DNA from: an uncultured Verrucomicrobiae bacterium
Lineage (GTDB): Bacteria; Verrucomicrobiota; Verrucomicrobiia; Limisphaerales; Palsa-1400
Assembly (NCBI GenBank): GCA_963702845.1
Contig: OY969763.1
Location: forward strand, 5,184,001-5,248,000
Length of the DNA stretch: 64,000 bases
Reading direction: 5' to 3'
Notes under the pieces: generated by a model
Database searches by the model: none
The model's input: only the letters and a program-made list of their open reading frames with translations
What the model was told of the DNA's origin: nothing
Shown here: positions 1 through 64,000 of the stretch, one piece after another
Layout of the letters: each line of letters opens with the position of its first letter
How positions within the stretch are numbered: position 1 is the stretch's first letter
Translations under genes and position numbers: made by a program

Positions 1-993
1 CAAATCCAGATCGTCTCGCCAGGGGTAACGTCATTGAATCCGGTCTCGAACCCGGTGGACCGACCGCGACGGTTCTCGTCCGCAAAGGAACGTTGCGCGT
101 CGGCGATGTCGTTATTTCCGGCAGTATCTAGGGTAAGGTCCGCGCATTCATTAGCGAAGAAGGCAAGCGTCAGAAAGAAGCGGGTCCTTCCGTGGCGGTG
201 AAAGTTCTCGGATTGAATGGCGTGCCGGAAGCCGGTGTGGAATTCAGCGTCATGGAAGATGAAAAGGCCGCGCGTGAGATGGGCCAACAATCGCGCCGAA
301 GAAGCGCGCCGTGCCTGTCCAACCAGGAACGCACCGCAGTCACGCTCGAAAATATTTTTGAAACACTCGATTCGGCTTCAGGCCAAATCGCTGAAGGTCA
401 TCGTCAAGGCCGACACGCAAGGCTCAGTTGAAGCGATTGTCGAAGCTTTGAAGAAAATCGAAGCGACCGAAGTCGCGCTGGAAATTATTCACAGCGCGGT
501 GGGCACGATTACGGAATCAGACGTTCTGCTCGCGTCGGCGTCACATGGTATTATTCTTGGTTTCCACACGCGCATCGATGTCGGCGTCGCTGACCTCGCG
601 AAGCGCGAAGGTGTGCAGATCAAACTTTACTCGATCATTTATGAATTGATCGACGAGGTGAAGAGCGCGATGGTGGGCTTGCTCGAACCGGTCATCAGAG
701 AAACGGTCATTGGCTCAGCTGAAGTGCGTAAAGTTTTCGCGTTGAGCAAAGGCGGCAACATTGCTGGTTGCATGGTTGCTGGCGGTCGCATCGTGAAAGG
801 CAAAGCCCGCGTCATGCGCCGCAAAAGTCTGGTTTATGAAGGCATCATCCAGTCATTGCGTCGCTTCCAGGACGAAGTCAACGAAGTGCGCGCCGGCATG
901 GAATGCGGTATCCGCATCGATGGCTTTGGTGATTATCAACCCGGTGACGTGATCGAGTCTTACACCATCGAAAAAGTCGCGCCCAAGGTGTAA
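1..993 (+). CDS. infB: Translation initiation factor IF-2, C-terminal part (5'-truncated; apparent sequencing errors)
   Basis: Reads ...[28 protein letters not shown]...GKVRA...EAGPSVAV... then [16 protein letters not shown]...[19 protein letters not shown]. In-frame TAG at 129-131 and frame changes around 285-390. Followed by rbfA as in the conserved operon. Confidence 0.95.
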
Positions 994-1010
994 GTTATTC
1001 TGAGGTAGTT

Positions 1011-1370
1011 ATGTCGATGCGATTGGAACGGGTTCGGGAATTGTTGAAACGGGAGCTTGGCGAAATTATCCGCCGCGAATTGCCAGTCGCCGACGCGGGA
1101 CTGATCAGCGTCAACGATGTGATCGTCGCCAGCGACCTCCATACCGCGACTGTGTTCGTCGGCATTTTTGGCAATGCGCAAACGCAAAAGCGCGGGATCG
1201 AGTTGCTTGAACAAAATCGCAAACGCATCCAAAGCATGGTCGCCAATGCCGTCATTTTGAAATACACGCCACAACTCCGTTTTGTGCTCGATGACTCAAT
1301 TGAGCGTGGCAACCGCGTTATGCAGATATTGGACGAACTCGAACAGAAAGAAGATTCGTCCCACTCATGA
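1011..1370 (+). CDS. rbfA: 30S ribosome-binding factor A
   Basis: RLERVRELLKRELGEII...DLHTATVFV...LKYTPQLRFVLDDSIERG; directly after infB. Confidence 0.95.
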   Translation: MSMRLERVRELLKRELGEIIRRELPVADAGLISVNDVIVASDLHTATVFVGIFGNAQTQKRGIELLEQNRKRIQSMVANAVILKYTPQLRFVLDDSIERGNRVMQILDELEQKEDSSHS

Positions 1371-2353
1371 AGGCCCAACCTCCGCAGATTCTCGAAAAGA
1401 TCATCGAACAAATTAAAGAAAGCCGCCGCCTTTGTGTCGTCGGTCATGTCCGGCCCGACGGCGATTGTATCGGCTCGCAGTTGGCCGTGACTCTGGCCCT
1501 GCGCGCGCTCGGCAAGAATGTTGTTTGCTGGAACCAGGACCCTGTTCCCGATAAATACGCTTTCCTTGATCCAGATAAGCTGGTCCAGGCTCCGCGACGC
1601 GGACAACAGTTCGATACGGTGATCGCAACGGATTGCGCGAGCTACGAACGGCTTGGTAAAACCGGCAAGGCGATTACGCAACGGAAGTTGCTCATCAACA
1701 TCGACCATCATTTGAGCAACACGCGTTACGGGGATATGAACTGGATTTCGGCGCGTGAAGCTTCCAGCGGTGAATTGATTTATCGGTTGCTGAAGGTTGC
1801 GGGTTGGAAAATTACGCCGCAGATCGCTGACTGTTTGTTTACGGCAGTTTCAACCGACACCGGTTCCTTCCAATATTCGACGACGAAGCCGGTGACCTAT
1901 CACACGGCCGGTGAGCTGGTGAAGCTCGGCGCGAATCTTGAACTGATTTGCGACGAGGTTTATCAGTCGTATCCCTTGTCGCGCGTGCGTTTGCTCAAGC
2001 ACGTTTACAATAACTTTCGCCTGACGGATGAAAATCAGATCGCTTATCTCTGGTTGAAACAAAAGGATTTCGCGCGCACGGGCGCCGATCGCAGCGACAC
2101 GGAAGGCTTGATCGATCATATCCGCGCGATTGCGCCGGTGGTCGTGGCCATTGTGTTTGAAGAGATCGAGCCGAACGTGACGCGCATCAGCCTGCGTTCG
2201 AAAGATACGAAGATCAACGTGAACGAGATCGCTGCTATCTTCGGTGGTGGTGGTCACTCCGCTGCTGCGGGCGCGCGCATTGTTGGTTCGTCGCTTTCCA
2301 CACAACGCCGCGTGATTGCGGCGGTGAAGAAGGCTTTGGACGCGAAGCGCTAG
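1367..2353 (+). CDS. nrnA: DHH/DHHA1 bifunctional oligoribonuclease / pAp phosphatase
   Basis: GHVRPDGDCIGS, NIDHH, TDTGSF and GGGGHSAAAG motifs; typical position after rbfA. Confidence 0.9.
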   Translation: MKAQPPQILEKIIEQIKESRRLCVVGHVRPDGDCIGSQLAVTLALRALGKNVVCWNQDPVPDKYAFLDPDKLVQAPRRGQQFDTVIATDCASYERLGKTGKAITQRKLLINIDHHLSNTRYGDMNWISAREASSGELIYRLLKVAGWKITPQIADCLFTAVSTDTGSFQYSTTKPVTYHTAGELVKLGANLELICDEVYQSYPLSRVRLLKHVYNNFRLTDENQIAYLWLKQKDFARTGADRSDTEGLIDHIRAIAPVVVAIVFEEIEPNVTRISLRSKDTKINVNEIAAIFGGGGHSAAAGARIVGSSLSTQRRVIAAVKKALDAKR

Positions 2354-3327
2354 AACAGCGCAATCAGTCCGATCGCGATTGCGATTATCCAAATCAGCAA
2401 CACGGCTGATTTTGGCGTGAGACCTCGGCGCACTAAGCGGTGTGAGAGGTGGTTGTTGTCCCCGATGTAAAATGGCTTGCCCGCACGCCAGCGGATTAGC
2501 ACTACCCAGCACAAATCGCCAAGCGGAACAGCCAAAACCAGTAATGGTTTGAACACGGCCCAGGTTTGCGGATGTTTGGCGGTGTAGAAGTGCGGCAGGA
2601 TGGCGAGGACGGCGAGCAGGAATCCGATCAAGTGGCTGCCGGCGTCGCCAAGGAAGACGGTCGCGCGGGGATAGTTGAAGGGCAAGAAACCAACCAATGC
2701 GCCCGCGCCGACGAAAGCAATCGTGGCGACAAGATACTGCCCCGACTTCGCTGCGATGAGTGCGAAAAACATCGCGGTGACGGCTCCGAGGCCTGCGCAG
2801 AGGCCGTTCATGTTGTCCATGAAGTTGAAGGCGTTCACCAAGGTGAGAATCCAGAGAATGGTGATGGCGTAACTAAAGAGGACGTTCGGCACGAACAACG
2901 TGATACGCACGCCACAGGCTGCGACGAATAACGCAACGAGAAGTTGGCCGCCGAATTTTGTCGCGGGCGGAAGTTCCATCCAGTCGTCCGCCAGACCGAG
3001 TAACAACATTCCGAGTGCTCCGCTGAAAATGCCGAGCAGTTGAACGGCGCGACGATTCAGGCCGTATTCGAAGAGGCTGACCGTGTCAGAATGATGCACC
3101 GCGAGTCCGACAACGATTCCCACCAGCAACGGAACTAATATGCCTGTGAACACGGCGAGGCCGCCTGCCAATGGAATGGGAGTGGCGTGGATCTTCCGGT
3201 GACCGGGATCATCAACCAGACCGAATCGCACACAACGGCGACGCCACAGTGGCATCGACAGAGCGGTAACAATCGTAGCGCCCATGGCGGCGATGAGATA
3301 AACGTTGATTGGAAATGGGATGGTCAC
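2350..3327 (-). CDS. MraY/WecA(TagO)-family polyprenyl-phosphate sugar-1-phosphate transferase
   Basis: DDPGHRKIH..PIPLAGGLA, GLADD, NAFNFMDNMNGL, FLGDAGS and HLSHRL motifs; many TM segments. Confidence 0.9.
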   Translation of the reverse strand: MTIPFPINVYLIAAMGATIVTALSMPLWRRRCVRFGLVDDPGHRKIHATPIPLAGGLAVFTGILVPLLVGIVVGLAVHHSDTVSLFEYGLNRRAVQLLGIFSGALGMLLLGLADDWMELPPATKFGGQLLVALFVAACGVRITLFVPNVLFSYAITILWILTLVNAFNFMDNMNGLCAGLGAVTAMFFALIAAKSGQYLVATIAFVGAGALVGFLPFNYPRATVFLGDAGSHLIGFLLAVLAILPHFYTAKHPQTWAVFKPLLVLAVPLGDLCWVVLIRWRAGKPFYIGDNNHLSHRLVRRGLTPKSAVLLIWIIAIAIGLIALF

Positions 3328-4481
3328 TGTTTTTTTGCCGACGAGAGTCGAACGTATAAATCGGCGATCTGTTTTACCATGTGTTCGACGGAAAAGTTTG
3401 CGGCAACGAATCGTTGGCCGCGAGTCCCGAAACGGTGGCGTAGCTGCGAATCATTGGCGAGTTGCACGAGGCGATTGGTCAACGTGGCCAAGTCGCCGGG
3501 CTTGATGAGGAAACCGGTTTCGTTGTCGATGCAGACTTCACGTGCGCCATCGCAATCGTAGGCGATTATAGGGCGCGCGGCGGCTAACGCTTGCGGCAAG
3601 GCGCGCGGCAAACCTTCGCGGCGCGATAGATGCACGAGCGCGTCCATGATGCCGACGTAACGCGGGATTTCGGCTGGAGGCACGAGGCCAGTGAAAATCA
3701 CGCGGTCAGCAAGTCCCAGAGCACCTGCCTTGGCTTGAAGACGTTCGCGCCACGCGCCGTCGCCGACGAACATGAGTTTGATGTTCGGGCAGCGCTTTAC
3801 CAATTCGGGACCGACATCGAGTAGATCGTCGTGGCCTTTGAGGGTGAACAGACGCGCGATTTTGCCGAGGACAAAGTCGGTTGGCTTAATTCCCAAACGG
3901 CTGCGCAAGCCTTCATCGGGTTTTGTATTGAGAAACGGTTCGAGAGGGAAGCCGCTGAAAATGCGGGTGTATTGCTCGCGGGTTCCGATGTCGGCCGCGA
4001 GATATTGTTCGGTCATCGCGTTGGCGACGGTGATGAAGTGGGTCGTGTGTCGCGCCGCAGATTTCTCGGCGGCTTTGAAAACAGCGTTTGCGACTGGTCC
4101 CTGGAAATCACCGAAGGACGGGCCATGAATGGTGTGGATGATTATCGGAACACTAGCGCGTTTGGCGGCGAGGCGACCGAGAACGCCGGCTTTGCCGCTG
4201 TGCGTGTGAACGATGTCTGGTTTGGTGCGCCGGAAAATTTTGGTGAGTTGAGCGCGCGCGATAAAGTCCTGCAACGGATGAACGGGGCGCACGAGAGACG
4301 GGACGATGTGCAGAAGGTTGGGCTGATTTTCGAAAGCGCTTTCGAGGGAGCCTTCGGGGCCAGTCGTTGGGCCGCTGATCAAATCGACGTCCGCGAATTT
4401 CGTTAGGCCAAGAACGGTCGCGATGGTGTTCTCCTGCGCGCCGCCGACGATCAATCGGGTGATGACATGCGTGACGCGCAT
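3324..4481 (-). CDS. Glycosyltransferase family 4 (GT-B)
   Basis: GGAQEN, PDIVHTHSGKAG, EGLPRALPQA. Confidence 0.9.
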   Translation of the reverse strand: MRVTHVITRLIVGGAQENTIATVLGLTKFADVDLISGPTTGPEGSLESAFENQPNLLHIVPSLVRPVHPLQDFIARAQLTKIFRRTKPDIVHTHSGKAGVLGRLAAKRASVPIIIHTIHGPSFGDFQGPVANAVFKAAEKSAARHTTHFITVANAMTEQYLAADIGTREQYTRIFSGFPLEPFLNTKPDEGLRSRLGIKPTDFVLGKIARLFTLKGHDDLLDVGPELVKRCPNIKLMFVGDGAWRERLQAKAGALGLADRVIFTGLVPPAEIPRYVGIMDALVHLSRREGLPRALPQALAAARPIIAYDCDGAREVCIDNETGFLIKPGDLATLTNRLVQLANDSQLRHRFGTRGQRFVAANFSVEHMVKQIADLYVRLSSAKKQ

Positions 4482-4489
4482 TGTCCCGC

Positions 4490-7406
4490 TTAGGCGCCAC
4501 GCTCCAATTTTTGGAGGCGTTCGCGGACCTGCTTGGCTTCGTCGGAATTTTCCGGCGCGTATTTCAAATACTTTTTGAAACTGCGGATGGCACCGGAACG
4601 GTCATTGGTCTTGGAAGCGATTTCGCCCAAGCCGTAATAAACGGCGTAGCTGGGAGTCGGCAGAATTTTTTCCAGTTCTTTGTAATCGCTTTTCGCTGCG
4701 TCGTATTTTCCTGACTGCAACTTGGCGATAGCGCGATTCATCAGCGCGCGCGGGTTGTCGGATTGAAGCTGGATTGCTTTATCGAGGCTGGCGATAGCGG
4801 CGTCGTATGCGCCGAGCTGGATCTGGATTTCCGCTTTGCGCATCAACACGTCGGACGTGTCAGATTCGCTGGTGCGCGCGCGATCGGGCGCGGCGAGCCA
4901 GCGCAGTTGTTGATCGAACACAGCCATTGCATTGTTGAATTGGGTTTTGGCGTCTGTCGCGCGACCGGCACGCAGGTCGTTGTAGCCACGAACGCGGTAA
5001 AATTCGGCCAACATGCCCAATCGACTGCCGGTGCCGTTGTCGTTTTTGGCAGCGGCGGTTTTGAGCAAATCTTCCGCGCGCGCGTAGTCCTGCTTCGCCA
5101 TGTAGGCGAGGGCTTCGACGCGGGTGAGTTCATCGGCACGAGCACCGGTGGCGTGGGTCCGAGCCTCTTGCACCAGCTTTAACGCGTCATCTGCAACGTC
5201 CATGTCCACATACGTCTTGGCCAGGGCGACTTGCGTGTCGATGTCATGCGGACGAATGGCGAGCACCCGAAGAAACAGTTCGGCTGCCTGGCGCAGGTAA
5301 CCGCCGCTGGCAATCAGTTGGCCGAATTGCAAAGCGAGGTCAGGGTCGTCGGTCGGGCCATGGACCGTCAACAACCCTTGCCAGCCGTAGCGTTTGGATT
5401 CGTCGGAAAAATCTTCGCCAGTTTCAATCGACTTCGTCATGCCCGCGCGCAGGTTGGCATTGAAGTCCTGATTGATTCGCGCCATGATATTTTTTGGATT
5501 CATGTTCAGCGCGTAACTGAAAGCGGTGTGCGCTTCGTTGAGATGTTTCTGGCGTTCCAGAATAACCCCGAGGTAATTCGCGGCGCGCGACGTTTGTGCT
5601 GCGATGACGGAAGCGTCCTGGCTGTATTTAGCCAATCGCGGCAAGTTCGCCAGCGAGCTCCCGGCGATTTGATTCCATGCCTTTAAATTCGCGGCCACTT
5701 CAGCGTCGGTGAGCGTCGGCGGTAACAATGCGTGCGGCTCGAGAGCGACTAATTCTAAGACGAGGCCAGCGGGCTTGGCGTAGAAACGTTCGAAAAACGT
5801 GCCGAAGCTCGGCTCGAGGTAATAGATCGGTTTGCGGCAACGCTTGCAGAATTTGGATTTCGCCAAACGGACGGTAGACCTTCGGGATGGCTTTCGGATC
5901 GCGAATGATTTGGTTGAACTGCGGATAATGCGAAGCGAGATAGCGCACGTAATCGCCTACGGCTAGCGATCCGGTTTCTACGAAAACCGGGCCGGCGGAA
6001 TTATTGACCATGTGCCAACCGGCTTGCGCGAGCTGCAAGCGGCCGGCGTCGTCACCGAGAACAACCGCAGTATTCGCGGGCAGCGATTTCGCGGTGGTGG
6101 TCGCGAAGTCTTTGGCGACCGGAGCGCGCTCAGCCTGAATGTGTCGCCAATTGCCTTCGCGCAATTTGTAGGGCAGACCGAAAAGCAATCCAATCGACAG
6201 CGCGACCAAAGCGACCCAGGGCAGCGCGAAAATCAGGAGCTTCAATCCGCGTAGCGCGCCAGGGGTGTGTTCGCGCACTTTTGCGGGCGCTTGGCCAAAC
6301 ACGAGCAGGATGTAACCGGCGAAATATCCGACGCTCAACGCTGCCAAATAATAAAACGTCAGCATGCTGCTGAACGGGGCGAGTTGGCGCGGGCTGTATT
6401 TGAAATCGAAAAAGAACACGACCGCGAACCCAAAGAAGACAATGTGCACCAACCGAAACATGAGATTGGTGAACATGATTCCCGCCGCGCTGACTTCACC
6501 GTGGAACGATGGCCAACGGATGCCGACGAAGATCAAGGCCAGAACAGTCGGGATGGATAGAACAATGGCCGGAGAACGCGGCAAACCGAGCACGGCGTTT
6601 TTTTGTTGTGACCAATGCGCGTGCAATTGCGACCAGAACGTGCCGCCCGCGTAGGCGCTACTCGCGATCCACGCCATAATTAAATAGGGCAGCATGCCGA
6701 GCAGACCAAATGCAACGCTGCGGCCTAGAAAACGAAGGTTGAAGAAACTGACGCCTTTAATCCAAATCAGGGCGACGAGGAAAAACGGAAAGAAGCCGAT
6801 GAGCGCCCAGTTGTTTGTCATGCCCAGACCGTAAATGAATACAAATTTCGTGATCCACGAATCGTTTTGCGAGACGCGGTATTCGAGCAGACAGCGGATG
6901 AGATAGGCGAAGATGAGCAGGTCGAGCATTTCGCTCGTGGCCATGGTGGCATGTTCCCAGAAGGTCATTTGCAGCCCGAGCGCAAGAACGGCGAGAACCG
7001 GTGGCAACCATGCAAAGCGGTTTGATAACAGCGAGTCTTCACCGCCTTCGCGCTGGCGTTGTTCGCGCGTGCGATCGTGCGGCAGAAGGCAAATGGAACG
7101 AACCAACGTGGCCAGAGTCAGTGCGCCGAAAACGGCCGAGAGCAGGTTGAGCGCGATGGGCTGAGCGCTTTGCGGCAATAACCGAAACGGGTAGGTAATT
7201 GCGTAATAGAGCGGTGCGATGAATGTCGGTCGCCATGCGAGATGGGTGGGATGCCAATCCCAACCGGTGACCTTCGCGACCCACGGCAAACTAGTGAGGG
7301 TAACCCAGTGATTCAAAGTGACCGCATAGAGCACTAAAGCGAGTCCCGCGACGAGCCAGGGAGAGAGTCTAAGAGTGCGCTTTTTTGACGTTTCTTCAGT
7401 CGTCAT
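4490..7406 (-). CDS. DUF2723/TMEM260-like GT-C membrane glycosyltransferase fused to a C-terminal TPR region (one gene split by a probable 1-nt frameshift near 5835)
   Basis: ORF 5700..7445 is multi-TM (PLYY, FWEHAT..E, YGLGMTNNW). It overlaps ORF 4490..5866, which carries TPR repeats. The reading ...FGEIQILQAL / KPIYYLEPSFG... joins across the overlap. Confidence 0.7.
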
Positions 7407-7517
7407 CCAAGTATCAGGTTGCATTGATGCATTCACGATAAGCAAGCCAATCCGAAGCCAATCCGGTGTGGCCAGAGTTCGACAGGTTTGCGGGACTACC
7501 GTTCAAATTCGCACGGC

Positions 7518-8993
7518 CTACAACGGCTGCTGGCGCAGCGCGGTCTTGAGAATTTTTCCGGTGGCATTACGCGGCAGAGTGGGGAGCACGATAATTTTTT
7601 TGGGTGTTTTGTAATCGGCCAAGCGTTCGCGCAAGTAAGCAAGTATTGCTGAGGAATCGAGTTGGATGCCGTCGTTCGGGGCAACGAAGGCGACGGGTTG
7701 CTCGCCTTTGCGCGAGTCCGGCACGCCGATGACCGCGGCTTCTTTCACGCCGGGAAATTTGTAGAGCACTTCTTCGATCTCGCGCGGGTAAACGTTGATA
7801 CCGTTCACCAGCAGCATGTCCTTCTTGCGATCGGTGATGTAGAAGTAGCCATCGGTGTCGACGTGGCCGATGTCGCCAGTCAGCAGCCAACCGTTGCGGA
7901 TGGCGGCGGCGGTTTCCTGCGGTTGTTTCCAATAGCCTTGCATGACGTTTCCACCGCGCACGCAAACCTCGCCGGTGGTATTTGCGGAAAGGATTTCGCC
8001 GGCTTCGTTTTGGATGGAGACTTCAATGTCGTGAATCGGCACACCAATCGAGCCAGCTTTCCATGGGCCGCGAATGGGATTGAAGGACACGACCGGGCTG
8101 GCTTCGCTCAATCCGTAACCTTCGAGCAAGGGAATCGGGAATTTCGCCGTGAACTCGCGCAAAATTTCGCCAGGCAACGGCGCGCCACCGCTGATGCACA
8201 AGCGCAGCGGCATATCGGGAGGCAGGCCACCGTGCGTGAGCATCCGGAAAAATTGCGGGACGGCCGGGAGAATCGTGGCACGGTGACGGATAATTTCCTG
8301 GACGATATTTTTTGGCGGATGAACGGACTTAATCAGCACGATCGAACCGCCTACGAACAGCGGCAGCAAAATGCCGACGGTCAACATGAAGCTGTGGAAC
8401 ATTGGCAGGAGCACGACGATGCGGTCTTCGCCGACGAGCTCCAGAACCTTGGCGCAACTGTTCACGTTGTGCAGCAAGTTGGAGTGTGCCAGCATCGCGC
8501 CTTTGGGACAGCCGGTGGTGCCGGACGTGTAGATGATGACGGCGAGATCCGAGCCTGTGCGTAAATGTGCGAGTGCTGTTTGGGAATCAACAGTGTTCGG
8601 AATCGTTTCGACATCCAACGAGCGAACCGTCGCGCGCTCACTTTGCACTTTCGTGACGCCCTCTGTCATCGAGCTATCGGTAATGATGACATCGATCGCG
8701 CTGTCGTTGAGGATGTAGACGACTTCGGCTGGTTTAAGAAAATTATTGATCGGCACAGCCACTGCGCCCGCCGCCCAAATTCCGAAAAGCGCTGGAATGA
8801 ATTGCGGACAGTTTTTCAACCAAAGCGCAACGCGATCACCCGGTTTGACGCCAAGTTTCGTGCGCAATTGTTCCGCGATCCAAAGTGATTGCGCGTGGAG
8901 CTGGTTGTAAGAAAACTTTTCATCCCCCCAAAACAACGCCGTCTTCTGCGCGTGCTTTGATGTCATGTCCCGGAACACCTCATCCAAAGTCAT
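7518..8993 (-). CDS. Long-chain fatty acid-CoA ligase (AMP-binding)
   Basis: IIYTSGTTGCPKG, EGYGLSE, GWLLTGDIG, LPRNATGKI; start chosen at ATG 8993. Confidence 0.9.
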   Translation of the reverse strand: MTLDEVFRDMTSKHAQKTALFWGDEKFSYNQLHAQSLWIAEQLRTKLGVKPGDRVALWLKNCPQFIPALFGIWAAGAVAVPINNFLKPAEVVYILNDSAIDVIITDSSMTEGVTKVQSERATVRSLDVETIPNTVDSQTALAHLRTGSDLAVIIYTSGTTGCPKGAMLAHSNLLHNVNSCAKVLELVGEDRIVVLLPMFHSFMLTVGILLPLFVGGSIVLIKSVHPPKNIVQEIIRHRATILPAVPQFFRMLTHGGLPPDMPLRLCISGGAPLPGEILREFTAKFPIPLLEGYGLSEASPVVSFNPIRGPWKAGSIGVPIHDIEVSIQNEAGEILSANTTGEVCVRGGNVMQGYWKQPQETAAAIRNGWLLTGDIGHVDTDGYFYITDRKKDMLLVNGINVYPREIEEVLYKFPGVKEAAVIGVPDSRKGEQPVAFVAPNDGIQLDSSAILAYLRERLADYKTPKKIIVLPTLPRNATGKILKTALRQQPL

Positions 8994-9129
8994 CGCAGTA
9001 AGATAGCGATTTTGACTGAAACGAAAAGCGCCGTTTGAGTAGAACAAGCGCCTCGCGGAAAATCGTTCCGCCCAGGCGTGCTTATTTTCTTGCGCCAACA
9101 TGCGCTTCCTTACTCAATGCTTTGAAGCT

Positions 9130-10446
9130 ATGAACCGGAAAACATTTCTCGCCCTGCTTTTCTGTGCCCTTATTCAGCACCCAGCGGTGTTTGCCGAGAA
9201 CTGGCCGCAATGGCGCGGGCCATCTTTGAACGGTTCGACCATCGAGAAAAACCTGCCGGATAAATGGACCACTACCGAGAACGTTTTGTGGACAGCTCCC
9301 ATGCCCGGACCGAGCCACGCGACGCCGGCCGTGTGGGGTGACTCCGTTTTCGCTACGAGCCCCGACGAAAATAAAAACCTTGTGGCATTTTGCATCGATC
9401 GCAAAACCGGCAAAGTGCGTTGGAAAAAGGATGTCGGCACCGGCGACAAAACAATCGGCCGCAATAACATGTCCACACCATCTCCCGTGACCGATGGCAA
9501 AACCGTGTTCTTCATGTTCGGCACCGGCGAACTCGCCGCGTTTGATTTCAAGGGCAAACAACTTTGGGCGCGGAATATTTGCAAGGAGAGCGGAAAATTT
9601 TCGATCATGTGGCTCTACGGGAGCAGCCCCATGCTTTATAAAAATCACTTATATATTGAGGTGTTGCAGCAAAACCCCGTGCCCTCCGGTTACTCGCACG
9701 TGCTCGATGGCAAGCCTACGCGCGAATCGTTCTTGCTTTGCGTCGATCCGAAAACCGGGAAGGACATTTGGAAACATGTTCGTCCCACGGACGCGTTGGG
9801 TGAATCGCAAGAAGCGTATTCCACTGCCATGCCGAGCGAAGTAAACGGTAAGACCGAAATTGTCATCGTCGGTGGCGATTACGTGACCGGACACGATGCC
9901 AAAGACGGAACCGAACTCTGGCGCGGTGGCGGCTTGAATAATCCGCAGCACCGCCCCGACTCGCGCATGGTCCCCAGCCCGTTGATTGCGAAAGGCCTTG
10001 TCATCGTCAGCGGCCCCAAACGCATGCCGGTGCTTGCATATAAAGACGGCGGTAAAGGCGACATTACGCAAAGCGGTTTGGCGTGGACCTACAAAGATTA
10101 TCCCACCGACTGCGTCACGCCGCTGTTTTATCAGGACAAACTTTTCGTGCTCGACGGCGACAAACAAATGATGACCTGTCTTGAGCCCGACAGCGGCAAA
10201 GTGCTCTGGCAACAAAACCTCGGCGTGCGCCACGTCTTCCGCGCGTCACCGACGGGTGCTGACGGCAAACTCTATTGCTTCAGTGAACACGCGACTGCCG
10301 TGGTGATGGACGCCAAAGACGGCCACGTCATTTCCAAAGCCGCGATGGAACAGGGCGGCGAATCGACCCACGCGACGATTGCGGCGGCGCAAGGTTGCTT
10401 GTTTATTCGTGGCGCGAAGAATCTGTATTGTATCGGAAAGAAATAA
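9130..10446 (+). CDS. Secreted PQQ-binding-like beta-propeller repeat protein (PVC-type)
   Basis: Signal peptide, then ENWPQWRGP; repeated SP...G...W blades. Confidence 0.85.
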   Translation: MNRKTFLALLFCALIQHPAVFAENWPQWRGPSLNGSTIEKNLPDKWTTTENVLWTAPMPGPSHATPAVWGDSVFATSPDENKNLVAFCIDRKTGKVRWKKDVGTGDKTIGRNNMSTPSPVTDGKTVFFMFGTGELAAFDFKGKQLWARNICKESGKFSIMWLYGSSPMLYKNHLYIEVLQQNPVPSGYSHVLDGKPTRESFLLCVDPKTGKDIWKHVRPTDALGESQEAYSTAMPSEVNGKTEIVIVGGDYVTGHDAKDGTELWRGGGLNNPQHRPDSRMVPSPLIAKGLVIVSGPKRMPVLAYKDGGKGDITQSGLAWTYKDYPTDCVTPLFYQDKLFVLDGDKQMMTCLEPDSGKVLWQQNLGVRHVFRASPTGADGKLYCFSEHATAVVMDAKDGHVISKAAMEQGGESTHATIAAAQGCLFIRGAKNLYCIGKK

Positions 10447-10964
10447 TGGCCTTACCTTACAAAATCGCCACGTTGCTATATTGCTTCAATGATCGCGATG
10501 ACGTTTTGCTACTCCATCGCGCGCAGAATCCGAACAAAGATTTGTGGAGCCCGTGTGGCGGCAAGTTGCACACTGAAGAAGGCGAATCGCCCCACGCCTG
10601 CGCCTGTCGCGAGGCCGAAGAAGAAATGGGCCTCAAACTACAGCCACGCGACCTGCACCTGACCGGCATCATCACTGAGCAAGCCTACGAAAACGAATCG
10701 CATTGGTTGCTGTTCCTCTACGAAGTGAAGCCACGCCTGCGCGAAGTCCCACCGCCAATTCGCGAAGGGAAATTTGCGTTCATCCCGATTAACCAGCTTT
10801 CGAAAATTCCGCTGCCGCAAACCGACATCGAACAAATATGGCCGTTGTTCTGGCGTCATCGCGGTGGTTTCTTTGCCGCACATTGTCGCCGTCTGGCCAA
10901 CGGTCAAAACGAGTGGACCATCGAAGAAGAAGAAGATTCTCCACCGCGCCGTTTGATGGATTGA
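10446..10964 (+). CDS. NUDIX hydrolase (MutT-like)
   Basis: Nudix box GGKLHTEEGESPHACACREAEEEMG; TAATG coupling to the upstream gene. Confidence 0.85.
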   Translation: MALPYKIATLLYCFNDRDDVLLLHRAQNPNKDLWSPCGGKLHTEEGESPHACACREAEEEMGLKLQPRDLHLTGIITEQAYENESHWLLFLYEVKPRLREVPPPIREGKFAFIPINQLSKIPLPQTDIEQIWPLFWRHRGGFFAAHCRRLANGQNEWTIEEEEDSPPRRLMD

Positions 10965-10988
10965 GAAATCCGTTTCGAATTTTAATTT

Positions 10989-11017
10989 ATCTGTGTCCAT
11001 CTGTGTCCAACTGTGGT
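10989..11017. repeat. Short tandem repeat (ATCTGTGTCC)x2-AACTGTGG
   Basis: atctgtgtcc atctgtgtcc aactgtggt in the intergenic space. Confidence 0.6.
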
Positions 11018-11029
11018 TGATTCTTTAGG

Positions 11030-11524
11030 ATGGACGCGCCGATCATCGACCTCCAAAGCGACCACTACTTCATGGGCGAAGCGTTGCGCCAGGCCGCTCG
11101 CGCCTACGAGGCCGAAGAAGTTCCCGTTGGCGCAGTCATCGTCCGAGCCGGTCGAGTCATTGCTCGCGCCTTCAACCAGGTCGAACTCCTCAAAGACGCC
11201 ACCGCCCACGCCGAAATGCTCGCCATCACGCAGGCCGAAGAGTTGGTCGGCGACTGGCGGTTGAACGACTGCACCATCTACGTCACCAAGGAACCGTGCC
11301 CAATGTGCGCCGGTGCATTAGTTCACGCGCGATTAGGCCGAGTCGTCTTCGGAGTGCGCGACCCAAAAGCTGGCGCGGCCGGCAGCGCGTTGAACCTGCT
11401 CCAATTCCCGACGCTCAATCACAAATGCGACATCACACCCGCCGTTCGGGAGGCGGAGTGCCGCACCATGCTGCAAAATTTTTTCCTCGAACAACGCGAA
11501 AAACCGAAGCCGCCGCTCTCTTGA
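11030..11524 (+). CDS. tadA: tRNA-specific adenosine(34) deaminase
   Basis: EVPVGAVIV, DATAHAEM, TKEPCPMCAGA, DPKAGAAGS. Confidence 0.93.
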   Translation: MDAPIIDLQSDHYFMGEALRQAARAYEAEEVPVGAVIVRAGRVIARAFNQVELLKDATAHAEMLAITQAEELVGDWRLNDCTIYVTKEPCPMCAGALVHARLGRVVFGVRDPKAGAAGSALNLLQFPTLNHKCDITPAVREAECRTMLQNFFLEQREKPKPPLS

Positions 11525-11561
11525 TTTGGCAGCAGCCCGAACGCCGAGGCGGGTTTCACTG

Positions 11562-12224
11562 TTAACGGAGGGCGCCCTGGAGCAAGAGGGTCAGGGCTTC
11601 TTTCAGCCCCTGGTCGATGGTGGGAACTTTGTATTGCTGTTTTGCGTTGAGGTAGCGGTTGCGGGTAAGTTTTTGTTCGGTCGTGTCGGTCAGGCCCAGT
11701 AGCAACGCCCATGCGTAGCTTATGATACGGCGGCCTTGTTGCGGCGGGAGGCCGTGGGCGACGAAGAGGCGGTCGACTTGTTGCATTCGGGGCTCGATTC
11801 GAGCATGGAGTTTTTGGTGGGCCTCTGACGGGACTTTGTCGGAGAGGCTTTTTAGGAGGCGGCTTAAGCGTTGGGAGTGGGCGGCTTTCTTTAAGGAGTC
11901 CTGGATGGCGTTGGCGAGGGTTTCGGGGCTCGCGGGCTTTCGGACGGTTTCCAGCCGGGTTTTCAGATTTTCCAGGATTTCCTCGACGGCGACGCCGAGG
12001 AGTTCCATCAGGATGACGCTTTTGTTATCGAAATAGAGGTAAACGGTGCCCTTGGCGAGGCCGGCGCGTTTGGCGAGGGACTCGATGGTGAAATCTTCGG
12101 CGGTGTGGACGCGGCGCAATTCGGTTTCGGCGGCGCGGAGGATGAGGTGGCGGCGCTCGTCTTTCTGCTCGGGTAAATCGGCGCGCTTGAAACGGGTGCG
12201 AACAGGTATTTTACGCGTCGTCAT
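11562..12224 (-). CDS. TetR/AcrR family transcriptional regulator
   Basis: FTIESLAKRAGLAKGTVYLYFDNK HTH; divergent from the efflux operon. Confidence 0.9.
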   Translation of the reverse strand: MTTRKIPVRTRFKRADLPEQKDERRHLILRAAETELRRVHTAEDFTIESLAKRAGLAKGTVYLYFDNKSVILMELLGVAVEEILENLKTRLETVRKPASPETLANAIQDSLKKAAHSQRLSRLLKSLSDKVPSEAHQKLHARIEPRMQQVDRLFVAHGLPPQQGRRIISYAWALLLGLTDTTEQKLTRNRYLNAKQQYKVPTIDQGLKEALTLLLQGALR

Positions 12225-12263
12225 CGGCTCTAAAATAGAGCGAGAGTCAAACTACGTCCAGAA

Positions 12264-12342
12264 CTAATGAACGCCGGTCATTAGAAATTGACAATTGGGG
12301 AGGAAATCTTATGGTGAGTCACTAATGAATAGCGGTCATTTG
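12264..12342. promoter_or_regulatory. Two probable TetR operators flanking a sigma70 promoter of emrAB
   Basis: CTAATGA-N7-TCATTAG (12264-12284) and CTAATGA-N7-TCATTTG (12322-12342); TTGACA (12288) N16 TATGGT (12310) between them. Confidence 0.7.
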
Positions 12343-13539
12343 CAAGATAAGGCGGAAGGGAAAATAGCAATACAGGAGCCGGTGCTGACTCGGTCCGCAA
12401 CGTCACACGAAGCGCCGCGGCAGAATAACGGCGGCGACAGGCAAAAAGCCGGGCGCTCAAAGACGGCGTTGTGGGTGTTTGCGATTGTAGCCTTGCTGGT
12501 CGTGGGGTGTGCGGCTTGCTGGTTGTACTACTACGAAACGCGGGGGAAATATTTTGAAAGCACGAACGACGCATACGTCGAGGCGGATATGGTGACGATT
12601 GCGCCGAAGGTTTCCGGATATGTTGATGAGGTTTATATCGGGAACAATGACACGGTGCGTGCAGGGCAACCACTCTTACACATCGATGCGCGTGAATACA
12701 GCGCGCAAGTAGCGCATTTGACGGCGCAGGTGGCGGTAGCGCATGCGAATGCGGATAACGTGCAGGCGTCGATTCGGGAGCAGCAGGCGGCAGTGGAACA
12801 GGCGCGGGCGGAAATCGCGCTGGCATTGACTGAGGCTAATTATACTTCGAACCAGGTTGCGCGTTATGAGCCGTTGGTTGCGACTGGCGCGGAAAGTGCG
12901 GAACGTTTGACGACGCTGCGCAAAGAGGCTGAAGCGGCGGCGGGAAAGTTGTCTGTGTCGCAAGCGGCGTTGACCGTGGCTGAGCGGCGGGCTGAATCGT
13001 TGGCAGCGCAGGTGCGCGAGGCCGCGGCGCAAGAGGAAAGCGCCAAGGCGCAATTAGCGGCTGCAAATGTTTTGCTGGAATCGGCGACAATTCGCGCGAG
13101 CGCTGATGGGAAAGTCGGGGACAAGACGGTGCAGCTCGGGCACTTCGTGCAGGCCGGCACGCGGTTGATGTCGATTGTTCCGATGTCGGATATTTATGTG
13201 ACGGCGAATTTTAAGGAGACGCAGATCGGCCGCATGCAGCCGGGCCAGGCGGTCACGATCGCGGTCGATGCGTTGCCGGGGGTGAAAATCAATGGACGAG
13301 TGGCCAGTATTTCTCCGGGGACTGGCGCTGAGTTTTCTTTGATTCCGCCACAGAACGCGACGGGTAATTTCACGAAGATTGTGCAACGGGTTCCGGTGCG
13401 GATTTCTATCGAAGCGGCGCCGGACCAGCGGCGCGTCCTGGTGCCGGGTTTGTCGGTGACTGTGACGGCGGACACGTTCGCCAAGGTGAAGGCGGCCGCG
13501 AATGTTACGGCAACTGCGTCGAGTGTTGTTGCGAAATGA
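12325..13539 (+). CDS. EmrA/HlyD family membrane fusion protein
   Basis: STNDAYVEAD..IAPKVSGYV, ANFKETQI, FSLIPPQNATGNFTKIVQRVPVRI. Confidence 0.9.
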   Translation: MNSGHLQDKAEGKIAIQEPVLTRSATSHEAPRQNNGGDRQKAGRSKTALWVFAIVALLVVGCAACWLYYYETRGKYFESTNDAYVEADMVTIAPKVSGYVDEVYIGNNDTVRAGQPLLHIDAREYSAQVAHLTAQVAVAHANADNVQASIREQQAAVEQARAEIALALTEANYTSNQVARYEPLVATGAESAERLTTLRKEAEAAAGKLSVSQAALTVAERRAESLAAQVREAAAQEESAKAQLAAANVLLESATIRASADGKVGDKTVQLGHFVQAGTRLMSIVPMSDIYVTANFKETQIGRMQPGQAVTIAVDALPGVKINGRVASISPGTGAEFSLIPPQNATGNFTKIVQRVPVRISIEAAPDQRRVLVPGLSVTVTADTFAKVKAAANVTATASSVVAK

Positions 13540-15077
13540 CGTCGAAAACCTCAGTTCCAGAGCGGGCGGATTGGTCGGCCTGGCTCGCGGTGATCGCGGG
13601 CGCTCTTGGGGCGCTGATGGCGACGTTTGATATTTCGATCGTCAACTCGTCACTGCCGACGATCCAGGGTGAGATTGGCGCGACCGGGTCGGAAGGAACG
13701 TGGGTCGCGACGGCTTATCTGGTTGCGGAAATTATCATCATTCCGTTGTCGGCGTGGTGTTCACGGCTTCTGGGATTGCGCACGTTTTTGCTTTGTGCGG
13801 CGACATTGTTTACGGGGTTTTCCATTTTGTGCGGTTGTTCAACGACGTTGGTGATGATGATTGTTGGCCGCGTGGGACAGGGGATCACGGGAGGCGCGCT
13901 GATTCCGACGGCAATGACGATCATTGCGACGCGATTGCCGCGCCGGCAGCAGCCGATTGGCAATTCGATTTTCGGAGCGGTGGTGATCCTTGGCCCGGTG
14001 ATTGGGCCGCTGCTTGGCGGTTGGTTGACGGAAAACGTCAGCTGGCACTACGCATTTTTTCTGAATATCCCGATTTGTGCGCTCCTGGTTGTTACGCTGC
14101 TGGCGACGATGCCGCATCAGCCGATGAAGCTGGAACATTTGTTGGAAGCGGATTGGTTGGGAATCATTGGAATGGCAATGGGATTGGGTGGCTTGACGGT
14201 GGTGCTCGAGGAAGGGCAGCGGGAACTGTGGTTTTCGTCGCCGTTGATTTGTGCGTTGACGGGCGTGTCGTTGATCGGTTTCGTTCTGCTGTCGATTGGA
14301 CAGATGATTGCGCCGAAGCCAGTGATTGAATTGCGGTTGCTGCGGGATCGCCAATTCAGTGGAGTGGTGGTGATGGCGGCAGTCGTCGCTGTTGTGAGTT
14401 ATGGCACCTCGTTCGTGCTGCCGCAGTTTCTTGCCGGCATTTCCGATTACAATGCGGTGCAGTCCGGAAGAATAGTGATGCTCGCTGGGATTCCGATGGG
14501 GTTGATGATGCCGGTGATGCCGTTGTTGCTGCGCAAAGTGAATGTCCGGGTGGCTGTGGCGAGCGGGTTGTTGATCCTGGCTATCAGTTCGTTTCTGGAT
14601 ACGGACATCACGGCGATTTCGGACGGAAGCGCGTTTGCGATGTCGCAGATTTTGCGTGGCATCGGGACGATTTTGTCGGCGGTGTTCTTGAATCAGGCGG
14701 CGGTGCGGTCGGTGTCGCGCGAGCAGGCGGCGGATGCGGCGGGACTGTACAATGCGGCGCGCAATTTGGGTGGTTCATTGGCGCTGGCAAGCCTGGGCAT
14801 GTTGCAGGAGCACCGTGTGTGGCTGCACAGTCGCAGGTTGGAGGAATCGATCAGGGCGAATTCGGTGCAAGTGCAAGATTTCGTCGCTCAGCAGAGCCAC
14901 GCGCTCGGGAGTCACTCGGCGGTTTTGCGCGGAATTGAAGGCGTGATTCAAACACAAGCGGCTGTGATCAGCTACGCGGATGTGTTTTGGCTTTTGTCGA
15001 TAGGGATCGTGTTGGTGATCCCGTGCGTGTTTTTGTTGCGACCGCTGCCGGATTCGGAGTTGGTGGCGGCGCATTAG
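13536..15077 (+). CDS. EmrB/QacA (DHA2) MFS efflux transporter
   Basis: DISIVNSSLPTIQGEIGAT..EGTWVATAYL, GPVIGPLLGGWLTE; many TM segments. Confidence 0.9.
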   Translation: MTSKTSVPERADWSAWLAVIAGALGALMATFDISIVNSSLPTIQGEIGATGSEGTWVATAYLVAEIIIIPLSAWCSRLLGLRTFLLCAATLFTGFSILCGCSTTLVMMIVGRVGQGITGGALIPTAMTIIATRLPRRQQPIGNSIFGAVVILGPVIGPLLGGWLTENVSWHYAFFLNIPICALLVVTLLATMPHQPMKLEHLLEADWLGIIGMAMGLGGLTVVLEEGQRELWFSSPLICALTGVSLIGFVLLSIGQMIAPKPVIELRLLRDRQFSGVVVMAAVVAVVSYGTSFVLPQFLAGISDYNAVQSGRIVMLAGIPMGLMMPVMPLLLRKVNVRVAVASGLLILAISSFLDTDITAISDGSAFAMSQILRGIGTILSAVFLNQAAVRSVSREQAADAAGLYNAARNLGGSLALASLGMLQEHRVWLHSRRLEESIRANSVQVQDFVAQQSHALGSHSAVLRGIEGVIQTQAAVISYADVFWLLSIGIVLVIPCVFLLRPLPDSELVAAH

Positions 15078-15165
15078 CGGGCGTCCCGTGCCATTTATTG
15101 CGAAGGGCAGGCGCATGTGGTCGAAGCCTCACGGGCCCGAAATCGCACCTGATTTTATTGGTGCC

Positions 15166-15179
15166 AATCAGCGCTGATT
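15166..15179. promoter_or_regulatory. Perfect 14-bp palindrome, possible repressor operator of the sugar-catabolism operon
   Basis: AATCAGCGCTGATT about 60 nt upstream of 15241. Confidence 0.35.
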
Positions 15180-15240
15180 AACGGTTCACTTCCGAAGCCG
15201 TTTCTGTAACATCGTTTTCACAAAGAACGTCCTGAAAACT

Positions 15241-16566
15241 ATGAACCGATTTCCTGACTACTCGCGCCGCCATTTTCTCGCGACCTCATCGCTCGCAGTG
15301 GCTGGCGTTTTTTCGTCCAATTCCATTTTTGCTAAAAACGTTAAAGCCAAAGGCGGTCCCGTCGAATCCTTCACGCGCAATGGGGACACTCTGAAGGTTG
15401 GCTTGATTGGTTGTGGCGGTCGCGGCAGTGGGGCGGCGGCGAATGCGTTGAATGCGGACTCGAATGTCGTGCTTGTCGCGATGGCGGATGCGTTCCAAGA
15501 CCAGCTCGACTCCAGTCTCGGACACCTCAAAGCGGAATTCGGCGCGCGCGTGCAGGTGGATCCGGAGCGGCGGTTTGTTGGTTTCGATGCTTATAAGAAA
15601 TTGATCGATAGCGATGTCGATGTCGTCTTGCTGGCGACACCACCCGGTTTTCGTCCGATGCATTTGGAATACGCCGTCGCGAAGAAAAAGCACATTTTCA
15701 CGGAGAAACCGATGGCGGTGGACGGCCCTGGCATTCGTTCTGTTCTCAAAACCGTTGAAGAATCGAAGAAGAATAACAAGTGCCTCGTGGCTGGTTTTTG
15801 CTGGCGCTATCACTATCCGAAGCGCGAGACGTTCAAGCAGCTTCACGACGGCGCAATCGGCGATATCCGCACGATTTACACGACTTATAATACCAGCCGG
15901 GTTGGGAAAGAATCGCAGCCCTACGACCGCCAAAACACCCCGCGCGTGATGGAGTGGATGATGCGTCGCTGGTATTTCTTCACCTGGCTTTCGGGCGATC
16001 ACATCGTCGAACAAGCTGTGCACAGCATCGATAAGATGTCGTGGGCGATGGGCGAAGCCGACCCGGTTAGCTGCATCGCCACCGGCGGGCGACAGGTTCG
16101 GACAGAACCAAACAACGGCAACATCTACGACCATTTCGCAGTCGTATACGATTATCCGAATGGCGTGAAAGGTTTCCATTTTTGCCGTCAGCAGGATCGC
16201 TGCGACGGCACTGTCCAGGAAGACATCGCCGGGACCAAAGGCATGTGCCACCTGAAAGGTGAAATCCATCAGATCATTGGCGAGAAGAAATGGAAATACG
16301 AAGGGCCGAAGAACGACATGTATCAGACCGAACATGACGAAATGTTTGCCGCGATTCGTTCCGGTAACGTCATCAACAACGGCGACCGCATGATCAAGAG
16401 CACCGCGCTCGCTGTGATGGGTCGTATGGCTGCTTACACCGGCAAGGTCATCACGTGGGAAGATTGCATCGCTTCGAAGGAATCGATTGTGCCGGCGGAC
16501 ATGTCATGGGACTCGAAAGTTGAAGTCCCGCAGGTCGCGATGCCTGGCCACACGGCATTTATTTAA
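15241..16566 (+). CDS. Tat-exported Gfo/Idh/MocA oxidoreductase
   Basis: SRRHFL Tat motif, GLIGCGGRG, EKP motif. Confidence 0.9.
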   Translation: MNRFPDYSRRHFLATSSLAVAGVFSSNSIFAKNVKAKGGPVESFTRNGDTLKVGLIGCGGRGSGAAANALNADSNVVLVAMADAFQDQLDSSLGHLKAEFGARVQVDPERRFVGFDAYKKLIDSDVDVVLLATPPGFRPMHLEYAVAKKKHIFTEKPMAVDGPGIRSVLKTVEESKKNNKCLVAGFCWRYHYPKRETFKQLHDGAIGDIRTIYTTYNTSRVGKESQPYDRQNTPRVMEWMMRRWYFFTWLSGDHIVEQAVHSIDKMSWAMGEADPVSCIATGGRQVRTEPNNGNIYDHFAVVYDYPNGVKGFHFCRQQDRCDGTVQEDIAGTKGMCHLKGEIHQIIGEKKWKYEGPKNDMYQTEHDEMFAAIRSGNVINNGDRMIKSTALAVMGRMAAYTGKVITWEDCIASKESIVPADMSWDSKVEVPQVAMPGHTAFI

Positions 16567-16569
16567 TGC

Positions 16570-16902
16570 ATGAAGCTGCCGAACGGAGATCGAGCAGTTG
16601 TGGACCTCGCCAAGCTCCGCGATTATTCGCTCGATCCTGTTCACGAAGAAGGTAAACACAAAGCTCGTGTGTTTTCCGCCGCACTCGGCATTGGCCGATC
16701 ACAAGCGGAATGGCTTCGAAGCGAACTGCTGAGGCTCGCGCAAACCGCTGATTGCGAGTTGGGGCGCAAGACGGATTACGGCCAACGATTCGTAATGAAC
16801 TGCTCGTTAACCCACTCGGGCCAAAGTGCGCGCATTCGAGTTGTGTGGAATATTCGTCCAGACGAGGATTTCCCTCGAATGATAACCTGCTACGTGATAT
16901 AG
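16570..16902 (+). CDS. Small DUF6883-like protein (putative toxin of a two-gene module)
   Basis: KLRDYSLDPVHEEGKHKARVF...YGQRF...W......PRMITCY family pattern. Confidence 0.65.
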   Translation: MKLPNGDRAVVDLAKLRDYSLDPVHEEGKHKARVFSAALGIGRSQAEWLRSELLRLAQTADCELGRKTDYGQRFVMNCSLTHSGQSARIRVVWNIRPDEDFPRMITCYVI

Positions 16903-16909
16903 GAACCGA

Positions 16910-17131
16910 ATGCAGAAAACGCCGGTTAAACTGTTGGACGTTGTGGCTCTGCTCAATGACAGGCCATCGGACAACCTGGCCTCAGGTCAGGTGGGCACCG
17001 TCGTGGAAGTGCTCGCACCGGATGTGTTTGAGGTAGAGTTTTTGGATTCAAACGGACGAACGATTGCGCTCGTCGAATTAAACCGCTCTGAACTGCTGGT
17101 GCTCAAGCACGAACCGGCTCTCGCCCATTAA
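16910..17131 (+). CDS. DUF4926 domain protein
   Basis: LLDVVALL.D.P...L..GQVGTVVE......FEVEF.D..GRT. Confidence 0.75.
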   Translation: MQKTPVKLLDVVALLNDRPSDNLASGQVGTVVEVLAPDVFEVEFLDSNGRTIALVELNRSELLVLKHEPALAH

Positions 17132-17132
17132 C

Positions 17133-18017
17133 ATGAATCGCCGACAATTTATCCAGCGCACTGCCGCAACGGTTACACTTGCTGCGGCTATGCCTTCTCT
17201 TTTTGCGCAGGAGAAAAAGCGTGAGATCAAAAAAGCGATCATGTATGCGACGGTCGGCGTGAAAGGCTCCGTCCTGGAGAAGTTCAAGGCGATCAAAGCG
17301 GCTGGGTTTGCCGGCGTTGAGCCGATGAGCCATATGAACCAGGATGAAGTCCTGAAGGCTCGCGACGAGGCGGGTTTGGTCACCCCCAGTGTTTGTTGCT
17401 CGACGCATTGGCAGGAAAACATGGCGAGCCCGGATGCGGCGATGCGCGAGCGCGCGCTCGCTGGTTTGAAGCAGACCCTGCAAGACGCCAAACGTTACGG
17501 CGCGACTTCGGTCCTGTTCATTCCGGCCGTGGTCAGTAAAGAGGTTCCTTACGCCGACGCCTACAAGCGTTCTCAGGAGGAGCTGAAGAAGGCGATTCCG
17601 ATGGCCGAAGATCTCGGTGTTAAAATCGCCATTGAAAATGTTTGGAATAATTTTCTGCTCAGCCCGATGGAAGCGGCACGTTATGTGGATGAATTTAACA
17701 GCAAAGCGGTCGGCTGGCATTTCGATATTGGCAACGTGATGCGGATCGGTTGGCCGGAGCAGTGGATTGAAGTCCTCGGCAAACGAATTCAAAAGCTGCA
17801 CATCAAGGAATTCAGCCGCGAGAAAATGAACTCGCAGGGTTTATGGAAGGGGTTCGACGTGAAGCTGCGGGAAGGCGACAATAATTGGCCGCGCGTGATG
17901 GCGGCGTTGGACAAGGTCGGCTACAACGGCTGGGGCATCGCCGAGCAGGGCGGCGCTGATTCACCGGAAGGGATGCAGGATATTTCGTCGCGGATGGATA
18001 AGATTTTCGCGAGCTAA
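17133..18017 (+). CDS. Tat-exported sugar phosphate isomerase/epimerase (xylose-isomerase-like TIM barrel)
   Basis: MNRRQFI, IAIENVWNNFL, FDIGN, KLHIKEF. Confidence 0.88.
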   Translation: MNRRQFIQRTAATVTLAAAMPSLFAQEKKREIKKAIMYATVGVKGSVLEKFKAIKAAGFAGVEPMSHMNQDEVLKARDEAGLVTPSVCCSTHWQENMASPDAAMRERALAGLKQTLQDAKRYGATSVLFIPAVVSKEVPYADAYKRSQEELKKAIPMAEDLGVKIAIENVWNNFLLSPMEAARYVDEFNSKAVGWHFDIGNVMRIGWPEQWIEVLGKRIQKLHIKEFSREKMNSQGLWKGFDVKLREGDNNWPRVMAALDKVGYNGWGIAEQGGADSPEGMQDISSRMDKIFAS

Positions 18018-19093
18018 AAAAGCTCCAACTGCGGCCCGCTCGGCCGACGAAACGCCGTTGTGGACAAAACAGGCCGTCTGCCAAAAATGCCGGCCTTGCG
18101 GCAGGCGATCTCGAAGGTCTTCTCGATTTGCTCGGCGAAAATGCCGTGGCCGCTCATGCGCGAACCGAAGTTTGGGTCATTCAACTTTCCGTCGCGCATG
18201 GCGCGGATTCGGTTCAGCACTTTGTCCTTTTTGCCGGGCGCGTGAACATCGAGCCATTTTTCGAACAGGTCCTTCACCGCGTGCGGCAAGCGCACGACGA
18301 TGTAGCCGGCGTATTTTGCACCAGCGTCGGTGGCGCGCTCGATGAGAGGAAGCATCTCGTGATCAGTGAGTCCGGGAATCGTCGGCCCCATCATCACGCC
18401 GACGGGCACGCCTGCGTCTGAAAGCTTCTTGATCGCTTCGATGCGCTGCGCAGGCATTGAGGTGCGCGGTTCCATCACGCGCGCCAGATCGGAATCCAAC
18501 GTCGTCACCGAAATAAATACTGCCGCCGCCTGGTGCTTCGCCAGTTCTTGCAACAAGTCGATATCACGAGTGACCAGATGGTTTTTGGTGATGATGGAAA
18601 CTGGATTTCGAAACTCGGCAAACACTTCCAGACAGCCGCGGGTGATTTCCAGTTTCTTTTCGATCGGTTGATAACAATCGGTGTTCCCACTCATCGCGAC
18701 GACGCGCGGCTTCCATCGCGGCGACATGAGCTCTTTGCGCAACAGTTTCGGCGCGTCCTCTTTCACCATGATTTTGCTCTCAAAATCGAGCCCGGCCGAG
18801 AATCCTAAATACTCATGGGTCGGCCGCGCATAACAATAGATGCAGCCGTGTTCGCAACCGCGATAGGGGTTGATGCCGGTTTCGAAGCCGACGTCCGGCG
18901 AGTCGTTGTCCGTGAGGACCGATTGCGTTTTGTCTTTGAAATACTTCGTGCGCAAAGCTTTGCGACTGTCAGCCACGTCATCGGCTGACAGCGATGCATC
19001 GGCATCGGCGTCCACCTCGACGTGCAATTCCTCAAAGCGATTAGCCGGATTAAACGGCGCGCCTCGACCATGGATTGGAATTGCGGGTTGCAT
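18014..19093 (-). CDS. PA0069/Rv2578c-family radical SAM protein (SplB-like)
   Basis: GRGA..NPANRFE, NPYRGCEHGCIYCYARPTHEY, NTDCYQPIE; ends QLELF. Confidence 0.9.
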   Translation of the reverse strand: MQPAIPIHGRGAPFNPANRFEELHVEVDADADASLSADDVADSRKALRTKYFKDKTQSVLTDNDSPDVGFETGINPYRGCEHGCIYCYARPTHEYLGFSAGLDFESKIMVKEDAPKLLRKELMSPRWKPRVVAMSGNTDCYQPIEKKLEITRGCLEVFAEFRNPVSIITKNHLVTRDIDLLQELAKHQAAAVFISVTTLDSDLARVMEPRTSMPAQRIEAIKKLSDAGVPVGVMMGPTIPGLTDHEMLPLIERATDAGAKYAGYIVVRLPHAVKDLFEKWLDVHAPGKKDKVLNRIRAMRDGKLNDPNFGSRMSGHGIFAEQIEKTFEIACRKAGIFGRRPVLSTTAFRRPSGPQLELF

Positions 19094-19097
19094 CTGT

Positions 19098-19156
19098 CGG
19101 CAGGACGAATATGTGCTGTCAAATGTCCACTTGTTTCGATTTCGGTTTAATGATAA
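19098..19156 (+). promoter_or_regulatory. Upstream element of Ig/RCC1 gene 1, duplicated at 23432-23490
   Basis: cggcaggacgaaTAtgtgctgtcaaat...cacttgtt...atgataa aligns without gaps to 23432-23490. Confidence 0.7.
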
Positions 19157-19213
19157 ACCAACAGTCAGCCTACAACAACTCAACTCCGTTCCGGGTGGTG
19201 CGGGCAATAAGCA

Positions 19214-22200
19214 ATGAATCCAATACGTCCTTTGGGCGGGCTGATCGCTCTGCTCGTAATGTTATGTTGTATACCGGAAACACGGGGTCAAAATGCGCCG
19301 TCGATAACGACGCAACCGCAAAGCGCCACGGCGGTCGTGGGCGGGGCGACGAATTTGTTCGTCGTAGCCACCGGCAATGCGCCGCTGCGCTACCAATGGT
19401 ATGCAGGCACGACGGCGCTGGTTGATGATGCCCACCTCACCGGCAGCACTAATGCGGCACTGAGTCTAACCAACATCACCACGGCTGATGCGGCTAGTTA
19501 TTCTGTCGTTGTCAGTAATGCGTCGGGCGTCGTGACCAGCCTTGTCGCAACCGTCACGGTGGTTTCGCTGCCGGTGATTAATATCGTCAACAATCCGGCA
19601 GTTGCGATTGGCGGCAATGTGAACCTGGGCGCTAGTATTTTCAGTACCGCATCGTTAACAAATCAATGGTTTTTCAACGGCGTTCCGGTTGTCACAAACG
19701 AAAGGTTCGTCATCAACGAATATCCGTTCGTTTCCGGCGGCGGCATCAACAGCGTGTTGACCATTTTGAACGCGCAGGTTTCCGATGCGGGTACCTACTG
19801 GCTGGTCGCGTCCAACTTGGCCGGCGGGACAACCAGTTCATGCACGTTGGTGGTGGGCTACCCACCCGAGATCACGCAGCATCCGCAACCGCAAACGGTC
19901 ACAAACGGTTATACCGTTGTGTTCAACGTTGCTGCGACGGGCTCTGATCCATTGAGTTACAAATGGAATTACAACAGTAGTCCTCTTTCTGATGATGCCC
20001 GGCATTTTGGAACAACCACAGCGTCGTTGACGATTTCAAACACCTTGAGCTCGGACAGTGGGTCGTACTCTGTAGACGTTGCCAATGCGATCGCTACAAG
20101 TTATAGCAGCAACGTCCTGTTGACGGTTCTTGTTCCTCCAGCTGTCACAAAACAGCCGCTGTCGCGCTCGGTTCCGCAGGGTTTGCCGACTACGTTCAGC
20201 AGCACGGGCACCGGTTCCGCGCCGCTTTCATTTCAGTGGCGTTTGAACGACGTCGCCATCTCGGGCGCGACAGCATCAGACCTGAAGCTGACGTCCGTGG
20301 GTCTGACAAACCTCGGCACTTACACGCTCGTGCTCAGCAATTCGGCAGGCACAGTGACGAGCAGTCCCGCCGCGCTGACGTTTGGGCCAGTTGCGCCCTG
20401 GGGTGACAACACTTACAATCAAGGATTGCCGCCGGCTGGGCTGACGAATGTCATCGCGATCGGCGCGGCTGGGAACAGCGATTATGCCTTACTCGCGGAC
20501 GGTTCGCTTTTGCATTGGGGTATCAGCACCAACATCACGCCGAACGTTTCGAATCTGGTTGCAATGTCCATCGCATACACCGAAACAGGCATCGGATTGC
20601 GCTCGGATGGAGTGGCTGTGGGCATCAACCGCACGCTTTCTGGTGCTCCCTGGACGAACATCGTGGCCGTGGCGGCAGCGCCTTCTTATGTGTATGCGTT
20701 GCGCTATGACGGCACTGTTCTCGGCACCGACTCGCTCGTTCCGGCCAATCTCGACAATGTCACCGCTATTTCCGCCAGCGGCACGCAGGTGATGGCTTTG
20801 CGCAATGACGGAACAGTTGTGACCTGGGCTGTAACGGCCGGTGCGCCGATCACGCCCCCTTCCCCTCTGGCGAATATTACCGCGATTGCCAGTGGTTATA
20901 ATTTCTGTCTCGCGGTGAAGTCCGATGGCCACATCGTTGCGTGGGGAAACAACCTGTCCACAAACATTCCGGCATCCGCAACCAACGTGGTAGCCGTCAG
21001 TGCAAGTCAGGCGTCGGGTAGCTCACCCCTTGCGGCAGCATTGCGTGCGGATGGCACAATTGTGACATGGGGCAGCACGGGCATCGTCGTCCCGACCAAT
21101 GCCATTGCACCGTCAAAAATCAGCAATGCTGTAGCAGTCGCTGTGGGGACAGGAAATGGCGTCGCACTCGTGAATAACGGTTTGCCACTGCTGGTGCAAC
21201 CGCCCGTAGGCGGCACGGCGTACTCGGGGCGTAATTTCACTTTACGCGGACTGGCGATCGGTGCGGCACCACTGTCGTATCAATGGTTTCATGATGGAGC
21301 AATCGTCACCAACGCTACGAATTCAGCGCTCGTTTTGCCGAACGTTTCTACGTCAGATGCGGGCGGGTATCAACTGGTGGTCACGAACGCGCTGGGCTCA
21401 ACGACCAGCATCGCTGCGACTGTTCGCGTGAACGATAGCACGCCTTTTGTGTTGCAAGGGCCGGTCAGCCAAACATTTTACGTCGGCGCGACTGGCTCGC
21501 TGGGACGACCCATTAATGGTTCGGGACCAATGACAGTTCAATGGCGCTATCACCCCATCGCGAGTATTGGCATTTACACGAACATCCCCGGAGCAACAAA
21601 CGAATACCTTGTTTTCAATCCCGTCAATGTCGGCAATGGAGGTTCCTATAGCGTGATCGCCAGCAATGCATTCGGCGTCTACACCAGTCCGTTGCTCTCG
21701 CTCACGGTGCGCCAGGTTGTGGCGTGGGGGATTAGCACTTACGGGAATACCAATGTGCCGACGTCGCTGACTAACGCGACCGCCGTCTGCGGTGGTAATT
21801 ACTACAATTCATTCGCGCTTAGGGATGACGGATCTGTGTTGGCGTGGGGATTGAGTACATCTGGTGGTGTTGTGCAGAGTGGATTCAGCAACATCGTCGA
21901 AGTGATTTGCGCGTCCTCGGGCGGCGGCACTCCTGTATTGGGTTTGCGCATGGATGGGACGGTCGCCAGTTCAGGACTCAACGGGGCCGAGTCGAACATC
22001 GTCGCGAAGCTGTCGGGCATTGTGGCAGTGGAATCGGATGGGGGTGGTCGGACGTTTCTGAAACCGGACGGCACGATCTTGCGCCTCTATTCCGGGGGGA
22101 CGACCAATTTCCTCAGTATCAGCAATGTTGTATCGTTATCGCAATGGGATGACGGGTTCCAGGCGTTGCGGGCGGATGGGACGGTTTTTAACTCTGGAAG

Positions 22201-23416
22201 CGGCGGCGCACCACCGTTCGCGACGAACGTGGTCTCCATCGCCTCCAGCCGTTACGCCGGAAGTGTTCTGAAGCGCGATCAAACGATCATCGATTACAGC
22301 CACTCCTACGGGCCGCCATCAACGAATAATTTTTTGGCCATCGCATCCACTGCAACCGCAACGGAACTCGGCGTTGGCGTCGACGGCAGCGTTCATGTCT
22401 GGGGCGGTTTTGACGACACGACAACAAACATTCCCGGGGGCCTGCCGAAGTTACGAGTTATAGACGGTGGTTATGGCGAATTTCTTGCGCTCTGCACGTT
22501 GCAGGATTTCCAACCGCTTTTTCTGCACACAGCGTTGAACACGAGCAACCTCGTCGTATCTTCGCACAATTCGCCGCAGTGGTACGCGCAAAGCAATGTC
22601 TGCCACGACGGATTCAGTGGAGCGCGTAGTGCTAAACTCGGCCAAAACACCGCGTCGTCGATGCGCACGCTGATGACGAATGGTCCCACAACAGTGAGTT
22701 TCTGGTGGAAGGTTTCGTCGGAAACGAATCATGATTTCCTCACGTTCTCGATTGGTGGTATCCCGCAAAGTTCTATTTCTGGTGAGGTCGATTGGCAGCA
22801 CGTTGTGTTTACGGTTCCGGCGGGTCCGCAGATGCTGGTCTGGACGTATTCGAAAGATGCGAGCGGCACAGCTGGTCTGGACGCCGGGTTCGTTGACGAA
22901 TTCGCCATCGGCCCGCAGCCGCCAACCATTTTTGTGCAGCCACAAAGCCAAACCTTGCTCAGCGGCAGCACGGCAATTTTCAGTGTCGGCGTCAATGGCC
23001 AATTGCCATTCACCTATCGATGGTATCGGAATAACGACCCGATCGGGCCGAATACCAACGTCCTGACGTTCTTAAACGTCCACCGCTCTTTCTCGGGGAC
23101 ATTCAAAGTGGTCGTCAACAATTCGCTTGGCACCGTGACCAGCAGCGACGCCGTCCTGACCGTGCGCACACCGCAGCAAATCGCAACTCCGTTGCTACAG
23201 CCGGATGGAAGTTTTCTCGTTACGTCTGGAGACGCGGATGGTTTTTACATCGGCAACCAGACCAGCGCCGCTGCTTTCCAGGCACAGTATAGTTCGAACT
23301 TGGTCGATTGGTTGCCGCTCAACGCTGCGCTGTCCATCAGCAACGGATTGCTGCAATTCAACGACACTGACGCGACGAACGATCCGATGCGGTATTATCG
23401 CGTGATCGAACCGTAG
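19214..23416 (+). CDS. Large secreted protein with Ig (I-set) domains and RCC1/BLIP-II-like repeats
   Basis: Signal peptide; P.IT.QP.S...YQW...D.G.Y.V Ig repeats; ALR.DGTV..WG repeats; C-terminal SSNL.DW...F.DTDATN...YYR domain. Confidence 0.88.
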   Translation: MNPIRPLGGLIALLVMLCCIPETRGQNAPSITTQPQSATAVVGGATNLFVVATGNAPLRYQWYAGTTALVDDAHLTGSTNAALSLTNITTADAASYSVVVSNASGVVTSLVATVTVVSLPVINIVNNPAVAIGGNVNLGASIFSTASLTNQWFFNGVPVVTNERFVINEYPFVSGGGINSVLTILNAQVSDAGTYWLVASNLAGGTTSSCTLVVGYPPEITQHPQPQTVTNGYTVVFNVAATGSDPLSYKWNYNSSPLSDDARHFGTTTASLTISNTLSSDSGSYSVDVANAIATSYSSNVLLTVLVPPAVTKQPLSRSVPQGLPTTFSSTGTGSAPLSFQWRLNDVAISGATASDLKLTSVGLTNLGTYTLVLSNSAGTVTSSPAALTFGPVAPWGDNTYNQGLPPAGLTNVIAIGAAGNSDYALLADGSLLHWGISTNITPNVSNLVAMSIAYTETGIGLRSDGVAVGINRTLSGAPWTNIVAVAAAPSYVYALRYDGTVLGTDSLVPANLDNVTAISASGTQVMALRNDGTVVTWAVTAGAPITPPSPLANITAIASGYNFCLAVKSDGHIVAWGNNLSTNIPASATNVVAVSASQASGSSPLAAALRADGTIVTWGSTGIVVPTNAIAPSKISNAVAVAVGTGNGVALVNNGLPLLVQPPVGGTAYSGRNFTLRGLAIGAAPLSYQWFHDGAIVTNATNSALVLPNVSTSDAGGYQLVVTNALGSTTSIAATVRVNDSTPFVLQGPVSQTFYVGATGSLGRPINGSGPMTVQWRYHPIASIGIYTNIPGATNEYLVFNPVNVGNGGSYSVIASNAFGVYTSPLLSLTVRQVVAWGISTYGNTNVPTSLTNATAVCGGNYYNSFALRDDGSVLAWGLSTSGGVVQSGFSNIVEVICASSGGGTPVLGLRMDGTVASSGLNGAESNIVAKLSGIVAVESDGGGRTFLKPDGTILRLYSGGTTNFLSISNVVSLSQWDDGFQALRADGTVFNSGSGGAPPFATNVVSIASSRYAGSVLKRDQTIIDYSHSYGPPSTNNFLAIASTATATELGVGVDGSVHVWGGFDDTTTNIPGGLPKLRVIDGGYGEFLALCTLQDFQPLFLHTALNTSNLVVSSHNSPQWYAQSNVCHDGFSGARSAKLGQNTASSMRTLMTNGPTTVSFWWKVSSETNHDFLTFSIGGIPQSSISGEVDWQHVVFTVPAGPQMLVWTYSKDASGTAGLDAGFVDEFAIGPQPPTIFVQPQSQTLLSGSTAIFSVGVNGQLPFTYRWYRNNDPIGPNTNVLTFLNVHRSFSGTFKVVVNNSLGTVTSSDAVLTVRTPQQIATPLLQPDGSFLVTSGDADGFYIGNQTSAAAFQAQYSSNLVDWLPLNAALSISNGLLQFNDTDATNDPMRYYRVIEP

Positions 23417-23431
23417 TAGCGGCGGTTTGTG

Positions 23432-23490
23432 CGGCAGGACGAACGTGTGCTGTCAAATACTCACTTGTTGCGGATGCGTATTTATGATAA
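23432..23490 (+). promoter_or_regulatory. Upstream element of Ig/RCC1 gene 2 (paralog of 19098-19156)
   Basis: cggcaggacgaaCGtgtgctgtcaaat...cacttgtt...atgataa. Confidence 0.7.
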
Positions 23491-23556
23491 CCCGTCCGTC
23501 AACACGGAACAATTCACCCCGACATCCGTTGTTCCGTTAGGGAAACGAAAACTCTA

Positions 23557-26500
23557 ATGCGCTCTCTATTTATAGCCGGCGTCCTCACCGCGCTCTCGTT
23601 GATCGCGGCCAACACCGCATTCGGCCAGGCCGCTCCGGGAATAACAACTCAACCGGCCAGCCAAACCGCGCTCCAAGGTTCAAACGTGGTGTTCAGCGTG
23701 GTCGCGAGCGGCCAGGCAACGCTGATCTATCAATGGTCCAAGGGCGGCGCGAACCTGTCCGACAGCGGCCACATCGTCGGGTCAACCACCTCCGCGCTCA
23801 CAATTCTCAGCGCTTTGGCCGGAGATGCTGCGTCCTATCGTGTTGTCGTGACGAATCGCCATGGCTCTGCAACGAGTTCTGACGCCACCCTCGCCGTACT
23901 CGTGCCGCCCACAGTGACGCAACAACCATCGAGCATCACCATTGGCATCGGCAGTAATGCGACTTTCAACGTCGAATGGGGAGGCACCCAACCCATTACC
24001 AATACTTGGTTCTTCAACGGTTTGCCTCTCACAGCAGGGGCGCGAATCGTAATTTCCAATCAGGTTTCAGCCTCAGGCTCGCTCATCGGTTCGCTATCGA
24101 TTACTTCAATTCAAACCGTAGACGCAGGCACTTACTCGGCGGTTGCGTCAAATGTCGCAGGGTCGGCGACCAGCTCCGCGGCAACACTTACGACGATCGC
24201 GTTCCCGCCAGCGATCACCGCGCAGCCGCAAAGCCAGACGGTCGTCGACGGAACTCCGGTTTCGTTCTCCGTCGGTGTCTCCGGAACATTACCGATTTCG
24301 TATCAGTGGTATCGCGACTTCACGCAGTTGGGTGATGACAAATTCATCAGCGGCGCGACCACGCCTACACTCTCCCTGTCCACGCCGTCCATCGGGAGCT
24401 ACTATTTGGTTGCAAGCAATGCCTTCGGCAGCACCAACAGTCTGGCAGCCATTCTTACAGTGCTCTTCGCGCCTAGTATTACTATGCCCTACAATGAAAT
24501 CGTCGGTGTCGGTACAAACGCCATTCTCAGAACAACCGTGAGCGGCACGCACCCGCTCACGAACGTTTGGTTCTTCAACGGTTCGCCGGTCGTGTCAGGG
24601 GGAAGATATCTGACGGTCGAGAATATTTCCGATGTGGTCGATGCATATCTGGTGATTTCGAACGCGCAAACGGCCGATTTGGGCTCATATTGGGTGGTGT
24701 CTTCCAACGTTGTCGGCTCGGCGACGAGTTCTGCGTGGTCGCTAAATCTTGGATACCCGCCCGCTATGATCGACCAGCCACAAAGCCAGACGATAACGAC
24801 CAACGGCTGGACGACGTTATCCGTGAACGCCAGCGGAACGGACCCGATCACTTACCAATGGTACGAAGGAACAGCCCGGCTATCGGACACGTCGCAGTTC
24901 ATCGGCACACAAACCGCAGCGTTGACCATCACCAACGCCAACGTGTCGAACATATCCAGTTATTCAGTTGTTTTAACGAATGCATTTGGACAAACCACCA
25001 GCGCGGTCGCCACAGTGACCGTGGTATCGGTTCCCGAGGTTCTTACAGCGAACAGCCTGACGGCGGTTGTCGGAAGCAGCCCAAAGTTGGGAGGCTACAT
25101 CACGAGTCTTACTGCGGTCACAAACCAATGGTTCTTCAATGGCGCACCGATTGTGACCAACGATCATTTCGTCACTGCCGAACGAATGGTCGGTTCACAA
25201 CTGGAGTCGTTGTTGACTATTTCGAACGCGCAGGTTTCTGACTCGGGTAATTACTGGTTGGTTTCCTCCAATTTAGCAGGCGGCACGGTCAGTTCGAACA
25301 TCACGTTGGTGGTGGGGTATCCGCCGGAAATTACGCAGCAACCGCTGACGCAAGCCGTGACTAATGGATTTCCGTTCACGTTGACGGTTGGGGCGACGGG
25401 GTCGGACCCTCTCGGTTACCAGTGGTATTGGGGTATCGCATCAATTGGTGAAGGTGGTCACTACGTCGGGATGCAAACGGCGTCGTTGACTGTCACCAAT
25501 CCGTTGAGCAGCGATGCCGGCAGTTATTCGGTCGTGGTGACCAATGCCTTCGGCAGCGTGACCAGCAGCAACTCGGTAGTGACGGTGTTGATCCGGCCCT
25601 CGGTAGCGATACTCGGGCGGTCTGTGCCGCTTGGTTGGCCGACGGTGTTTGCGGGCAGTGCCAGCGGTACGACTCCGCTGTCATATCAATGGCAGCTCAA
25701 TGGAGCGGATATTTCCGGTGCGACGAATTTGAGTTACAGCATCGCGAGCATCACGGCGAATGATCTCGGCACGTATAACCTGGTGGTAAGCAATGTGGCT
25801 GGAGTAACGGTCAGTTCGAATGCGTTGCTGACGGTTGGGCCGGTGGTTGGGTTTGGAGATAATTCTTACAACCAATGTCTGCCGCCGGCGGGGCTGAGCA
25901 ACGTTGTTTCGGTGGCCGGGGGCTGGGGCAGTTTTGCAGTGACTGTGGATGGCGCGGTTGTGAAATGGGGAAATACTCCAGGCACGCCATCAATACCGGC
26001 GGATTACACGAACATTGTCGGGCTCGCCGTTGCCCCGAACTACGCGGTTAATACCGGCGATGCGGGAATTGCATTGCGCGCAGACGGAACAGTTGCGGGA
26101 TTTGGAAAGTCTATTCCAACCACATGGAGCAACATCGTGGCGGTCGCATGTAATTCCAGCTACCGATACGGGTTGCGGTCGGATGGGATTGTCTTGGGCA
26201 CCGAACAACTGATGCCAACGGGTTTGAATAACATTGTGGCTATTTCTGCTGCAGATACTCAGGTGATGGCTTTGCGCAATGACGGCACGGTTGTTGTTTG
26301 GTCACTTAGCACATCCAGCGCAACCAATGTGCCGCCTGGGTTGTCGAACGTGGTGGCGATCTCCAGCGGATACAGCATCTGTTTGGCGGCAAAGGCCGAC
26401 GGCACGGCCGTCGCTTGGGGCAGAACCGGGTCGACGAATTTGCCTAATGGACTGAGCAACGTGGTAGCTGTCGCGGCCAGCCAATTTTCGGGCGTCACAA

Positions 26501-28878
26501 GCCGGACCACCTATTGCACCGCCCTCCGCACCAATGGAAATGTTGGGTTCTGGGGTGGCAGTTTTTTCTCGACGAATTTGGTTTCATCGGCCAGCAACGC
26601 GGTTGCGATTGCGGCTGGTTATTTCAATGGGCTGGCTCTTATTAACGATGGCTCGCCGCAGCTGGTTCGTCTGCCAGTGGGCGGCACCGCTTACAGCGGG
26701 CGCGATCTTGTGCTGAAAGCGCAAGCGGTCGGTGCGCCTGTAATTACTTACCAATGGTTGCACGACGGGAACGTGGTGACGGATGCGACCAATGCGACGT
26801 TGACGTTGACGAACATTCAACTGACCGACGCGGGACATTATCAGGTGGTGGTGACTAATGCCCTGGGGTCAGTAACGAGTGTGACTGCGCCGGTGAAGGT
26901 GATTAATAGCGCGCCGTGGTTTGTCCAACAGCCAACCAATCGCACGGTGGTTCTCGCTAGCAGTGTTAATTTAGGCGGCATGCCGGTGAATGGTTCGGGC
27001 CCGCTGAGTTACACGTGGCGTTTTTCGAACATCAAAGGAAGTCTTACGAATATTGTGACCACCAGCACCGATTTAGTGCTGAACCCGGTTCAGGTCTCGG
27101 ATATGGGCACTTACTGGCTGGTCGTGAGTAACGGCTTCGGGGTCGCGACGAGCCAGACGATCAATTTGACGGTGAGGCAGGTCGCGGCATGGGGTGACAA
27201 CACTTATAGCAAAACCAATGTTCCGACCACATTGACGAATGCCATCGCGATTTGCGGCGGGAATAATTACAACTGCGTGGCTCTTCGGGACAATGGCACG
27301 CCGCAGCAATGGGGTTATTCCGGCACGAGTTCACCCGCCAATATCACAAACCTGTGCGAGGTCGCAGTGGCCAACGGCACTTCGGGGTTTTATGGATTGC
27401 GGACGGATGGCAAGCCGGTCGGTTGGGGAAATCTTCCGCTCGCGGTCGTGAACGCGATTTCGAATATTGTTTCAATCGAAGCGGATGACGGCGGTTCAAC
27501 TTATTTGCGAACGAACGGCACTTTCCTTCGCCTCGATAATGGCGGCAACGTCATTAGTCTTTCCGCCGCGATCAACACGAATGTCGTCGCGATTTCTCGA
27601 CTGAACGGCGACATCGGTTTCATGGCATTGCGCGCGGATGGCACCTTTTACACCAGCGGCGCGAGCTTGCCAACCGGCCCGACTAATGTCGTTTCGGTGG
27701 CGGGCTCTTTTCTTGACGGCGTTGCGCTCAAGCGCGATGGCACTGTGCAGTCCTGGGGTTTTACCAACGCACCGTTGTCCAATATCGTTGCAGTCACCGC
27801 AACCGCATCCCAAATGCAATTCGCAGTTCGCGCCGATGGCACCATTACCAATTGGGGCCGAACAGGAATCCAGGCCTCCAACGTCCCCCCGTTGATCGTC
27901 AGGCCGTGGTCTCTCGACGGCGGCTACGATAACGTCGTCGCGTTGTTCACGACGAATGCTTTTCCGCCGGTCCCGCTTTATACCGCGCTGGACACGAGTG
28001 CGCTGGTGGTGAGCTCGCGCAGCAGTCCGCAATGGTTTGGGCAAACGAATTTCACGCACGACGGCCTGCACGCCGCTCGTAGCGCCGCGCTCGGCAACAA
28101 CACCGCTTCATCGATGCGCATGCTCGCGACGAACGGCGCAATCAAAGTTAGTTTCTGGTGGAAGGTTTCGTCGGCGACGAATCACGGGATGTTGACGTTC
28201 GCGATCGGCGGCGTGCCGCAGGCCTCCATCTCCGGCGAAGTCGATTGGCAACAAGTGACGTTCACGGTTCCCGCCAGCCCGCAGATGCTTGTTTGGACCT
28301 ACTCAAAAGATTCTGCAGCGGGCGCGGGCCAAGATGCCGGGTTTGTTGACCAACTGACTTTCACTCCGATCCCAGCGGCGATCACGCTTCAGCCCGTTAG
28401 CCAAACGGTCGTTGGCGGAACGACCGCGTTGTTTACTGCCAGCGCGACCGGCACACCGCCGCTGAGCTATCGATGGTATAACCTCACGAACGGCACACCT
28501 ATCGGAACAGCGCCCGGTTTATTTCGCTTTGTGCCGGCATCGCGTTCCTCGTCCGGAACTTATTATCTGATCGTCACAAATGCGTTCGGCAGTGATCGCA
28601 GCACGAACTTCACTTTGACGGTGCATGTGCCGCAGAGAATTGGGCTGCCGTTGCTGCAATCGGACGGGACGTTTCTGCTGACGTCTCAGGACGTTGATCA
28701 GACGTTGTTCCCGAGCGGCACTGATGCATCCGGGTTCCAGGCGCAATTTAGTTCGAACCTGATCGATTGGTTGCCGGTGAATGCGACGTTGTCGATCAGC
28801 AATGGCGTAATGCAATTGAACGACACCGACGCGACGAACGCGATGCAGCGATTTTACCGAATTATCGAGGGCTGGTGA
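23557..28878 (+). CDS. Large secreted Ig/RCC1-repeat protein, tandem paralog of 19214..23416 with extra N-terminal Ig domains
   Basis: Shared blocks such as VGGTAYSGR, SPQW..Q....HDG...ARSA.LG.NTASSMR and VSFWWKVSS, plus the same C-terminal domain. Confidence 0.88.
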   Translation: MRSLFIAGVLTALSLIAANTAFGQAAPGITTQPASQTALQGSNVVFSVVASGQATLIYQWSKGGANLSDSGHIVGSTTSALTILSALAGDAASYRVVVTNRHGSATSSDATLAVLVPPTVTQQPSSITIGIGSNATFNVEWGGTQPITNTWFFNGLPLTAGARIVISNQVSASGSLIGSLSITSIQTVDAGTYSAVASNVAGSATSSAATLTTIAFPPAITAQPQSQTVVDGTPVSFSVGVSGTLPISYQWYRDFTQLGDDKFISGATTPTLSLSTPSIGSYYLVASNAFGSTNSLAAILTVLFAPSITMPYNEIVGVGTNAILRTTVSGTHPLTNVWFFNGSPVVSGGRYLTVENISDVVDAYLVISNAQTADLGSYWVVSSNVVGSATSSAWSLNLGYPPAMIDQPQSQTITTNGWTTLSVNASGTDPITYQWYEGTARLSDTSQFIGTQTAALTITNANVSNISSYSVVLTNAFGQTTSAVATVTVVSVPEVLTANSLTAVVGSSPKLGGYITSLTAVTNQWFFNGAPIVTNDHFVTAERMVGSQLESLLTISNAQVSDSGNYWLVSSNLAGGTVSSNITLVVGYPPEITQQPLTQAVTNGFPFTLTVGATGSDPLGYQWYWGIASIGEGGHYVGMQTASLTVTNPLSSDAGSYSVVVTNAFGSVTSSNSVVTVLIRPSVAILGRSVPLGWPTVFAGSASGTTPLSYQWQLNGADISGATNLSYSIASITANDLGTYNLVVSNVAGVTVSSNALLTVGPVVGFGDNSYNQCLPPAGLSNVVSVAGGWGSFAVTVDGAVVKWGNTPGTPSIPADYTNIVGLAVAPNYAVNTGDAGIALRADGTVAGFGKSIPTTWSNIVAVACNSSYRYGLRSDGIVLGTEQLMPTGLNNIVAISAADTQVMALRNDGTVVVWSLSTSSATNVPPGLSNVVAISSGYSICLAAKADGTAVAWGRTGSTNLPNGLSNVVAVAASQFSGVTSRTTYCTALRTNGNVGFWGGSFFSTNLVSSASNAVAIAAGYFNGLALINDGSPQLVRLPVGGTAYSGRDLVLKAQAVGAPVITYQWLHDGNVVTDATNATLTLTNIQLTDAGHYQVVVTNALGSVTSVTAPVKVINSAPWFVQQPTNRTVVLASSVNLGGMPVNGSGPLSYTWRFSNIKGSLTNIVTTSTDLVLNPVQVSDMGTYWLVVSNGFGVATSQTINLTVRQVAAWGDNTYSKTNVPTTLTNAIAICGGNNYNCVALRDNGTPQQWGYSGTSSPANITNLCEVAVANGTSGFYGLRTDGKPVGWGNLPLAVVNAISNIVSIEADDGGSTYLRTNGTFLRLDNGGNVISLSAAINTNVVAISRLNGDIGFMALRADGTFYTSGASLPTGPTNVVSVAGSFLDGVALKRDGTVQSWGFTNAPLSNIVAVTATASQMQFAVRADGTITNWGRTGIQASNVPPLIVRPWSLDGGYDNVVALFTTNAFPPVPLYTALDTSALVVSSRSSPQWFGQTNFTHDGLHAARSAALGNNTASSMRMLATNGAIKVSFWWKVSSATNHGMLTFAIGGVPQASISGEVDWQQVTFTVPASPQMLVWTYSKDSAAGAGQDAGFVDQLTFTPIPAAITLQPVSQTVVGGTTALFTASATGTPPLSYRWYNLTNGTPIGTAPGLFRFVPASRSSSGTYYLIVTNAFGSDRSTNFTLTVHVPQRIGLPLLQSDGTFLLTSQDVDQTLFPSGTDASGFQAQFSSNLIDWLPVNATLSISNGVMQLNDTDATNAMQRFYRIIEGW

Positions 28879-30630
28879 TTATTCCTGACTTTCGGCGACG
28901 CTGACTTCAGCGCGCAAGAGATCGTGGAGCGTGATGACTCCGATCAACCGGTGGCGTTCGTCCACGATCAGGACCAGCATTGTCGTCGAATTGATCAGCA
29001 GATTTTGCAGATCGCGGACAGTGCGATCGCGCAGACAAACGACGGCGCGTTCGAGTTTGGGCGGACGTTGTGCGGCCAAGGCGGCCATCGCTTCGGTTCG
29101 GGTCAAAATGCCGACTGGCTCTCCGTTTTGCACGACGGGAAACCGTGAATAGGGATGCGTCTCCAAAATGCTGCGGCAATTGGCGAGCTCACTATTTTCG
29201 ATCACGACCGGTTTGAAATTCGCAATGGCCGGGACCGGCAATTGTTGCCAGGCCTGCAAATCGCGGGGCGGAATGACGTGTTCCAGGTTGTGGCCGTCTT
29301 GCAGGAGCAAGGCTTCATAAAAATTGTGACGCGCCATTGCGTAGGCGACCGCTTCGCTCACAAGCGCTCCCAACATCAACGCGGGCACGACGGAAAATTC
29401 GTGGGTCATTTCGAACACGATCAAAATACCAGTTACCTGCGCGCGGACGACACCGCCTAAACAAGCGCTCATGCCGACGACCGCGAGCAGTGTGGCGTCG
29501 CTTGGCTGCAGGGGCATGAACATCGAGCAGACGCCCGAGACCAACACGCCGCACATGCAGCCGAAGAACAGCATCGGCGAAAAAATTCCACCGCAACCGC
29601 CGAAGCCATAACAGACGATCGTCGCGATTAATTTTGCCACGAGCAGGAGCGCGGCGATTTTCCAGGTGAGTTGGTTGGCTAATCCTGACGAAAGGTCGTC
29701 GTAACCGAGACTGAACACGCCAAGATGTCCGGTGCCGAGGAAAACCGCGCAACCGATACCCCATGTGATCACGCCACCGATGACCGGCCCGAGCCACGCC
29801 GGGATTTTCCGTTGGCGTTTCCAACTGCTGCGCAGCCGGAGGGATGACTTTTGGAAAAGCATGCCGGCGAAGCTTCCGAGCGCGGCCACCACCGGCACCA
29901 ACACATATGCCTCCCAATTCACCGCGCCGATTTCCTGGAGTGTGAACGCGGGTTGGCGTCCGATGATTCCGTGCACCACGAATGCGCCAATGACCGACGC
30001 CAACAGGACGCTGCCGAGCGCGCGGCTGTTCAAGTCTTCGATGATTTCTTCGAGCACGAACGTGATCGCGGCGAGCGGCGTATTGAACGCGGCTGCTAAA
30101 CCAGCCGCAGCACCAGCTGCCGCCGCGTGACGTCGTCGCTGTTTTGGTTCACCGAATATTCCGGCGAGATTCGAAGCGAGACCGCCGGCGTAATGGACGC
30201 TTGGACCTTCACGACCGAGGCTGCTGCCGCCGCCAATGCTTAAAATGCCACCGAGAAATTTCACCCAAACCGTCTTAAACGGAATGAATCCAAATTCTTT
30301 CCAGTAGGCGAGCTTGAGTTGTGGGATGCCGCTGCCGGCCGCGTCGGGCGCGAATTTGGTCAACAGGAAACCGACCACGGCAGATGTGCCGACGATGATC
30401 GCAAATGTTGTCTCAAGAAACGTTGCGGTGGATTGATGGGCGAGCTGTTTGAAAGTGCTGTTGTAGAGCAGTGTGATGAGTAGTTGGAAACCAACTGTTG
30501 CCCCTCCCGCGATAACGCCATAAGCGCACGTGACAATTACGGTGCGAGCTTGTTTCGGTAGTTTGCCTAAAAACCCCGAGAAAGTTTTTGCGATCACGAC
30601 CGAGCGATTGTCGGGGAAACGTGAAATCAT
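28879..30630 (-). CDS. ClC family chloride channel / Cl-:H+ antiporter with CBS domains
   Basis: GSGIP, GREGP, FNTPLAAITFVLEE and GGIFSPM signature motifs. Confidence 0.92.
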   Translation of the reverse strand: MISRFPDNRSVVIAKTFSGFLGKLPKQARTVIVTCAYGVIAGGATVGFQLLITLLYNSTFKQLAHQSTATFLETTFAIIVGTSAVVGFLLTKFAPDAAGSGIPQLKLAYWKEFGFIPFKTVWVKFLGGILSIGGGSSLGREGPSVHYAGGLASNLAGIFGEPKQRRRHAAAAGAAAGLAAAFNTPLAAITFVLEEIIEDLNSRALGSVLLASVIGAFVVHGIIGRQPAFTLQEIGAVNWEAYVLVPVVAALGSFAGMLFQKSSLRLRSSWKRQRKIPAWLGPVIGGVITWGIGCAVFLGTGHLGVFSLGYDDLSSGLANQLTWKIAALLLVAKLIATIVCYGFGGCGGIFSPMLFFGCMCGVLVSGVCSMFMPLQPSDATLLAVVGMSACLGGVVRAQVTGILIVFEMTHEFSVVPALMLGALVSEAVAYAMARHNFYEALLLQDGHNLEHVIPPRDLQAWQQLPVPAIANFKPVVIENSELANCRSILETHPYSRFPVVQNGEPVGILTRTEAMAALAAQRPPKLERAVVCLRDRTVRDLQNLLINSTTMLVLIVDERHRLIGVITLHDLLRAEVSVAESQE

Positions 30631-30762
30631 TCAAGTGATTCCGTCGCGCGGGCTTGCCGGAGTGCTCCGGAAGGCATTCCATTTGTTCGGCGTTAACAAC
30701 TCGTGCTTGAAATCGTCGGCCAACACCCTCAACATCGCCTCACCCTAAACAACGGGAGTTTT

Positions 30763-31143
30763 ATGCGAAAAATTTTTCTTACTTTGTTAGCAGTTGCACC
30801 GCTTGTTATCGCCGGATGCAGCTCGATCACCAATCTCACCCCGAGCAAGTTGCCGCGTAATGCCACCGGCTTTTACCAGGTGGAAGCCGCCTGGAACAGC
30901 CGCCAACGCACCATTCGCGACGAATCGATGAAGCCGCTCGTCCTGATCGGCAACGAGGTCTATGAAATGCGCCGTGTGCCGCGCGTGGAGAATCGTTGGG
31001 AAACCATGATTCCAATTGCTCCGGACAAAGATGCGGTTCGTTACCAGTTTAAGTTCGACTACATGGTCAACTCGATTCCGCGCGCGTTGCCAGACAGCAA
31101 AATGTCGCCGGAATACAAACTGCAAATCATGGACAAGAAGTAA
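30763..31143 (+). CDS. Hypothetical lipoprotein
   Basis: Lipobox-like IAGC after a hydrophobic signal. Confidence 0.7.
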   Translation: MRKIFLTLLAVAPLVIAGCSSITNLTPSKLPRNATGFYQVEAAWNSRQRTIRDESMKPLVLIGNEVYEMRRVPRVENRWETMIPIAPDKDAVRYQFKFDYMVNSIPRALPDSKMSPEYKLQIMDKK

Positions 31144-31608
31144 TCAGCTAGCGCTGCTGATTTCTTCGATCGCCTTTTCACAATACCAACGCACGGCGTC
31201 CGGTATCTTCGGCACGAGCCTGTCCATGTCGGATTTACTGCACCAACGGATGTCGTGATGTTCCTCGGTCGCGAGGGTGACCTGGCCAGCTTTCGGGCGT
31301 GCCCAATATATCATTCCGATATGCTCGTGCGTTTCGCTAATGCGGTGGATGTCCAAAAATCGTGGCGCGATCAAGGCGCGTGTCCCCGGGCCGGTCGTCG
31401 GCGGACGTTCTCCGAGCAGTTCAACGTCCAAGCCGCTTTCTTCTTTGGCTTCGCGATAGGCGGCGATCTCCGGATCTTCGTCGAGTTCAATGTGCCCGCC
31501 CAAGGGCAGCCACTTGTTCAATTTGCGATGGTGAATCAGCAGAATTTTCGCCTCGTGCACAACAAAGATGGCGACGGTAAAATCAATTTTCTCGTGGATG
31601 TGAGCCAT
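31144..31608 (-). CDS. NUDIX hydrolase
   Basis: WLPLGGHIELDEDPEIAAYREAKEESGL. Confidence 0.85.
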   Translation of the reverse strand: MAHIHEKIDFTVAIFVVHEAKILLIHHRKLNKWLPLGGHIELDEDPEIAAYREAKEESGLDVELLGERPPTTGPGTRALIAPRFLDIHRISETHEHIGMIYWARPKAGQVTLATEEHHDIRWCSKSDMDRLVPKIPDAVRWYCEKAIEEISSAS

Positions 31609-32087
31609 TACGCAAAGTGTGAACCTACTGGCGCGCGTGAGCAAGTGCTCGTGAATCTCACCCTAGTCGGAGATGGGAACTTCTTCGCCGGTGAGCAAGA
31701 CGCGCCAGCGGTAGGGGGAAATGAAGTCAATTGCACCGCATCCAGTTCTTCGACTCCGTTGATGTGCGCTTTGCAAATGCGATGCCAGCCGTCGAGAACT
31801 TCGCCGTCGGGCGCGATGATAATCGGGTAGCTCAAATCGCACTCGAAGATGTCGCGGGCGTGATCGGCAATCGCCCGGCAGGTGGGCAACAGGTTGCGCG
31901 GCCCACCGAACCAGTGAACGTCATCGAAGCCAGCGAGCTCGCTGACGCGCACTTTTTTCACCGGCAAATCCTTTGCCAGCTCCCACAGTTGTTGCATGCG
32001 GAAAAACCGCATTGAACCGTCAGCAGCCGGCGGTTCGCAAGACCGACGGGCCGCTGCGCGTTCCTGGTGTGACTTTGGTGTTTTCAT
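31608..32087 (-). CDS. Stand-alone ParB/Srx-like domain protein (true 3' end may be 31663 if a G-run frameshift is corrected)
   Basis: DLSYPIIIAPDGEVLDGWHRICKA motif; the alternate frame after the C5 run reads PYRWRVLLTGEEVPISD*. Confidence 0.6.
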   Translation of the reverse strand: MKTPKSHQERAAARRSCEPPAADGSMRFFRMQQLWELAKDLPVKKVRVSELAGFDDVHWFGGPRNLLPTCRAIADHARDIFECDLSYPIIIAPDGEVLDGWHRICKAHINGVEELDAVQLTSFPPTAGASCSPAKKFPSPTRVRFTSTCSRAPVGSHFA

Positions 32088-32174
32088 GGGAAACGATTCG
32101 CGCGTAACGATTGTGAACGGAGCCGCGCGGGTGAGCAAGCCGCAGTCTTTGGGAGTGCGGACGTCGCACTGCGG

Positions 32175-32311
32175 AAGAAAAGAAAACAAAGTAGAGAGGC
32201 CGAAGATGGGATAAGGCGCAGTTCGACGAAAGACCTTGGATTTTATTTCCCCGGCTCCACCTCCAGCGCAGCCGTTCCAAGGATCTTATCCCATTTCAGC
32301 CTCTCTACGTG
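32175..32311 (-). ncRNA. Candidate sigma54-dependent structured small RNA
   Basis: About 24-bp terminal stem (32191-32215 with 32285-32308), inner stems CCUUGGA/UCCAAGG and CGGCU/AGCCG, U-rich tail, sigma54 site immediately upstream. Confidence 0.55.
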
Positions 32312-32321
32312 CTTATTGTTT

Positions 32322-32337
32322 AGCCAAATCCGTGCCA
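32322..32337 (-). promoter_or_regulatory. Sigma54 (-24/-12) promoter
   Basis: TGGCACGGATTTGGCT on the minus strand; GG-N10-GC spacing exact. Confidence 0.65.
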
Positions 32338-32500
32338 CGTTTGTGTGCCGCCGAAAAACGGCGTAAACCCTTGGAAAATGCGGGTTATGTCACATAGAGA
32401 GTGCGGGAAGGTGCGGCTGTTTCACGCATGGTTGAAGAAGTTCACGCATTCAAAGCGGGGACGAGCGAGACAATAGTGGGAACATGGCGTAGCGATTCGG

Positions 32501-33565
32501 CTACAGCTTCTTCGCCAAAATCGGCGCGTTGTCGTCGCCGGTTTCCCAAACGACGATGACTTCGCTACCCAACGGGGCCATCGCGGGATATTTTCCAGGC
32601 ACGACCAGTGAGATGGGGCCTTTGGTGTGAGTTTTTCGGATGACGATTTCGCCTCCGTGTTGCCAAGCCGTAAAAATACAATCCGGTGCTGCGACGCACG
32701 GTTGCGATGCTTCCGGTTCGAGTAGCGTTTCCAAGTTTGAGTCTGTGCTCGATGAAAAAACTGCTTTGCCGCGACGCCACACGGCATACACCGAACCATC
32801 GTGGCGAATCGCGATCGCGCCGCCGTCCATCGGACACGCGTTCAATGGCAACGTGCCCGACCCGAGTTTCTGCGCCGAGCCGAACGTTTTTCCGGCGACG
32901 TCGCTGACGGCGAGATACATATCGCGCGAACCTTTCAGCCAATTCCGCCACATTGCGAACAGTTTTCCGTTTGGACCAAACGCCAGACTTGGGTGACAAC
33001 ATTCGCAAATGTGTCCATCGGGTGAACGATAGATGAGAAAATTCGTCGACCAAGTCACACCACCGTCTTTGGAAATCGCACCGCGCAATTCGGTTTTGGC
33101 CGTGCGCAAATCGAGCCAGGCAGTCGCAACCGTGTTGCTGTGAGCGGCCATGGCGTGAAGGCCTTCACGCGCGGCTTTCGGCACGTCATTTACCCCAGCG
33201 GCTTGGCTCCAGTGCGCGCCGCCGTCGCGTGAAATCCAGCAATACAGATTACCTTCTTCGTGCGAAATCGCGCTGACGGCAATGACATTGTCAGCCGCAA
33301 CGATTCTCGGCCCACGCCGCATGCCGAGCGACAGTTTCGGAATCGTTGCAACCAATTGCGGCGTTTCGAAACTCTTTGCTGAATTTGTCGAGCAAGCGAC
33401 GTAAATCGAATCCCCTTTGCCAAACGTAACGAAGATGGCGTTGTCCCGAGCTACCGCAACTTGCGGCTGCTTCGCGCCGGCAAAAGATTTCGGAACAACC
33501 GGCACTTGCGCGTGAATCGCGACGCTCACGGCGATCAGAACCAGAGCCGGGAGGAGCGTTCTCAC
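32501..33565 (-). CDS. Secreted BNR/sialidase-fold protein
   Basis: Asp-box S.DGG..W repeats, ICECCHP, LNACPMDGG; GTG start overlaps the upstream stop. Confidence 0.75.
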   Translation of the reverse strand: MRTLLPALVLIAVSVAIHAQVPVVPKSFAGAKQPQVAVARDNAIFVTFGKGDSIYVACSTNSAKSFETPQLVATIPKLSLGMRRGPRIVAADNVIAVSAISHEEGNLYCWISRDGGAHWSQAAGVNDVPKAAREGLHAMAAHSNTVATAWLDLRTAKTELRGAISKDGGVTWSTNFLIYRSPDGHICECCHPSLAFGPNGKLFAMWRNWLKGSRDMYLAVSDVAGKTFGSAQKLGSGTLPLNACPMDGGAIAIRHDGSVYAVWRRGKAVFSSSTDSNLETLLEPEASQPCVAAPDCIFTAWQHGGEIVIRKTHTKGPISLVVPGKYPAMAPLGSEVIVVWETGDDNAPILAKKL

Positions 33566-35301
33566 ATCTCGAATTTCTCGAGCCGGTTTAGCCCGAGCTG
33601 CCACGGGATCCAGCCGACGATGAGAGACATCGCGATAAAGGCGACCCAGCTCCCGACGATCCATTCGATGGAAGTTTCACCTTTCCAACCCCACGGCGAA
33701 CCCATCGCGAGGACCGCGACAGAGGCGACGATGTAAAGAAAGCTCAAAACGAGACAGAGCGTTCCGCCGAAACCGCTGACGATTTTCGACGGGTTGTCCT
33801 CGCGAAAATTCGGGTAAAGCGCACCGAGACCCGTCGCCAGCGCAGTCAAGGTGAAGGTCATCGTCGAAATAATCAGCGCCAGGTAAAACGTGCGGTCCAA
33901 CGACAGTTGCAGCATGTAAGACGAAATCGCAATGAGCGCGAGCGTCACGCCGAGGGCCGCGCGGCTGGCCAGCCAATACTTCGCGCGTTGCACCTGAATC
34001 AATCCCAGCGGCGCCATGCCGACGATCCAGAGCCGCTTGCCTTCGAGCGAGAATTGCGGAAACACGAAACGCGTTGTCAGGGTCGCGAGGTTGAGCGCGC
34101 ACGCGCCGAGATTTAAATAGCACACGAGATGCACCCAGAACGGGCTGGCCAGTTGTTGCGAGAAATGTCGCAGGTTGATGATGTAAACGCCGAGCAGCCC
34201 GAACAGCACCAGCGTTTGGCCCCATTGCAACGTGTCGCGCCAAAACATGCGCGAGTCTTTCACGAGAATAGCGAGGACGTCCGATGGCGGGTTATACCAA
34301 TAAGCCAGGGCGCGCTCCGCCCAGCCGCGTGGATAACCGAACTCGACCTTGCGCTCGCCACGGCGTCGGAACCAATCCCACTGTTGAAAAATACTGGCGC
34401 GGCTTTGCACGGTGGCGAAGGATTCGTAGAATTGTTTACCGAGCGACGTAAACGACAGGAACCCGAAGAACAAGACGTTGCTTAACAGCACGAGCAGGAA
34501 GAAAAACGCCGAGCTCAACGCGCCTTCCGCCCAGTTCAGCACGCTGGCCGAGAGCCAATAGCTCGGCAACCACGGCCATTCGGCGAAATGCGTGTGCATC
34601 ATGATTTTGTCGAGCGTCACGAGCACGCGCGCATCGGTCGATTCTTCGGTGAGCGGTTCGGGCCGGAACCAGATCGTCACGAGCGGAATCGCGACGCACA
34701 GCGTAATTACCGCCGCGATTTGAAAGCTGCGTCGATCCAGATAACGCGCGAGATTCAGCGCCACCCACGCGCCAAAAACTCCCGGCAAAATGATAAACAT
34801 CCCGATTGCGGCCAGCGTCATCAGATAAAAATGCCACGGCACCTGACGCGTCAGACCGTAGGCCGCGAGCAACGGCGCGATGAGAAAGATAAACGCCCAC
34901 GAGGCGAGCAACGCCGATTCAAAAAATTTCCAGCGAAAGATGGTTTTCGGCGAGAGCGGCAGCGAGACGAGGAACTGCGTTTCGCGATTACGAAAATAAT
35001 TGCTGTAGCCGATGACGATATTGCTGAAGAGCAACAGCACGAACAGGAACGCGAAGAGGAGGTAGAGCAGCCGTTCAGTCAGCAGCGGGCCGAGCGCGGG
35101 AAAGTTATTGAGGAAGCGCAACCCGAACCGAAAAAGCATGAACGAGAGGACGAAGTAAGCGACAACGAACAAACCAACCGATGACGATAACAGCCGCGAC
35201 TGGCCGCGCACTGATTTGAGACGTCGCCAATGCTGCAGCGCGTTTGTGCGCGCCAGCAGCCAGAGCGGTGTTGATCGGACGAACCCGTTCATTGAAACCA
35301 T
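33562..35301 (-). CDS. Putative ABC-2 type transporter permease
   Basis: Multi-TM; ETQFLVSLP, KDSRMFWRD, RFVFPQFSLEG...W. Confidence 0.75.
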   Translation of the reverse strand: MVSMNGFVRSTPLWLLARTNALQHWRRLKSVRGQSRLLSSSVGLFVVAYFVLSFMLFRFGLRFLNNFPALGPLLTERLLYLLFAFLFVLLLFSNIVIGYSNYFRNRETQFLVSLPLSPKTIFRWKFFESALLASWAFIFLIAPLLAAYGLTRQVPWHFYLMTLAAIGMFIILPGVFGAWVALNLARYLDRRSFQIAAVITLCVAIPLVTIWFRPEPLTEESTDARVLVTLDKIMMHTHFAEWPWLPSYWLSASVLNWAEGALSSAFFFLLVLLSNVLFFGFLSFTSLGKQFYESFATVQSRASIFQQWDWFRRRGERKVEFGYPRGWAERALAYWYNPPSDVLAILVKDSRMFWRDTLQWGQTLVLFGLLGVYIINLRHFSQQLASPFWVHLVCYLNLGACALNLATLTTRFVFPQFSLEGKRLWIVGMAPLGLIQVQRAKYWLASRAALGVTLALIAISSYMLQLSLDRTFYLALIISTMTFTLTALATGLGALYPNFREDNPSKIVSGFGGTLCLVLSFLYIVASVAVLAMGSPWGWKGETSIEWIVGSWVAFIAMSLIVGWIPWQLGLNRLEKFEM

Positions 35302-35469
35302 TTTAATAGCAACCCCGCGAATAGCACGGGGATTTCTATCGAAGAAAGGAACGTCGTGTGGTTCGGGACGCGCGAAGCAGTCTTGGACTGCGCCCTATTC
35401 AGCTTGTTTGTGCTGCTGCGACCACAACGAAGGCTTGCTGCGTCCAAGGGGTTTCCCTACATTTTGCTC

Positions 35470-36945
35470 ATGGCCAAAGTCCTGCTGCTTGATGACGAAA
35501 TTACGATGTTGCAGATGGTGACGGAGCTGCTTCGCTCCGAGGGCCACGAGGTCTTTCCTTTCAGCAATTTCGACGCCGCGTGCGAAGCCATCGAGGCGCA
35601 ACGACCGGACCTCGTCATCACCGATCTTTACACCGATAAAAACAAAAATCCTTACGGCCTGGAGATGCTCCAAAAAGCGCGCAGCCTCACGCCGCCCGCG
35701 ACCGTGATCATGATCACCGGGTTTGCCACGATCGAGACGGCGGTGGACGCGATGAAGAAGGGCGCGTTCGATTATTTGGCGAAGCCTTTCAAGGTGGACG
35801 ATTTCAAGATCGCGGTGCGCCGAGCGCTTTCTTACAGCGAAGCGGTTTCGGAAAACGTTTACCTGCGCAAACAACTTAAGAAAAAGTATCAGTTCAATCA
35901 ACTCATCGGCACTTCGATCAACATGCAGGACGTGTTCAAGATGATCGAACGCGTCGCCGATACGGACAGCACGGTTTTGATTCTCGGCGAGAGCGGCACA
36001 GGTAAGGAATTGATCGCGCGCGCGCTGCATTACAATAGCCGCCGGCAATTTGCCCCGTTCGTGCCGATCAACTGCAGTGCGTTGCCGGAAAATTTGTTGG
36101 AATCAGAATTGTTCGGCCATCGCAAAGGTTCGTTTACCGGCGCGATCACGGACAAGAAAGGTCTGTTTCAAGAAGCGGACGGCGGGACGATTTTCCTCGA
36201 TGAAATCGGCACGATGCCGGCGGTGTTGCAAAGCCGGTTGTTGCGCGTGTTGCAGGAAAAGGAAGTCCGACGCGTGGGCGACAACGTGCCGATGACCGTG
36301 AACGTGCGCGTTCTGGCCGCAACGAACGAAACGCTCGAGGCGCGCATCAAAGAAGGGACTTTCCGCGAAGATCTTTTTTATCGCCTGAATGTTATCCCCA
36401 TTCACATGCCGGCGTTGCGCGAGCATAGGGAAGATATCCCGTTGCTGGTGGTTCACTTTTTGAAGCAGCGCCTCAATCCGAAGACCGGCAAGCCGTTCCA
36501 GATCACTCGCAAGGCTGTCGATTTACTTTCGGAACATATGTGGCCGGGCAACGTCCGCGAATTGGAAAATTCGATCGAACGCGGCTGCGCTTTGTGCGAC
36601 GACGGCGTGGTGCGCATTGCAGATCTGCCGCCGGTGGTTGCGAAATTGGCGAAGGAGTCGGATGAGAACGACGATATTATCGAAGTGAAGGCGACGCCGC
36701 CGAGCCCGAGCGATACGCAGATTCGCACGTTGAAAGAAGCGGCTGCCGCTGCGGCGACCCATGCCCCGACCGGATTTGCGCAGCCGATTGCGTCGTTGAA
36801 AGATTTCCTGCACGACCAGGAATCGGCTTACCTCAATCGCGCGCTGGCCCAAACCGGCGGCGACAAAGAATCCGCCGCGCAACTGCTCGGCGTCAGCGTG
36901 GCGACGTTGTATCGCAAGCTGGCCGAAGTGGAAACAGCGACGTAA
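35470..36945 (+). CDS. NtrC-family sigma54-dependent response regulator
   Basis: REC domain; GESGTGKE, ESELFGHRKGSFTGA, WPGNVRELEN; Fis HTH. Confidence 0.93.
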   Translation: MAKVLLLDDEITMLQMVTELLRSEGHEVFPFSNFDAACEAIEAQRPDLVITDLYTDKNKNPYGLEMLQKARSLTPPATVIMITGFATIETAVDAMKKGAFDYLAKPFKVDDFKIAVRRALSYSEAVSENVYLRKQLKKKYQFNQLIGTSINMQDVFKMIERVADTDSTVLILGESGTGKELIARALHYNSRRQFAPFVPINCSALPENLLESELFGHRKGSFTGAITDKKGLFQEADGGTIFLDEIGTMPAVLQSRLLRVLQEKEVRRVGDNVPMTVNVRVLAATNETLEARIKEGTFREDLFYRLNVIPIHMPALREHREDIPLLVVHFLKQRLNPKTGKPFQITRKAVDLLSEHMWPGNVRELENSIERGCALCDDGVVRIADLPPVVAKLAKESDENDDIIEVKATPPSPSDTQIRTLKEAAAAAATHAPTGFAQPIASLKDFLHDQESAYLNRALAQTGGDKESAAQLLGVSVATLYRKLAEVETAT

Positions 36946-36975
36946 GAGTGTGGCGCGTGGGTAACCTGGCGGGAG

Positions 36976-37191
36976 ATGTGGCGCTAGCCACATTTGTAGG
37001 TAGCCGTGGGTTTCAACCCACGGAAGGCGTCGACCAACGACCAATTGTGTCGCGTAGCGACACGTGAACCCGGGTGTGTATGCAACAGGGAATCGGGTTC
37101 AAGCGTCACTACGCGACGCAATTAATTCTAACCGCACGGTGTTCCGTGGGTTAAAACCCACGGTTACCTTCAAGAATCGCTAACGCGATTC
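36976..37191. repeat. REP/REPIN-like palindromic element, family A
   Basis: GGTAGCCGTGGGTTTCAACCCACGG ... inverted CCGTGGGTTAAAACCCACGGTTACC; internal GTCGCGTAGCGAC hairpin; related copies at 40352 and 54971. Confidence 0.85.
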
Positions 37192-37224
37192 ACTACGCAA
37201 CAGGCCTCGCGAAATTTTCTGTGG

Positions 37225-37959
37225 CTAAGTCGCCGCGTTTCGAGACTTGAACCGTTCCGCTTTGTCGCGAACACGACCTAAAACCTTGCGGACTTTTTCC
37301 TTCGTTTTGCTTTCACCGAGATCGCGGTGCAAGACCCAGCGCGTGTGCGGGATCGCCGTCGCGGAGATGTCTTCAGGCGTGGTGTGTTTGGCGTTGATGC
37401 CGGGTGCGAGATCGAATCCGATTTTGCAATAGAGGTGCTGGACGAACGCGGAACAGAAAAAGGAACGGTCGCGCGCGAGCACATTTTCTTTCGTGCGCAG
37501 CTCGGGCTTTTTGAGCGCGAGCAACGTGCCGAATAGTTCGCGCACGGAATATTTGGTCGCGTCGGACATGAGTTGCAGGCCGTGGCACAAGAGGGAACGC
37601 AGTTGTTCGTCGGACAGGTTGAAGTCGAGAATCGCCAGCGTGCCGTAAAGTTCTTCGTCGTAATATTTGGCCATCCGATTTTCCTGAACGCCGAGCCGGA
37701 TGTGTTTGTGAACGGCGGCGAGGTCGGACTCGATTACCCACTGATGGCCGTCGCAACGGCGTTCACCAAAAATGAATGCATGCGACCACGTACTCCATTT
37801 GCCGTCGGCAATGACGCGCCGTTCGGCGCGGCGAATGACGCGATCAATCAACGTGCTGCCGCCCGCGAGACCGATGCGACCGGGCCGCGCGTGGAGTTCA
37901 AGAAAATCGCGATTGGAAATATCACGGACGGTGATGACCTGGTTCACGCGCGCGAGCAT
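37225..37959 (-). CDS. Permuted papain-like (YiiX/YaeF) NlpC/P60-family protein
   Basis: His motif WSHAFIF precedes Cys motif FFCSAFV; C-terminal TPEDI. Confidence 0.65.
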   Translation of the reverse strand: MLARVNQVITVRDISNRDFLELHARPGRIGLAGGSTLIDRVIRRAERRVIADGKWSTWSHAFIFGERRCDGHQWVIESDLAAVHKHIRLGVQENRMAKYYDEELYGTLAILDFNLSDEQLRSLLCHGLQLMSDATKYSVRELFGTLLALKKPELRTKENVLARDRSFFCSAFVQHLYCKIGFDLAPGINAKHTTPEDISATAIPHTRWVLHRDLGESKTKEKVRKVLGRVRDKAERFKSRNAAT

Positions 37960-38014
37960 AGCGGGTTTGATGAAGAAGGACACGTGAGAAGTAACGGGAC
38001 TTGCAGCGCACAAT

Positions 38015-38557
38015 TCAGCTGTGTCCCGGAGGGACGTTTGGGCGTTCGCTTGCCGGATAGGTAAAGAATTCACCGGCGTCTTCGGTGACCCTGTCGTTCG
38101 AGACGAATGGATTGAACTGTGGCGTGCGGCCGTGGCGGCGCATGTCGACATAGACCAAGAACATTCGCCATCTCGCCGCAATTCCGTGCAATTGTTTGGC
38201 AGCCAACCCGTGCAATCGCCAGGGCTGCGACGGCACAACCGACCCGCCGGTGCCGACGCCGAAGAAGGATGTCCGTGAATCGTGAGGCGCGAGATAGACC
38301 TGATTCATGCGCCGAGGGTCGGCAATCCATTGGCCGTTGGTTTGCGTCTCTACCATGACGGTCATCCAAAGCACTTCGTCGCTGTGATTGGTCAGCGTGA
38401 ACACATTGCCGCCCACGTGCGCGCCAGTAATGACAATATGCGGTTGCGACGATGAATGGAGGAAGGCGGAGGCGGCGGCCACTGCGAGTGCGACGATTGC
38501 GATAATGAGCCATTTGCGCCGTGAAACCGTCGCGGTCGGTTGTGAGGCCGCTTCCAT
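38015..38557 (-). CDS. Hypothetical N-terminally membrane-anchored protein
   Basis: RRKWLIIAIVALAVAAASAFL TM segment followed by a beta-rich domain. Confidence 0.55.
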   Translation of the reverse strand: MEAASQPTATVSRRKWLIIAIVALAVAAASAFLHSSSQPHIVITGAHVGGNVFTLTNHSDEVLWMTVMVETQTNGQWIADPRRMNQVYLAPHDSRTSFFGVGTGGSVVPSQPWRLHGLAAKQLHGIAARWRMFLVYVDMRRHGRTPQFNPFVSNDRVTEDAGEFFTYPASERPNVPPGHS

Positions 38558-38742
38558 GTGAGCGGGATTTTGCGGTGAGCTCGGGGATGGCGCAATGGTG
38601 ATTTGCGGAACAACAGCTTTCGAAGTGTGGACGTCCGCGCTCCGCAAAAAAACGATGCCGGAAACCCTACCCGAGGTCCCCGGCATCGCGCACTATGCAA
38701 ACTTGCCACAAACAAATCCCCGTTTGCCTTTTCGTCAACGGA

Positions 38743-38961
38743 TCAATTCACCCTCAACATCCACTTGTGCGGTCGCTTCACAACGCCGTTGCAGAAGGCC
38801 AAAAAGACCTTGGCCGCGTTCATCGGGTTCTCCGGGATGTGGTCCTCGGGAATTTGCGCGGCCATGCGCATCATCAGCGGCAGATCGTTGCTGTCGGTGG
38901 CGTAGTCCTGCGCGAGCGCGCCCACTAAAACAAACGCTAAAAACTGTTCTTTCTTCGTCAT
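38743..38961 (-). CDS. Small hypothetical protein
   Basis: 72-aa ORF with an A-rich GAAAG leader like those of the phage-derived genes. Confidence 0.55.
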   Translation of the reverse strand: MTKKEQFLAFVLVGALAQDYATDSNDLPLMMRMAAQIPEDHIPENPMNAAKVFLAFCNGVVKRPHKWMLRVN

Positions 38962-39248
38962 AATTTTCTCTTTCGTCTTTCTGTTACTGTTTAGTTTTCT
39001 AACTTCGCATCTCTTCGTCTCGTTTAAGGTCCGACTATCCTGCCAAAGTCACTTGGACAAAGGCTGTCCAAGTGGATTTTTATTTTGGTGCGGGAACAAG
39101 TTTCATGCGCGCGACGTAAAGTAGAGCCCTGCATGGACTTACGCTGTCAAACAGACGCTTGAAGGCTCCGGAAGACGAAATTTTCTTCCAAACGCAGCGA
39201 TGAAATCACGCCGCTTGGACGTGGTAGGAAGGAGTAGAGGGAAGCTCA

Positions 39249-39280
39249 ACCGTAACCCGGCATTAGCGCCGGGCTACGGT
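39249..39280 (-). terminator. Hairpin downstream of the XRE gene
   Basis: ACCGTAACCCGGC-attagc-GCCGGGCTACGGT. Confidence 0.45.
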
Positions 39281-39306
39281 CGAAGAATGCTGTCGGCTAG
39301 TAAAGA

Positions 39307-39720
39307 CTAGCGTTTCTTGCCGCGTTTGGCGGCTTTGGCCGGGCGAGATGCTTTCGCAGCTTTGTCCGACTTGACGTTGGCGGCGCGCACGAGGGCGCGG
39401 AAGCCGCGCACGAGCGGTTCACGGACCATCGCCGGGATTTCGCGCAACTCTTCCACCAGATCGCGCTCCCACTGTTCAGGGAACGCCATGCGATGCGTGC
39501 GGCGGGCCTGGACGGAGTCCGGGTTATCGCGCAGCAAGAGCAGCTTGAAGAGACGCAGGGTGACCGCGCTGGGGCGGACGGGGGAGTTTTCGCGAACAAT
39601 CTGGCTGAGCGCGCTGGGCGTCATGCCTAATTGACGGGACGCTTCAGCCTGCGACCAACCGGACGCAGCGAGCAATTCACGGAACTCTTGTTTAGGATCG
39701 ATTTCAGTTTGTTGTGCCAT
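39307..39720 (-). CDS. XRE-family HTH regulator (phage repressor-like)
   Basis: FRELLAASGWSQAEASRQLGMTPSALSQIV...RPS; divergent from a Xis-like gene across an AT-rich spacer. Confidence 0.8.
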   Translation of the reverse strand: MAQQTEIDPKQEFRELLAASGWSQAEASRQLGMTPSALSQIVRENSPVRPSAVTLRLFKLLLLRDNPDSVQARRTHRMAFPEQWERDLVEELREIPAMVREPLVRGFRALVRAANVKSDKAAKASRPAKAAKRGKKR

Positions 39721-39831
39721 ATGTATTAAATGTTAAATGATTACACTTTCAGTTGACTAGTGAAGTAACTTACTGTAATAACTACAGAGAATAAAAAATA
39801 GGCACAGATTTGCAACACTAAAAGGACTGAT
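39721..39831. promoter_or_regulatory. AT-rich divergent control region
   Basis: TTGACT (39753) N17 TAATAA (39776); palindromes AGTAACTTACT and TGTA-N5-TACA. Confidence 0.5.
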
Positions 39832-40245
39832 ATGAAGTCACATTATGAAATGACCGGCCGGGGAACGACCCGGCAAATGAGCGCAATTCGACCGGCGCGC
39901 TCGGCCACGCACACGATTAAACCAGCCGCTACGAGGGTGAATATGCCGTCCAGCGCAGCTTTGCGGGTGCCGGCGCTGGCGGCTTGCGGCGGGCTGGATG
40001 TTTGGATCACGCCCGCCCAGGCGCGCAAGATTCTTGGGATCGCCCCTTCGGCGATTTATCGGCTGGTGGACCCGACCCGGCCATTGCTCGTTGTGAAGCG
40101 GCCATTGCGCCGGAAGATTTTGATCAGCTTGCGATCGGTGACGGCATTTTCTGAAGCGACGAAAAACCCGGACTTCTGGGAATCGGCACCGTTGCAGGCG
40201 CAGTTTGACGCAAAACTAAAAGCAATCAGCGAACACAAAGGGTGA
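39832..40245 (+). CDS. Excisionase/MerR-like winged-helix (HTH_17) DNA-binding protein
   Basis: WITPAQARKILGIAPSAIYRLV followed by a basic wing KRPLRRKILISLRSV. Confidence 0.65.
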   Translation: MKSHYEMTGRGTTRQMSAIRPARSATHTIKPAATRVNMPSSAALRVPALAACGGLDVWITPAQARKILGIAPSAIYRLVDPTRPLLVVKRPLRRKILISLRSVTAFSEATKNPDFWESAPLQAQFDAKLKAISEHKG

Positions 40246-40351
40246 AGGCGTCGTAGGTCAGCCTGTTACAGGACGCGATTGACTGGTTGCGTCACGAAGG
40301 GACGGTTGAAAACACCGCACGTCCAGGTCAGCCGCCCCTTCGGGACTCATC

Positions 40352-40581
40352 ACATGGCGTAGCCATGTTTGAAGGTAGCCGTGGGTTTCAACCCACGGAA
40401 TCGCGCCCGAGCAAAACGTGTTGCGTCGCGTAGCGACGCTTCAACCTGTCCATTGGATTGTAATTATCGCGCGACGCATGAAACGCCGGTTCACGTGCCG
40501 CTAACGGCACAATCATCCTTCAGCCCGCCTCACCCGTGGGTTGAAACTCTCGGCTACCTTCAAGAATCGCTAACGCGATTC
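40352..40581. repeat. REP/REPIN-like element, family A
   Basis: ACATGGCGTAGCCATGTTTGAAGGTAGCCGTGGGTTTCAACCCACGG ... GGCTACCTTCAAGAATCGCTAACGCGATT, shared with the 36976 copy. Confidence 0.85.
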
Positions 40582-40764
40582 GCCTCTGGAACGGCGTGAC
40601 CAGATTCATCTTGACCGAAACCGAAGTGAGCGCAGACTCGAACTACTGTCAATTCAAACCACTGGGAGCACAAACCCGGCGAGAAAGGTCACATGGAAAA
40701 CACATCTCGAACACGGTTCTTCAGTAACTCTGCTATTTTTCAACACCACCCTCAAGCAAGTGTC

Positions 40765-41442
40765 ATGAAAACGGCTCTAGTGGCCTTCGTTCTATTTGTT
40801 GCGACGGCGGTGCACTCGTGCGCGCAAGGTTCGTTTCAAAATCTTTTTTTTGAGAATGCCACCATTGTTCCGGACGGATCTTCGCCCCATTTGATAAACG
40901 CTGATGCTGCTTTGCCGGGTTGGTCCGTTTCCTATGGTTCGGGCCCTGGTGGGGTCAACATTATCTATAATGACTTTAATTTGTCGTACGCTGCTGTTGG
41001 GCTTCACGACCCAAGTTCAACTATTACTCACCCATTACAGGGAAACTATTCCGTAATGCTTCAAAGTTCTCAGTATCCGTTTCCCGCCGATTCAGCTTCA
41101 ATTTCGCAGACAGGTCTGGTGCCGCTTGGAACGAAGTCCCTTGTCTTCATGGGGCAGGGTACTCCGGGCAATTTTCAAGTCTCCCTGGGAGGTCAGACAC
41201 TCAGTTTGACGCCTTTAAGCACCACGTCATCCTATACACTATGGGGGGCGGATATTTCATGGGCTGCAGGAACAACAGCGCCATTACAATTTACTGTTAA
41301 TGGGTCGCAATTTTCGACGCTGCTTCTGGACGGCATCCAGTTTTCAACCACGCCGGCACCTGAACCATCGGTCTTCGTCCTGCTTGCAGTCGGCGCAGGG
41401 CTGTTCAGGGTACGGCGTCAGCGGTCGCAATCAGTCCGGTAG
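40765..41442 (+). CDS. PEP-CTERM sorting-domain protein
   Basis: Signal peptide; C-terminal APEPS, TM segment, then RRQR. Confidence 0.88.
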   Translation: MKTALVAFVLFVATAVHSCAQGSFQNLFFENATIVPDGSSPHLINADAALPGWSVSYGSGPGGVNIIYNDFNLSYAAVGLHDPSSTITHPLQGNYSVMLQSSQYPFPADSASISQTGLVPLGTKSLVFMGQGTPGNFQVSLGGQTLSLTPLSTTSSYTLWGADISWAAGTTAPLQFTVNGSQFSTLLLDGIQFSTTPAPEPSVFVLLAVGAGLFRVRRQRSQSVR

Positions 41443-41545
41443 TCCGAGTCCGAGTCCGAGTCCGGTATTCTAAAGGAATACCGGACTACCGGACCGGCTA
41501 TTCCGGAAATGCATTTTCGGAATTATCGGACTGGTTTTCCGATTC
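41433..41545. repeat. Iteron-like AGTCCG array around a palindrome at the 3' end of the helicase gene (candidate replication origin)
   Basis: AGTCCG at 41433, 41441, 41447, 41453 and 41459; palindrome AGTCCGGTATTC-taaag-GAATACCGGACT (41459-41487); further TCCG/CGGA half-sites into the gene end. Confidence 0.6.
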
Positions 41546-42982
41546 CTCGTAAAACCATTGACCTTCTAAGGTTTGCTTCAGATTTGGATGTTGCCGCGCT
41601 TCTTCCAAAACCGCGTAAAATTGTGTCTTGGAAATGCCTATTTCCGAACTGGCGATCATACACCACGTTTTCGTGCTGAGTTTCTGCCCTTTCAGACATC
41701 CAATGATCTTTTCCACTGTGAACCGCTTTTTCCGTCCGGGTTTTTGTTTCAATCGGCCTGTATTCAAATTCTCATCCCTCCGCATCAACGGATAAATCCA
41801 CCGCACCACAAACGCCTCGATCGGCTTGAAATTCCTCAACGTCGCTTCGACCGTGAACGCGTCCTCCGCTTCGTGGCGGGTGAAGCTCAGGATGCTGTCG
41901 GGGTCGCGCGCGAAGACGCCGCTGCCGCTGATGCGGTCGATCGCTTCTTTGCCGGCCGCGTTGCCTTTGGCGTAATGCGCGCCAAATGCCACCGCCGCTC
42001 CCGTCGACACCGCCAGATGCTCGATCGCGTTCAACAACATCGCCACCTGACCGGCGGAATTTTCGTCGGTGCCACCGTAACATTTGTAAATCGGGTCCAA
42101 GATAATCAGGGCGTAACTGGACGTTTTGATGCGCTCCAGAATCTTCGGGAACAACACGTCATAACTGGCCGCCTGCCCGCGCAGGTTCCACAAATCGACG
42201 TCGCCGGGCTTGAGCGTGATGTTCTTGGACTGGGCAATCGCGCGCATGCGCTTGTGAAATTCGTGCTCAGCCAGCTCGAAGTTGAGGTAAAGCACCTTCC
42301 CTTTGCCGGTCTTAAATGACAACCAGGGCTCGCCGCACGCCACGGACAGCGCGAGGTCGGTCAGCGTCCACGTCTTGAACGTCTTGGAGCCGCCGCCAAG
42401 CACCAGTTTGCTGCCCTGATGCAAAAGGCCATAGACGACCTCGCGCGGCGCGGGCTGTTCGGCTTTGAGAAAAGCGCAGGCGTCCTTGATTTCCGGCAGA
42501 CCTTTGCGGTTGTTGGTTAAGGCAATGGCCTGTTGCAAATCGCTCTGCAACGTGGCGAGCGGTTCGAGGAGATCGTGGGCGCGCGATTCGAGGCAGGCGG
42601 TTTGTTTGAGCAATTCGCGGCGGGCGCGCAACTCGTGCAGCTCCGCGACGTATTGCTCAAACATCAGAGCCGACCCATCCATGCCGATGATGTAACTAAA
42701 ACCGCCGACATCTTCCAGCATGCCCTCGGCCTTGAGCCGCTCGACCAGCGTCAAAGTGTCGGGCGCTTTGCCGTCTTTGACGAGCGCATGGATGGCGTTG
42801 AAAATGCGTTGGTGGCGAAGGTCGTAAAAAGAAAGGCGCGTGATGCCGAGCCGTTCGATCTGCGGGGCGAGGCCGGGCGAGGTGATGAGACACCCCAGCA
42901 CCTGCGCCTCGATCTCCACCGAGTGCGGCGGCAATCTGGGCGATTGCTCAGCCTTTTTTGCAGTAAATTCATTCGTTGTCAT
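41498..42982 (-). CDS. DnaB N-terminal domain fused to a RepA-like AAA_25 (RecA-fold) helicase
   Basis: PPHSVEIEAQVLG..FYDLRHQRIFNAI (DnaB-N); Walker A GGGSKTFKT; LYLNFE; Walker B IILDPIY; ISGSGVFARDPD. Confidence 0.85.
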   Translation of the reverse strand: MTTNEFTAKKAEQSPRLPPHSVEIEAQVLGCLITSPGLAPQIERLGITRLSFYDLRHQRIFNAIHALVKDGKAPDTLTLVERLKAEGMLEDVGGFSYIIGMDGSALMFEQYVAELHELRARRELLKQTACLESRAHDLLEPLATLQSDLQQAIALTNNRKGLPEIKDACAFLKAEQPAPREVVYGLLHQGSKLVLGGGSKTFKTWTLTDLALSVACGEPWLSFKTGKGKVLYLNFELAEHEFHKRMRAIAQSKNITLKPGDVDLWNLRGQAASYDVLFPKILERIKTSSYALIILDPIYKCYGGTDENSAGQVAMLLNAIEHLAVSTGAAVAFGAHYAKGNAAGKEAIDRISGSGVFARDPDSILSFTRHEAEDAFTVEATLRNFKPIEAFVVRWIYPLMRRDENLNTGRLKQKPGRKKRFTVEKIIGCLKGQKLSTKTWCMIASSEIGISKTQFYAVLEEARQHPNLKQTLEGQWFYEESENQSDNSENAFPE

Positions 42983-43014
42983 ACGCCAGCGTTTTAGCGT
43001 ATGAAGGGATTACT

Positions 43015-43112
43015 CGTCAAAAACTGTAGGAAAAGGAGGGAAACCAGGGAAAGAAACAGCACTTTTTCCCGACAAAATGGGGTGGTTTTGTGCGGTTGGC
43101 ATGAATTTTGAG
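43015..43112 (-). promoter_or_regulatory. 98-bp conserved element, copy A (upstream of the helicase gene)
   Basis: Reverse complement: ctcaaaattcatgcca...aaaaagtgctgtttc tttccctgg tttccctcc ttttcctac agtttttgacg. Confidence 0.85.
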
Positions 43113-43570
43113 GGTGGGTTTTAGCCACAGATTGAACTGGCCGGTGGCGTGAATCACGACCTTGCGTGGGTGAACGCTATCAAGTCCTATCAGGTCATGC
43201 AGGTGGATTTGAGCTAACTCAAGAAGACAAGCGCCTGCAGGAACGGGTTGATGCCTTTCACAGCGCCGCAAATCCTCCCAAAGTTTCTCATTTTTGGTGT
43301 AGCGGTAATGAAAGCGATAGAGTTTCGGAACACCGAAGTTCGCTCTGACCGTCGACGAGATTTCGCTCCATGTCGAACAGGCCATACGACACAAGTGGTA
43401 AGTGTGAGATGCATGTGCGACTTACCCTGATTTTTCTTTACACCACTTTTCTCTATTCCTTCCGTAGCCGGACGTCGGCGTAACCAAAAAAGAAGCAATG
43501 ACCGGGACGTGTGTTCACGTGCCGCGCACCAGGCCTATGGAAGCGCACGCGCATGCCTTGTCGGAATGCC

Positions 43571-44704
43571 ATGAAAATAAATTTTTGCGTACTGGCCCTG
43601 CTCCTTTGCACCGTTGGCTGTAAAGGGAAGCACCGCGTTGCTACGCCGCCTCCGCCAATTGTGGAAGTCGCGCCCGTGACACAAGCCGACGTTCCGGTTT
43701 ATCACGATTGGATCGGCGTTATCGACGGGTTTGTGAATGCACGCATCCGAGCTCAAGTGCCGGGTTATTTGATTTCGCAGAATTATCGTGAAGGTGATCC
43801 AATCAAGAAAGGTGACGTTTTATTTGAAATAGACCGCAGGCCATTTCAAGCAACACTCGACCAAGCCAAGGGGCTTCTCGCGCAAGCCGAAGCAAAACTT
43901 GGCAAAACGGAACTCGACGTCAAACGCTATGCACCATTGCTCAAGGACAAGGCAATCAGCCGGGAGGAATACGATGACGCGGTCCAGGCCAATCTCGAAG
44001 CACAGGCAGCGGTCGCGTCAGCGAAAGCAGCAGTCGAGCAGGCGCAAGTGAATCTGGGGTTTACGCGCATCGAATCTCCAATCGATGGAATTGCGAGTAT
44101 TGCAAATGGACAAATCGGCGATTTGGTCGGGCCCAACACGACTGATTTGACGACGGTCTCAACAGTCGACCCAATCAAAGTCTATTACAACGTTACTGAG
44201 CAGGCTTATATCAATTTCACGAAGCTTTTCACCAGCGAGAGCAATAGATACGAGAGACTGCGAAAACTGGAAATCGAACTTCTTTTGGCCGATGGCTCTG
44301 TTTACCCGTTGAAGGGCAGAATCTATGCGGTTGATCGTCAAGTCAGCCCCACCACCGGAGCGCTTCGAATAGCCGCACTTTTCCCGAATCCTAATTACGC
44401 TTTGCGTCCCGGCCAATTCGGTCGTGTTCGGGTGAAATTCGAGCTTGCGAGCGGCGCACTACTGGTGCCGCAAAAGGCGGTCTCGGAATTGCAAGGCGCT
44501 TTCCAGGTGGCGGTATTGAATTCAAATAACACCGTGCACATCCAGCCGGTCCATCTTGGCGAACGCGTGGGCACACAGTGGATCGTGAAGGACGGAGTGC
44601 ATTTGGGCGATCGCGTCATTGTTGAAGGAACACAGAAAGTGCGTGAAGGCTCGGCCGTTACTGTGACAAACGCGCCGGCTCAGCTTAATTCCGCACCCCA
44701 TTGA
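43571..44704 (+). CDS. RND efflux periplasmic adaptor (MFP) lipoprotein
   Basis: Lipobox TVGC; IRAQVPGYL, IESPIDG, LRPGQF. Confidence 0.9.
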   Translation: MKINFCVLALLLCTVGCKGKHRVATPPPPIVEVAPVTQADVPVYHDWIGVIDGFVNARIRAQVPGYLISQNYREGDPIKKGDVLFEIDRRPFQATLDQAKGLLAQAEAKLGKTELDVKRYAPLLKDKAISREEYDDAVQANLEAQAAVASAKAAVEQAQVNLGFTRIESPIDGIASIANGQIGDLVGPNTTDLTTVSTVDPIKVYYNVTEQAYINFTKLFTSESNRYERLRKLEIELLLADGSVYPLKGRIYAVDRQVSPTTGALRIAALFPNPNYALRPGQFGRVRVKFELASGALLVPQKAVSELQGAFQVAVLNSNNTVHIQPVHLGERVGTQWIVKDGVHLGDRVIVEGTQKVREGSAVTVTNAPAQLNSAPH

Positions 44705-44709
44705 TCCGA

Positions 44710-47700
44710 ATGTCCAAATTCTTCATCAATCGACCAATCGTTGCCATCGTGATCTCAATCATCATGGTTGTCGTTGGGCTTGTTACTCTTTTCGGATTGC
44801 CAGTGGCGCAGTTCCCGAAGGTTGTTCCGCCGGAAATTTTTATCCAGGCAAACTACGTCGGCGCAGATGCGGAGACTATCGAGCAGTCGGTCGCGACACC
44901 CATCGAGCAGCAGATGAGCGGCGTCGACAACATGAATTACATGTATTCGATCAACGCGAACAACGGGTTGATGCGGATGTTCGTCAATTTTGACCTCAAG
45001 ACAGATCCGAACATTGACCACGTTCTACACAGCTGCGCTACGCCCAGGCCGAATCGCAATTGCCTGCAGACGTGCGCAATTTTGGTGTCACGGTCCAGAA
45101 GTCTCTTTCCGCGCCACTCATGCTGGTTGCGCTTAATTCTCCGAATCAAACACGCGACGCGCAGTTCCTGGCCAACTACGCGTATATCAATCTTTCCGAT
45201 CCTCTAAGCCGTCTGCCTGGCATCTCTCAAGTGCAAATATTCGGTGCGGGCCAATATGCGATGCGTATTTGGGTGAAGCCGGATCAGTTGTCGAAGTTAA
45301 ACATAACCGTTCCGGAAATCATCAGTGCAGTTGGAAGTCAGAACACGGTGAATCCCGCCGGCAAACTTGGTGGACGTCCGTCTCCACCAGGTCAGCAGTT
45401 TACGTATTCCGTGCGCGCGCAAGGCCGCCTCGTTACAGAGGAGGATTTCGGCAACATCGTGGTGCGAGCGACTGCTGACGGGGCAATTGTTCGGGTGAAG
45501 GACGTAGCGCGCATAGAACTTGGAGCCGCAGATTACGATATTTATGGTCGTTATAATAGGAAACCGAGCGCGGTTCTCGCGCTGTATCAATTACCAGGAT
45601 CAAATGCCATCGAGGCGGCCAAAGGCGTCGAGCGGCTGATGGCTGAATTGAAAGAACGATTCCCATCCGATCTCGATTATCAAATCTCGATTGATACGAC
45701 CCAGGAAGTCACAGAAGGCATTCGGGAAATCGGCGTAACTTTTTGGGAAGCGCTCGCACTCGTCATGGTGGTTGTTTTCATTTTTCTGCAAGGCTGGCGC
45801 GCGGCACTTATTCCTCTGGCGGCTGTTCCGGTGTCGTTGATAGGAACGTTTGCGGTTTTTCCGATATTGGGATTCTCGATCAATACCTTGTCTCTGTTCG
45901 GCCTGGTTCTCGCGATCGGATTGGTGGTTGACGACGCGATCGTTGTTGTTGAAGCCGTCGAGCATCACATCGAAGAGGGCATGTCGCCGAAGCAAGCCAC
46001 CTTGAAAGCAATGGAGGAAGTTTCAGGCCCTGTCGTTGCGATTGCTCTTATTCTCTCCGCCGTGTTCCTTCCAACGGTATTCATCCCCGGCATTACGGGG
46101 CGGTTGTATCAGCAGTTTGCGGTTACCACTGCTATATCGGTGCTGATTTCTGCGTTCAATGCATTGTCATTGAGTCCGGCTCTGGCGGCGTTGCTGTTGA
46201 AGCCCAAGCGTGAAAGCAAGGGGCCAATCGGCAAATTCTTCGACCTGTTTAATCGTGGGTATCGTAAGGTTACTGACGGCTACATTGGGCTTTGCCGTGT
46301 CCTCATTCACAAATCTGTCTTCGCTCTTCTGTTTCTCGGAATCATTGCAGCAGCCACGGGTTTGTTTGGCAAAAAGCTGCCTACAGGATTTCTGCCCGAA
46401 GAAGATCACGGATACTTGTATGTTAACGTGCAGCTTCCGTTCGCTGCTTCATTGGACCGCACAGTGGACGTTTGCAATCAGGTTGAAACAATAGTTCTCG
46501 CTATTCCCGGCGTAAAAAGTTGCACGACTGTGGCAGGGTTCAGTCTTTTAAGTTTTTCACGCAATACCTACAGCGCGTCATTGTGGATCGCATTGAAAGA
46601 CTGGAATGAACGAAAGACTGCGGCGGAAAGTTACGAATCTATCAAAGCCACCCTGACCAAAAAATTGTCTCAAGTTCCGGGCGCGATCGCGTTTGCGTTT
46701 CCACCTCCAGCCATTCAAGGCGTTGGCACAGCCGGCGGGTTCACATTTGTTTTGGAAGATCGGTCGGGCAAAGACATTCCGTTTCTTGCCGCTAACGTCT
46801 CAAAGTTCATGGAAGCGGCACGAAAGCGTCCGGAAATCGCGAGCATCACAACCACCTTTCTTCCTGTCGTGCCGCAACTTTACGTGGATGTTGACCGAGA
46901 CAAGACGCTGAAACAAGGCGTCGAACTGACCGAGGTCTATAAGACGCTGCAGACATTTATGGGCGGCTATTTCGTCGATTATTTCAATCGTTTCGGCCGC
47001 CAGTGGCAGGTCTACATCGAGGCCGAAGGTGACTATCGCACACGCGCTGAAAACCTGGGTTTATTTTACGTCCGCAATCACGCTGGTGAAGCTGTTCCTC
47101 TCGCGGCACTCACATCAACCAAGACCATCTCCGGACCAGAATTTACAATGCGCTACAATCTTTATCGAAGTGCACAGATTAATGGTTCCTCTGCGCCGGG
47201 CTACAGCTCCGCGCAGGCAACGAAGGCCCTCGAGGAAGTGTTCGCCCAGACGATGCCACCCGAAATGGGTTTTGATTACCTTGGCATATCGTTCCAGGAG
47301 CAAAAGGCCCAGCAAGGAGTCTCGCCCGTCGCGATCTTCGGTCTCTCATTTTTCTTCGTCTTTCTGATTCTGGCCGCACTTTATGAAAGTTGGAGTTTAC
47401 CGTTCAGCGTCCTGCTGGGCACGCCTATCGCTGTGTTCGGTGCGTTTGCGGCGCTGTGGATTCGTGGAATGGTGAACGACGTCTTTGCGCAGATCGGATT
47501 GGTAATGTTGATCGGCCTGGCTGCCAAGAACGCCATCCTCATCGTCGAATTCGCACGGCTGGAATACGAAAAAGGCCAGCCGCTGATCGATAGCGCACTT
47601 ACTGCGGCGCGAATTCGTTTGCGCCCCATTCTGATGACTTCTTTTGCCTTCATTCTCGGAACTGTTCCCCTTTCGATCGCAACCGGGGCTGGTGGAGTGT

Positions 47701-47888
47701 CGCGGCGTGTTATCGGCACAGTGGTAATCGGAGGCATGTTGGCCGCGACTTTAATCGCCGTCTGTTTGATTCCCGTGACGTTTTATGTAGTGGAAAAATT
47801 TTCGAGTCGTTTCAAACGCACGACCACAAGTGACTCGGAACGACCATCGGACGGAGGAGTAACACCTTCAGTGGGAACTAATGAATGA
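44710..47888 (+). CDS. HAE1-family RND efflux transporter (1-nt frameshift near 45028)
   Basis: MSKFFINRPIVA; GLVVDDAIVVVE; GLAAKNAILIVEFA; RLRPILMTS. Frames join as IDHVL-x-QLRYAQAESQLP. Confidence 0.9.
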
Positions 47889-47897
47889 TTGACACCA

Positions 47898-49364
47898 ATG
47901 AGCGACGAGAGAAACAAATCGAAATCATCAACGGTCGAAACGTGGGCGATTCGTTGTTTATTGTCGGTTTATCACCCGCTGCCATGTGCCCCAATATTTG
48001 TAATTCTACTTATTCTCTTCGGATGCGCTGTGGGACCCAACTACAAACGTCCGGCAGTCCAGTTTCCGGGCATATTCCGAGGAGATACCAGCCGTACAAA
48101 TGCTTCTTTCGCTAATCTCGATTGGTGGCGTGTATATCAGGACACGAACCTTCAGGCACTCGTGTGTGAGGCATTCACCAACAACTACGATATACGCATC
48201 GCATGGACTCGCATCGAACAGTCGAGGGCGCTCGCGATGCAAGCGCGATCCCAGTTCGTTCCAAGTGTAAATTACAATGGAACCGTAAGTCGGGGGCGGA
48301 ATGTTGAGTTCGGTTCGGTTTTTCCTAACAACGGCAACACTGTAAGTTCCGCTGTTGCGACAATAAATTCCTTCTGGGAAGTGGATCTCTGGGGACGCGT
48401 GCGACGCCTGAATGAAGCCGCTCGCGCAAGATTTCTTGCTTCAGAAGATGCCCGACGGGGAGTGCAGATCATACTTCTCAGCGACGTTGCCGCTAATTAC
48501 TTTCAGCTTCTTGAACTCGACCGGGAACTGGAGATCGCCAACCGTTCGAAAAGCTCATTTGGCGAGAGCCTGCACATTTTTAATCAGCGCGTCGCGGCGG
48601 GCACTGTATCTGCGCTGGCATCATCGCGGGCAGAGGCGGCATTGGCCGATGCAGCGGCTGCCATTCCGACGATACTGCAGCAAATATCAAACACTGAAAA
48701 TGATTTATGCGTGCTTCTTGGACTCCCACCCGGTCCGATCAGGCGTAGCAATGTCACACTGGAAACGTTGCTACCGCCGAACATTCCGCCTGGATTGCCG
48801 TCCGCATTGCTGGAGCGGCGTCCAGATGTGCGAGAGGCGGAACAACAATTGCACGCGGCAAATGCGGAGGTTGGCGAAACTCTGGCCGAATTTTTTCCAA
48901 AGATCGGATTAACTGCGTTGATGGGCAGAGCGAGTCCGGGACTGTCGGCTTTCACCCTTGGCAGCGCTAACACCTGGGGTATTGCGGCCCAAGCGACCGG
49001 ACCTCTCTTTGAAGGTGGAAGGCTTCTCGGACAAAACAAACAGGCTCGAGCGTTTCGGGATGAAACAGCTCTTCGCTACCGGCAGACCATTCTCGGCGCA
49101 CTGCGCGATGTTTCCGATGCTTTGACATCACGAGAGCGATTTGCCGAAGTCCGCGATCAGCGGGCAATACAGGTGAAAGCGCTGCAAACAGCCGTCAAGC
49201 TGTCCTCCGAGCGTTATGTTGTTGGAAAGGCAAGCTATTACGAAGTTCTCGAAGCCCAGCAACAATTGTTTCCGTCAGAATTAAGCCTGGCACGCACCGA
49301 AAGAGATCAACTCCTGGCCGTGGTCGCGCTCTACAAGGCGCTGGGAGGAGGTTGGAAGGAATAG
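47898..49364 (+). CDS. NodT/OprM-type outer membrane efflux lipoprotein
   Basis: LFGCAVGPNYKRP, WEVDLWGR, LLERRPDV, LYKALGGGW. Confidence 0.9.
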   Translation: MSDERNKSKSSTVETWAIRCLLSVYHPLPCAPIFVILLILFGCAVGPNYKRPAVQFPGIFRGDTSRTNASFANLDWWRVYQDTNLQALVCEAFTNNYDIRIAWTRIEQSRALAMQARSQFVPSVNYNGTVSRGRNVEFGSVFPNNGNTVSSAVATINSFWEVDLWGRVRRLNEAARARFLASEDARRGVQIILLSDVAANYFQLLELDRELEIANRSKSSFGESLHIFNQRVAAGTVSALASSRAEAALADAAAAIPTILQQISNTENDLCVLLGLPPGPIRRSNVTLETLLPPNIPPGLPSALLERRPDVREAEQQLHAANAEVGETLAEFFPKIGLTALMGRASPGLSAFTLGSANTWGIAAQATGPLFEGGRLLGQNKQARAFRDETALRYRQTILGALRDVSDALTSRERFAEVRDQRAIQVKALQTAVKLSSERYVVGKASYYEVLEAQQQLFPSELSLARTERDQLLAVVALYKALGGGWKE

Positions 49365-49380
49365 AATGCGATCTGAACCT

Positions 49381-49438
49381 AACCCGGCGTTAAAACGCCG
49401 GGTATGAGGATCGGAGTTGAATAAGTCCCTCCGGGACT
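49381..49438. repeat. Palindromic intergenic element / bidirectional terminator-like hairpins
   Basis: ACCCGGCGTTAAAACGCCGGGT and AGTCCCTCCGGGACT between convergent genes. Confidence 0.5.
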
Positions 49439-49456
49439 GCTCGGCTCCTTGCCGAT

Positions 49457-50824
49457 TCACGCCGGCGGCGGACGCAACATCGTCTCCACTGGCACGCCTT
49501 CCGCCAACGTCTTCCCACTCACGTCCCCACCCAGCTTCAACAACTTCTCCCCGCTGGGCCGCACGCGCGTTTCGTAGCTACCCACGGCATCATTGTAGGC
49601 TTTCGAGGCTTGTTCCAACCCACTGCGAATCTTCTCGAAATGCTCGGTGAACTTCACGATGCGCAAAAAAAGTTCCTGCGCATTCTCTGAAATTTCACGC
49701 GCGTTCTCCGTCTGCGCATGTTGCTGCCAACTCATGCTCACGGCCCGCAGTAGCGCAATCAGCGAAGCCGGTGTCGCGAGCATGATTTGCTTTTTTGCCG
49801 CCCACACAATGAGGTCCCGATCCGCTTCGAGCGCTGCGCTGAACAACGATTCCGCCGGCAAAAATAAAACGACGTAATCGAGTGCGTTTTGGAATTGGCG
49901 CGGGTAATCGCGGTCGGCCAGCGCTTTGATCGTCGCCTTCAACTTGGCGGCATGCGCGGACAAGGCCTCGTTGCGTTTCAGTTCGTCGGCCGAATCCATC
50001 GCGCTGAGGAAATCCAGATCGGGCACCTTGGCATCGACAATGATGATGCGATTTCCCGGCAGGCGAATCGTCAGGTCTGGCTTCGAATCACCGGACTGAT
50101 CCTGCTCCGTGAAATCACAGTGCGCACTCATACCTGCGGCCTCGACAACATTGCGCAACGTCTCTTCACCCCAACGACCGCGCGCCTGATTTGAGCTGAG
50201 CACTTTGCGCAACTGCAACGTCTCGCTGGAAAGCGTCTGGCTGTTTTGCGCGAGGCTCTCGAGCTGTTTCTTTACCTCGCCGAGCGTCGAAGCCTGCGTG
50301 GTTTCGCTTTGTTGCAAGCGACGTTGATACGACTCGAGCTGTTCCTTCAACGGCTGCACCAACGAAGCAATGGCCTCCTGTCGTTTGCCCAAATCGCCTT
50401 TGGCCGACTCCTGGAATTTCGCCAACGTCTCATTAGCGAGCGCGAGAAACTGCGGCTGCGTTTGCTTCAAGGCATCGGCGCTCAACGCCTTGAACGCCTC
50501 ACGCAAGTCGACCAGCGCCTTGTCCTGCGCCAACTTGGCTTCGGCCAGAGTCTTGTCGTGCAGTATCTGCGCCTTTTCGAGAAGCAGTTGGGACGCGTCG
50601 CGCTCGGATTCCGCTTTCGCTACCGCCACGCAATATTGCGTCGCTTGCTGACGCGCCTGCGCCAACTCCCCTTCACGTTGGCTGAGCCGTTCCTTCAGAT
50701 CATCCTCGAACCGGCTATCGCCACCGTTCATCGGCGCCGACTTCCGGCCTTTGACAAAGCCGATCGCCCAACCGAGCACCGCGCCGATCACCACCCCAAT
50801 CGCAACATAAGCAATGCTCGGCAT
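49457..50824 (-). CDS. rmuC: DNA recombination protein RmuC
   Basis: N-terminal TM and coiled coil; RGRWGEETL, PD..I.LPG.R.IIVDAKVP, VVLFLPAES, ATPASLIALL. Confidence 0.92.
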   Translation of the reverse strand: MPSIAYVAIGVVIGAVLGWAIGFVKGRKSAPMNGGDSRFEDDLKERLSQREGELAQARQQATQYCVAVAKAESERDASQLLLEKAQILHDKTLAEAKLAQDKALVDLREAFKALSADALKQTQPQFLALANETLAKFQESAKGDLGKRQEAIASLVQPLKEQLESYQRRLQQSETTQASTLGEVKKQLESLAQNSQTLSSETLQLRKVLSSNQARGRWGEETLRNVVEAAGMSAHCDFTEQDQSGDSKPDLTIRLPGNRIIIVDAKVPDLDFLSAMDSADELKRNEALSAHAAKLKATIKALADRDYPRQFQNALDYVVLFLPAESLFSAALEADRDLIVWAAKKQIMLATPASLIALLRAVSMSWQQHAQTENAREISENAQELFLRIVKFTEHFEKIRSGLEQASKAYNDAVGSYETRVRPSGEKLLKLGGDVSGKTLAEGVPVETMLRPPPA

Positions 50825-50830
50825 CAGGGA

Positions 50831-51211
50831 TTAATAATGCGCCACGACTTCGATCTCAACAATCGCGGCTTTAGGCAAGGCGGCGACTTGAATCGTCGAA
50901 CGCGCCGGGAAATCGCCCGTGAAATACTTCGCGTAAACTTCGTTCATGCCCGCGAAATCGGCGAGGTTCGTTAGGAACACCGTGCTCTTCACCACGTTGG
51001 TGAAGGAGAGGCCCTGGTCTTCCAAAATAATCTTCACATTTTCCAGCACGCGTTCGGTCTGCACCTTGATATCGCCGCTGACCAGATTGCTCGTGGCCGG
51101 GTCGATCGGAATCTGTCCCGCGCAAAACAGCATGTCGCCGATGCGCACGCCATGATTATAAGGTCCAACCGCCGGAGCGCCCTTGGAAGGTTTGATAATG
51201 GTTTTTTTCAT
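50831..51211 (-). CDS. ridA: RidA (YjgF/YER057c/UK114) reactive enamine deaminase
   Basis: APAVGPY, AGQIP, MNEVYAKYF, PARSTIQVAALPK..VEIE. Confidence 0.9.
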   Translation of the reverse strand: MKKTIIKPSKGAPAVGPYNHGVRIGDMLFCAGQIPIDPATSNLVSGDIKVQTERVLENVKIILEDQGLSFTNVVKSTVFLTNLADFAGMNEVYAKYFTGDFPARSTIQVAALPKAAIVEIEVVAHY

Positions 51212-51279
51212 GTCTCCAGACATTCAAGCCGCGTTCTCAAACACGGTCAAGCATGGCCCGCTCCGAGCGACTTTGCGCA

Positions 51280-51295
51280 TGGCACAACCGCTGCT
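51280..51295 (+). promoter_or_regulatory. Sigma54 (-24/-12) promoter candidate
   Basis: TGGCACAACCGCTGCT; predicted +1 about 51306, adjacent to the GTG at 51307. Confidence 0.55.
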
Positions 51296-51306
51296 TATAA
51301 ACAGGC

Positions 51307-51921
51307 GTGTCCAAGCGCTTTATCGGGTTCATCATCAGCACCTTGTGGTTGTTGGCGGTGGCTGCGTGCGGCCTGTGGTTAATCGGTTACGAGAACACTG
51401 CGGGGCCGCAAACCCGCGCCCACGACACATTTCCGAACCTTAAAGAGGTCCAGATCGACGCCCATCGTTGCACCCTGCTCTTGTTCGCGCACCCAAAATG
51501 TCCCTGCACACGCGCGAGCATCAACGAACTCAACCGCTTGCTCGCCCATTGCTCACCCAACGTGTCTGCGCACGTCTTTTTTTTGCAGCCCAAAAGTGTC
51601 GAGGCCGATTGGATAAAAACAGATTTGTGGCGAACCGCCGCCAGTATTCCCGGTGTGCAAACGCACGTTGATCCCGACGGCGTCATTGCGACGCAATTCG
51701 GCGCGAACACATCCGGTTACGTTGTTCTTTATAGTTCACAAGGCAAACTGCTCTTTCACGGCGGCATCACATCCGGGCGCGGTCACGAAGGCGACAACCC
51801 CGGTTCCTCTGCGCTGATCGCTTTGGCCACGGGTGCGACCGCCACGTGCCACAACACCCCTGTTTACGGATGCCTTCTTCAGAAAGAATGTCAGGCACCA
51901 ACCCAGGAGACCGCACAATGA
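51307..51921 (+). CDS. RedB-like periplasmic thioredoxin-fold protein
   Basis: TM anchor; HPKCPCTRAS, FGANTSG, GGIT.GRGHEGDN, PVYGC. Confidence 0.7.
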   Translation: MSKRFIGFIISTLWLLAVAACGLWLIGYENTAGPQTRAHDTFPNLKEVQIDAHRCTLLLFAHPKCPCTRASINELNRLLAHCSPNVSAHVFFLQPKSVEADWIKTDLWRTAASIPGVQTHVDPDGVIATQFGANTSGYVVLYSSQGKLLFHGGITSGRGHEGDNPGSSALIALATGATATCHNTPVYGCLLQKECQAPTQETAQ

Positions 51922-54215
51922 GCCAAGCCCTTTCCAACAACCCGCGCATTTCAGTGCGCGCTCTTGAACTGTTCAAAGAACAACAGGGCAGCATCGCCAA
52001 ACACACCGACCACATCTTCGCGTGGCTGATGATTTTCCAATGGGTCGCCGGCATCGCCGCGTCATTGGTCATTTCGCCGCGCGCATGGGTTGGCGACTCC
52101 AGCTACGTCCATATTCACGTTTGGGCGGCCATCCTGCTCGGCGCAATCATCACCGCCGTGCCGGTTGCGATGGCCTATTCCTCCCCGGGCCAGACCTTGA
52201 CCCGACACACCATCGGTGTCGGCCAAATGCTCATGTCCGCCCTCCTCATTCATTTGACTGGCGGGCGCATTGAAACGCATTTTCACGTTTTCGGTTCACT
52301 CGCCATCCTCGCCTTTTATCGCGATTGGCGCGTCCTTGTGTCCGCCTCGGCCGTCGTTTTCGTGGACCATTTGCTGCGCGGGTTCTTCTGGCCACAATCC
52401 GTTTACGGCGTCATGAGTGCGCCCATTTGGCGTTCCTTCGAACACGCGGGCTGGGTTGGTTTCGAAGTCACCTTTCTGATTATTTCCATCCGCAAAAGTT
52501 TGAAAGAAATGCAAAACGTCGCCGAGCGGCAGAGCAATCTTGAAGCAGTCAACGAAACGATCGAACGCACCGTCGCCGAGCGCACCGCTGAACTCACGCG
52601 CGAAATCGCCGAGCGCCGACAAATCGAGGAAGATCTCAAACACAGCCAGGCCCAACTCGCCCATGCGCAACAAATCGCCCATATCGGCAGTTGGGAATGG
52701 GACCTCCTCACCGACAAAGTGATTTGGTCCGACGAAACCGCGCGCCTCTACGGTTTTGCGCCGAACGACCTCGGCATGTCGATGGAAGCCTGCCTGCAAC
52801 GCATCCATCCCGAGGACATCGGCAAAGTCCGCCAGGCCCTCGATTACACGCTCCGGACCGGTCAGCCGTTCGATAGCGATCATCGCGTCCTCTTGCCCGA
52901 CAGTTCCGAACGCGTCATGCACGGTCGCGCCGAAGCCCGTCAGGACGATCTTGGCAAAGTCATCCACGTCATCGGCACCGCCCAGGACATCACCCGCGCG
53001 CGTCGCAACGAAGAAGCCCTGCGTCGCAGCGAAGAACAATTGCGGCAATCCCAAAAAATGGAAGCCGTCGGTCGTCTCGCCGGTGGCGTTGCGCACGATT
53101 TCAACAACCTCCTCACCGTCATCAGCGGCTATTGCGCATTGCTCACCCGCAAAGTCAAAGCCGACGACCCGCTTCGTTCCAGCGCCGACCAAATCCAGCG
53201 GGCCGCCGAACGCGCCGCCGGCTTGACGCGACAACTCCTTGCCTTCAGCCGCAAACAAGTCCTGCAACCGCGCATCCTCGACCTGTCGGAAGTTGTTGGC
53301 GGCATGGAAAAGATGCTACATAGAGTCATCGGTGAAGACATCGAATTGCGCACCATTTACGATGCGAACTCCGGCAAAATCGAAGCCGACCCTGGCCAAA
53401 TTGAACAAGTCATCTTGAATATGGCCGTCAACGCTCGCGACGCCATGCCGCAAGGCGGCAAGCTCACCGTGCGCGTGTCCAACGTTGTCTTCGATCAAAA
53501 AACCGTCATCCGCAATCGCGGCCTCGAAGCCGGTCCTTACGTCATGATCGCCATCAACGACACCGGCGTCGGCATGACGCCCGAAGTCAAAGCCCACCTC
53601 TTTGAACCCTTCTTCACCACCAAAGGCGTCGGCAAAGGCACCGGCCTCGGACTGGCCACCTGCTTCGGCATCATCAGCCAAAGCGGCGGCGACATTCGTG
53701 TTTATAGCGAGCCCGGCTCCGGAACGACCTTTAAAATTTATCTGCCGCACGTCGAAAAAAATGTTGTGCCAGTCATCCCCAACGACGACACCGACACCCT
53801 GCCCGGCGGCACCGAACGCCTCTTGATCGTCGAAGACGACGAAGCCGTGCGCAACCTGACCCGCACCGTTTTGAGCGAATGCGGTTACACGATTGAACTG
53901 GCCAACGACGGCGCTGAAGCCCTGGCATTGCTCGAAAAAGATAACCGTTTCGACCTCATCATCACTGACGTGATCATGCCGCGCATGAGTGGACGGCAAC
54001 TTTACGATCACGTCCAAAAATCATTGGCCGATACCAAGGTCCTTTTCATTTCCGGTTACACCGATGACGCCCTGGCCACGCGCGGCGTCCTCGAACAAGG
54101 ATTTAACTTCCTCGAAAAACCATTCTCACCCCACGCCTTGGCGCGCCGGGTTCGCGAAATCCTCGACGGCGCCGAAGACGACACCATGTTCCGCCGCCTC
54201 AAAGCCACCGCCTAA
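51918..54215 (+). CDS. Membrane hybrid histidine kinase (TM sensor, PAS, HisKA/HATPase, REC)
   Basis: IETHFHVFGSLA membrane sensor; GGVAHDFNNLL; EPFFTTKGVGKGTGLGL; REC DVIMP; ATGA overlap with the upstream gene. Confidence 0.92.
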   Translation: MSQALSNNPRISVRALELFKEQQGSIAKHTDHIFAWLMIFQWVAGIAASLVISPRAWVGDSSYVHIHVWAAILLGAIITAVPVAMAYSSPGQTLTRHTIGVGQMLMSALLIHLTGGRIETHFHVFGSLAILAFYRDWRVLVSASAVVFVDHLLRGFFWPQSVYGVMSAPIWRSFEHAGWVGFEVTFLIISIRKSLKEMQNVAERQSNLEAVNETIERTVAERTAELTREIAERRQIEEDLKHSQAQLAHAQQIAHIGSWEWDLLTDKVIWSDETARLYGFAPNDLGMSMEACLQRIHPEDIGKVRQALDYTLRTGQPFDSDHRVLLPDSSERVMHGRAEARQDDLGKVIHVIGTAQDITRARRNEEALRRSEEQLRQSQKMEAVGRLAGGVAHDFNNLLTVISGYCALLTRKVKADDPLRSSADQIQRAAERAAGLTRQLLAFSRKQVLQPRILDLSEVVGGMEKMLHRVIGEDIELRTIYDANSGKIEADPGQIEQVILNMAVNARDAMPQGGKLTVRVSNVVFDQKTVIRNRGLEAGPYVMIAINDTGVGMTPEVKAHLFEPFFTTKGVGKGTGLGLATCFGIISQSGGDIRVYSEPGSGTTFKIYLPHVEKNVVPVIPNDDTDTLPGGTERLLIVEDDEAVRNLTRTVLSECGYTIELANDGAEALALLEKDNRFDLIITDVIMPRMSGRQLYDHVQKSLADTKVLFISGYTDDALATRGVLEQGFNFLEKPFSPHALARRVREILDGAEDDTMFRRLKATA

Positions 54216-54230
54216 CAGAGCCGGATGTAT

Positions 54231-54378
54231 AACCACCAAGACACCAAGTTAAGAACAGATTAGCCGCAGCAGTGCGGAAAAAGGTGGATCGCGCCAAGCC
54301 GACGCGGTGTTTCAAAAAATGATTTTCTTCTTCTTTGTCCTCTGGGGTTTTCTTGGTGCCTTGGTGCCTTGGTGGTTA
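54231..54378. repeat. Element with inverted AACCACCAAG(A/G)CACCAAG termini
   Basis: aaccaccaagacaccaag ... cttggtgccttggtgccttggtggtt. Confidence 0.65.
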
Positions 54379-54475
54379 AAACAATCCGTGTTTGCGAACC
54401 GGACGTTCCGGTCTGTGTTCCATCCGTCGCTAAAATTGGCCTCGATTTCCCACCGTTACCGTCCTACTCTCCGCT

Positions 54476-54943
54476 ATGGACATCGTCTTCAAGTGCCCAA
54501 GTTGTGAACAGGAACTCGAAGTGGATGCCAGCGGGGCCGGCACACAAATCCAATGCCCCTCTTGCAACACGGTCATTACCGTTCCCAATCCTGAACCGGC
54601 CAACATCGTCACCATGCCGGACGTCACCAATGCCGCCCGACTTGAAGAAAAACACTACTCCGTCCCACACGACAAAGCGCCCGAGGCCTTGATTAAAAAG
54701 CCGAAACGCCCCCTTGAAATCGCGGCCAAAGACGGCGACAAAAAAATCCGCGTCAAAACCATTCGCCGTTCGGATTGCCAGGAAGTCGGACGCGACCACT
54801 TCGACGAACGCGTTTCAGAATTTTTGGATCAGGTAGGCCAGTCTAATATCGTGTCCATCAACGCCATCAACTACAGCCATCCCGACGCCGGCGGTCACAA
54901 CATCGTTCAGGACTACGGCGTGATGATCGTGTTCAAAGGCTGA
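54476..54943 (+). CDS. Zinc-ribbon-containing hypothetical protein
   Basis: CPSC...CPSC at the N-terminus. Confidence 0.75.
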   Translation: MDIVFKCPSCEQELEVDASGAGTQIQCPSCNTVITVPNPEPANIVTMPDVTNAARLEEKHYSVPHDKAPEALIKKPKRPLEIAAKDGDKKIRVKTIRRSDCQEVGRDHFDERVSEFLDQVGQSNIVSINAINYSHPDAGGHNIVQDYGVMIVFKG

Positions 54944-54970
54944 TAACGGCGACGTTTGGAGCCTTGCAGC

Positions 54971-55070
54971 ACATGGCGTAGCCATGTTTGAAGGTAGCCG
55001 TGGGTTTCAACCCATGGGAAGGTGTAAAAACTAACAGTATCTGTGTCGCGTAGCGACACGTCAACCGGCG
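54971..55070. repeat. Half copy of REP family A
   Basis: ACATGGCGTAGCCATGTTTGAAGGTAGCCGTGGGTTTCAACCCA...TGTGTCGCGTAGCGACACG. Confidence 0.8.
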
Positions 55071-55116
55071 TTTGAATGCTTTCTAATTGTCCGACAAAGG
55101 CTCGTGATTTTTGCCT

Positions 55117-55623
55117 TCACGCGGACTCTTGCGGCCGGTCGTCTGACCTCTGCGGACGCCGTTTGATCGTTGGCGGTTGAGCAACCTTCTTCGCAGCCAC
55201 GGCTTTCGCAGGTTTCTCCTCCAACCATTTCGTAAGAAACTCGATCACATCCTGGCATTGGTAAGTCTTACGGAAATACGCCGTCGCTCCCGCCGCCGCC
55301 GCGTGACTGACGTCCACATCCTCGTTCGACGTGGAATAAAGCACCATTGGAAGCTCGCGGAACTTTGGATGGGCCCGCACCCACTGTAGTAATTCAAGGC
55401 CGCTCATGCGAAACATCTTCATGTCGCTCAAAATGATTTGCGGCAATGGATACTGCTCGCGATCGACGTATTGCTCCTCGCCGTTGAGATATTCCACCGC
55501 GAACATCCCGTCCGGGGCGGTTTGCAGATTCAGGGGTAGCCCGGATTTTTTGAGGGCCCGCTCAAAGACAACCGCATCATTCGGATCGTCTTCCACGTAT
55601 AAGATAGTCGGCTTACTACGCAT
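55117..55623 (-). CDS. Single-domain response regulator
   Basis: ILYVEDD, IILSDMKM..MSGLELL, YFRK. Confidence 0.85.
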   Translation of the reverse strand: MRSKPTILYVEDDPNDAVVFERALKKSGLPLNLQTAPDGMFAVEYLNGEEQYVDREQYPLPQIILSDMKMFRMSGLELLQWVRAHPKFRELPMVLYSTSNEDVDVSHAAAAGATAYFRKTYQCQDVIEFLTKWLEEKPAKAVAAKKVAQPPTIKRRPQRSDDRPQESA

Positions 55624-55737
55624 GTTTCCCTTTCGTTGTTAAACGGCCTGGACGACCGCACGATAATAGCCAACCGCCCGACGTTGTCAATCGCACCTAT
55701 GGCGTAATCGGGTGTCAGATAATTACCCACAAGCCAC

Positions 55738-55835
55738 GTCAGGTTACGTGCCACACCATCAAAAACCGCACATTTTTGTGGAAAAAAGTGCTGTTTCTTT
55801 CCCTCCTCTCCCTCCTTTCCCTACATTTTTTGACG
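55738..55835 (+). promoter_or_regulatory. 98-bp conserved element, copy B (upstream of protease-capsid)
   Basis: gtcaggttacgtgcca...aaaaaagtgctgtttc tttccctcc tctccctcc tttccctac attttttgacg. Confidence 0.85.
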
Positions 55836-55878
55836 GTGTAGCAATTTAATACAAACTCCCCCACGTGCATGAAGCACC

Positions 55879-55977
55879 TGTCGCCCCCCGCCGTGAGGAG
55901 GCACTGAATGAAGAAAATTCGAAGCACGAAGCTCGAAATTCGAAACTTGGAAGAAGCCTCCTCACGACGGCGGCACA
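55879..55977. repeat. REP-like inverted repeat enclosing 7-mer tandem repeats
   Basis: CCGCCGTGAGGAGGC ... GCCTCCTCACGACGGCGG; inner aaattcg aagcacg aagctcg aaattcg. Confidence 0.7.
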
Positions 55978-55998
55978 GAAACCGAAAGAACAAAAGAT

Positions 55999-56733
55999 AT
56001 GAACGAAATTTTAGAACGAGAATTTGGATCGCGCTTAATCAACCTGCGCAACGGCGCGCGCGGCCTGCGCGAAGGCCTCCACGTCCGCACCAGCATCCCC
56101 AAAGACGCCGGCAGCGAACCGGTCGTCGACTTCATCAGCTCCGATGAATCGCTCGATCGCTACAACGAAGTCATCAGCGCCTCCGGCTGGGTGCTCGATC
56201 CCTATTTGAAAAACCCGGTGTTCCAGGACTCGCACGATTACTCCACCATCCTGCGCACCATCGGCAAAGCCAGCGTCACCCAGGTGCGCGATGGAAAACT
56301 CTTTCAACGCATTCACTTCGCCGTCAACGCGAACCCGTTGGCCAAGATCGCCCACGCACTTTACAAAGGCGGTTTTCTCAACGCCGTCTCTGTCGGCTTC
56401 GTGCCCTTGAAATGGCAAAATGGCGATAGCGCCACCGGCTTTTCGCGCCGATACACCAAACAAGTTTTGCTCGAAACCAGCGCCGTCGCCATTCCCGCCA
56501 ATCCCAACGCCTTGCAACTGGCCTACGATTCCGGCGCGGTCGAGAAAAGCGACCTTCGTGAACTCCACCAGCTTCTGAGCGCCGTGGCTTCCGAAGCTCA
56601 TCACACGTCACTCGCCAATAATCACTTTCCGTCGGCAGCTCCACGTTCCAACACCAGCGCTTTGGGAACGTCCAGCGATGAAGCGCAGCAGTTAGTCAAC
56701 CTGATGAAACAAGCCGCGGCACTGTGCCGATAG
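55999..56733 (+). CDS. HK97-family phage prohead protease
   Basis: SSDESLDRYNEVI..SGW, NPVFQDSH, IGK, GFLNAVSVGF, LLETSAVAIPANPNA. Confidence 0.88.
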   Translation: MNEILEREFGSRLINLRNGARGLREGLHVRTSIPKDAGSEPVVDFISSDESLDRYNEVISASGWVLDPYLKNPVFQDSHDYSTILRTIGKASVTQVRDGKLFQRIHFAVNANPLAKIAHALYKGGFLNAVSVGFVPLKWQNGDSATGFSRRYTKQVLLETSAVAIPANPNALQLAYDSGAVEKSDLRELHQLLSAVASEAHHTSLANNHFPSAAPRSNTSALGTSSDEAQQLVNLMKQAAALCR

Positions 56734-56750
56734 GCCTGAACCATCAACCC

Positions 56751-56887
56751 GTAGCGCAGGTTTCCAAACCTGCTGTATCGCAGGCCTCCGAGCCTGCGGG
56801 GCGTAGGAACTTCGCAACGTTTGCGAACCACCGACGCGCTGCCGATTTGGAAATCGGCGATACAGCAGACTTGGAAGTCTGCGATAC
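56751..56887. repeat. GTAG-type REPIN-like element
   Basis: GTAGCGCAGGTTTCCAAACCTGCTGTATCGC ... GCGATACAGCAGACTTGGAAGTCTGCGATAC, inverted. Confidence 0.8.
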
Positions 56888-56926
56888 GAAACAGAACCGA
56901 ACCAAAAACAAAGAAAGAAGAAAAAT

Positions 56927-58174
56927 ATGAACACAGAAATCACAACTCAGCCGCTTGAGGAAATGAAGTCCCTCCTGCAACAAATCCAATGGGCCAATCG
57001 CGAACTGGTTAAAGATTACCAGAGCGCGTCCACCGAAATCAAAACCCTCGGCGCTTCACACCAGAAGCTCTCGACCGATTTCGCCGAAGCCCAGAAACAC
57101 CTCGAACAACTCCGCCGCGGCACACTCGGCGCGACCAGTTCACGCCTCGCGCACCAGGCCGTCAGCGACGATTGCGCGCGTTACATCGCGGCAGCCGTCG
57201 TGTGCGGCGCGGACGCCATCGGTGGCCTCAACCACATCAAAGGCGCGCAACGCGACAGCCTTGTCGGCGAATGCAAAAACGTTCTCGGCCTCGAAACCCG
57301 CTCCGCATTGACCACGAGCGATATTCCGTTGCCGACGATGTATTCGCAGCAAGTCGTCGAACTCGTTTGGAAATACGGCCAGGCGCGCCAATTCGCCACC
57401 GTCTATCCACTCGGCCAGGGCACCACGAAGTTGCCGCAGTTGAAGACCAGCCCGAGCTTTGGCTTCATCTCCCAAAGCGCGAGCATCACGGAAAAATCGC
57501 CGCAGATTCAATTCGTGACCTTCAACCCGCAAAAAGCCGGCGGCCTCGTGCGCATCCCCTCCGAGATCGACGCCGACAGCATCGTCCCGCTCGGCCAATT
57601 CCTGGCGCGTTACATCGCCCGTGAAATGGCGCGCTGGGAAGACAGCGTGTTGTTCCTTGCCGACGGCACTGGCACTTACAACAGCCTCAAAGGCGTTGGC
57701 CAGACCGCCATCGACAACGCGTTCGCCTTGCAATTGGCCACGAGCAAAACCAAACCGACCGACATCACGGTGAACGACGTGCGCAACCTGCGCGCGAAAG
57801 TGAACTCGGCCGCGTTGTTCAGTGGCGCATACTACTTCCATCCCACGATGGAAGCGTTGCTGCGCTCCTTCAACAGCGGTGCCAACCCGCCGTTCGTCGT
57901 GAACGCGAATGGCCAGGCCACGTTCGAAGGCTTCCCCGTCCGCTGGGTCGGCGTGTTGCCCGTCTACGACGGCAACGCCCACGCGTCCCAGGTGCAGGGT
58001 GCTTTCGGTGACCTGAGCTACTGGTACTTCGGCGAACGTTCGTCCGTCTCGATGGACGTTTCCCGCGAAGTCTACTTCGCGACCGACGAACTGGCCGTGC
58101 GCGCCCTTGAGCGTTTCACCGTGCAGCTGATGGCCAACGACGCCGTCGCTGCGTTGCAATTAGCCGCGAGTTAA
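56927..58174 (+). CDS. HK97-fold major capsid protein
   Basis: Coiled-coil delta-like N-terminus; PTMYSQQVVEL, EIDADS, LADGTG..KG, G.PV, FGDLSYW, RALERF; follows the protease. Confidence 0.88.
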   Translation: MNTEITTQPLEEMKSLLQQIQWANRELVKDYQSASTEIKTLGASHQKLSTDFAEAQKHLEQLRRGTLGATSSRLAHQAVSDDCARYIAAAVVCGADAIGGLNHIKGAQRDSLVGECKNVLGLETRSALTTSDIPLPTMYSQQVVELVWKYGQARQFATVYPLGQGTTKLPQLKTSPSFGFISQSASITEKSPQIQFVTFNPQKAGGLVRIPSEIDADSIVPLGQFLARYIAREMARWEDSVLFLADGTGTYNSLKGVGQTAIDNAFALQLATSKTKPTDITVNDVRNLRAKVNSAALFSGAYYFHPTMEALLRSFNSGANPPFVVNANGQATFEGFPVRWVGVLPVYDGNAHASQVQGAFGDLSYWYFGERSSVSMDVSREVYFATDELAVRALERFTVQLMANDAVAALQLAAS

Positions 58175-58179
58175 ACCAA

Positions 58180-58263
58180 CCGCCACAACCCACCCCCCTC
58201 TCCTCCCAGGGACGACTCGAGATTCTTCTCATGTCGCTGTCGGAGGAGAGGGCAAGTGGGCGG
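58180..58263. repeat. Long hairpin (CCCTCTCC/GGAGAGGG-type REP or terminator) after the capsid gene
   Basis: CCCTCTCCTCC ... GGAGGAGAGGG with outer CCGCC/GGCGG. Confidence 0.55.
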
Positions 58264-58648
58264 AGGAAAAAAATATGAAAATTGAAATCAATTCACCCGT
58301 AAATCGCCACATCGCCCCGACGTGCAACATTTCGCGAAGCGAGAATGACCTACGCAGCACTGCTCATTCCTCAACCCTGAACTCTCAACCCTCAACAAAT
58401 CTTTACCGCCACCGCGCCGTAGTGCGCGCCCGCCGCCGCCGTCGCGGTTTTGGTGGGCCGCTCCGCTGAGCTCTTTCGGAGTGCGGATCGCCGACGTCCG
58501 CAGCAACGTCGGTCGCAACCATCGCGTCAAAAACAATTCGCGCGCCAACACCACATCTTACGTTGCCGCGCCCGCGACGGGCGCACTCCGATAATTACTA
58601 ATCCCTTGATTCCACATCGCACCAAAGACATGGTCATGCGCGACGTTC

Positions 58649-59563
58649 ATGGATAAGCAACGCCAAAACTTGATCGGTGGTGTGCTGCTCGGCACGGCCA
58701 TCGCGATTTTCCTAGAGGTAGTCGGCTACCTTATCGTTCGTGGGGCTCGCGCAGAGTTCGGCTGGGTGATGTTCATTATTGTGCCGTTTGTTTCAGGCTT
58801 TGCCGTTGCCGCCGTCGTGCGACACCCCAAACGGATCCTCGCGTGCTGTATAACCGGCGGCATCATCACGTTCTCACTCATGCTATTTTTAGGATGGGAG
58901 GGCATCATTTGCTGCGCGATATCGTCGCCCTTGGTTGCCTTCGGCGTCTGCGTCGGCGCATTCATGGGCTATAAGGTGCGCGGACGCTTCATCGACAAAC
59001 TTCCAGACCCGGGAAAGACGACGATTTTGTTACTCCCGCTCTGCCTGCTCTTCATCGCAGCCGCGGACCGCGTTGAGCGTCCATTGCGTTCAATCCAGCA
59101 ACACGAAACTTTCACTACCGAGACTATGATCGCAGCTTCGTCGGAGCGCACATGGGATTTGGTCGCGCAAATGCACAAACTCGATGGCCCGCGACCATTC
59201 TTGTTATGGGCCGGCTTGCCAAATCCAACACGGTGCGAGCTGGATCATCCCGGCGTTGGCGGACATCGGGTTTGTTATTTCGATAGCGGGATCATTACAC
59301 AGGAAGTCACCGACTGGCGGCGGCCTGAATTCATGGGCTTGCGGATTACAGAAAGCACCTTGCCCGGGCGGCACTGGCTCACTTTCATCAACGCCAGTTA
59401 CGAACTATATCCGGAAGGCGCGAACACAAAAGTGGTGCGCCACACCACCATCGGGACACGACTATATCCACGTTGGTACTGGCGACCTTTGGAAAGATGG
59501 GGCGTCACCTCCGAGCACGAGTTCGTCTTCTCTAATCTGCATAGATGGACAGACGCAAAATGA
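58649..59563 (+). CDS. Membrane protein with C-terminal SRPBCC/START domain
   Basis: Five TM segments (WEGIICC), then IAASSERTWDLV...GVGGHRVCYF...YPRWYW. Confidence 0.7.
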   Translation: MDKQRQNLIGGVLLGTAIAIFLEVVGYLIVRGARAEFGWVMFIIVPFVSGFAVAAVVRHPKRILACCITGGIITFSLMLFLGWEGIICCAISSPLVAFGVCVGAFMGYKVRGRFIDKLPDPGKTTILLLPLCLLFIAAADRVERPLRSIQQHETFTTETMIAASSERTWDLVAQMHKLDGPRPFLLWAGLPNPTRCELDHPGVGGHRVCYFDSGIITQEVTDWRRPEFMGLRITESTLPGRHWLTFINASYELYPEGANTKVVRHTTIGTRLYPRWYWRPLERWGVTSEHEFVFSNLHRWTDAK

Positions 59564-59600
59564 GCGATTGCCCACGTGCCGAACGGCTTCTCAGTTGATG

Positions 59601-60533
59601 ATGAAACCGCTCCACCTCCTCCTCGTCGCGTTCACTATCGCCACCGCGGCGCTCCACGCCGCTGACGAGCCGAAGAAACCGCGCATCGTTGGCGATTGGT
59701 GGCAGGTCGCGGGCGATCCTGATCTCGGGAATCTCACCAATCCAAAACAGCAAACGGTCGACTTCGCCGTCTGGCAGGCCGCCGATGGCGCGTGGCAACT
59801 TTGGTCCTGCATTCGCGGGACGAAAGAGCCGGGCAACACACGCCTCTTTTACCGCTGGGAAAACGCCACGCTTACCGAACCCAATTGGAAACCGACGGGC
59901 ATCGCCATGCGCGCCGACCCAAAGACCGCCGAAGCGCAGGGCGGCTTGCAGGCTCCGTTTGTTTTCCGCGACGGCGCGCGCTTCGTCATGTTTTACGGCG
60001 GCTGGAACGACATCTGTTCCGCGACCAGCACCGACGGAAAAACCTTCGCGCGCATTACAAACGCGCAAGGCAAAGTGACCCTCTTCGGCGCGCCCACCGG
60101 CAACACGCGTGACCCGATGGTCATTCGCATCGGCGCACTCTGGCATTGCTACTACACCGCCCATCCCGAAAACAAAGGCGCAGTCTATTGCCGCACCTCA
60201 TCCGACCTGAAGCACTGGAGCGACCCACACCTCGTCGCCCGCGCCGGCCAATCCGGCGACGGCCCATGGTCATCCGAATGTCCATTCGTCGTCGAACTCG
60301 CCCCGGGCCAGTTCTACCTCTTCCGCAATCAAGTTTACGGTAAGGACGCCCGGTGCAGCGTCTACTACTCGCGCGACCCGTTCGATTTTGGCGTGGCCCA
60401 CGACGAAGGCCACTTCATCTGCACCCTGCCTTTGGCCGCACCGGAAATAATCCATCAGGGAAACGAATGGTTCATCGCCTCACTCCTCCCCTCGCTCAAA
60501 GGCATCCGAATCGCCCGGCTCGCGTGGGAATAA
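59601..60533 (+). CDS. Secreted five-bladed beta-propeller glycosidase (GH32/43-like)
   Basis: Signal peptide; LQAPFV, RDPMV, SECPFV, APEII. Confidence 0.7.
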   Translation: MKPLHLLLVAFTIATAALHAADEPKKPRIVGDWWQVAGDPDLGNLTNPKQQTVDFAVWQAADGAWQLWSCIRGTKEPGNTRLFYRWENATLTEPNWKPTGIAMRADPKTAEAQGGLQAPFVFRDGARFVMFYGGWNDICSATSTDGKTFARITNAQGKVTLFGAPTGNTRDPMVIRIGALWHCYYTAHPENKGAVYCRTSSDLKHWSDPHLVARAGQSGDGPWSSECPFVVELAPGQFYLFRNQVYGKDARCSVYYSRDPFDFGVAHDEGHFICTLPLAAPEIIHQGNEWFIASLLPSLKGIRIARLAWE

Positions 60534-60592
60534 CGGGATCTGATCATGGCTACGTCATGGACCAAAACGTGCGCCACAAACCCTTCCCTTAC

Positions 60593-60943
60593 TTACTGAA
60601 CTTTAAGTTCGCTTCTTTGCCCGTCTTGCGTCGTCACCCATGCCTTGGAGAGATGCCATTCGGACAGCTTGCTGCCTTTGACGAAGTGATAGGTGTAACA
60701 GGACGGATCATCGCCTCTCATCACAAAAATATTCCGCGTGCAGGGATAAGTGATACGGTCGAACATCTGCGAGCCTTCCATGTGAATGTCACCACCTTCA
60801 CCAGGAGGCAACCCCGGCAGTTTACCGGCATCCTCCATCTCCACAAAAACCCGCGCTAAATCTTTTTGGACATTATTTGTGGCACATGAAACAAAGAGCC
60901 AACAGGTCGCTAATACGAATACGGTCTGAATTGTTCTACGCAT
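60593..60943 (-). CDS. Hypothetical lipoprotein
   Basis: LFVSC lipobox; AT-richer codon use. Confidence 0.55.
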   Translation of the reverse strand: MRRTIQTVFVLATCWLFVSCATNNVQKDLARVFVEMEDAGKLPGLPPGEGGDIHMEGSQMFDRITYPCTRNIFVMRGDDPSCYTYHFVKGSKLSEWHLSKAWVTTQDGQRSELKVQ

Positions 60944-61043
60944 AAGAAATCGTTTACCTCGTTTGGACTATCCAACCACCGAGCTTAACACTAGCGATAC
61001 CAACAAACAATCCCTCAGCTGGCTAAAACCTGCCTTTTAGCCA

Positions 61044-61141
61044 CTCAAGAACCATGCCACCCGTCTGAAAACGCCACATTTCGTCATAAAAAGGTGCTGT
61101 TTCTTTCCCTGGCTTCCCTCCTTTCCCTACATTTTTTGACG
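61044..61141 (+). promoter_or_regulatory. 98-bp conserved element, copy C (upstream of adaptor-portal-terminase)
   Basis: ctcaagaaccatgcca...aaaaaggtgctgtttc tttccctgg cttccctcc tttccctac attttttgacg. Confidence 0.85.
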
Positions 61142-61258
61142 GAGTAGTCGCTTCTTGTCAGCATCGCAGCGTGACGGCAAAGAGCCGGCCTGGCGGCTGG
61201 GCTTTGAAAAACACGCCGATTGGCATCCGTCCGCAATTTGAAAACGAAAGAGCTACTT

Positions 61259-61837
61259 ATGCTGACTCAATTATCCACTGTAAAAACCCGCCTCAACGTC
61301 ACCGACACAAGCTTCGACGGCCCCCTGGCCAACGCCATCGCTGGTTTCAGCGAACGGTTTGAGCGCGAGTGCAATCGCAAATTCGCCCGCCAGGTCAATG
61401 CCATCGAAGAATTCTCCGCCGACCAAATCGAGATCTGTCCCGTCTCGTGGCCGATCGAATCGGTCGGGTCGTTCGATTTGAAAACGAAGGAAAGCGACGG
61501 ATGGCAACCGGTCACGCCGACGCCGGATTATTTGATTCGGAGCAATTGCGTGATTTCGCTGGAGACCGCCACCGGCTCGCGCTTCCAACAGGCGCGCGTC
61601 ACTTACACTGGCGGTTACGTGCTTCCGGGAACGACGCCGGGCACGGGGCAAACGCCGTTGCCGAGTGACCTCGAGCAGGCGTGCGTCGAACAAGTCGTTT
61701 ACTGGTATCAAAACCGCACGACCCTGGGCTTTCTCACTGCAACCGTCGGTCCCGGCACGCATCTCGTTCAAGGCGATTTGCTGCCGGGCGTCGCCGCTGT
61801 CCTCCAGAAATACACCCGCATCAGTTTTGACCAATAA
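61259..61837 (+). CDS. Phage head-tail adaptor (gp6-like; phiE125 gp8 / RcGTA adaptor type)
   Basis: LSTVKTRL...D......I......E..CNR, WPIESV, VTYTGGY, PSDLEQAC...V.YWYQNR, L.KY. Confidence 0.8.
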   Translation: MLTQLSTVKTRLNVTDTSFDGPLANAIAGFSERFERECNRKFARQVNAIEEFSADQIEICPVSWPIESVGSFDLKTKESDGWQPVTPTPDYLIRSNCVISLETATGSRFQQARVTYTGGYVLPGTTPGTGQTPLPSDLEQACVEQVVYWYQNRTTLGFLTATVGPGTHLVQGDLLPGVAAVLQKYTRISFDQ

Positions 61838-61845
61838 ACCAAATC

Positions 61846-61922
61846 GTAGCAGCCGAGGTTACGAGGCTCTGACGTCTGAGCGAATCGACGCGGAAGTTAG
61901 AGCCTCCTCACATCGGCGCTAC
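61846..61922. repeat. GTAG-type REP inverted repeat (same family as 55879)
   Basis: GTAGCAGCCGAGGTTACGAGGCTCT ... AGAGCCTCCTCACATCGGCGCTAC. Confidence 0.75.
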
Positions 61923-61948
61923 AACAACACAAAGAAAGAAAAAATATT

Positions 61949-63751
61949 ATGAAAATTGAAATTCCCTCACTCACAAAATGGTTGGGCAAAAAGTCCCAAA
62001 CGAAAAAGCGCACCGGCGGCTGGACCATCGAAGAATGGCGGCGCGGGGATGACCTCGATCATCCACAAACACGATTCGTCATGCCTTACGCTCAATCGGC
62101 GTGGGTTTACGTGGCGGTGAGCGTGCTCGCGGAAACCGTCGCGCACATTCCGTTTCGCTTTTCGCGCGGACGGCCCAAAGGCGAGGAACTGGTCGAAACC
62201 GGCCCACTGGTGGAACTGTTTCGTCAACCCGCCAGCGGCATCACCCGCACGTTATTTTGGCAAACGCTGGTTTCCTGGGAAGCGTTGCGCGGCGAGTTTT
62301 TCATCGTGCCGCTGGATACTGCTGGCCGCGTGTTGCGTCCGGGTCGCGGCATGTTGCCGAAGCAATTGATGACGCTCAACCCCGATCACATGCAAGAAAT
62401 CGTGCGCAAGAACGAATTGGTCGGCTGGCGTTGCACCGCGCCGGAAGGCTCGTCGCCGATGGGCGCGCTATTGCTCTTGCCGGAAGAGGTCATTCATTCG
62501 CGCAGTTTCAATCCGTATCTCTATTGGCGTGGCATGTCGCCGTTGTCGGTGGCGATGATGGCGGCGGAATCCGATTTCGCAGCGGCTCAGTTCATGAAGG
62601 CGGTGATGGAAAACAACGGTGAGTCCGGCTTGATTGTCACGAGCAGCACCGACCTGCGCGACGATCAAAAGGCGCAAATCCTCGCGCAACTGAGCGCTCG
62701 CCGACGCAACAACACCGCATTGAACAAACCGCTCTTGCTCAACGGCAATTTCACCGTGCAAAAGCCGATGTTGTCCAGCGCCGACATGCAGTTCCTGGAC
62801 AATCGCCGCATGAACCGCGAGGAGATCGGCGCGATCTACAAAGTGCCGGAATCGATGATGGGTTTTGGCGATGAAAAGAGCGGCTTGAGCGCAGGCACGG
62901 CCATGCAGCAGGACCGCTTGAACTTCATCGAGAACACGATCACCGGTTTGCGCCGCCGATTGGAATCGGCACTGGAACCGATCATCCAAAGTTTCGACCC
63001 CGAGTTGCACGGATGGTTCGACATCGAGTCGTTGCCCATCATGCAAACGGCGCGTCGCGATCGTTTGGTCAGTGCTGAGAAGGCGTTCGGGATGGGCGTT
63101 CCCTTCAACGAAATCAACGAATTGTTCGGTCTCGGTTTTCGGCCGATGCCGTGGGGCGGCAAAGGTTTCGTGAATACGAACCTCGTTGAACTCGGTGATC
63201 TCCCCGGAGTGCGGAGTGCGAGGCCGGCGTCCGGCTCCACGTCCGCAGCAAGGTCGTCTGCAACCAGCGCTCCCGGATTATTGAAGAACCCAGAACTCGC
63301 TGTGGGCCGCATGCTCCAACTCGTGGATCAAACAACTCCGAAGGAGTTGCAGCCTTCAGCCCAGGGTTGTCTCGCGCCAAGCGAGACTACCCTGGGTAAC
63401 AAACCCAAAATGTTCGACAACCCTGAAAGGGTTGCGGCAACGAAAGCCCAACAACCAAAGCTTCGCCGGTTCCTCTTCGAACAACGCAATCGGGCGTTGG
63501 CGCAACTGGAACAGGAATTCGGTTTCCTGCACGTGCGCTTTCAACACGGTGAAGAGATTGATCCATTGCTCAACATCGAACGCGAAAACGAATTCCTCTT
63601 CGAACGCCTCGGCCTGGCCGATGGACTTCTCGTCGAAGCAAACGAAAAGCGTTTGTGTGAACTCAACGACGTCGTCCGCAAAGGCCTTGAGGCCGATGAA
63701 GACTTCGCCGAAGTGGCCAACCGCGTGAAACGGATTTTCACCAACAACTAA
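61949..63751 (+). CDS. HK97-type phage portal protein with C-terminal extension
   Basis: WVYVAVSVLAETVA.IP, LRGEFF, EEVIHSR..NP....RGMSPL, DMQFLDNR....EEIGAIYKVP, NEINE.FGL.P..WG. Confidence 0.9.
   Translation: MKIEIPSLTKWLGKKSQTKKRTGGWTIEEWRRGDDLDHPQTRFVMPYAQSAWVYVAVSVLAETVAHIPFRFSRGRPKGEELVETGPLVELFRQPASGITRTLFWQTLVSWEALRGEFFIVPLDTAGRVLRPGRGMLPKQLMTLNPDHMQEIVRKNELVGWRCTAPEGSSPMGALLLLPEEVIHSRSFNPYLYWRGMSPLSVAMMAAESDFAAAQFMKAVMENNGESGLIVTSSTDLRDDQKAQILAQLSARRRNNTALNKPLLLNGNFTVQKPMLSSADMQFLDNRRMNREEIGAIYKVPESMMGFGDEKSGLSAGTAMQQDRLNFIENTITGLRRRLESALEPIIQSFDPELHGWFDIESLPIMQTARRDRLVSAEKAFGMGVPFNEINELFGLGFRPMPWGGKGFVNTNLVELGDLPGVRSARPASGSTSAARSSATSAPGLLKNPELAVGRMLQLVDQTTPKELQPSAQGCLAPSETTLGNKPKMFDNPERVAATKAQQPKLRRFLFEQRNRALAQLEQEFGFLHVRFQHGEEIDPLLNIERENEFLFERLGLADGLLVEANEKRLCELNDVVRKGLEADEDFAEVANRVKRIFTNN
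63333..63435. repeat. Palindromic repeat embedded in frame in the portal ORF
   Basis: CAACTCCGAAGGAGTTG; CCCAGGGT-TGTCTCGC..GCGAGAC-TACCCTGGG; CAACCCTGAAAGGGTTG. Confidence 0.7.
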
Positions 63752-63802
63752 CCACGAGGCACGAGACCACGCCTCGCAACAAAAGAAAGAACAAACGAAA
63801 GT

Positions 63803-64000
63803 ATGAACAATAAAAGAGAAACATTCATCGGGCGGGCCAAGATTGTGCCCGCGTGCAGCGATCATTTTTTGCTGCCGTATCAATACAAATGGGCCACCGA
63901 CTACGCGCGCTTAAAGCTCGCCGTCAAGGCACGCCAAATCGGCTGGACCTGGACGGAAGCGTATTCGCTCGTGCGCCGCAAAGCGCAGAACGGCGCAACC
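63803..64000 (+). CDS. Terminase large subunit, Mu gp28-like, N-terminal part (3'-truncated; absent from the ORF track)
   Basis: Manual translation MNNKRETFIGRAKIVPACSDHFLLPYQYKWATDYARLKLAVKARQIGWTWTEAY...: adenine-binding LLPYQ and Walker A KARQIGWT. Confidence 0.8.
   Translation, partial: MNNKRETFIGRAKIVPACSDHFLLPYQYKWATDYARLKLAVKARQIGWTWTEAYSLVRRKAQNGAT

Follow-up and report, generated by a model that had tools for sequence, protein, structure and literature searches.

A tail-less phage head and packaging module, probably maintained by selection, in the chromosome of a Verrucomicrobiales genus

Gene content of the locus

The window, that is, the whole 64,000-nucleotide stretch that was analysed, belongs to the genome of an uncultured soil bacterium of the Verrucomicrobiae (G000). 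It holds an HK97-type phage head module, which runs on past the window end (Table 1; positions beyond 64000 are extrapolated from the window numbering). The genes were identified by Pfam and PHROGs profile matches, and all the markers of such a module are present, namely PF05065, PF04586, PF04860, Terminase_6N/6C and PF05135. An earlier note on this DNA had described phage-type genes interleaved with cellular ones, and this is borne out: the cellular genes between the blocks encode an RND pump, RmuC, RidA, a hybrid histidine kinase and a response regulator, along with SRPBCC and GH32-like ORFs. The terminase gene, which the same note had placed in a block at 61.3-64 kb, runs on past the window end, and its in-frame stop codon lies outside the part that the note could see. 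The GC3 of the head genes (0.69-0.78) is similar to that of adjacent host genes, and the capsid family is present as a single copy in the genome.

The protease has kept the motifs DSHDYS and SVGF, as in its phage homologues. The portal lacks the C-terminal head-morphogenesis domain, of about 200 aa, of its phage relatives, whose portals measure 758-783 aa in the loci L123 and L133. Pfam and PHROGs searches with the three proteins of the inverted trio gave no match; homologues of orf139 and orf130 lie directly upstream of TerL in the viral contig L123, where that of orf130 matches phrog_426, the terminase small subunit, and in the related genome G007 the order on one strand is orf133, orf139, orf130 and TerL. 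The small ORF between capsid and adaptor has a lipobox-like N-terminus, as read from its sequence, and no family match in Pfam or PHROGs.

Table 1. Coordinates of the features at the locus, in window numbering
Feature	Position	Strand	Evidence or remark
XRE-type HTH	39307-39720	-	Pfam
HTH_17 ORF ('Xis/AlpA-like'), weak	39832-40245	+	E 0.003, below Pfam cut-off
DnaB_N + AAA_25 replicative helicase, mobile-element type	41498-42982	-	Pfam, PHROGs
Repeat copy, upstream of helicase	43003-43088	-	
Repeat copy, 158 bp upstream of protease ORF	55782..55841	+	
Head module	55999-63751, on to ~67.2 kb (past window end)		protease, HK97-type capsid, adaptor, portal, TerL and inverted trio with TerS-like gene
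Prohead serine protease, Peptidase_S78, 244 aa, intact	55999..56733	+	PF04586, phrog_80
HK97-type major capsid protein, Phage_capsid, 415 aa, intact	56927..58174	+	PF05065, phrog_10
G000-specific 2571-bp segment	58205..60775		SRPBCC-like and GH32-like ORFs; absent from G002 contig C209
Lipoprotein-like small ORF, 116 aa, between capsid and adaptor	60593..60943	-	56% identity, same place, G002
Repeat copy, 60 bp upstream of adaptor ORF	61060..61160	+	
gp6-like head-tail adaptor, 205 aa, intact	61220..61837	+	PF05135; phrog_442 over residues 14-200
Portal protein, 600 aa, intact	61949..63751	+	PF04860, phrog_12, phrog_2662
Large terminase TerL, ~482 codons	63803-65251 (past window end; L001:2803-4251)	+	Terminase_6N/6C
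gcvH, cellular	65269-65652 (wholly beyond window)	+	
Inverted trio orf130 (TerS-like), orf139, orf133	65653-67216 (beyond window; L001:4653-6216)	-	
Fourth repeat copy	67249-67322 (beyond window)	-	

Gene order among relatives

The canonical HK97-type order is TerS, TerL, portal, protease, capsid and adaptor, followed by the neck and tail genes. Here, the order is protease, capsid, adaptor, portal and TerL, and then come gcvH and the inverted TerS trio. The departure from the canonical order, pointed out in the earlier note, was confirmed against related phage and MAG loci. Of those from outside the clade in which both parts occur, 14 out of 14 are canonical, with the portal upstream of the protease and capsid. 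After the adaptor of L133, genes for Neck1, tail terminator, minor tail and tape measure are found.

In the sister species G002, protease, capsid, adaptor, portal, TerL and gcvH are collinear and contiguous, the sole interruption being the small opposite-strand lipoprotein ORF in the capsid/adaptor gap, and orf130, orf139 and orf133 follow; as MAGs, the sister genomes are fragmented and 67-73% complete, and contiguity in them is read from contigs of 3-10 kb. G000 differs from G002 by the extra 2571-bp segment. This segment is unique in the G000 genome and was ruled out as a part of the phage module, being absent from the collinear contig of G002. In the other sister species, G001, capsid, adaptor and portal stand together, and TerL is followed by gcvH after 1.5 kb. 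The metagenome contig L138, from a close relative, reads RmuC, RidA, Zn ribbon, response regulator, repeat, protease and capsid, and shares the breakpoint at 58204 with G000. The module occupies the same chromosomal junctions in the sister species.

Most of the apparent dispersal in G000 is a 2.6-kb insertion plus gcvH. The dispersal described in the earlier note was, therefore, overstated, though lineage-specific blocks do exist: in G007 and L138 the head blocks are scattered among host genes, and in G000, G002, L138 and G007 they are intact yet split differently.

Functions absent from the locus

The earlier note had seen no integrase, att, lysis or tail sequences, and this holds further out. 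No tail, neck, lysis or integrase gene was found from window position 1, 56 kb upstream, to 37 kb past the window end, in a scan (tRNAs included) that covered ORFs from about 110 aa upwards. The only tRNA in this span, a tRNA-Leu, lies 14 kb beyond the module, and no att-type direct repeats of 13 bp or longer flank the module. Integrase, att and replication genes do not adjoin the head genes. Tail and holin genes were absent from the module in Pfam, PHROGs and neighbourhood scans, as were an HNH gene and a second connector gene in Pfam and PHROGs. A tblastn search of the whole G000 genome with neck, tail and tape-measure queries from related phage loci gave zero matches at E 1e-4, the sensitivity being limited to what such queries detect at this threshold. 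Nor did the genome reveal a helper phage whose neck would match. The module thus consists of host-resident head genes without integration, tail or lysis functions.

The dispersed upstream repeat

The upstream element that the earlier note had recognised at three blocks is real, but it belongs to a gene-facing repeat with 33 copies genome-wide. Nineteen of these precede genes with cellular Pfam families, nine precede phage-type genes, four precede ORFs without a family and one was unscanned. Among the cellular genes are those for an atpD-type ATPase, RF-1, ParB, acetyl-CoA synthetase and sulfite reductase; elsewhere, copies of it also stand in front of a GH25 endolysin-type gene and of three TerS-TerL pairs. 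The same repeat lies upstream of the protease in L138. In G002, the site orthologous to the adaptor copy has a diverged (~70%) version, and a version of the fourth copy stands at its orthologous site (C348:2808-2920). As a simple scan for the sigma-70 consensus gave zero matches in the repeat, its putative role as a promoter is suggested by orientation. Because many housekeeping genes have the repeat in front of them as well, the head genes appear to be wired like ordinary host genes and not as a dedicated regulon. Shared regulation had been advanced as an argument for a gene transfer agent (GTA); it fails, because the repeat is not specific to phage genes.

Inheritance and selection

The capsid is 90% identical to that of G002, 89% to G001, 75% to G007 and 74% to G003, while the nearest viral contig reaches 49% at most. 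The capsid tree groups G000 with these four genomes in a single clade (support 99/99) and recovers the genus as monophyletic (100/99); the clade, with branches that are short compared with those of viral contigs, mirrors host taxonomy. Capsid identity also tracks that of host genes: for G002, G001 and G003, it is 90/89/74% against 87/81/73% for RmuC. The protease is 86% identical in L138 and 59-64% in G007 and G003. The adaptor shows 72-74% identity in G001 and G002 (dN/dS 0.16-0.19) and the portal 74% in G002 (dN/dS 0.18); the two G000 portals are equally distant from that of G007 (55-58%).

Pairwise dN/dS of the module genes is 0.10-0.19, and their values for the G000 branch are 0.07-0.18, the capsid having 0.10-0.18 pairwise and 0.07 on that branch. 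The capsid has a dS of 0.60, and the flanking gcvH one of 0.54. Judged by these comparisons, vertical inheritance of the head module under purifying selection is established within one Verrucomicrobiales genus. The case is weaker in two sister genera, as G007 and G003 share no flanking genes that would indicate orthology; the module pieces there were possibly inherited, and independent acquisition from one phage lineage may also account for them.

Checks of synteny, host congruence and dN/dS, suggested in the earlier note, gave conserved junctions, a host-like capsid clade and values of 0.07-0.19. To that extent, the head genes look host-maintained, as the note had proposed, but the GTA label is not upheld. 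It had counted a completed prophage downstream and a patchy distribution as contrary evidence: no tail, lysis or integrase gene appeared within 37 kb, but the distribution is patchy, with the capsid clade in 5 of the 41 relatives searched.

The regulators and the helicase

The XRE part of the XRE/Xis-like pair reported earlier was confirmed and the HTH_17 part is only a weak match, but membership of the pair in the head system did not stand. The G002 counterparts of the two ORFs (86% and 58% identical) lie directly upstream of the sigma-54 activator gene, and the pair was rejected as a part of the module, being resident regulators arranged differently there. For the helicase, identity is 63% with G001 and 38-41% with G002 and G003, as against 81-92% for host genes in relatives, and related phage contigs hold no homologue of it. 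It was rejected as well, because the head genes have diverged much more slowly; together with its repeat, it is probably a separate element.

It is very unlikely that these genes form the left arm of a still-mobile satellite like the phage-inducible chromosomal islands that form capsids (cf-PICIs), mobilised by a helper phage. The packaging arm of cf-PICIs holds TerS, TerL, portal, protease, capsid and adaptor and no tail or holin (PMC10085698). The module matches this content, and the regulator pair and the helicase, which carries the same upstream repeat, are located 13-16 kb to its left. However, syntenic host genes intervene: the 28-kb span from the regulators to the module end includes the RND pump, rmuC, ridA and two-component genes, in the same arrangement in relatives. 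The missing integrase, att repeats, HNH and second connector genes, the other placement of the regulators in G002, the rapid divergence of the helicase, the fixed chromosomal junctions and the host-congruent tree all speak against such a satellite.

Stop codons and signs of loss

The genes are not all intact, as had been claimed. The TerL of G000 has an in-frame TAG at 64139-64141 (extrapolated), where both sister species, G001 and G002, have a Tyr codon. TerL has a dN/dS of 0.12 along the G000 branch; hence, the stop either arose recently or is a sequencing error. In G003, a premature TAA stops the capsid gene 16 codons short of its end, and portal and TerL matches are absent from this 81%-complete MAG; together, these point to loss of the module in at least one lineage. 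In the G000 genome, there are 8 TerL loci and 13 TerS-like loci, and 5 other TerL loci look full-length.

An ordinary decaying prophage remnant, with no present function and awaiting deletion, would account for both stop codons, for the genes missing in G003, for the inserted host genes and gcvH within the module, for the many packaging remnants in the genome and for the patchy distribution. It is, nevertheless, unlikely, since five to six ORFs of 200-600 codons have stayed open across dS 0.6-1.3 with dN/dS of 0.07-0.19, the G000 branch included, the catalytic motifs of the protease are kept and the genes have survived different rearrangements in different lineages.

A true GTA, in which the head module is joined by tail and lysis genes elsewhere and packages random host DNA, would agree with the vertical inheritance, the purifying selection, the loss of integration and replication functions, the scattered blocks of G007 and L138 and the repeat that the endolysin-type gene and terminase pairs share. 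Among the literature matches listed, none appears to describe a GTA in Verrucomicrobia, as the earlier note had supposed. Against a GTA stand the missing neck, tail and tape-measure homologues, the broken TerL and the unspecific repeat. Further, the TerL family occurs in 20 of the 24 family genomes and this capsid family in 6 of the 24, four of them within the clade, so the terminase cassettes are not tied to this head. This reading is thus highly improbable.

Proposed role of the module

The module is probably one half of a siphovirus-type prophage, the half for head assembly and DNA packaging, in a grounded, tail-less form maintained by selection, with the TerS-like trio, TerL, portal, protease, capsid and adaptor as the retained set. 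Where it is intact, as assembled in G001 and G002, portal-bearing proheads would be matured by the protease and filled by the terminase. The adaptor, which serves no purpose other than the docking of a neck and tail, has been kept under selection, and this suggests that the particles are completed with tails in trans. A related infecting or resident phage would supply them; the logic would be that of a capsid-forming satellite, although the module has no integrase and stays fixed in the chromosome. In G000, with TerL freshly truncated, the module may be newly defective or may lean on one of the full-length TerL loci. The module has the look of phage machinery that was retained, not of mere debris, but it is not a demonstrated GTA.

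A bolder and very unlikely extension is that the one head set (protease, capsid, portal and adaptor) is the core of a chromosome-fixed, multi-locus, tail-pirating transfer system of Verrucomicrobiales. Each dispersed TerS-TerL cassette would then direct the packaging of its own neighbourhood, and the filled heads would get their tails from infecting siphoviruses. Such gene transfer would be neither that of a GTA nor that of a satellite.

Comparison with known systems

Siphovirus-type phages of IMG/VR and prophages of Verrucomicrobiota MAGs (for example L123, L133 and L021) have homologous TerS, TerL, portal, protease, capsid and adaptor genes, with identities up to 70% for TerL (L123) and 41-57% for the capsid. 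They keep the canonical order and continue into Neck1, tail terminator, tail and tape measure, whereas the module is reordered and tail-less.

RcGTA, BaGTA, VSH-1 and Dd1 are phage-derived structural genes that do not propagate themselves and pass down vertically under purifying selection; GTA particles package random host DNA in pieces too short for the whole gene set. The module, too, consists of chromosome-resident structural phage genes without integration or replication genes. It has been handed down vertically with purifying selection acting on it, and some lineages have it split over several loci among host genes. Unlike them, it lacks the full particle set (tail, neck and lysis genes) and a specific shared regulator, the repeat before all its blocks being common to 19 cellular operons; its TerL is broken, and it is known from genes alone. 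The missing tail, the broken TerL and the unspecific repeat make the GTA label one of resemblance, not membership.

Cf-PICIs are recognised by mobility with a patchy distribution, an integrase and att sites, an AlpA/MerR regulator and primase-replicase beside the packaging arm, a connector and HNH (PMC10085698). The module is like them in its own TerS-like, TerL, portal, prohead protease, capsid and adaptor genes and, without tail or holin, would need tails in trans. It differs in lacking integrase, att, HNH, connector and an adjacent AlpA/primase arm, and in its TerL stop; it is fixed at its junctions with a host-congruent phylogeny instead of spreading horizontally, and its order is rearranged and broken by host genes. 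The module thus resembles a GTA or a cf-PICI but falls outside both definitions.

Domesticated or 'grounded' defective prophages were reportedly described by Bobay, Touchon and Rocha in 2014. The module shares all their traits, since it is without autonomy and immobile, vertically inherited and has a dN/dS well below 1. What sets it apart is that it comprises a head and packaging set only, kept intact through lineage-specific rearrangements and genus-level divergence.

Gene content and extent of the head module

The window (G000:C1:5184001-5248000) is part of a single-contig genome of 6.03 Mb. Pfam and PHROGs agreed on the phage-type genes that had been listed from the sequence alone, the HTH_17 ORF being weak, and by Pfam the genes interleaved with them are cellular: an RND pump, RmuC and RidA, a PAS hybrid kinase and a response regulator, a zinc-ribbon protein, and SRPBCC-like and GH32-like ORFs. 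The head genes have a GC3 of 0.69-0.78, like the adjacent host genes. The capsid family is present in one copy only in the genome, and the protease retains its conserved His and Ser motifs. The terminase, previously taken as intact, is present from its start but carries an in-frame TAG, where both sister species, G001 and G002, have a Tyr codon.

Features of the window and of its continuation (positions above 64000 are extrapolated past its end)
Feature	Position	Strand	Evidence or remark
Two adjacent giant ORFs	19214-28878		1400 and 1773 aa; rich in I-set/Ig_3 domains and RCC1-like repeats
Pieces related to Acido-Lenti-1 cores	36993-37025, 37142-37191, 40534-40563
XRE-type HTH	39307-39720	-	Pfam/PHROGs
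HTH_17 ORF	39832-40245		E 0.003, under cut-off
Acido-Lenti-1 match	40353-40398	-	Rfam
DnaB_N/AAA_25 helicase	41498-42982	-	Pfam/PHROGs
Repeat copy	43003-43088	-
AcrB-type RND ORF	44701-45207		profile positions 1-101
AcrB-type RND ORF	45060-47888		profile positions 118-1020
Acido-Lenti-1 match	54972-55017	-	Rfam
Repeat copy	55782-55841	+
Peptidase_S78 protease	55999-56733		Pfam/PHROGs
Phage_capsid	56927-58174		Pfam/PHROGs
G000-only segment	58205-60775		2571 bp; SRPBCC-like and GH32-like ORFs
Repeat copy	61060-61160	+
gp6-like adaptor	61220-61837		phrog_442 across residues 14-200
Portal	61949-63751		Pfam/PHROGs
TerL, Terminase_6N/6C	63803-65251		past window end; single in-frame TAG at 64139-64141
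orf130, orf139, orf133 (small ORFs)	65653-67216	opposite to TerL	3' of gcvH
Repeat copy	67249-67322	-

A prophage completed downstream was ruled out, as gcvH, the TerS trio and then solely cellular genes lie 3' of TerL, in a scan to +37 kb. The absence of integrase, tail and lysis genes reported in the earlier note held over this downstream DNA too; no integrase, neck, tail or lysis gene was found from window position 1 to +37 kb. In a similar manner, no att-type direct repeat of at least 13 bp brackets the module, again as had been claimed. There is no tRNA target in the window, and a tRNA-Leu sits 14 kb beyond the module. A RapA/tRNA hotspot common to G012, a genome of another genus of the family, was rejected, being without tRNA and without synteny.

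The proteins of the trio orf130/orf139/orf133 gave no family match in Pfam or PHROGs. In L123, a related locus from IMG/VR, homologues of orf139 and orf130 are found immediately 5' of a TerL 70% identical to that of G000, and the orf130 homologue matches phrog_426, a terminase small subunit. In G007, which belongs to another genus of the same family, orf133, orf139, orf130 and TerL follow one another in that order on a single strand. For orf133 and orf139, the ESM Atlas yielded nothing beyond weak clusters of viral hypothetical proteins (0.85-0.89), no more than leads. By its genomic company, the trio is part of the phage set.

Gene order and phage relatives

Related capsids, 41-49% identical, occur in 15 viral contigs. 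Of the loci lying outside the chromosomal clade, 14 have a portal as well as a capsid, and in all 14 the order is the canonical one, (TerS-TerL-)portal-protease-capsid(-adaptor); some of these loci are nearly identical to each other. One of the relatives (L133) continues past the adaptor with Neck1, tail terminator, minor tail and tape-measure genes. The phage relatives of the module are ordinary tailed phages. The order in G000 is protease-capsid-adaptor-portal-TerL-gcvH-inverted trio, unlike that of the canonical relatives, and therefore the claim of a non-canonical order stands. When the post-adaptor ORFs from five related loci were used as tblastn queries, no part of the G000 genome gave a homologue of a neck or tail gene.

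G012 (C4:330500-337500; L135/L136) has a prophage head module in the canonical arrangement, TerL-portal-protease-capsid. Because its TerL is 67% and its capsid just 24% identical to those of the G000 module, it suggests that the TerL family is swapped among otherwise unrelated head modules.

Inheritance and selection

The capsid search returned 11 matches among 41 genomes (G000 and 40 relatives). In the capsid tree, G000, G002, G001, G007 and G003 (the last two from two other genera of the family) form a single clade with support of 99/99, within which the genus (G000, G002, G001) is monophyletic (100/99). Terminal branches of this clade measure 0.014-0.15, against 0.15-0.58 for the viral contigs. 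Capsid identities in G002, G001 and G003 (90, 89 and 74%) run parallel to those of RmuC (87, 81 and 73%).

Save for the extra segment of G000, window 56634-67216 has the same gene layout as two contigs of G002 (C209 and C348). G001 keeps capsid-adaptor-portal, as well as TerL with gcvH 1.5 kb on. The metagenome contig L138, from a close relative with a capsid 93% identical, reads RmuC-RidA-zinc ribbon-response regulator-repeat-protease-capsid. Thus, junctions are kept within the genus and the capsid clade is congruent with the hosts, but the G007 and G003 loci share no flanking synteny with the G000 locus.

The head genes have also been kept under purifying selection, with dN/dS of 0.07-0.19 for all but one short portal fragment. 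The dS of the capsid (0.60) is near that of gcvH (0.54), and comparison of the capsid with G007 and G003 gave a dN/dS of 0.16-0.18 at a dS of 1.0-1.3. Because the dN/dS of TerL is low on the G000 branch, its stop is either very recent or a sequencing error. An encapsulin-like compartment was discounted, as selection has likewise retained portal, TerL and adaptor.

dN/dS of head genes and a host gene (pairwise, G000 against G002 or G001; branch, G000-branch estimate from three taxa)
Gene	Pairwise	G000 branch
Capsid	0.10-0.13	0.07
Adaptor	0.16-0.19	0.18
Portal	0.18; 0.31 for 159-codon G001 fragment	0.17, N-terminal part
TerL	0.12-0.15	0.12
gcvH (host)	0.07

Fragmentation and loss

One small opposite-strand lipoprotein ORF is all that breaks the run of head genes in G002. 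The 2.6-kb segment of G000 is single in the genome; with no second copy, its origin as a duplication was ruled out. Its left edge, at window 58204 just 3' of the capsid, is a recurrent breakpoint, and past this point L138 is joined to DNA found 131 kb away in G000. In G007, protease-capsid-orf110-adaptor has a hybrid kinase gene on one side and a GDSL-lipase gene on the other; further contigs hold the TerS trio with TerL, and a portal. This portal is 55-58% identical, and no more, to either G000 portal.

The genes therefore remain intact though they become separated, which supports part of the original inference. Signs of loss are the TerL TAG of G000 and a stop in the G003 capsid. The latter is a TAA 16 codons short of the end, accompanied by a 21-residue N-terminal deletion, and neither portal nor TerL had a match in G003, an 81%-complete MAG.

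Left blocks and the shared repeat

The XRE/Xis-like and helicase blocks, which had been counted into the system, fall away from it, their sole tie being one copy of a 33-copy repeat. XRE is 86% and HTH_17 58% identical in G002, where the pair lies immediately 5' of a sigma-54 activator gene, unlike the G000 arrangement. Identity of the helicase is 63% with G001 and falls to 38-41% with G002 and G003, and the related phage contigs hold no homologue of it. In G001 and L138, by comparison, RmuC, RidA and the kinase are found as host genes in synteny. The AcrB-type RND transporter is divided between two overlapping ORFs in different frames, which is a frameshift or an assembly error; GC3 of the pump operon (0.52-0.55) is under that of its neighbours. 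The two Acido-Lenti-1 matches, the only Rfam hits in 39-64 kb, have identical 45-nt cores; one exceeds the gathering score, at 37.7 bits, and the other falls short of it, at 31 bits.

The repeat itself, of about 60-100 bp, has copies throughout G000 that are about 74-98% identical to the query copy, and in 33/33 cases a same-strand ORF begins within 450 bp downstream. Nine copies precede phage-type genes, namely the helicase, protease-capsid, adaptor-portal-TerL, the TerS trio, three TerS-TerL pairs, one weak TerS-like ORF and a GH25 endolysin-type gene; 19 precede cellular-domain genes and four ORFs without a family match (the downstream scan covered 32/33). The common upstream element is thus real at the module blocks, but with 33 copies, 19 of them before cellular genes, a dedicated phage-gene regulon was ruled out.

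The G000 version of the repeat gave no BLAST match in G001, G002, G003, G007 or G012, and L138 carries it. G002 has its own version, about 70% identical and with 17 matches across its genome, at the orthologous sites 5' of adaptor and orf133, which rules out a recent, G000-only origin. From the copy targets and the G002 and L138 versions, the repeat would be a gene-facing family homogenised per species and no mark of a phage regulon; such homogenisation may come from concerted evolution or from a factor with which the repeat co-evolves. A simple scan found no sigma-70 promoter match on its gene-facing strand, and Rfam gave no match to a known RNA.

One copy precedes a small cassette at G000:C1:5059550-5063627 (L078), in which a GH25 endolysin-type gene (phrog_291) lies between two unannotated ORFs (133 and 142 aa). 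The cassette may be a lysis unit standing on its own.

Other terminase loci in the genome

G000 holds eight TerL loci and 13 TerS-like loci. Five of the eight TerL loci comprise a full-length ORF adjoining a TerS-like gene (Mu gp27 / phrog_426) amid metabolic genes. The seven outside the module lie at C1 positions 2183070, 2303128, 2594999, 2758797, 3497623, 4754298 and 5838385; at 2.30 Mb, TerS?-TerL-portal, with the second portal, adjoins hom-thrC. Among 24 family genomes, the TerL family occurs in 20 and the capsid family in six, four of them in the clade, and from these counts the terminase cassettes appear independent of the head module.

Comparison with known systems

The earlier note had proposed a dispersed, domesticated, GTA-like head system; its observation was confirmed in part and its interpretation supported in part. 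On the genomic comparisons, the best reading is a grounded head and packaging part of a siphovirus prophage, inherited vertically and maintained by selection. The module probably still forms heads, needing tails in trans, and in G000 it would be newly hit by the TerL nonsense mutation, unless this is a sequencing error. The genus then offers a natural experiment, with TerL stop-free in the assembled parts of G001 and G002 against a nonsense TerL in G000; in the sister genera, the G007 version is dispersed and the G003 version degenerating. If the module is only a slow-decaying remnant, low dN/dS and fragmentation are by themselves no proof of a GTA.

GTAs are marked by residency, vertical descent, selection and a tail and lysis set. 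The module is resident, vertically inherited and under selection, but no tail and lysis set was found for it, and a GTA is not demonstrated. Going by titles and abstract openings, no GTA in Verrucomicrobia is described among the matches listed, nor is a tail-less GTA in the matching literature.

As outlined in PMC10085698, the core set of cf-PICIs consists of a packaging arm with integrase, adjacent regulator and primase, HNH, connector and mobility functions. The packaging arm of the module is alike, but it shows no match to the integrase, adjacent regulator/primase, HNH, connector and mobility functions of that outline (PMC10085698). The module resembles domesticated prophages, cf-PICIs and GTAs, and is not a shown GTA. 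Should it prove functional, no selection-maintained phage-head system would have been reported in Verrucomicrobiota before it; it would also be a rare head-only set, chromosomally fixed without an integrase and intermediate between prophage debris, capsid-forming satellites and GTAs.

Follow-up and report, generated by a model that had tools for sequence, protein, structure and literature searches.

A promoter-like element heads the operons of a Mu-derived capsid module and recurs across a Verrucomicrobiae genome

A DNA element with the appearance of an activator-dependent promoter stands ahead of all four operons of a phage-derived gene module in an uncultured Verrucomicrobiae bacterium (Palsa-1400) and recurs across the chromosome, with 33 copies in 6.03 Mb. 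We consider it probable, though well short of certain, that the element is the activator-dependent promoter of a fixed, apparently tail-less and Mu-derived capsid module, and that it has also reached about 30 other sites, probably as the leading part of small-terminase cassettes. That it acts as the on-switch of the module's structural and replication blocks is likely. The stretch analysed, here called the window, comprises 64,000 nt (positions 5,184,001-5,248,000 of the forward strand of contig OY969763.1, GCA_963702845.1; genome G000), and the genomes compared with it are all close kin, among them two sister species (G001 and G002) and members of two other genera (G003 and G007).

Three 98-bp copies lie in the window, at 43015..43112 on the minus strand facing a helicase gene, at 55738..55835 on the plus strand facing protease and capsid genes, and at 61044..61141 on the plus strand facing adaptor, portal and terminase genes; they align without gaps, as a preliminary description of this DNA had reported, and are 74-81% identical. 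A 17-mer that the description called invariant occurs exactly three times in the window (four matches at up to three mismatches, against 0.11 expected) and is constant in these copies, but not among the 33 that an nhmmer profile finds genome-wide, for which accepted copies had E<=5e-8, the next match had E 0.3 and a second-round model added none. A fourth copy belonging to the module lies 3 kb beyond the window end. No tRNA or att site was found within the window, and a structured RNA was rejected as an identity for the element, there being no Rfam match at five loci and folding no better than that of shuffles in three of four strands.

The full element spans about 125 bp and consists of an outward sigma54-like site, A/T tracts, two to four tandem 9-bp repeats, TTGAC(G/A), a spacer of 16-17 bp and a -10 box. 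The repeats, proposed here as activator sites, lie at 43026..43052 (minus), 55798..55824 (plus) and 61104..61130 (plus); they number three in 27 of the 33 copies, as first described, with four repeats in four copies and two in another two, and 5 bp separate the end of the contiguous array from the -35 that follows. The element does not end at TTGACG, where it had originally been delimited, since 30 of 33 copies have a -10-like hexamer 15-18 bp past TTGAC(G/A), where shuffles gave a mean of 4.8 and a maximum of 11. The related remark that only weak -10 candidates are present applies to the four module copies, none of which has a good one; elsewhere, 25 of 29 copies do. In the window, these putative sigma70 promoters, recognised by consensus match in the first case, occupy 42991..43020 on the minus strand (-35 at 43015-43020, weak -10 candidate at 42991-42996), 55830..55857 on the plus strand and 61136..61164 on the plus strand, the latter two again pairing a -35 with a weak -10 candidate and the last being absent from the list of a strict scan. 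At the far end, the TCA-N7-TGCCA motif of the preliminary description is present, but its opposite strand reads as a sigma54-type -24/-12 site. Sigma54 promoters show a GG-N10-GC spacing with TGGCAY at -24. Sites of this type, at 43097..43112 (plus), 55738..55753 (minus) and 61044..61059 (minus) in the window, occur in 31 of 33 copies and in none on the forward strand (shuffle mean 0.2); the spacing is kept in all 31, yet about half end in GA rather than GC. The activator-promoter model leaves this site unexplained, and it is absent from the G003 alignment.

One could instead suppose that the element is mainly an outward sigma54 promoter, its repeats forming the enhancer for a sigma54 activator and its cargo lying upstream of the copies, with an NtrC-family gene (35356-36945) as the candidate activator. 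The fixed distance of the -24/-12-type site in 31 of 33 copies, the presence of rpoN in five of five genomes and the position of the NtrC-family gene beside the regulatory switch in both G000 and G002 would fit such a scheme, as would an upstream gene pointing away from the element at six of the eight copies that head an intact phage gene versus seven of the 25 others (p 0.035), a count in which a stricter length filter removed a 116-aa divergent gene before copy 3. Outside the elements, all nine cases of the sigma54 variant with a final A share their orientation with the next gene, but in the same scan control spacings 3 and 5 were also often co-oriented. Overall, an outward-facing gene is present at just 13 of 33 copies, the G003 element has no sigma54-like site, and the NtrC-family protein is 95% identical (over its N-terminal 326 aa) between species whose repeats differ; we regard this scheme as improbable.

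The genes behind the three window copies are those previously described. Copy 1 faces a DnaB-N plus AAA_25 gene of helicase/primase type (41498..42982, minus); copy 2 faces a prohead protease (55999..56733, plus) and an HK97-type major capsid protein (56927..58174, plus) that is the sole PF05065 match in the genome; and copy 3 faces a head-tail adaptor (61220..61837, plus), a portal (61949..63751, plus) and the start of a Mu gp28-type large terminase (63803..64000, plus), which continues past the window and carries one in-frame stop in this assembly. Capsid, protease, portal, adaptor and terminase are all caudoviricete-derived, and the module's blocks occupy 28 kb (C1:5222.7-5251.3 kb) in both orientations, split by host gcvH, rmuC-like and efflux genes. 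The labels 'holin-like' and 'gp25-like' rest on position and hydrophobicity, with no family match; gp27-like genes match PF11985 under its curated cut-off, and the module's own gp27-like gene is missing its N-terminal part. No Mu transposase was found in G000-G003 or G007, including by tblastn of G000 with three prophage transposition sets, and no integrase among the module-region ORFs viewed or scanned. Tail and neck ORFs taken from six related prophages or viral contigs likewise had no match in G000, in a search that unrelated tails could escape. A regulatory switch lies nearby, in which a cI-like HTH_3 repressor gene (39307..39720, minus) diverges from a winged-HTH gene (39832..40245, plus); a 72-aa gene (38743..38961, minus) with a separate palindromic box ahead of it also adjoins the repressor in an intact prophage.

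The preliminary description had placed the element at the head of phage blocks, but confinement to such blocks is not supported: eight of the 33 copies head an intact phage gene and 25 do not. At least eight of the other copies are followed by a Mu gp27-like small-terminase gene reduced to a stub and then by a host gene, and about 9-14 of 33 have no blastn link to a terminase leader. The downstream gene reads in the direction of the element at 31 of 33 copies, against a background of 56% (p 2e-6), and a hand count of 15 leading and 18 lagging copies showed no replichore bias. These arrangements suggest that core genes, among them atpD, prfB and parB, are now driven by phage promoters that terminase cassettes left behind. 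Copies often lie at synteny breaks; two comparisons of filled and empty sites, made to look for target-site duplications, were too diverged to define the element's ends. Many copies before unrelated genes, the condition that the preliminary description itself named as refuting its reading and that holds here in part, is what a generic MITE or REP-type repeat with no tie to phage genes would produce; most copies do precede unrelated host genes, and REP-like repeats often lie just upstream of the element. Such an origin is nonetheless very improbable and largely refuted: terminal inverted repeats are absent (exact matches reach 3-7 nt at most), four strands gave no stable hairpin (z 0.95, -0.05, -1.89 and 1.11), there is no Rfam match at the five loci, many copies adjoin terminase stubs, orientation to the next gene is fixed, and a sequence-unrelated element has the same role in two other genera. 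The proposal of an activator-dependent promoter joining replication and head genes has fared better, as the element heads four of four module operons, has its weakest -10 there and has an analogue in G007 that was found only before module operons.

Comparison with the related genomes reveals that this arrangement recurs with different repeats. The element precedes the adaptor and holin-like operons in G002, the helicase gene in G001 (73% complete, five copies) and the protease and helicase genes in a metagenome relative, in which an attempt to pair the repeat unit with its activator was unsuccessful. In G003 a different 9-bp-periodic element has 29 near-full copies, and the 20 inspected stand ahead of the protease gene, a holin-like gene, two gp27-like genes and, for the remainder, host genes; in G007 a third tandem 9-bp element was found twice, both times ahead of module operons. 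The 9-bp period is also present in G001, G002, G003 and G007. The G000-based model had no match in 38 of 41 genomes, the elements of the other genera being found only by inspection upstream of the protease gene, and BLAST with the G007 upstream region matched itself alone. Repeat-core identity is 0.82-0.88 within a genome and 0.60-0.69 between genomes, the unit is genome-specific even at orthologous sites, and 55 copies cluster by genome. The earlier view that fixed motifs point to selection rather than recent copying is therefore half right, the repeat core having been homogenised within each genome.

Several observations bear on whether the module is still maintained. Its genes have dN/dS of 0.08-0.29 against G001 and G002, with dS mostly in the range of host genes, and synteny with the sister species is kept, gcvH lying inside the module in both; the module is under purifying selection in the sister species and appears to be vertically inherited. 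Were it a slowly decaying prophage, with the element a once-active promoter, now dead, that neutral recombination had multiplied and homogenised, one would point to the stop in the G000 terminase, the truncated gp27-like gene of the module, the patchy distribution of the capsid (present in three of the 25 family genomes whose completeness is 85% or more) and the copies at synteny breaks. The terminase, however, is intact in G002 and G007, and two related contigs, from relatives about 90% alike, have a sense codon at the G000 stop site; G000 rpoN is also frameshifted, so that assembly errors may account for the broken genes of this genome. The purifying selection and the synteny kept between species, together with the retention of -35, -10 and repeat phase while spacers drift, further argue against decay, which we consider improbable.

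The winged-HTH protein encoded at 39832..40245 is probably the reader of the repeats, a candidacy that draws on modelled structure. Its model compares with Xis at Z 7.5 and BldC at Z 6.1, middling values none of which reaches 8; an atlas comparison gives 0.93 to Cox, and there is no Pfam or NCBIfam match. Relative to the G002 orthologues, it has 58% identity versus 86% for the repressor, with changes in its second helix. The gene occurs in eight of 301 genomes of the order, and seven of these eight belong to the 25 that have the capsid, although the compared genomes are close kin and this co-occurrence is not independent evidence; it was not found in G001, which carries element copies. BldC binds head-to-tail on 9-bp direct repeats of varying number (PMC5859096), and Cox, a phage protein of the same fold, activates the late promoter P4 PLL from upstream sites (PMC5859096, PMC3936717). 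The likeness to BldC, Xis and P2 Cox lies in the small winged-HTH fold and, for BldC, in contiguous 9-bp repeats of variable number; the repeat here, unlike theirs, matches neither the AATT consensus of BldC nor the cox box, cox boxes are spaced 10-11 bp, and its unit differs from one sister species to the next at tens of sites. We envisage that the protein stacks head-to-tail on the repeats as BldC/Xis proteins do, bends the DNA at its A/T tracts and brings in sigma70 polymerase, such that relief of the cI-like repressor would turn on the helicase, head, packaging and lysis-position genes together. Copies would move with gp27-like cassettes and then lose the terminase gene, and dispersed copies may gain a stronger -10 and be retained because they drive the host gene that comes next. 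The core could be rewritten when copies recombine or undergo conversion with one another, so that every site follows the current activator.

The association with terminase genes also admits a packaging function, in which the element, or the leader behind it, would be the packaging start: the small terminase would bind the repeats where the DNA is bent, terminase would cut close to where the gp27-like gene begins, and the dispersed copies would let heads fill from many chromosome positions. In eight relic copies the homology to the intact cassette breaks off 6-70 nt inside the gp27-like gene, and the genome holds eight large-terminase and 15 gp27-like matches, but the eight stubs may stem from few events, and other gp27-like genes have different upstream boxes. 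Leaders carry 10-bp phased arrays, and 27 of 238 such arrays lie within 900 bp behind a copy, most being located away from copies. The helicase and protease-capsid operons carry the element yet have no terminase, and the G007 element stands only ahead of operons, and we judge a packaging start unlikely. A point against the promoter reading that we favour is that 23 of 24 family genomes contain dispersed gp27-like genes, although most of these genomes lack this capsid and activator, so cassettes spread independently of the module.

Beyond the promoter reading that we favour, a bolder proposal may be entertained tentatively: the module could be a domesticated head-only gene-transfer system in which activator and operator change together in each species, about 30 promoter-terminase cassettes are rewritten in place to match the current code, and each copy combines the roles of regulon promoter, entry point for packaging or recombination, and promoter of captured host genes. 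Gene transfer agents (GTAs; PMC9662315; BaGTA, 10.1101/2024.11.20.624540) likewise have head and packaging genes of phage origin that are chromosomally fixed at several loci, and the chimeric BaGTA places a replication gene under one control with capsid genes. GTAs are vertically inherited and co-diversify with the host; here, synteny and host-like dS within the genus go together with patchiness in the family. GTA particles, by definition, carry and deliver mostly random host DNA, in a head that cannot hold their own genes. The present module differs in its Mu-like ancestry, in having no tail genes found and in coordination apparently through a repeated promoter rather than antitermination. 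The GTA classification paper does not mention Verrucomicrobia, and literature searches among papers accessible without subscription, on Verrucomicrobia/Pedosphaera phage genes, Mu-like domesticated GTAs and dispersed pac sites, listed no description of the element. Our findings offer a concrete regulon, with operator, candidate activator, repressor and target operons, for a candidate GTA-like module in an abundant soil phylum, as well as a testable case of how a regulator and tens of sites may change specificity together, with three operator codes at the same loci in three sister genomes.

Other mobile systems share parts of this organisation. Capsid-forming PICIs also combine a repressor switch, helicase/primase, HK97-type capsid, portal, terminase and adaptor with no tail, but they form one compact island of conserved order (median 14 kb) with an integrase at its edge (PMC10085698), unlike these dispersed blocks, which are interrupted by host genes, show no integrase among the ORFs viewed or scanned and hold their position across species. 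PeSL cassettes of T4-type phages (PMC2839356) similarly place many mutually recombining sigma70-like promoter copies beside swappable genes, whereas this element lies in a bacterial chromosome, has no stem-loop terminator (no significant fold in four strands) and carries tandem operator-like repeats and terminase stubs. IMG/VR had no matches to three element patterns, 15 viral contigs with the capsid had neither element nor winged-HTH gene in the parts fetched, and the intact prophages inspected had no clear tandem 9-bp sites at late promoters. Mu-like Verrucomicrobiota prophages (G296, G263, G031 and IMG/VR contigs) differ in that a single block still holds their transposition and tail genes and in having no element, and they share with the module the repressor, a 72-87-aa gene, the winged-HTH gene, gp25-gp27-gp28, portal, protease, capsid and adaptor.

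The preliminary description reported three gap-free copies of a 98-bp element in the window, at 43015-43112 (minus), 55738-55835 (plus) and 61044-61141 (plus). These align without gaps at 74-81% identity, so the element is real, but it is not limited to three copies: the profile scan of the whole source genome (G000; 6.03 Mb in one contig, the window being C1:5184001-5248000) that the description had proposed returned 33 copies before a sharp fall to background, and a structure-free covariance model agreed on the number. At the upstream edge, the strand opposite the element reads GG(C/T)AY-N5-(T)TG(C/A), a site matched in 31 of 33 copies versus a shuffle mean of 0.2. In most copies its distance from the -35 end is 82 bp, with displacements of 9, 11 or 16-17 bp in those bearing indels. 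A and T tracts follow, then two to four contiguous 9-bp units (TTTCCCT plus GG, CC or AC in G000), a T run with a TTGAC(G/A) -35 box, and a -10-like hexamer at 16-bp spacing in 27 copies; by the consensus sequences, the upstream site is sigma54-like and the -35/-10 pair sigma70-like. The four copies that head the Mu-derived, head-only gene set (the module) have the poorest -10 boxes: good boxes occur in none of these four versus 25 of the 29 others, the copies being non-independent. Neither a terminal inverted repeat nor a stable hairpin was found in the element. The upstream flanks of many copies carry short 8-9-bp REP-like repeats, presumably of the kind that lies beside GxxExxY genes.

Intact phage-type genes follow eight of the 33 copies: the three window copies, before the helicase, protease-capsid and adaptor-portal-terminase genes; one at C1:5251246, before a membrane gene at the holin position together with gp25- and gp27-like genes; three before pairs of a gp27-like (small terminase) gene and a large terminase gene; and one before a lone gp27-like gene. 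Eight more copies have a 250-320 bp leader in common with this lone cassette, the homology ending 6-70 nt into its gene, three further copies share the leader of another cassette, and the remainder form small groups for which blastn found no terminase tie. The next gene is co-oriented with the element in 31 of 33 cases, and such genes include atpD, an aconitase-family gene, thiG and acs, as well as prfB and parB, recognised by eye. At the site matching C1:790929, where G000 has a stub, a metagenome relative has a gp27-like gene of full length whose leader differs. Two direct-orientation copies flank a single cupin gene (C1:4389621 and 4390819) where the sister-species genome G002 has one copy of the element, a gain or loss of a gene-plus-element cassette. 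Elsewhere (C1:132859-136018), a second AAA_25-type helicase gene precedes a different terminase-like pair and the element is absent.

The element model found 17 copies in G002 and five in the other sister-species genome, G001, and gave no hit in 38 further genomes; one metagenome assembly held 16 loci with the G000-type unit. An unrelated-looking element in G003, from another genus, places three 9-bp-periodic units ahead of a promoter-like stretch and has 29 near-full copies; the genes headed by the 20 inspected are protease-capsid, the operon at the holin position, two gp27-like genes and host genes, atpD among them. G007, of a further genus and with one gp27-like gene, carries its own tandem 9-bp element twice, each before one of its two module operons. 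Thus what recurs is the architecture and its association with the module, and not the sequence. The repeat unit itself is TTTCCCT in G000 and T(G/C)TCTCT in G002, and most units in G001 read CGTCTCT; core identity is 0.82-0.88 within genomes versus 0.60-0.69 between them, and 55 copies cluster by genome (G000 99/97, G001 100/99, from a bootstrap that had not fully converged). At eight orthologous sites the core resembles its orthologue no more than it does other copies (ranks 1-15), the orthologue ranks first at three of the eight for the downstream 40 bp, and two upstream subtypes are present in both G000 and G002. This pattern of core versus flank suggests that, at fixed sites, either the core or the entire cassette has been replaced; conversion, an exchange of cassettes or site-by-site selection may each be the route. 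In the metagenome relative, several copies join flanks that lie far apart in G000.

A candidate activator is the 137-aa winged-HTH protein encoded at 39832-40245 (plus), divergent from a cI-like repressor gene in a pair kept in G002. Its predicted model (mean pLDDT 72, core about 90) resembles Pukovnik Xis (Z 7.5, rmsd 1.8, 53 residues), BldC (Z 6.1, rmsd 1.6, 52 residues) and P2 Cox (Z 4.5), and an atlas match to Cox at 0.93 serves as a lead only. BldC binds head-to-tail to 9-bp direct repeats of varying number and bends the DNA (PMC5859096), and Cox activates P4 PLL from upstream sites (PMC3936717). The gene occurs in two of 25 family genomes, both having the close form of the capsid, and directly precedes the late genes in another genome, G031. 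The predicted fold and these analogies fit a protein that would bind the 9-bp repeats, and are not proof of binding. An NtrC-family sigma54 activator gene (35356-36945) adjoins the repressor/winged-HTH pair in G000 and G002, on opposite sides.

The repressor, the small gene, the winged-HTH gene and the late genes recur in intact tailed prophages of the order, which add transposition and tail genes; none of these extra genes was found in G000, which has one capsid match and two portal matches. Transposase and tail protein were likewise not found in G001, G002, G003 and G007, three of these genomes being less than 85% complete and the tail-protein query having failed on a tailed prophage in G006 too. 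Module genes show dN/dS of 0.08-0.29 against G001 and G002 (host controls, 0.03-0.19) at dS of 0.33-1.5, and a host gcvH lies between the terminase and gp27-like genes in both G000 and G002. The in-frame stop in the G000 terminase is missing from G002 and two related contigs and, as G000 rpoN is also frameshifted, may be an assembly error. Frameshifts split both an RND transporter gene (44701-47888) and rpoN, suggesting indel errors in the G000 assembly. The element likely acts in the manner of a phage late-promoter regulon whose operator is of the BldC/Xis type and which serves a GTA-like module; the outward sigma54-like site falls outside this account. The module may belong with the gene transfer agents (PMC9662315), and it lacks the compactness expected of cf-PICIs (PMC10085698). 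At two loci (G027:C312 and G053:C137), a lone capsid gene immediately precedes Mu-type transposase A/B genes, with neither portal nor terminase found nearby; these are possibly capsid-carrying transposons. Protease-capsid-adaptor trios amid host genes, without tail genes, at L033, L187-L188 (G037 and the closed genome G163) and L193 (G117) belong to another family and would, from gene content, be further head-only remnants.

Gp27-like genes are dispersed in 23 of 24 genomes, making this a trait of the whole family, and other gp27-like genes in G000 carry a separate palindromic box with 28 copies genome-wide; the wider spread of cassettes therefore carries the element along and was not caused by it. 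G000 has 15 gp27-like matches, a single capsid gene and eight Mu gp28-type large terminase genes (C1:2184k, 2302k, 2595k, 2759k, 3498k, 4754k, 5248k and 5839k). The second box, CACTTGGACA-N5-TGTCCAAGTG, has a window copy at 39050-39076 (minus). Its copies stand before recA, a DNA-ligase-like gene, several of the gp27-like genes and the 72-aa gene next to the repressor, a place at which G002 has kept it, and the box could connect the module to DNA damage. Repeats phased at 10 bp form 238 arrays in G000; the arrays are of many sequence types and frequently finish with an A run, and 27 lie behind the element, 21 behind the second box and most elsewhere.
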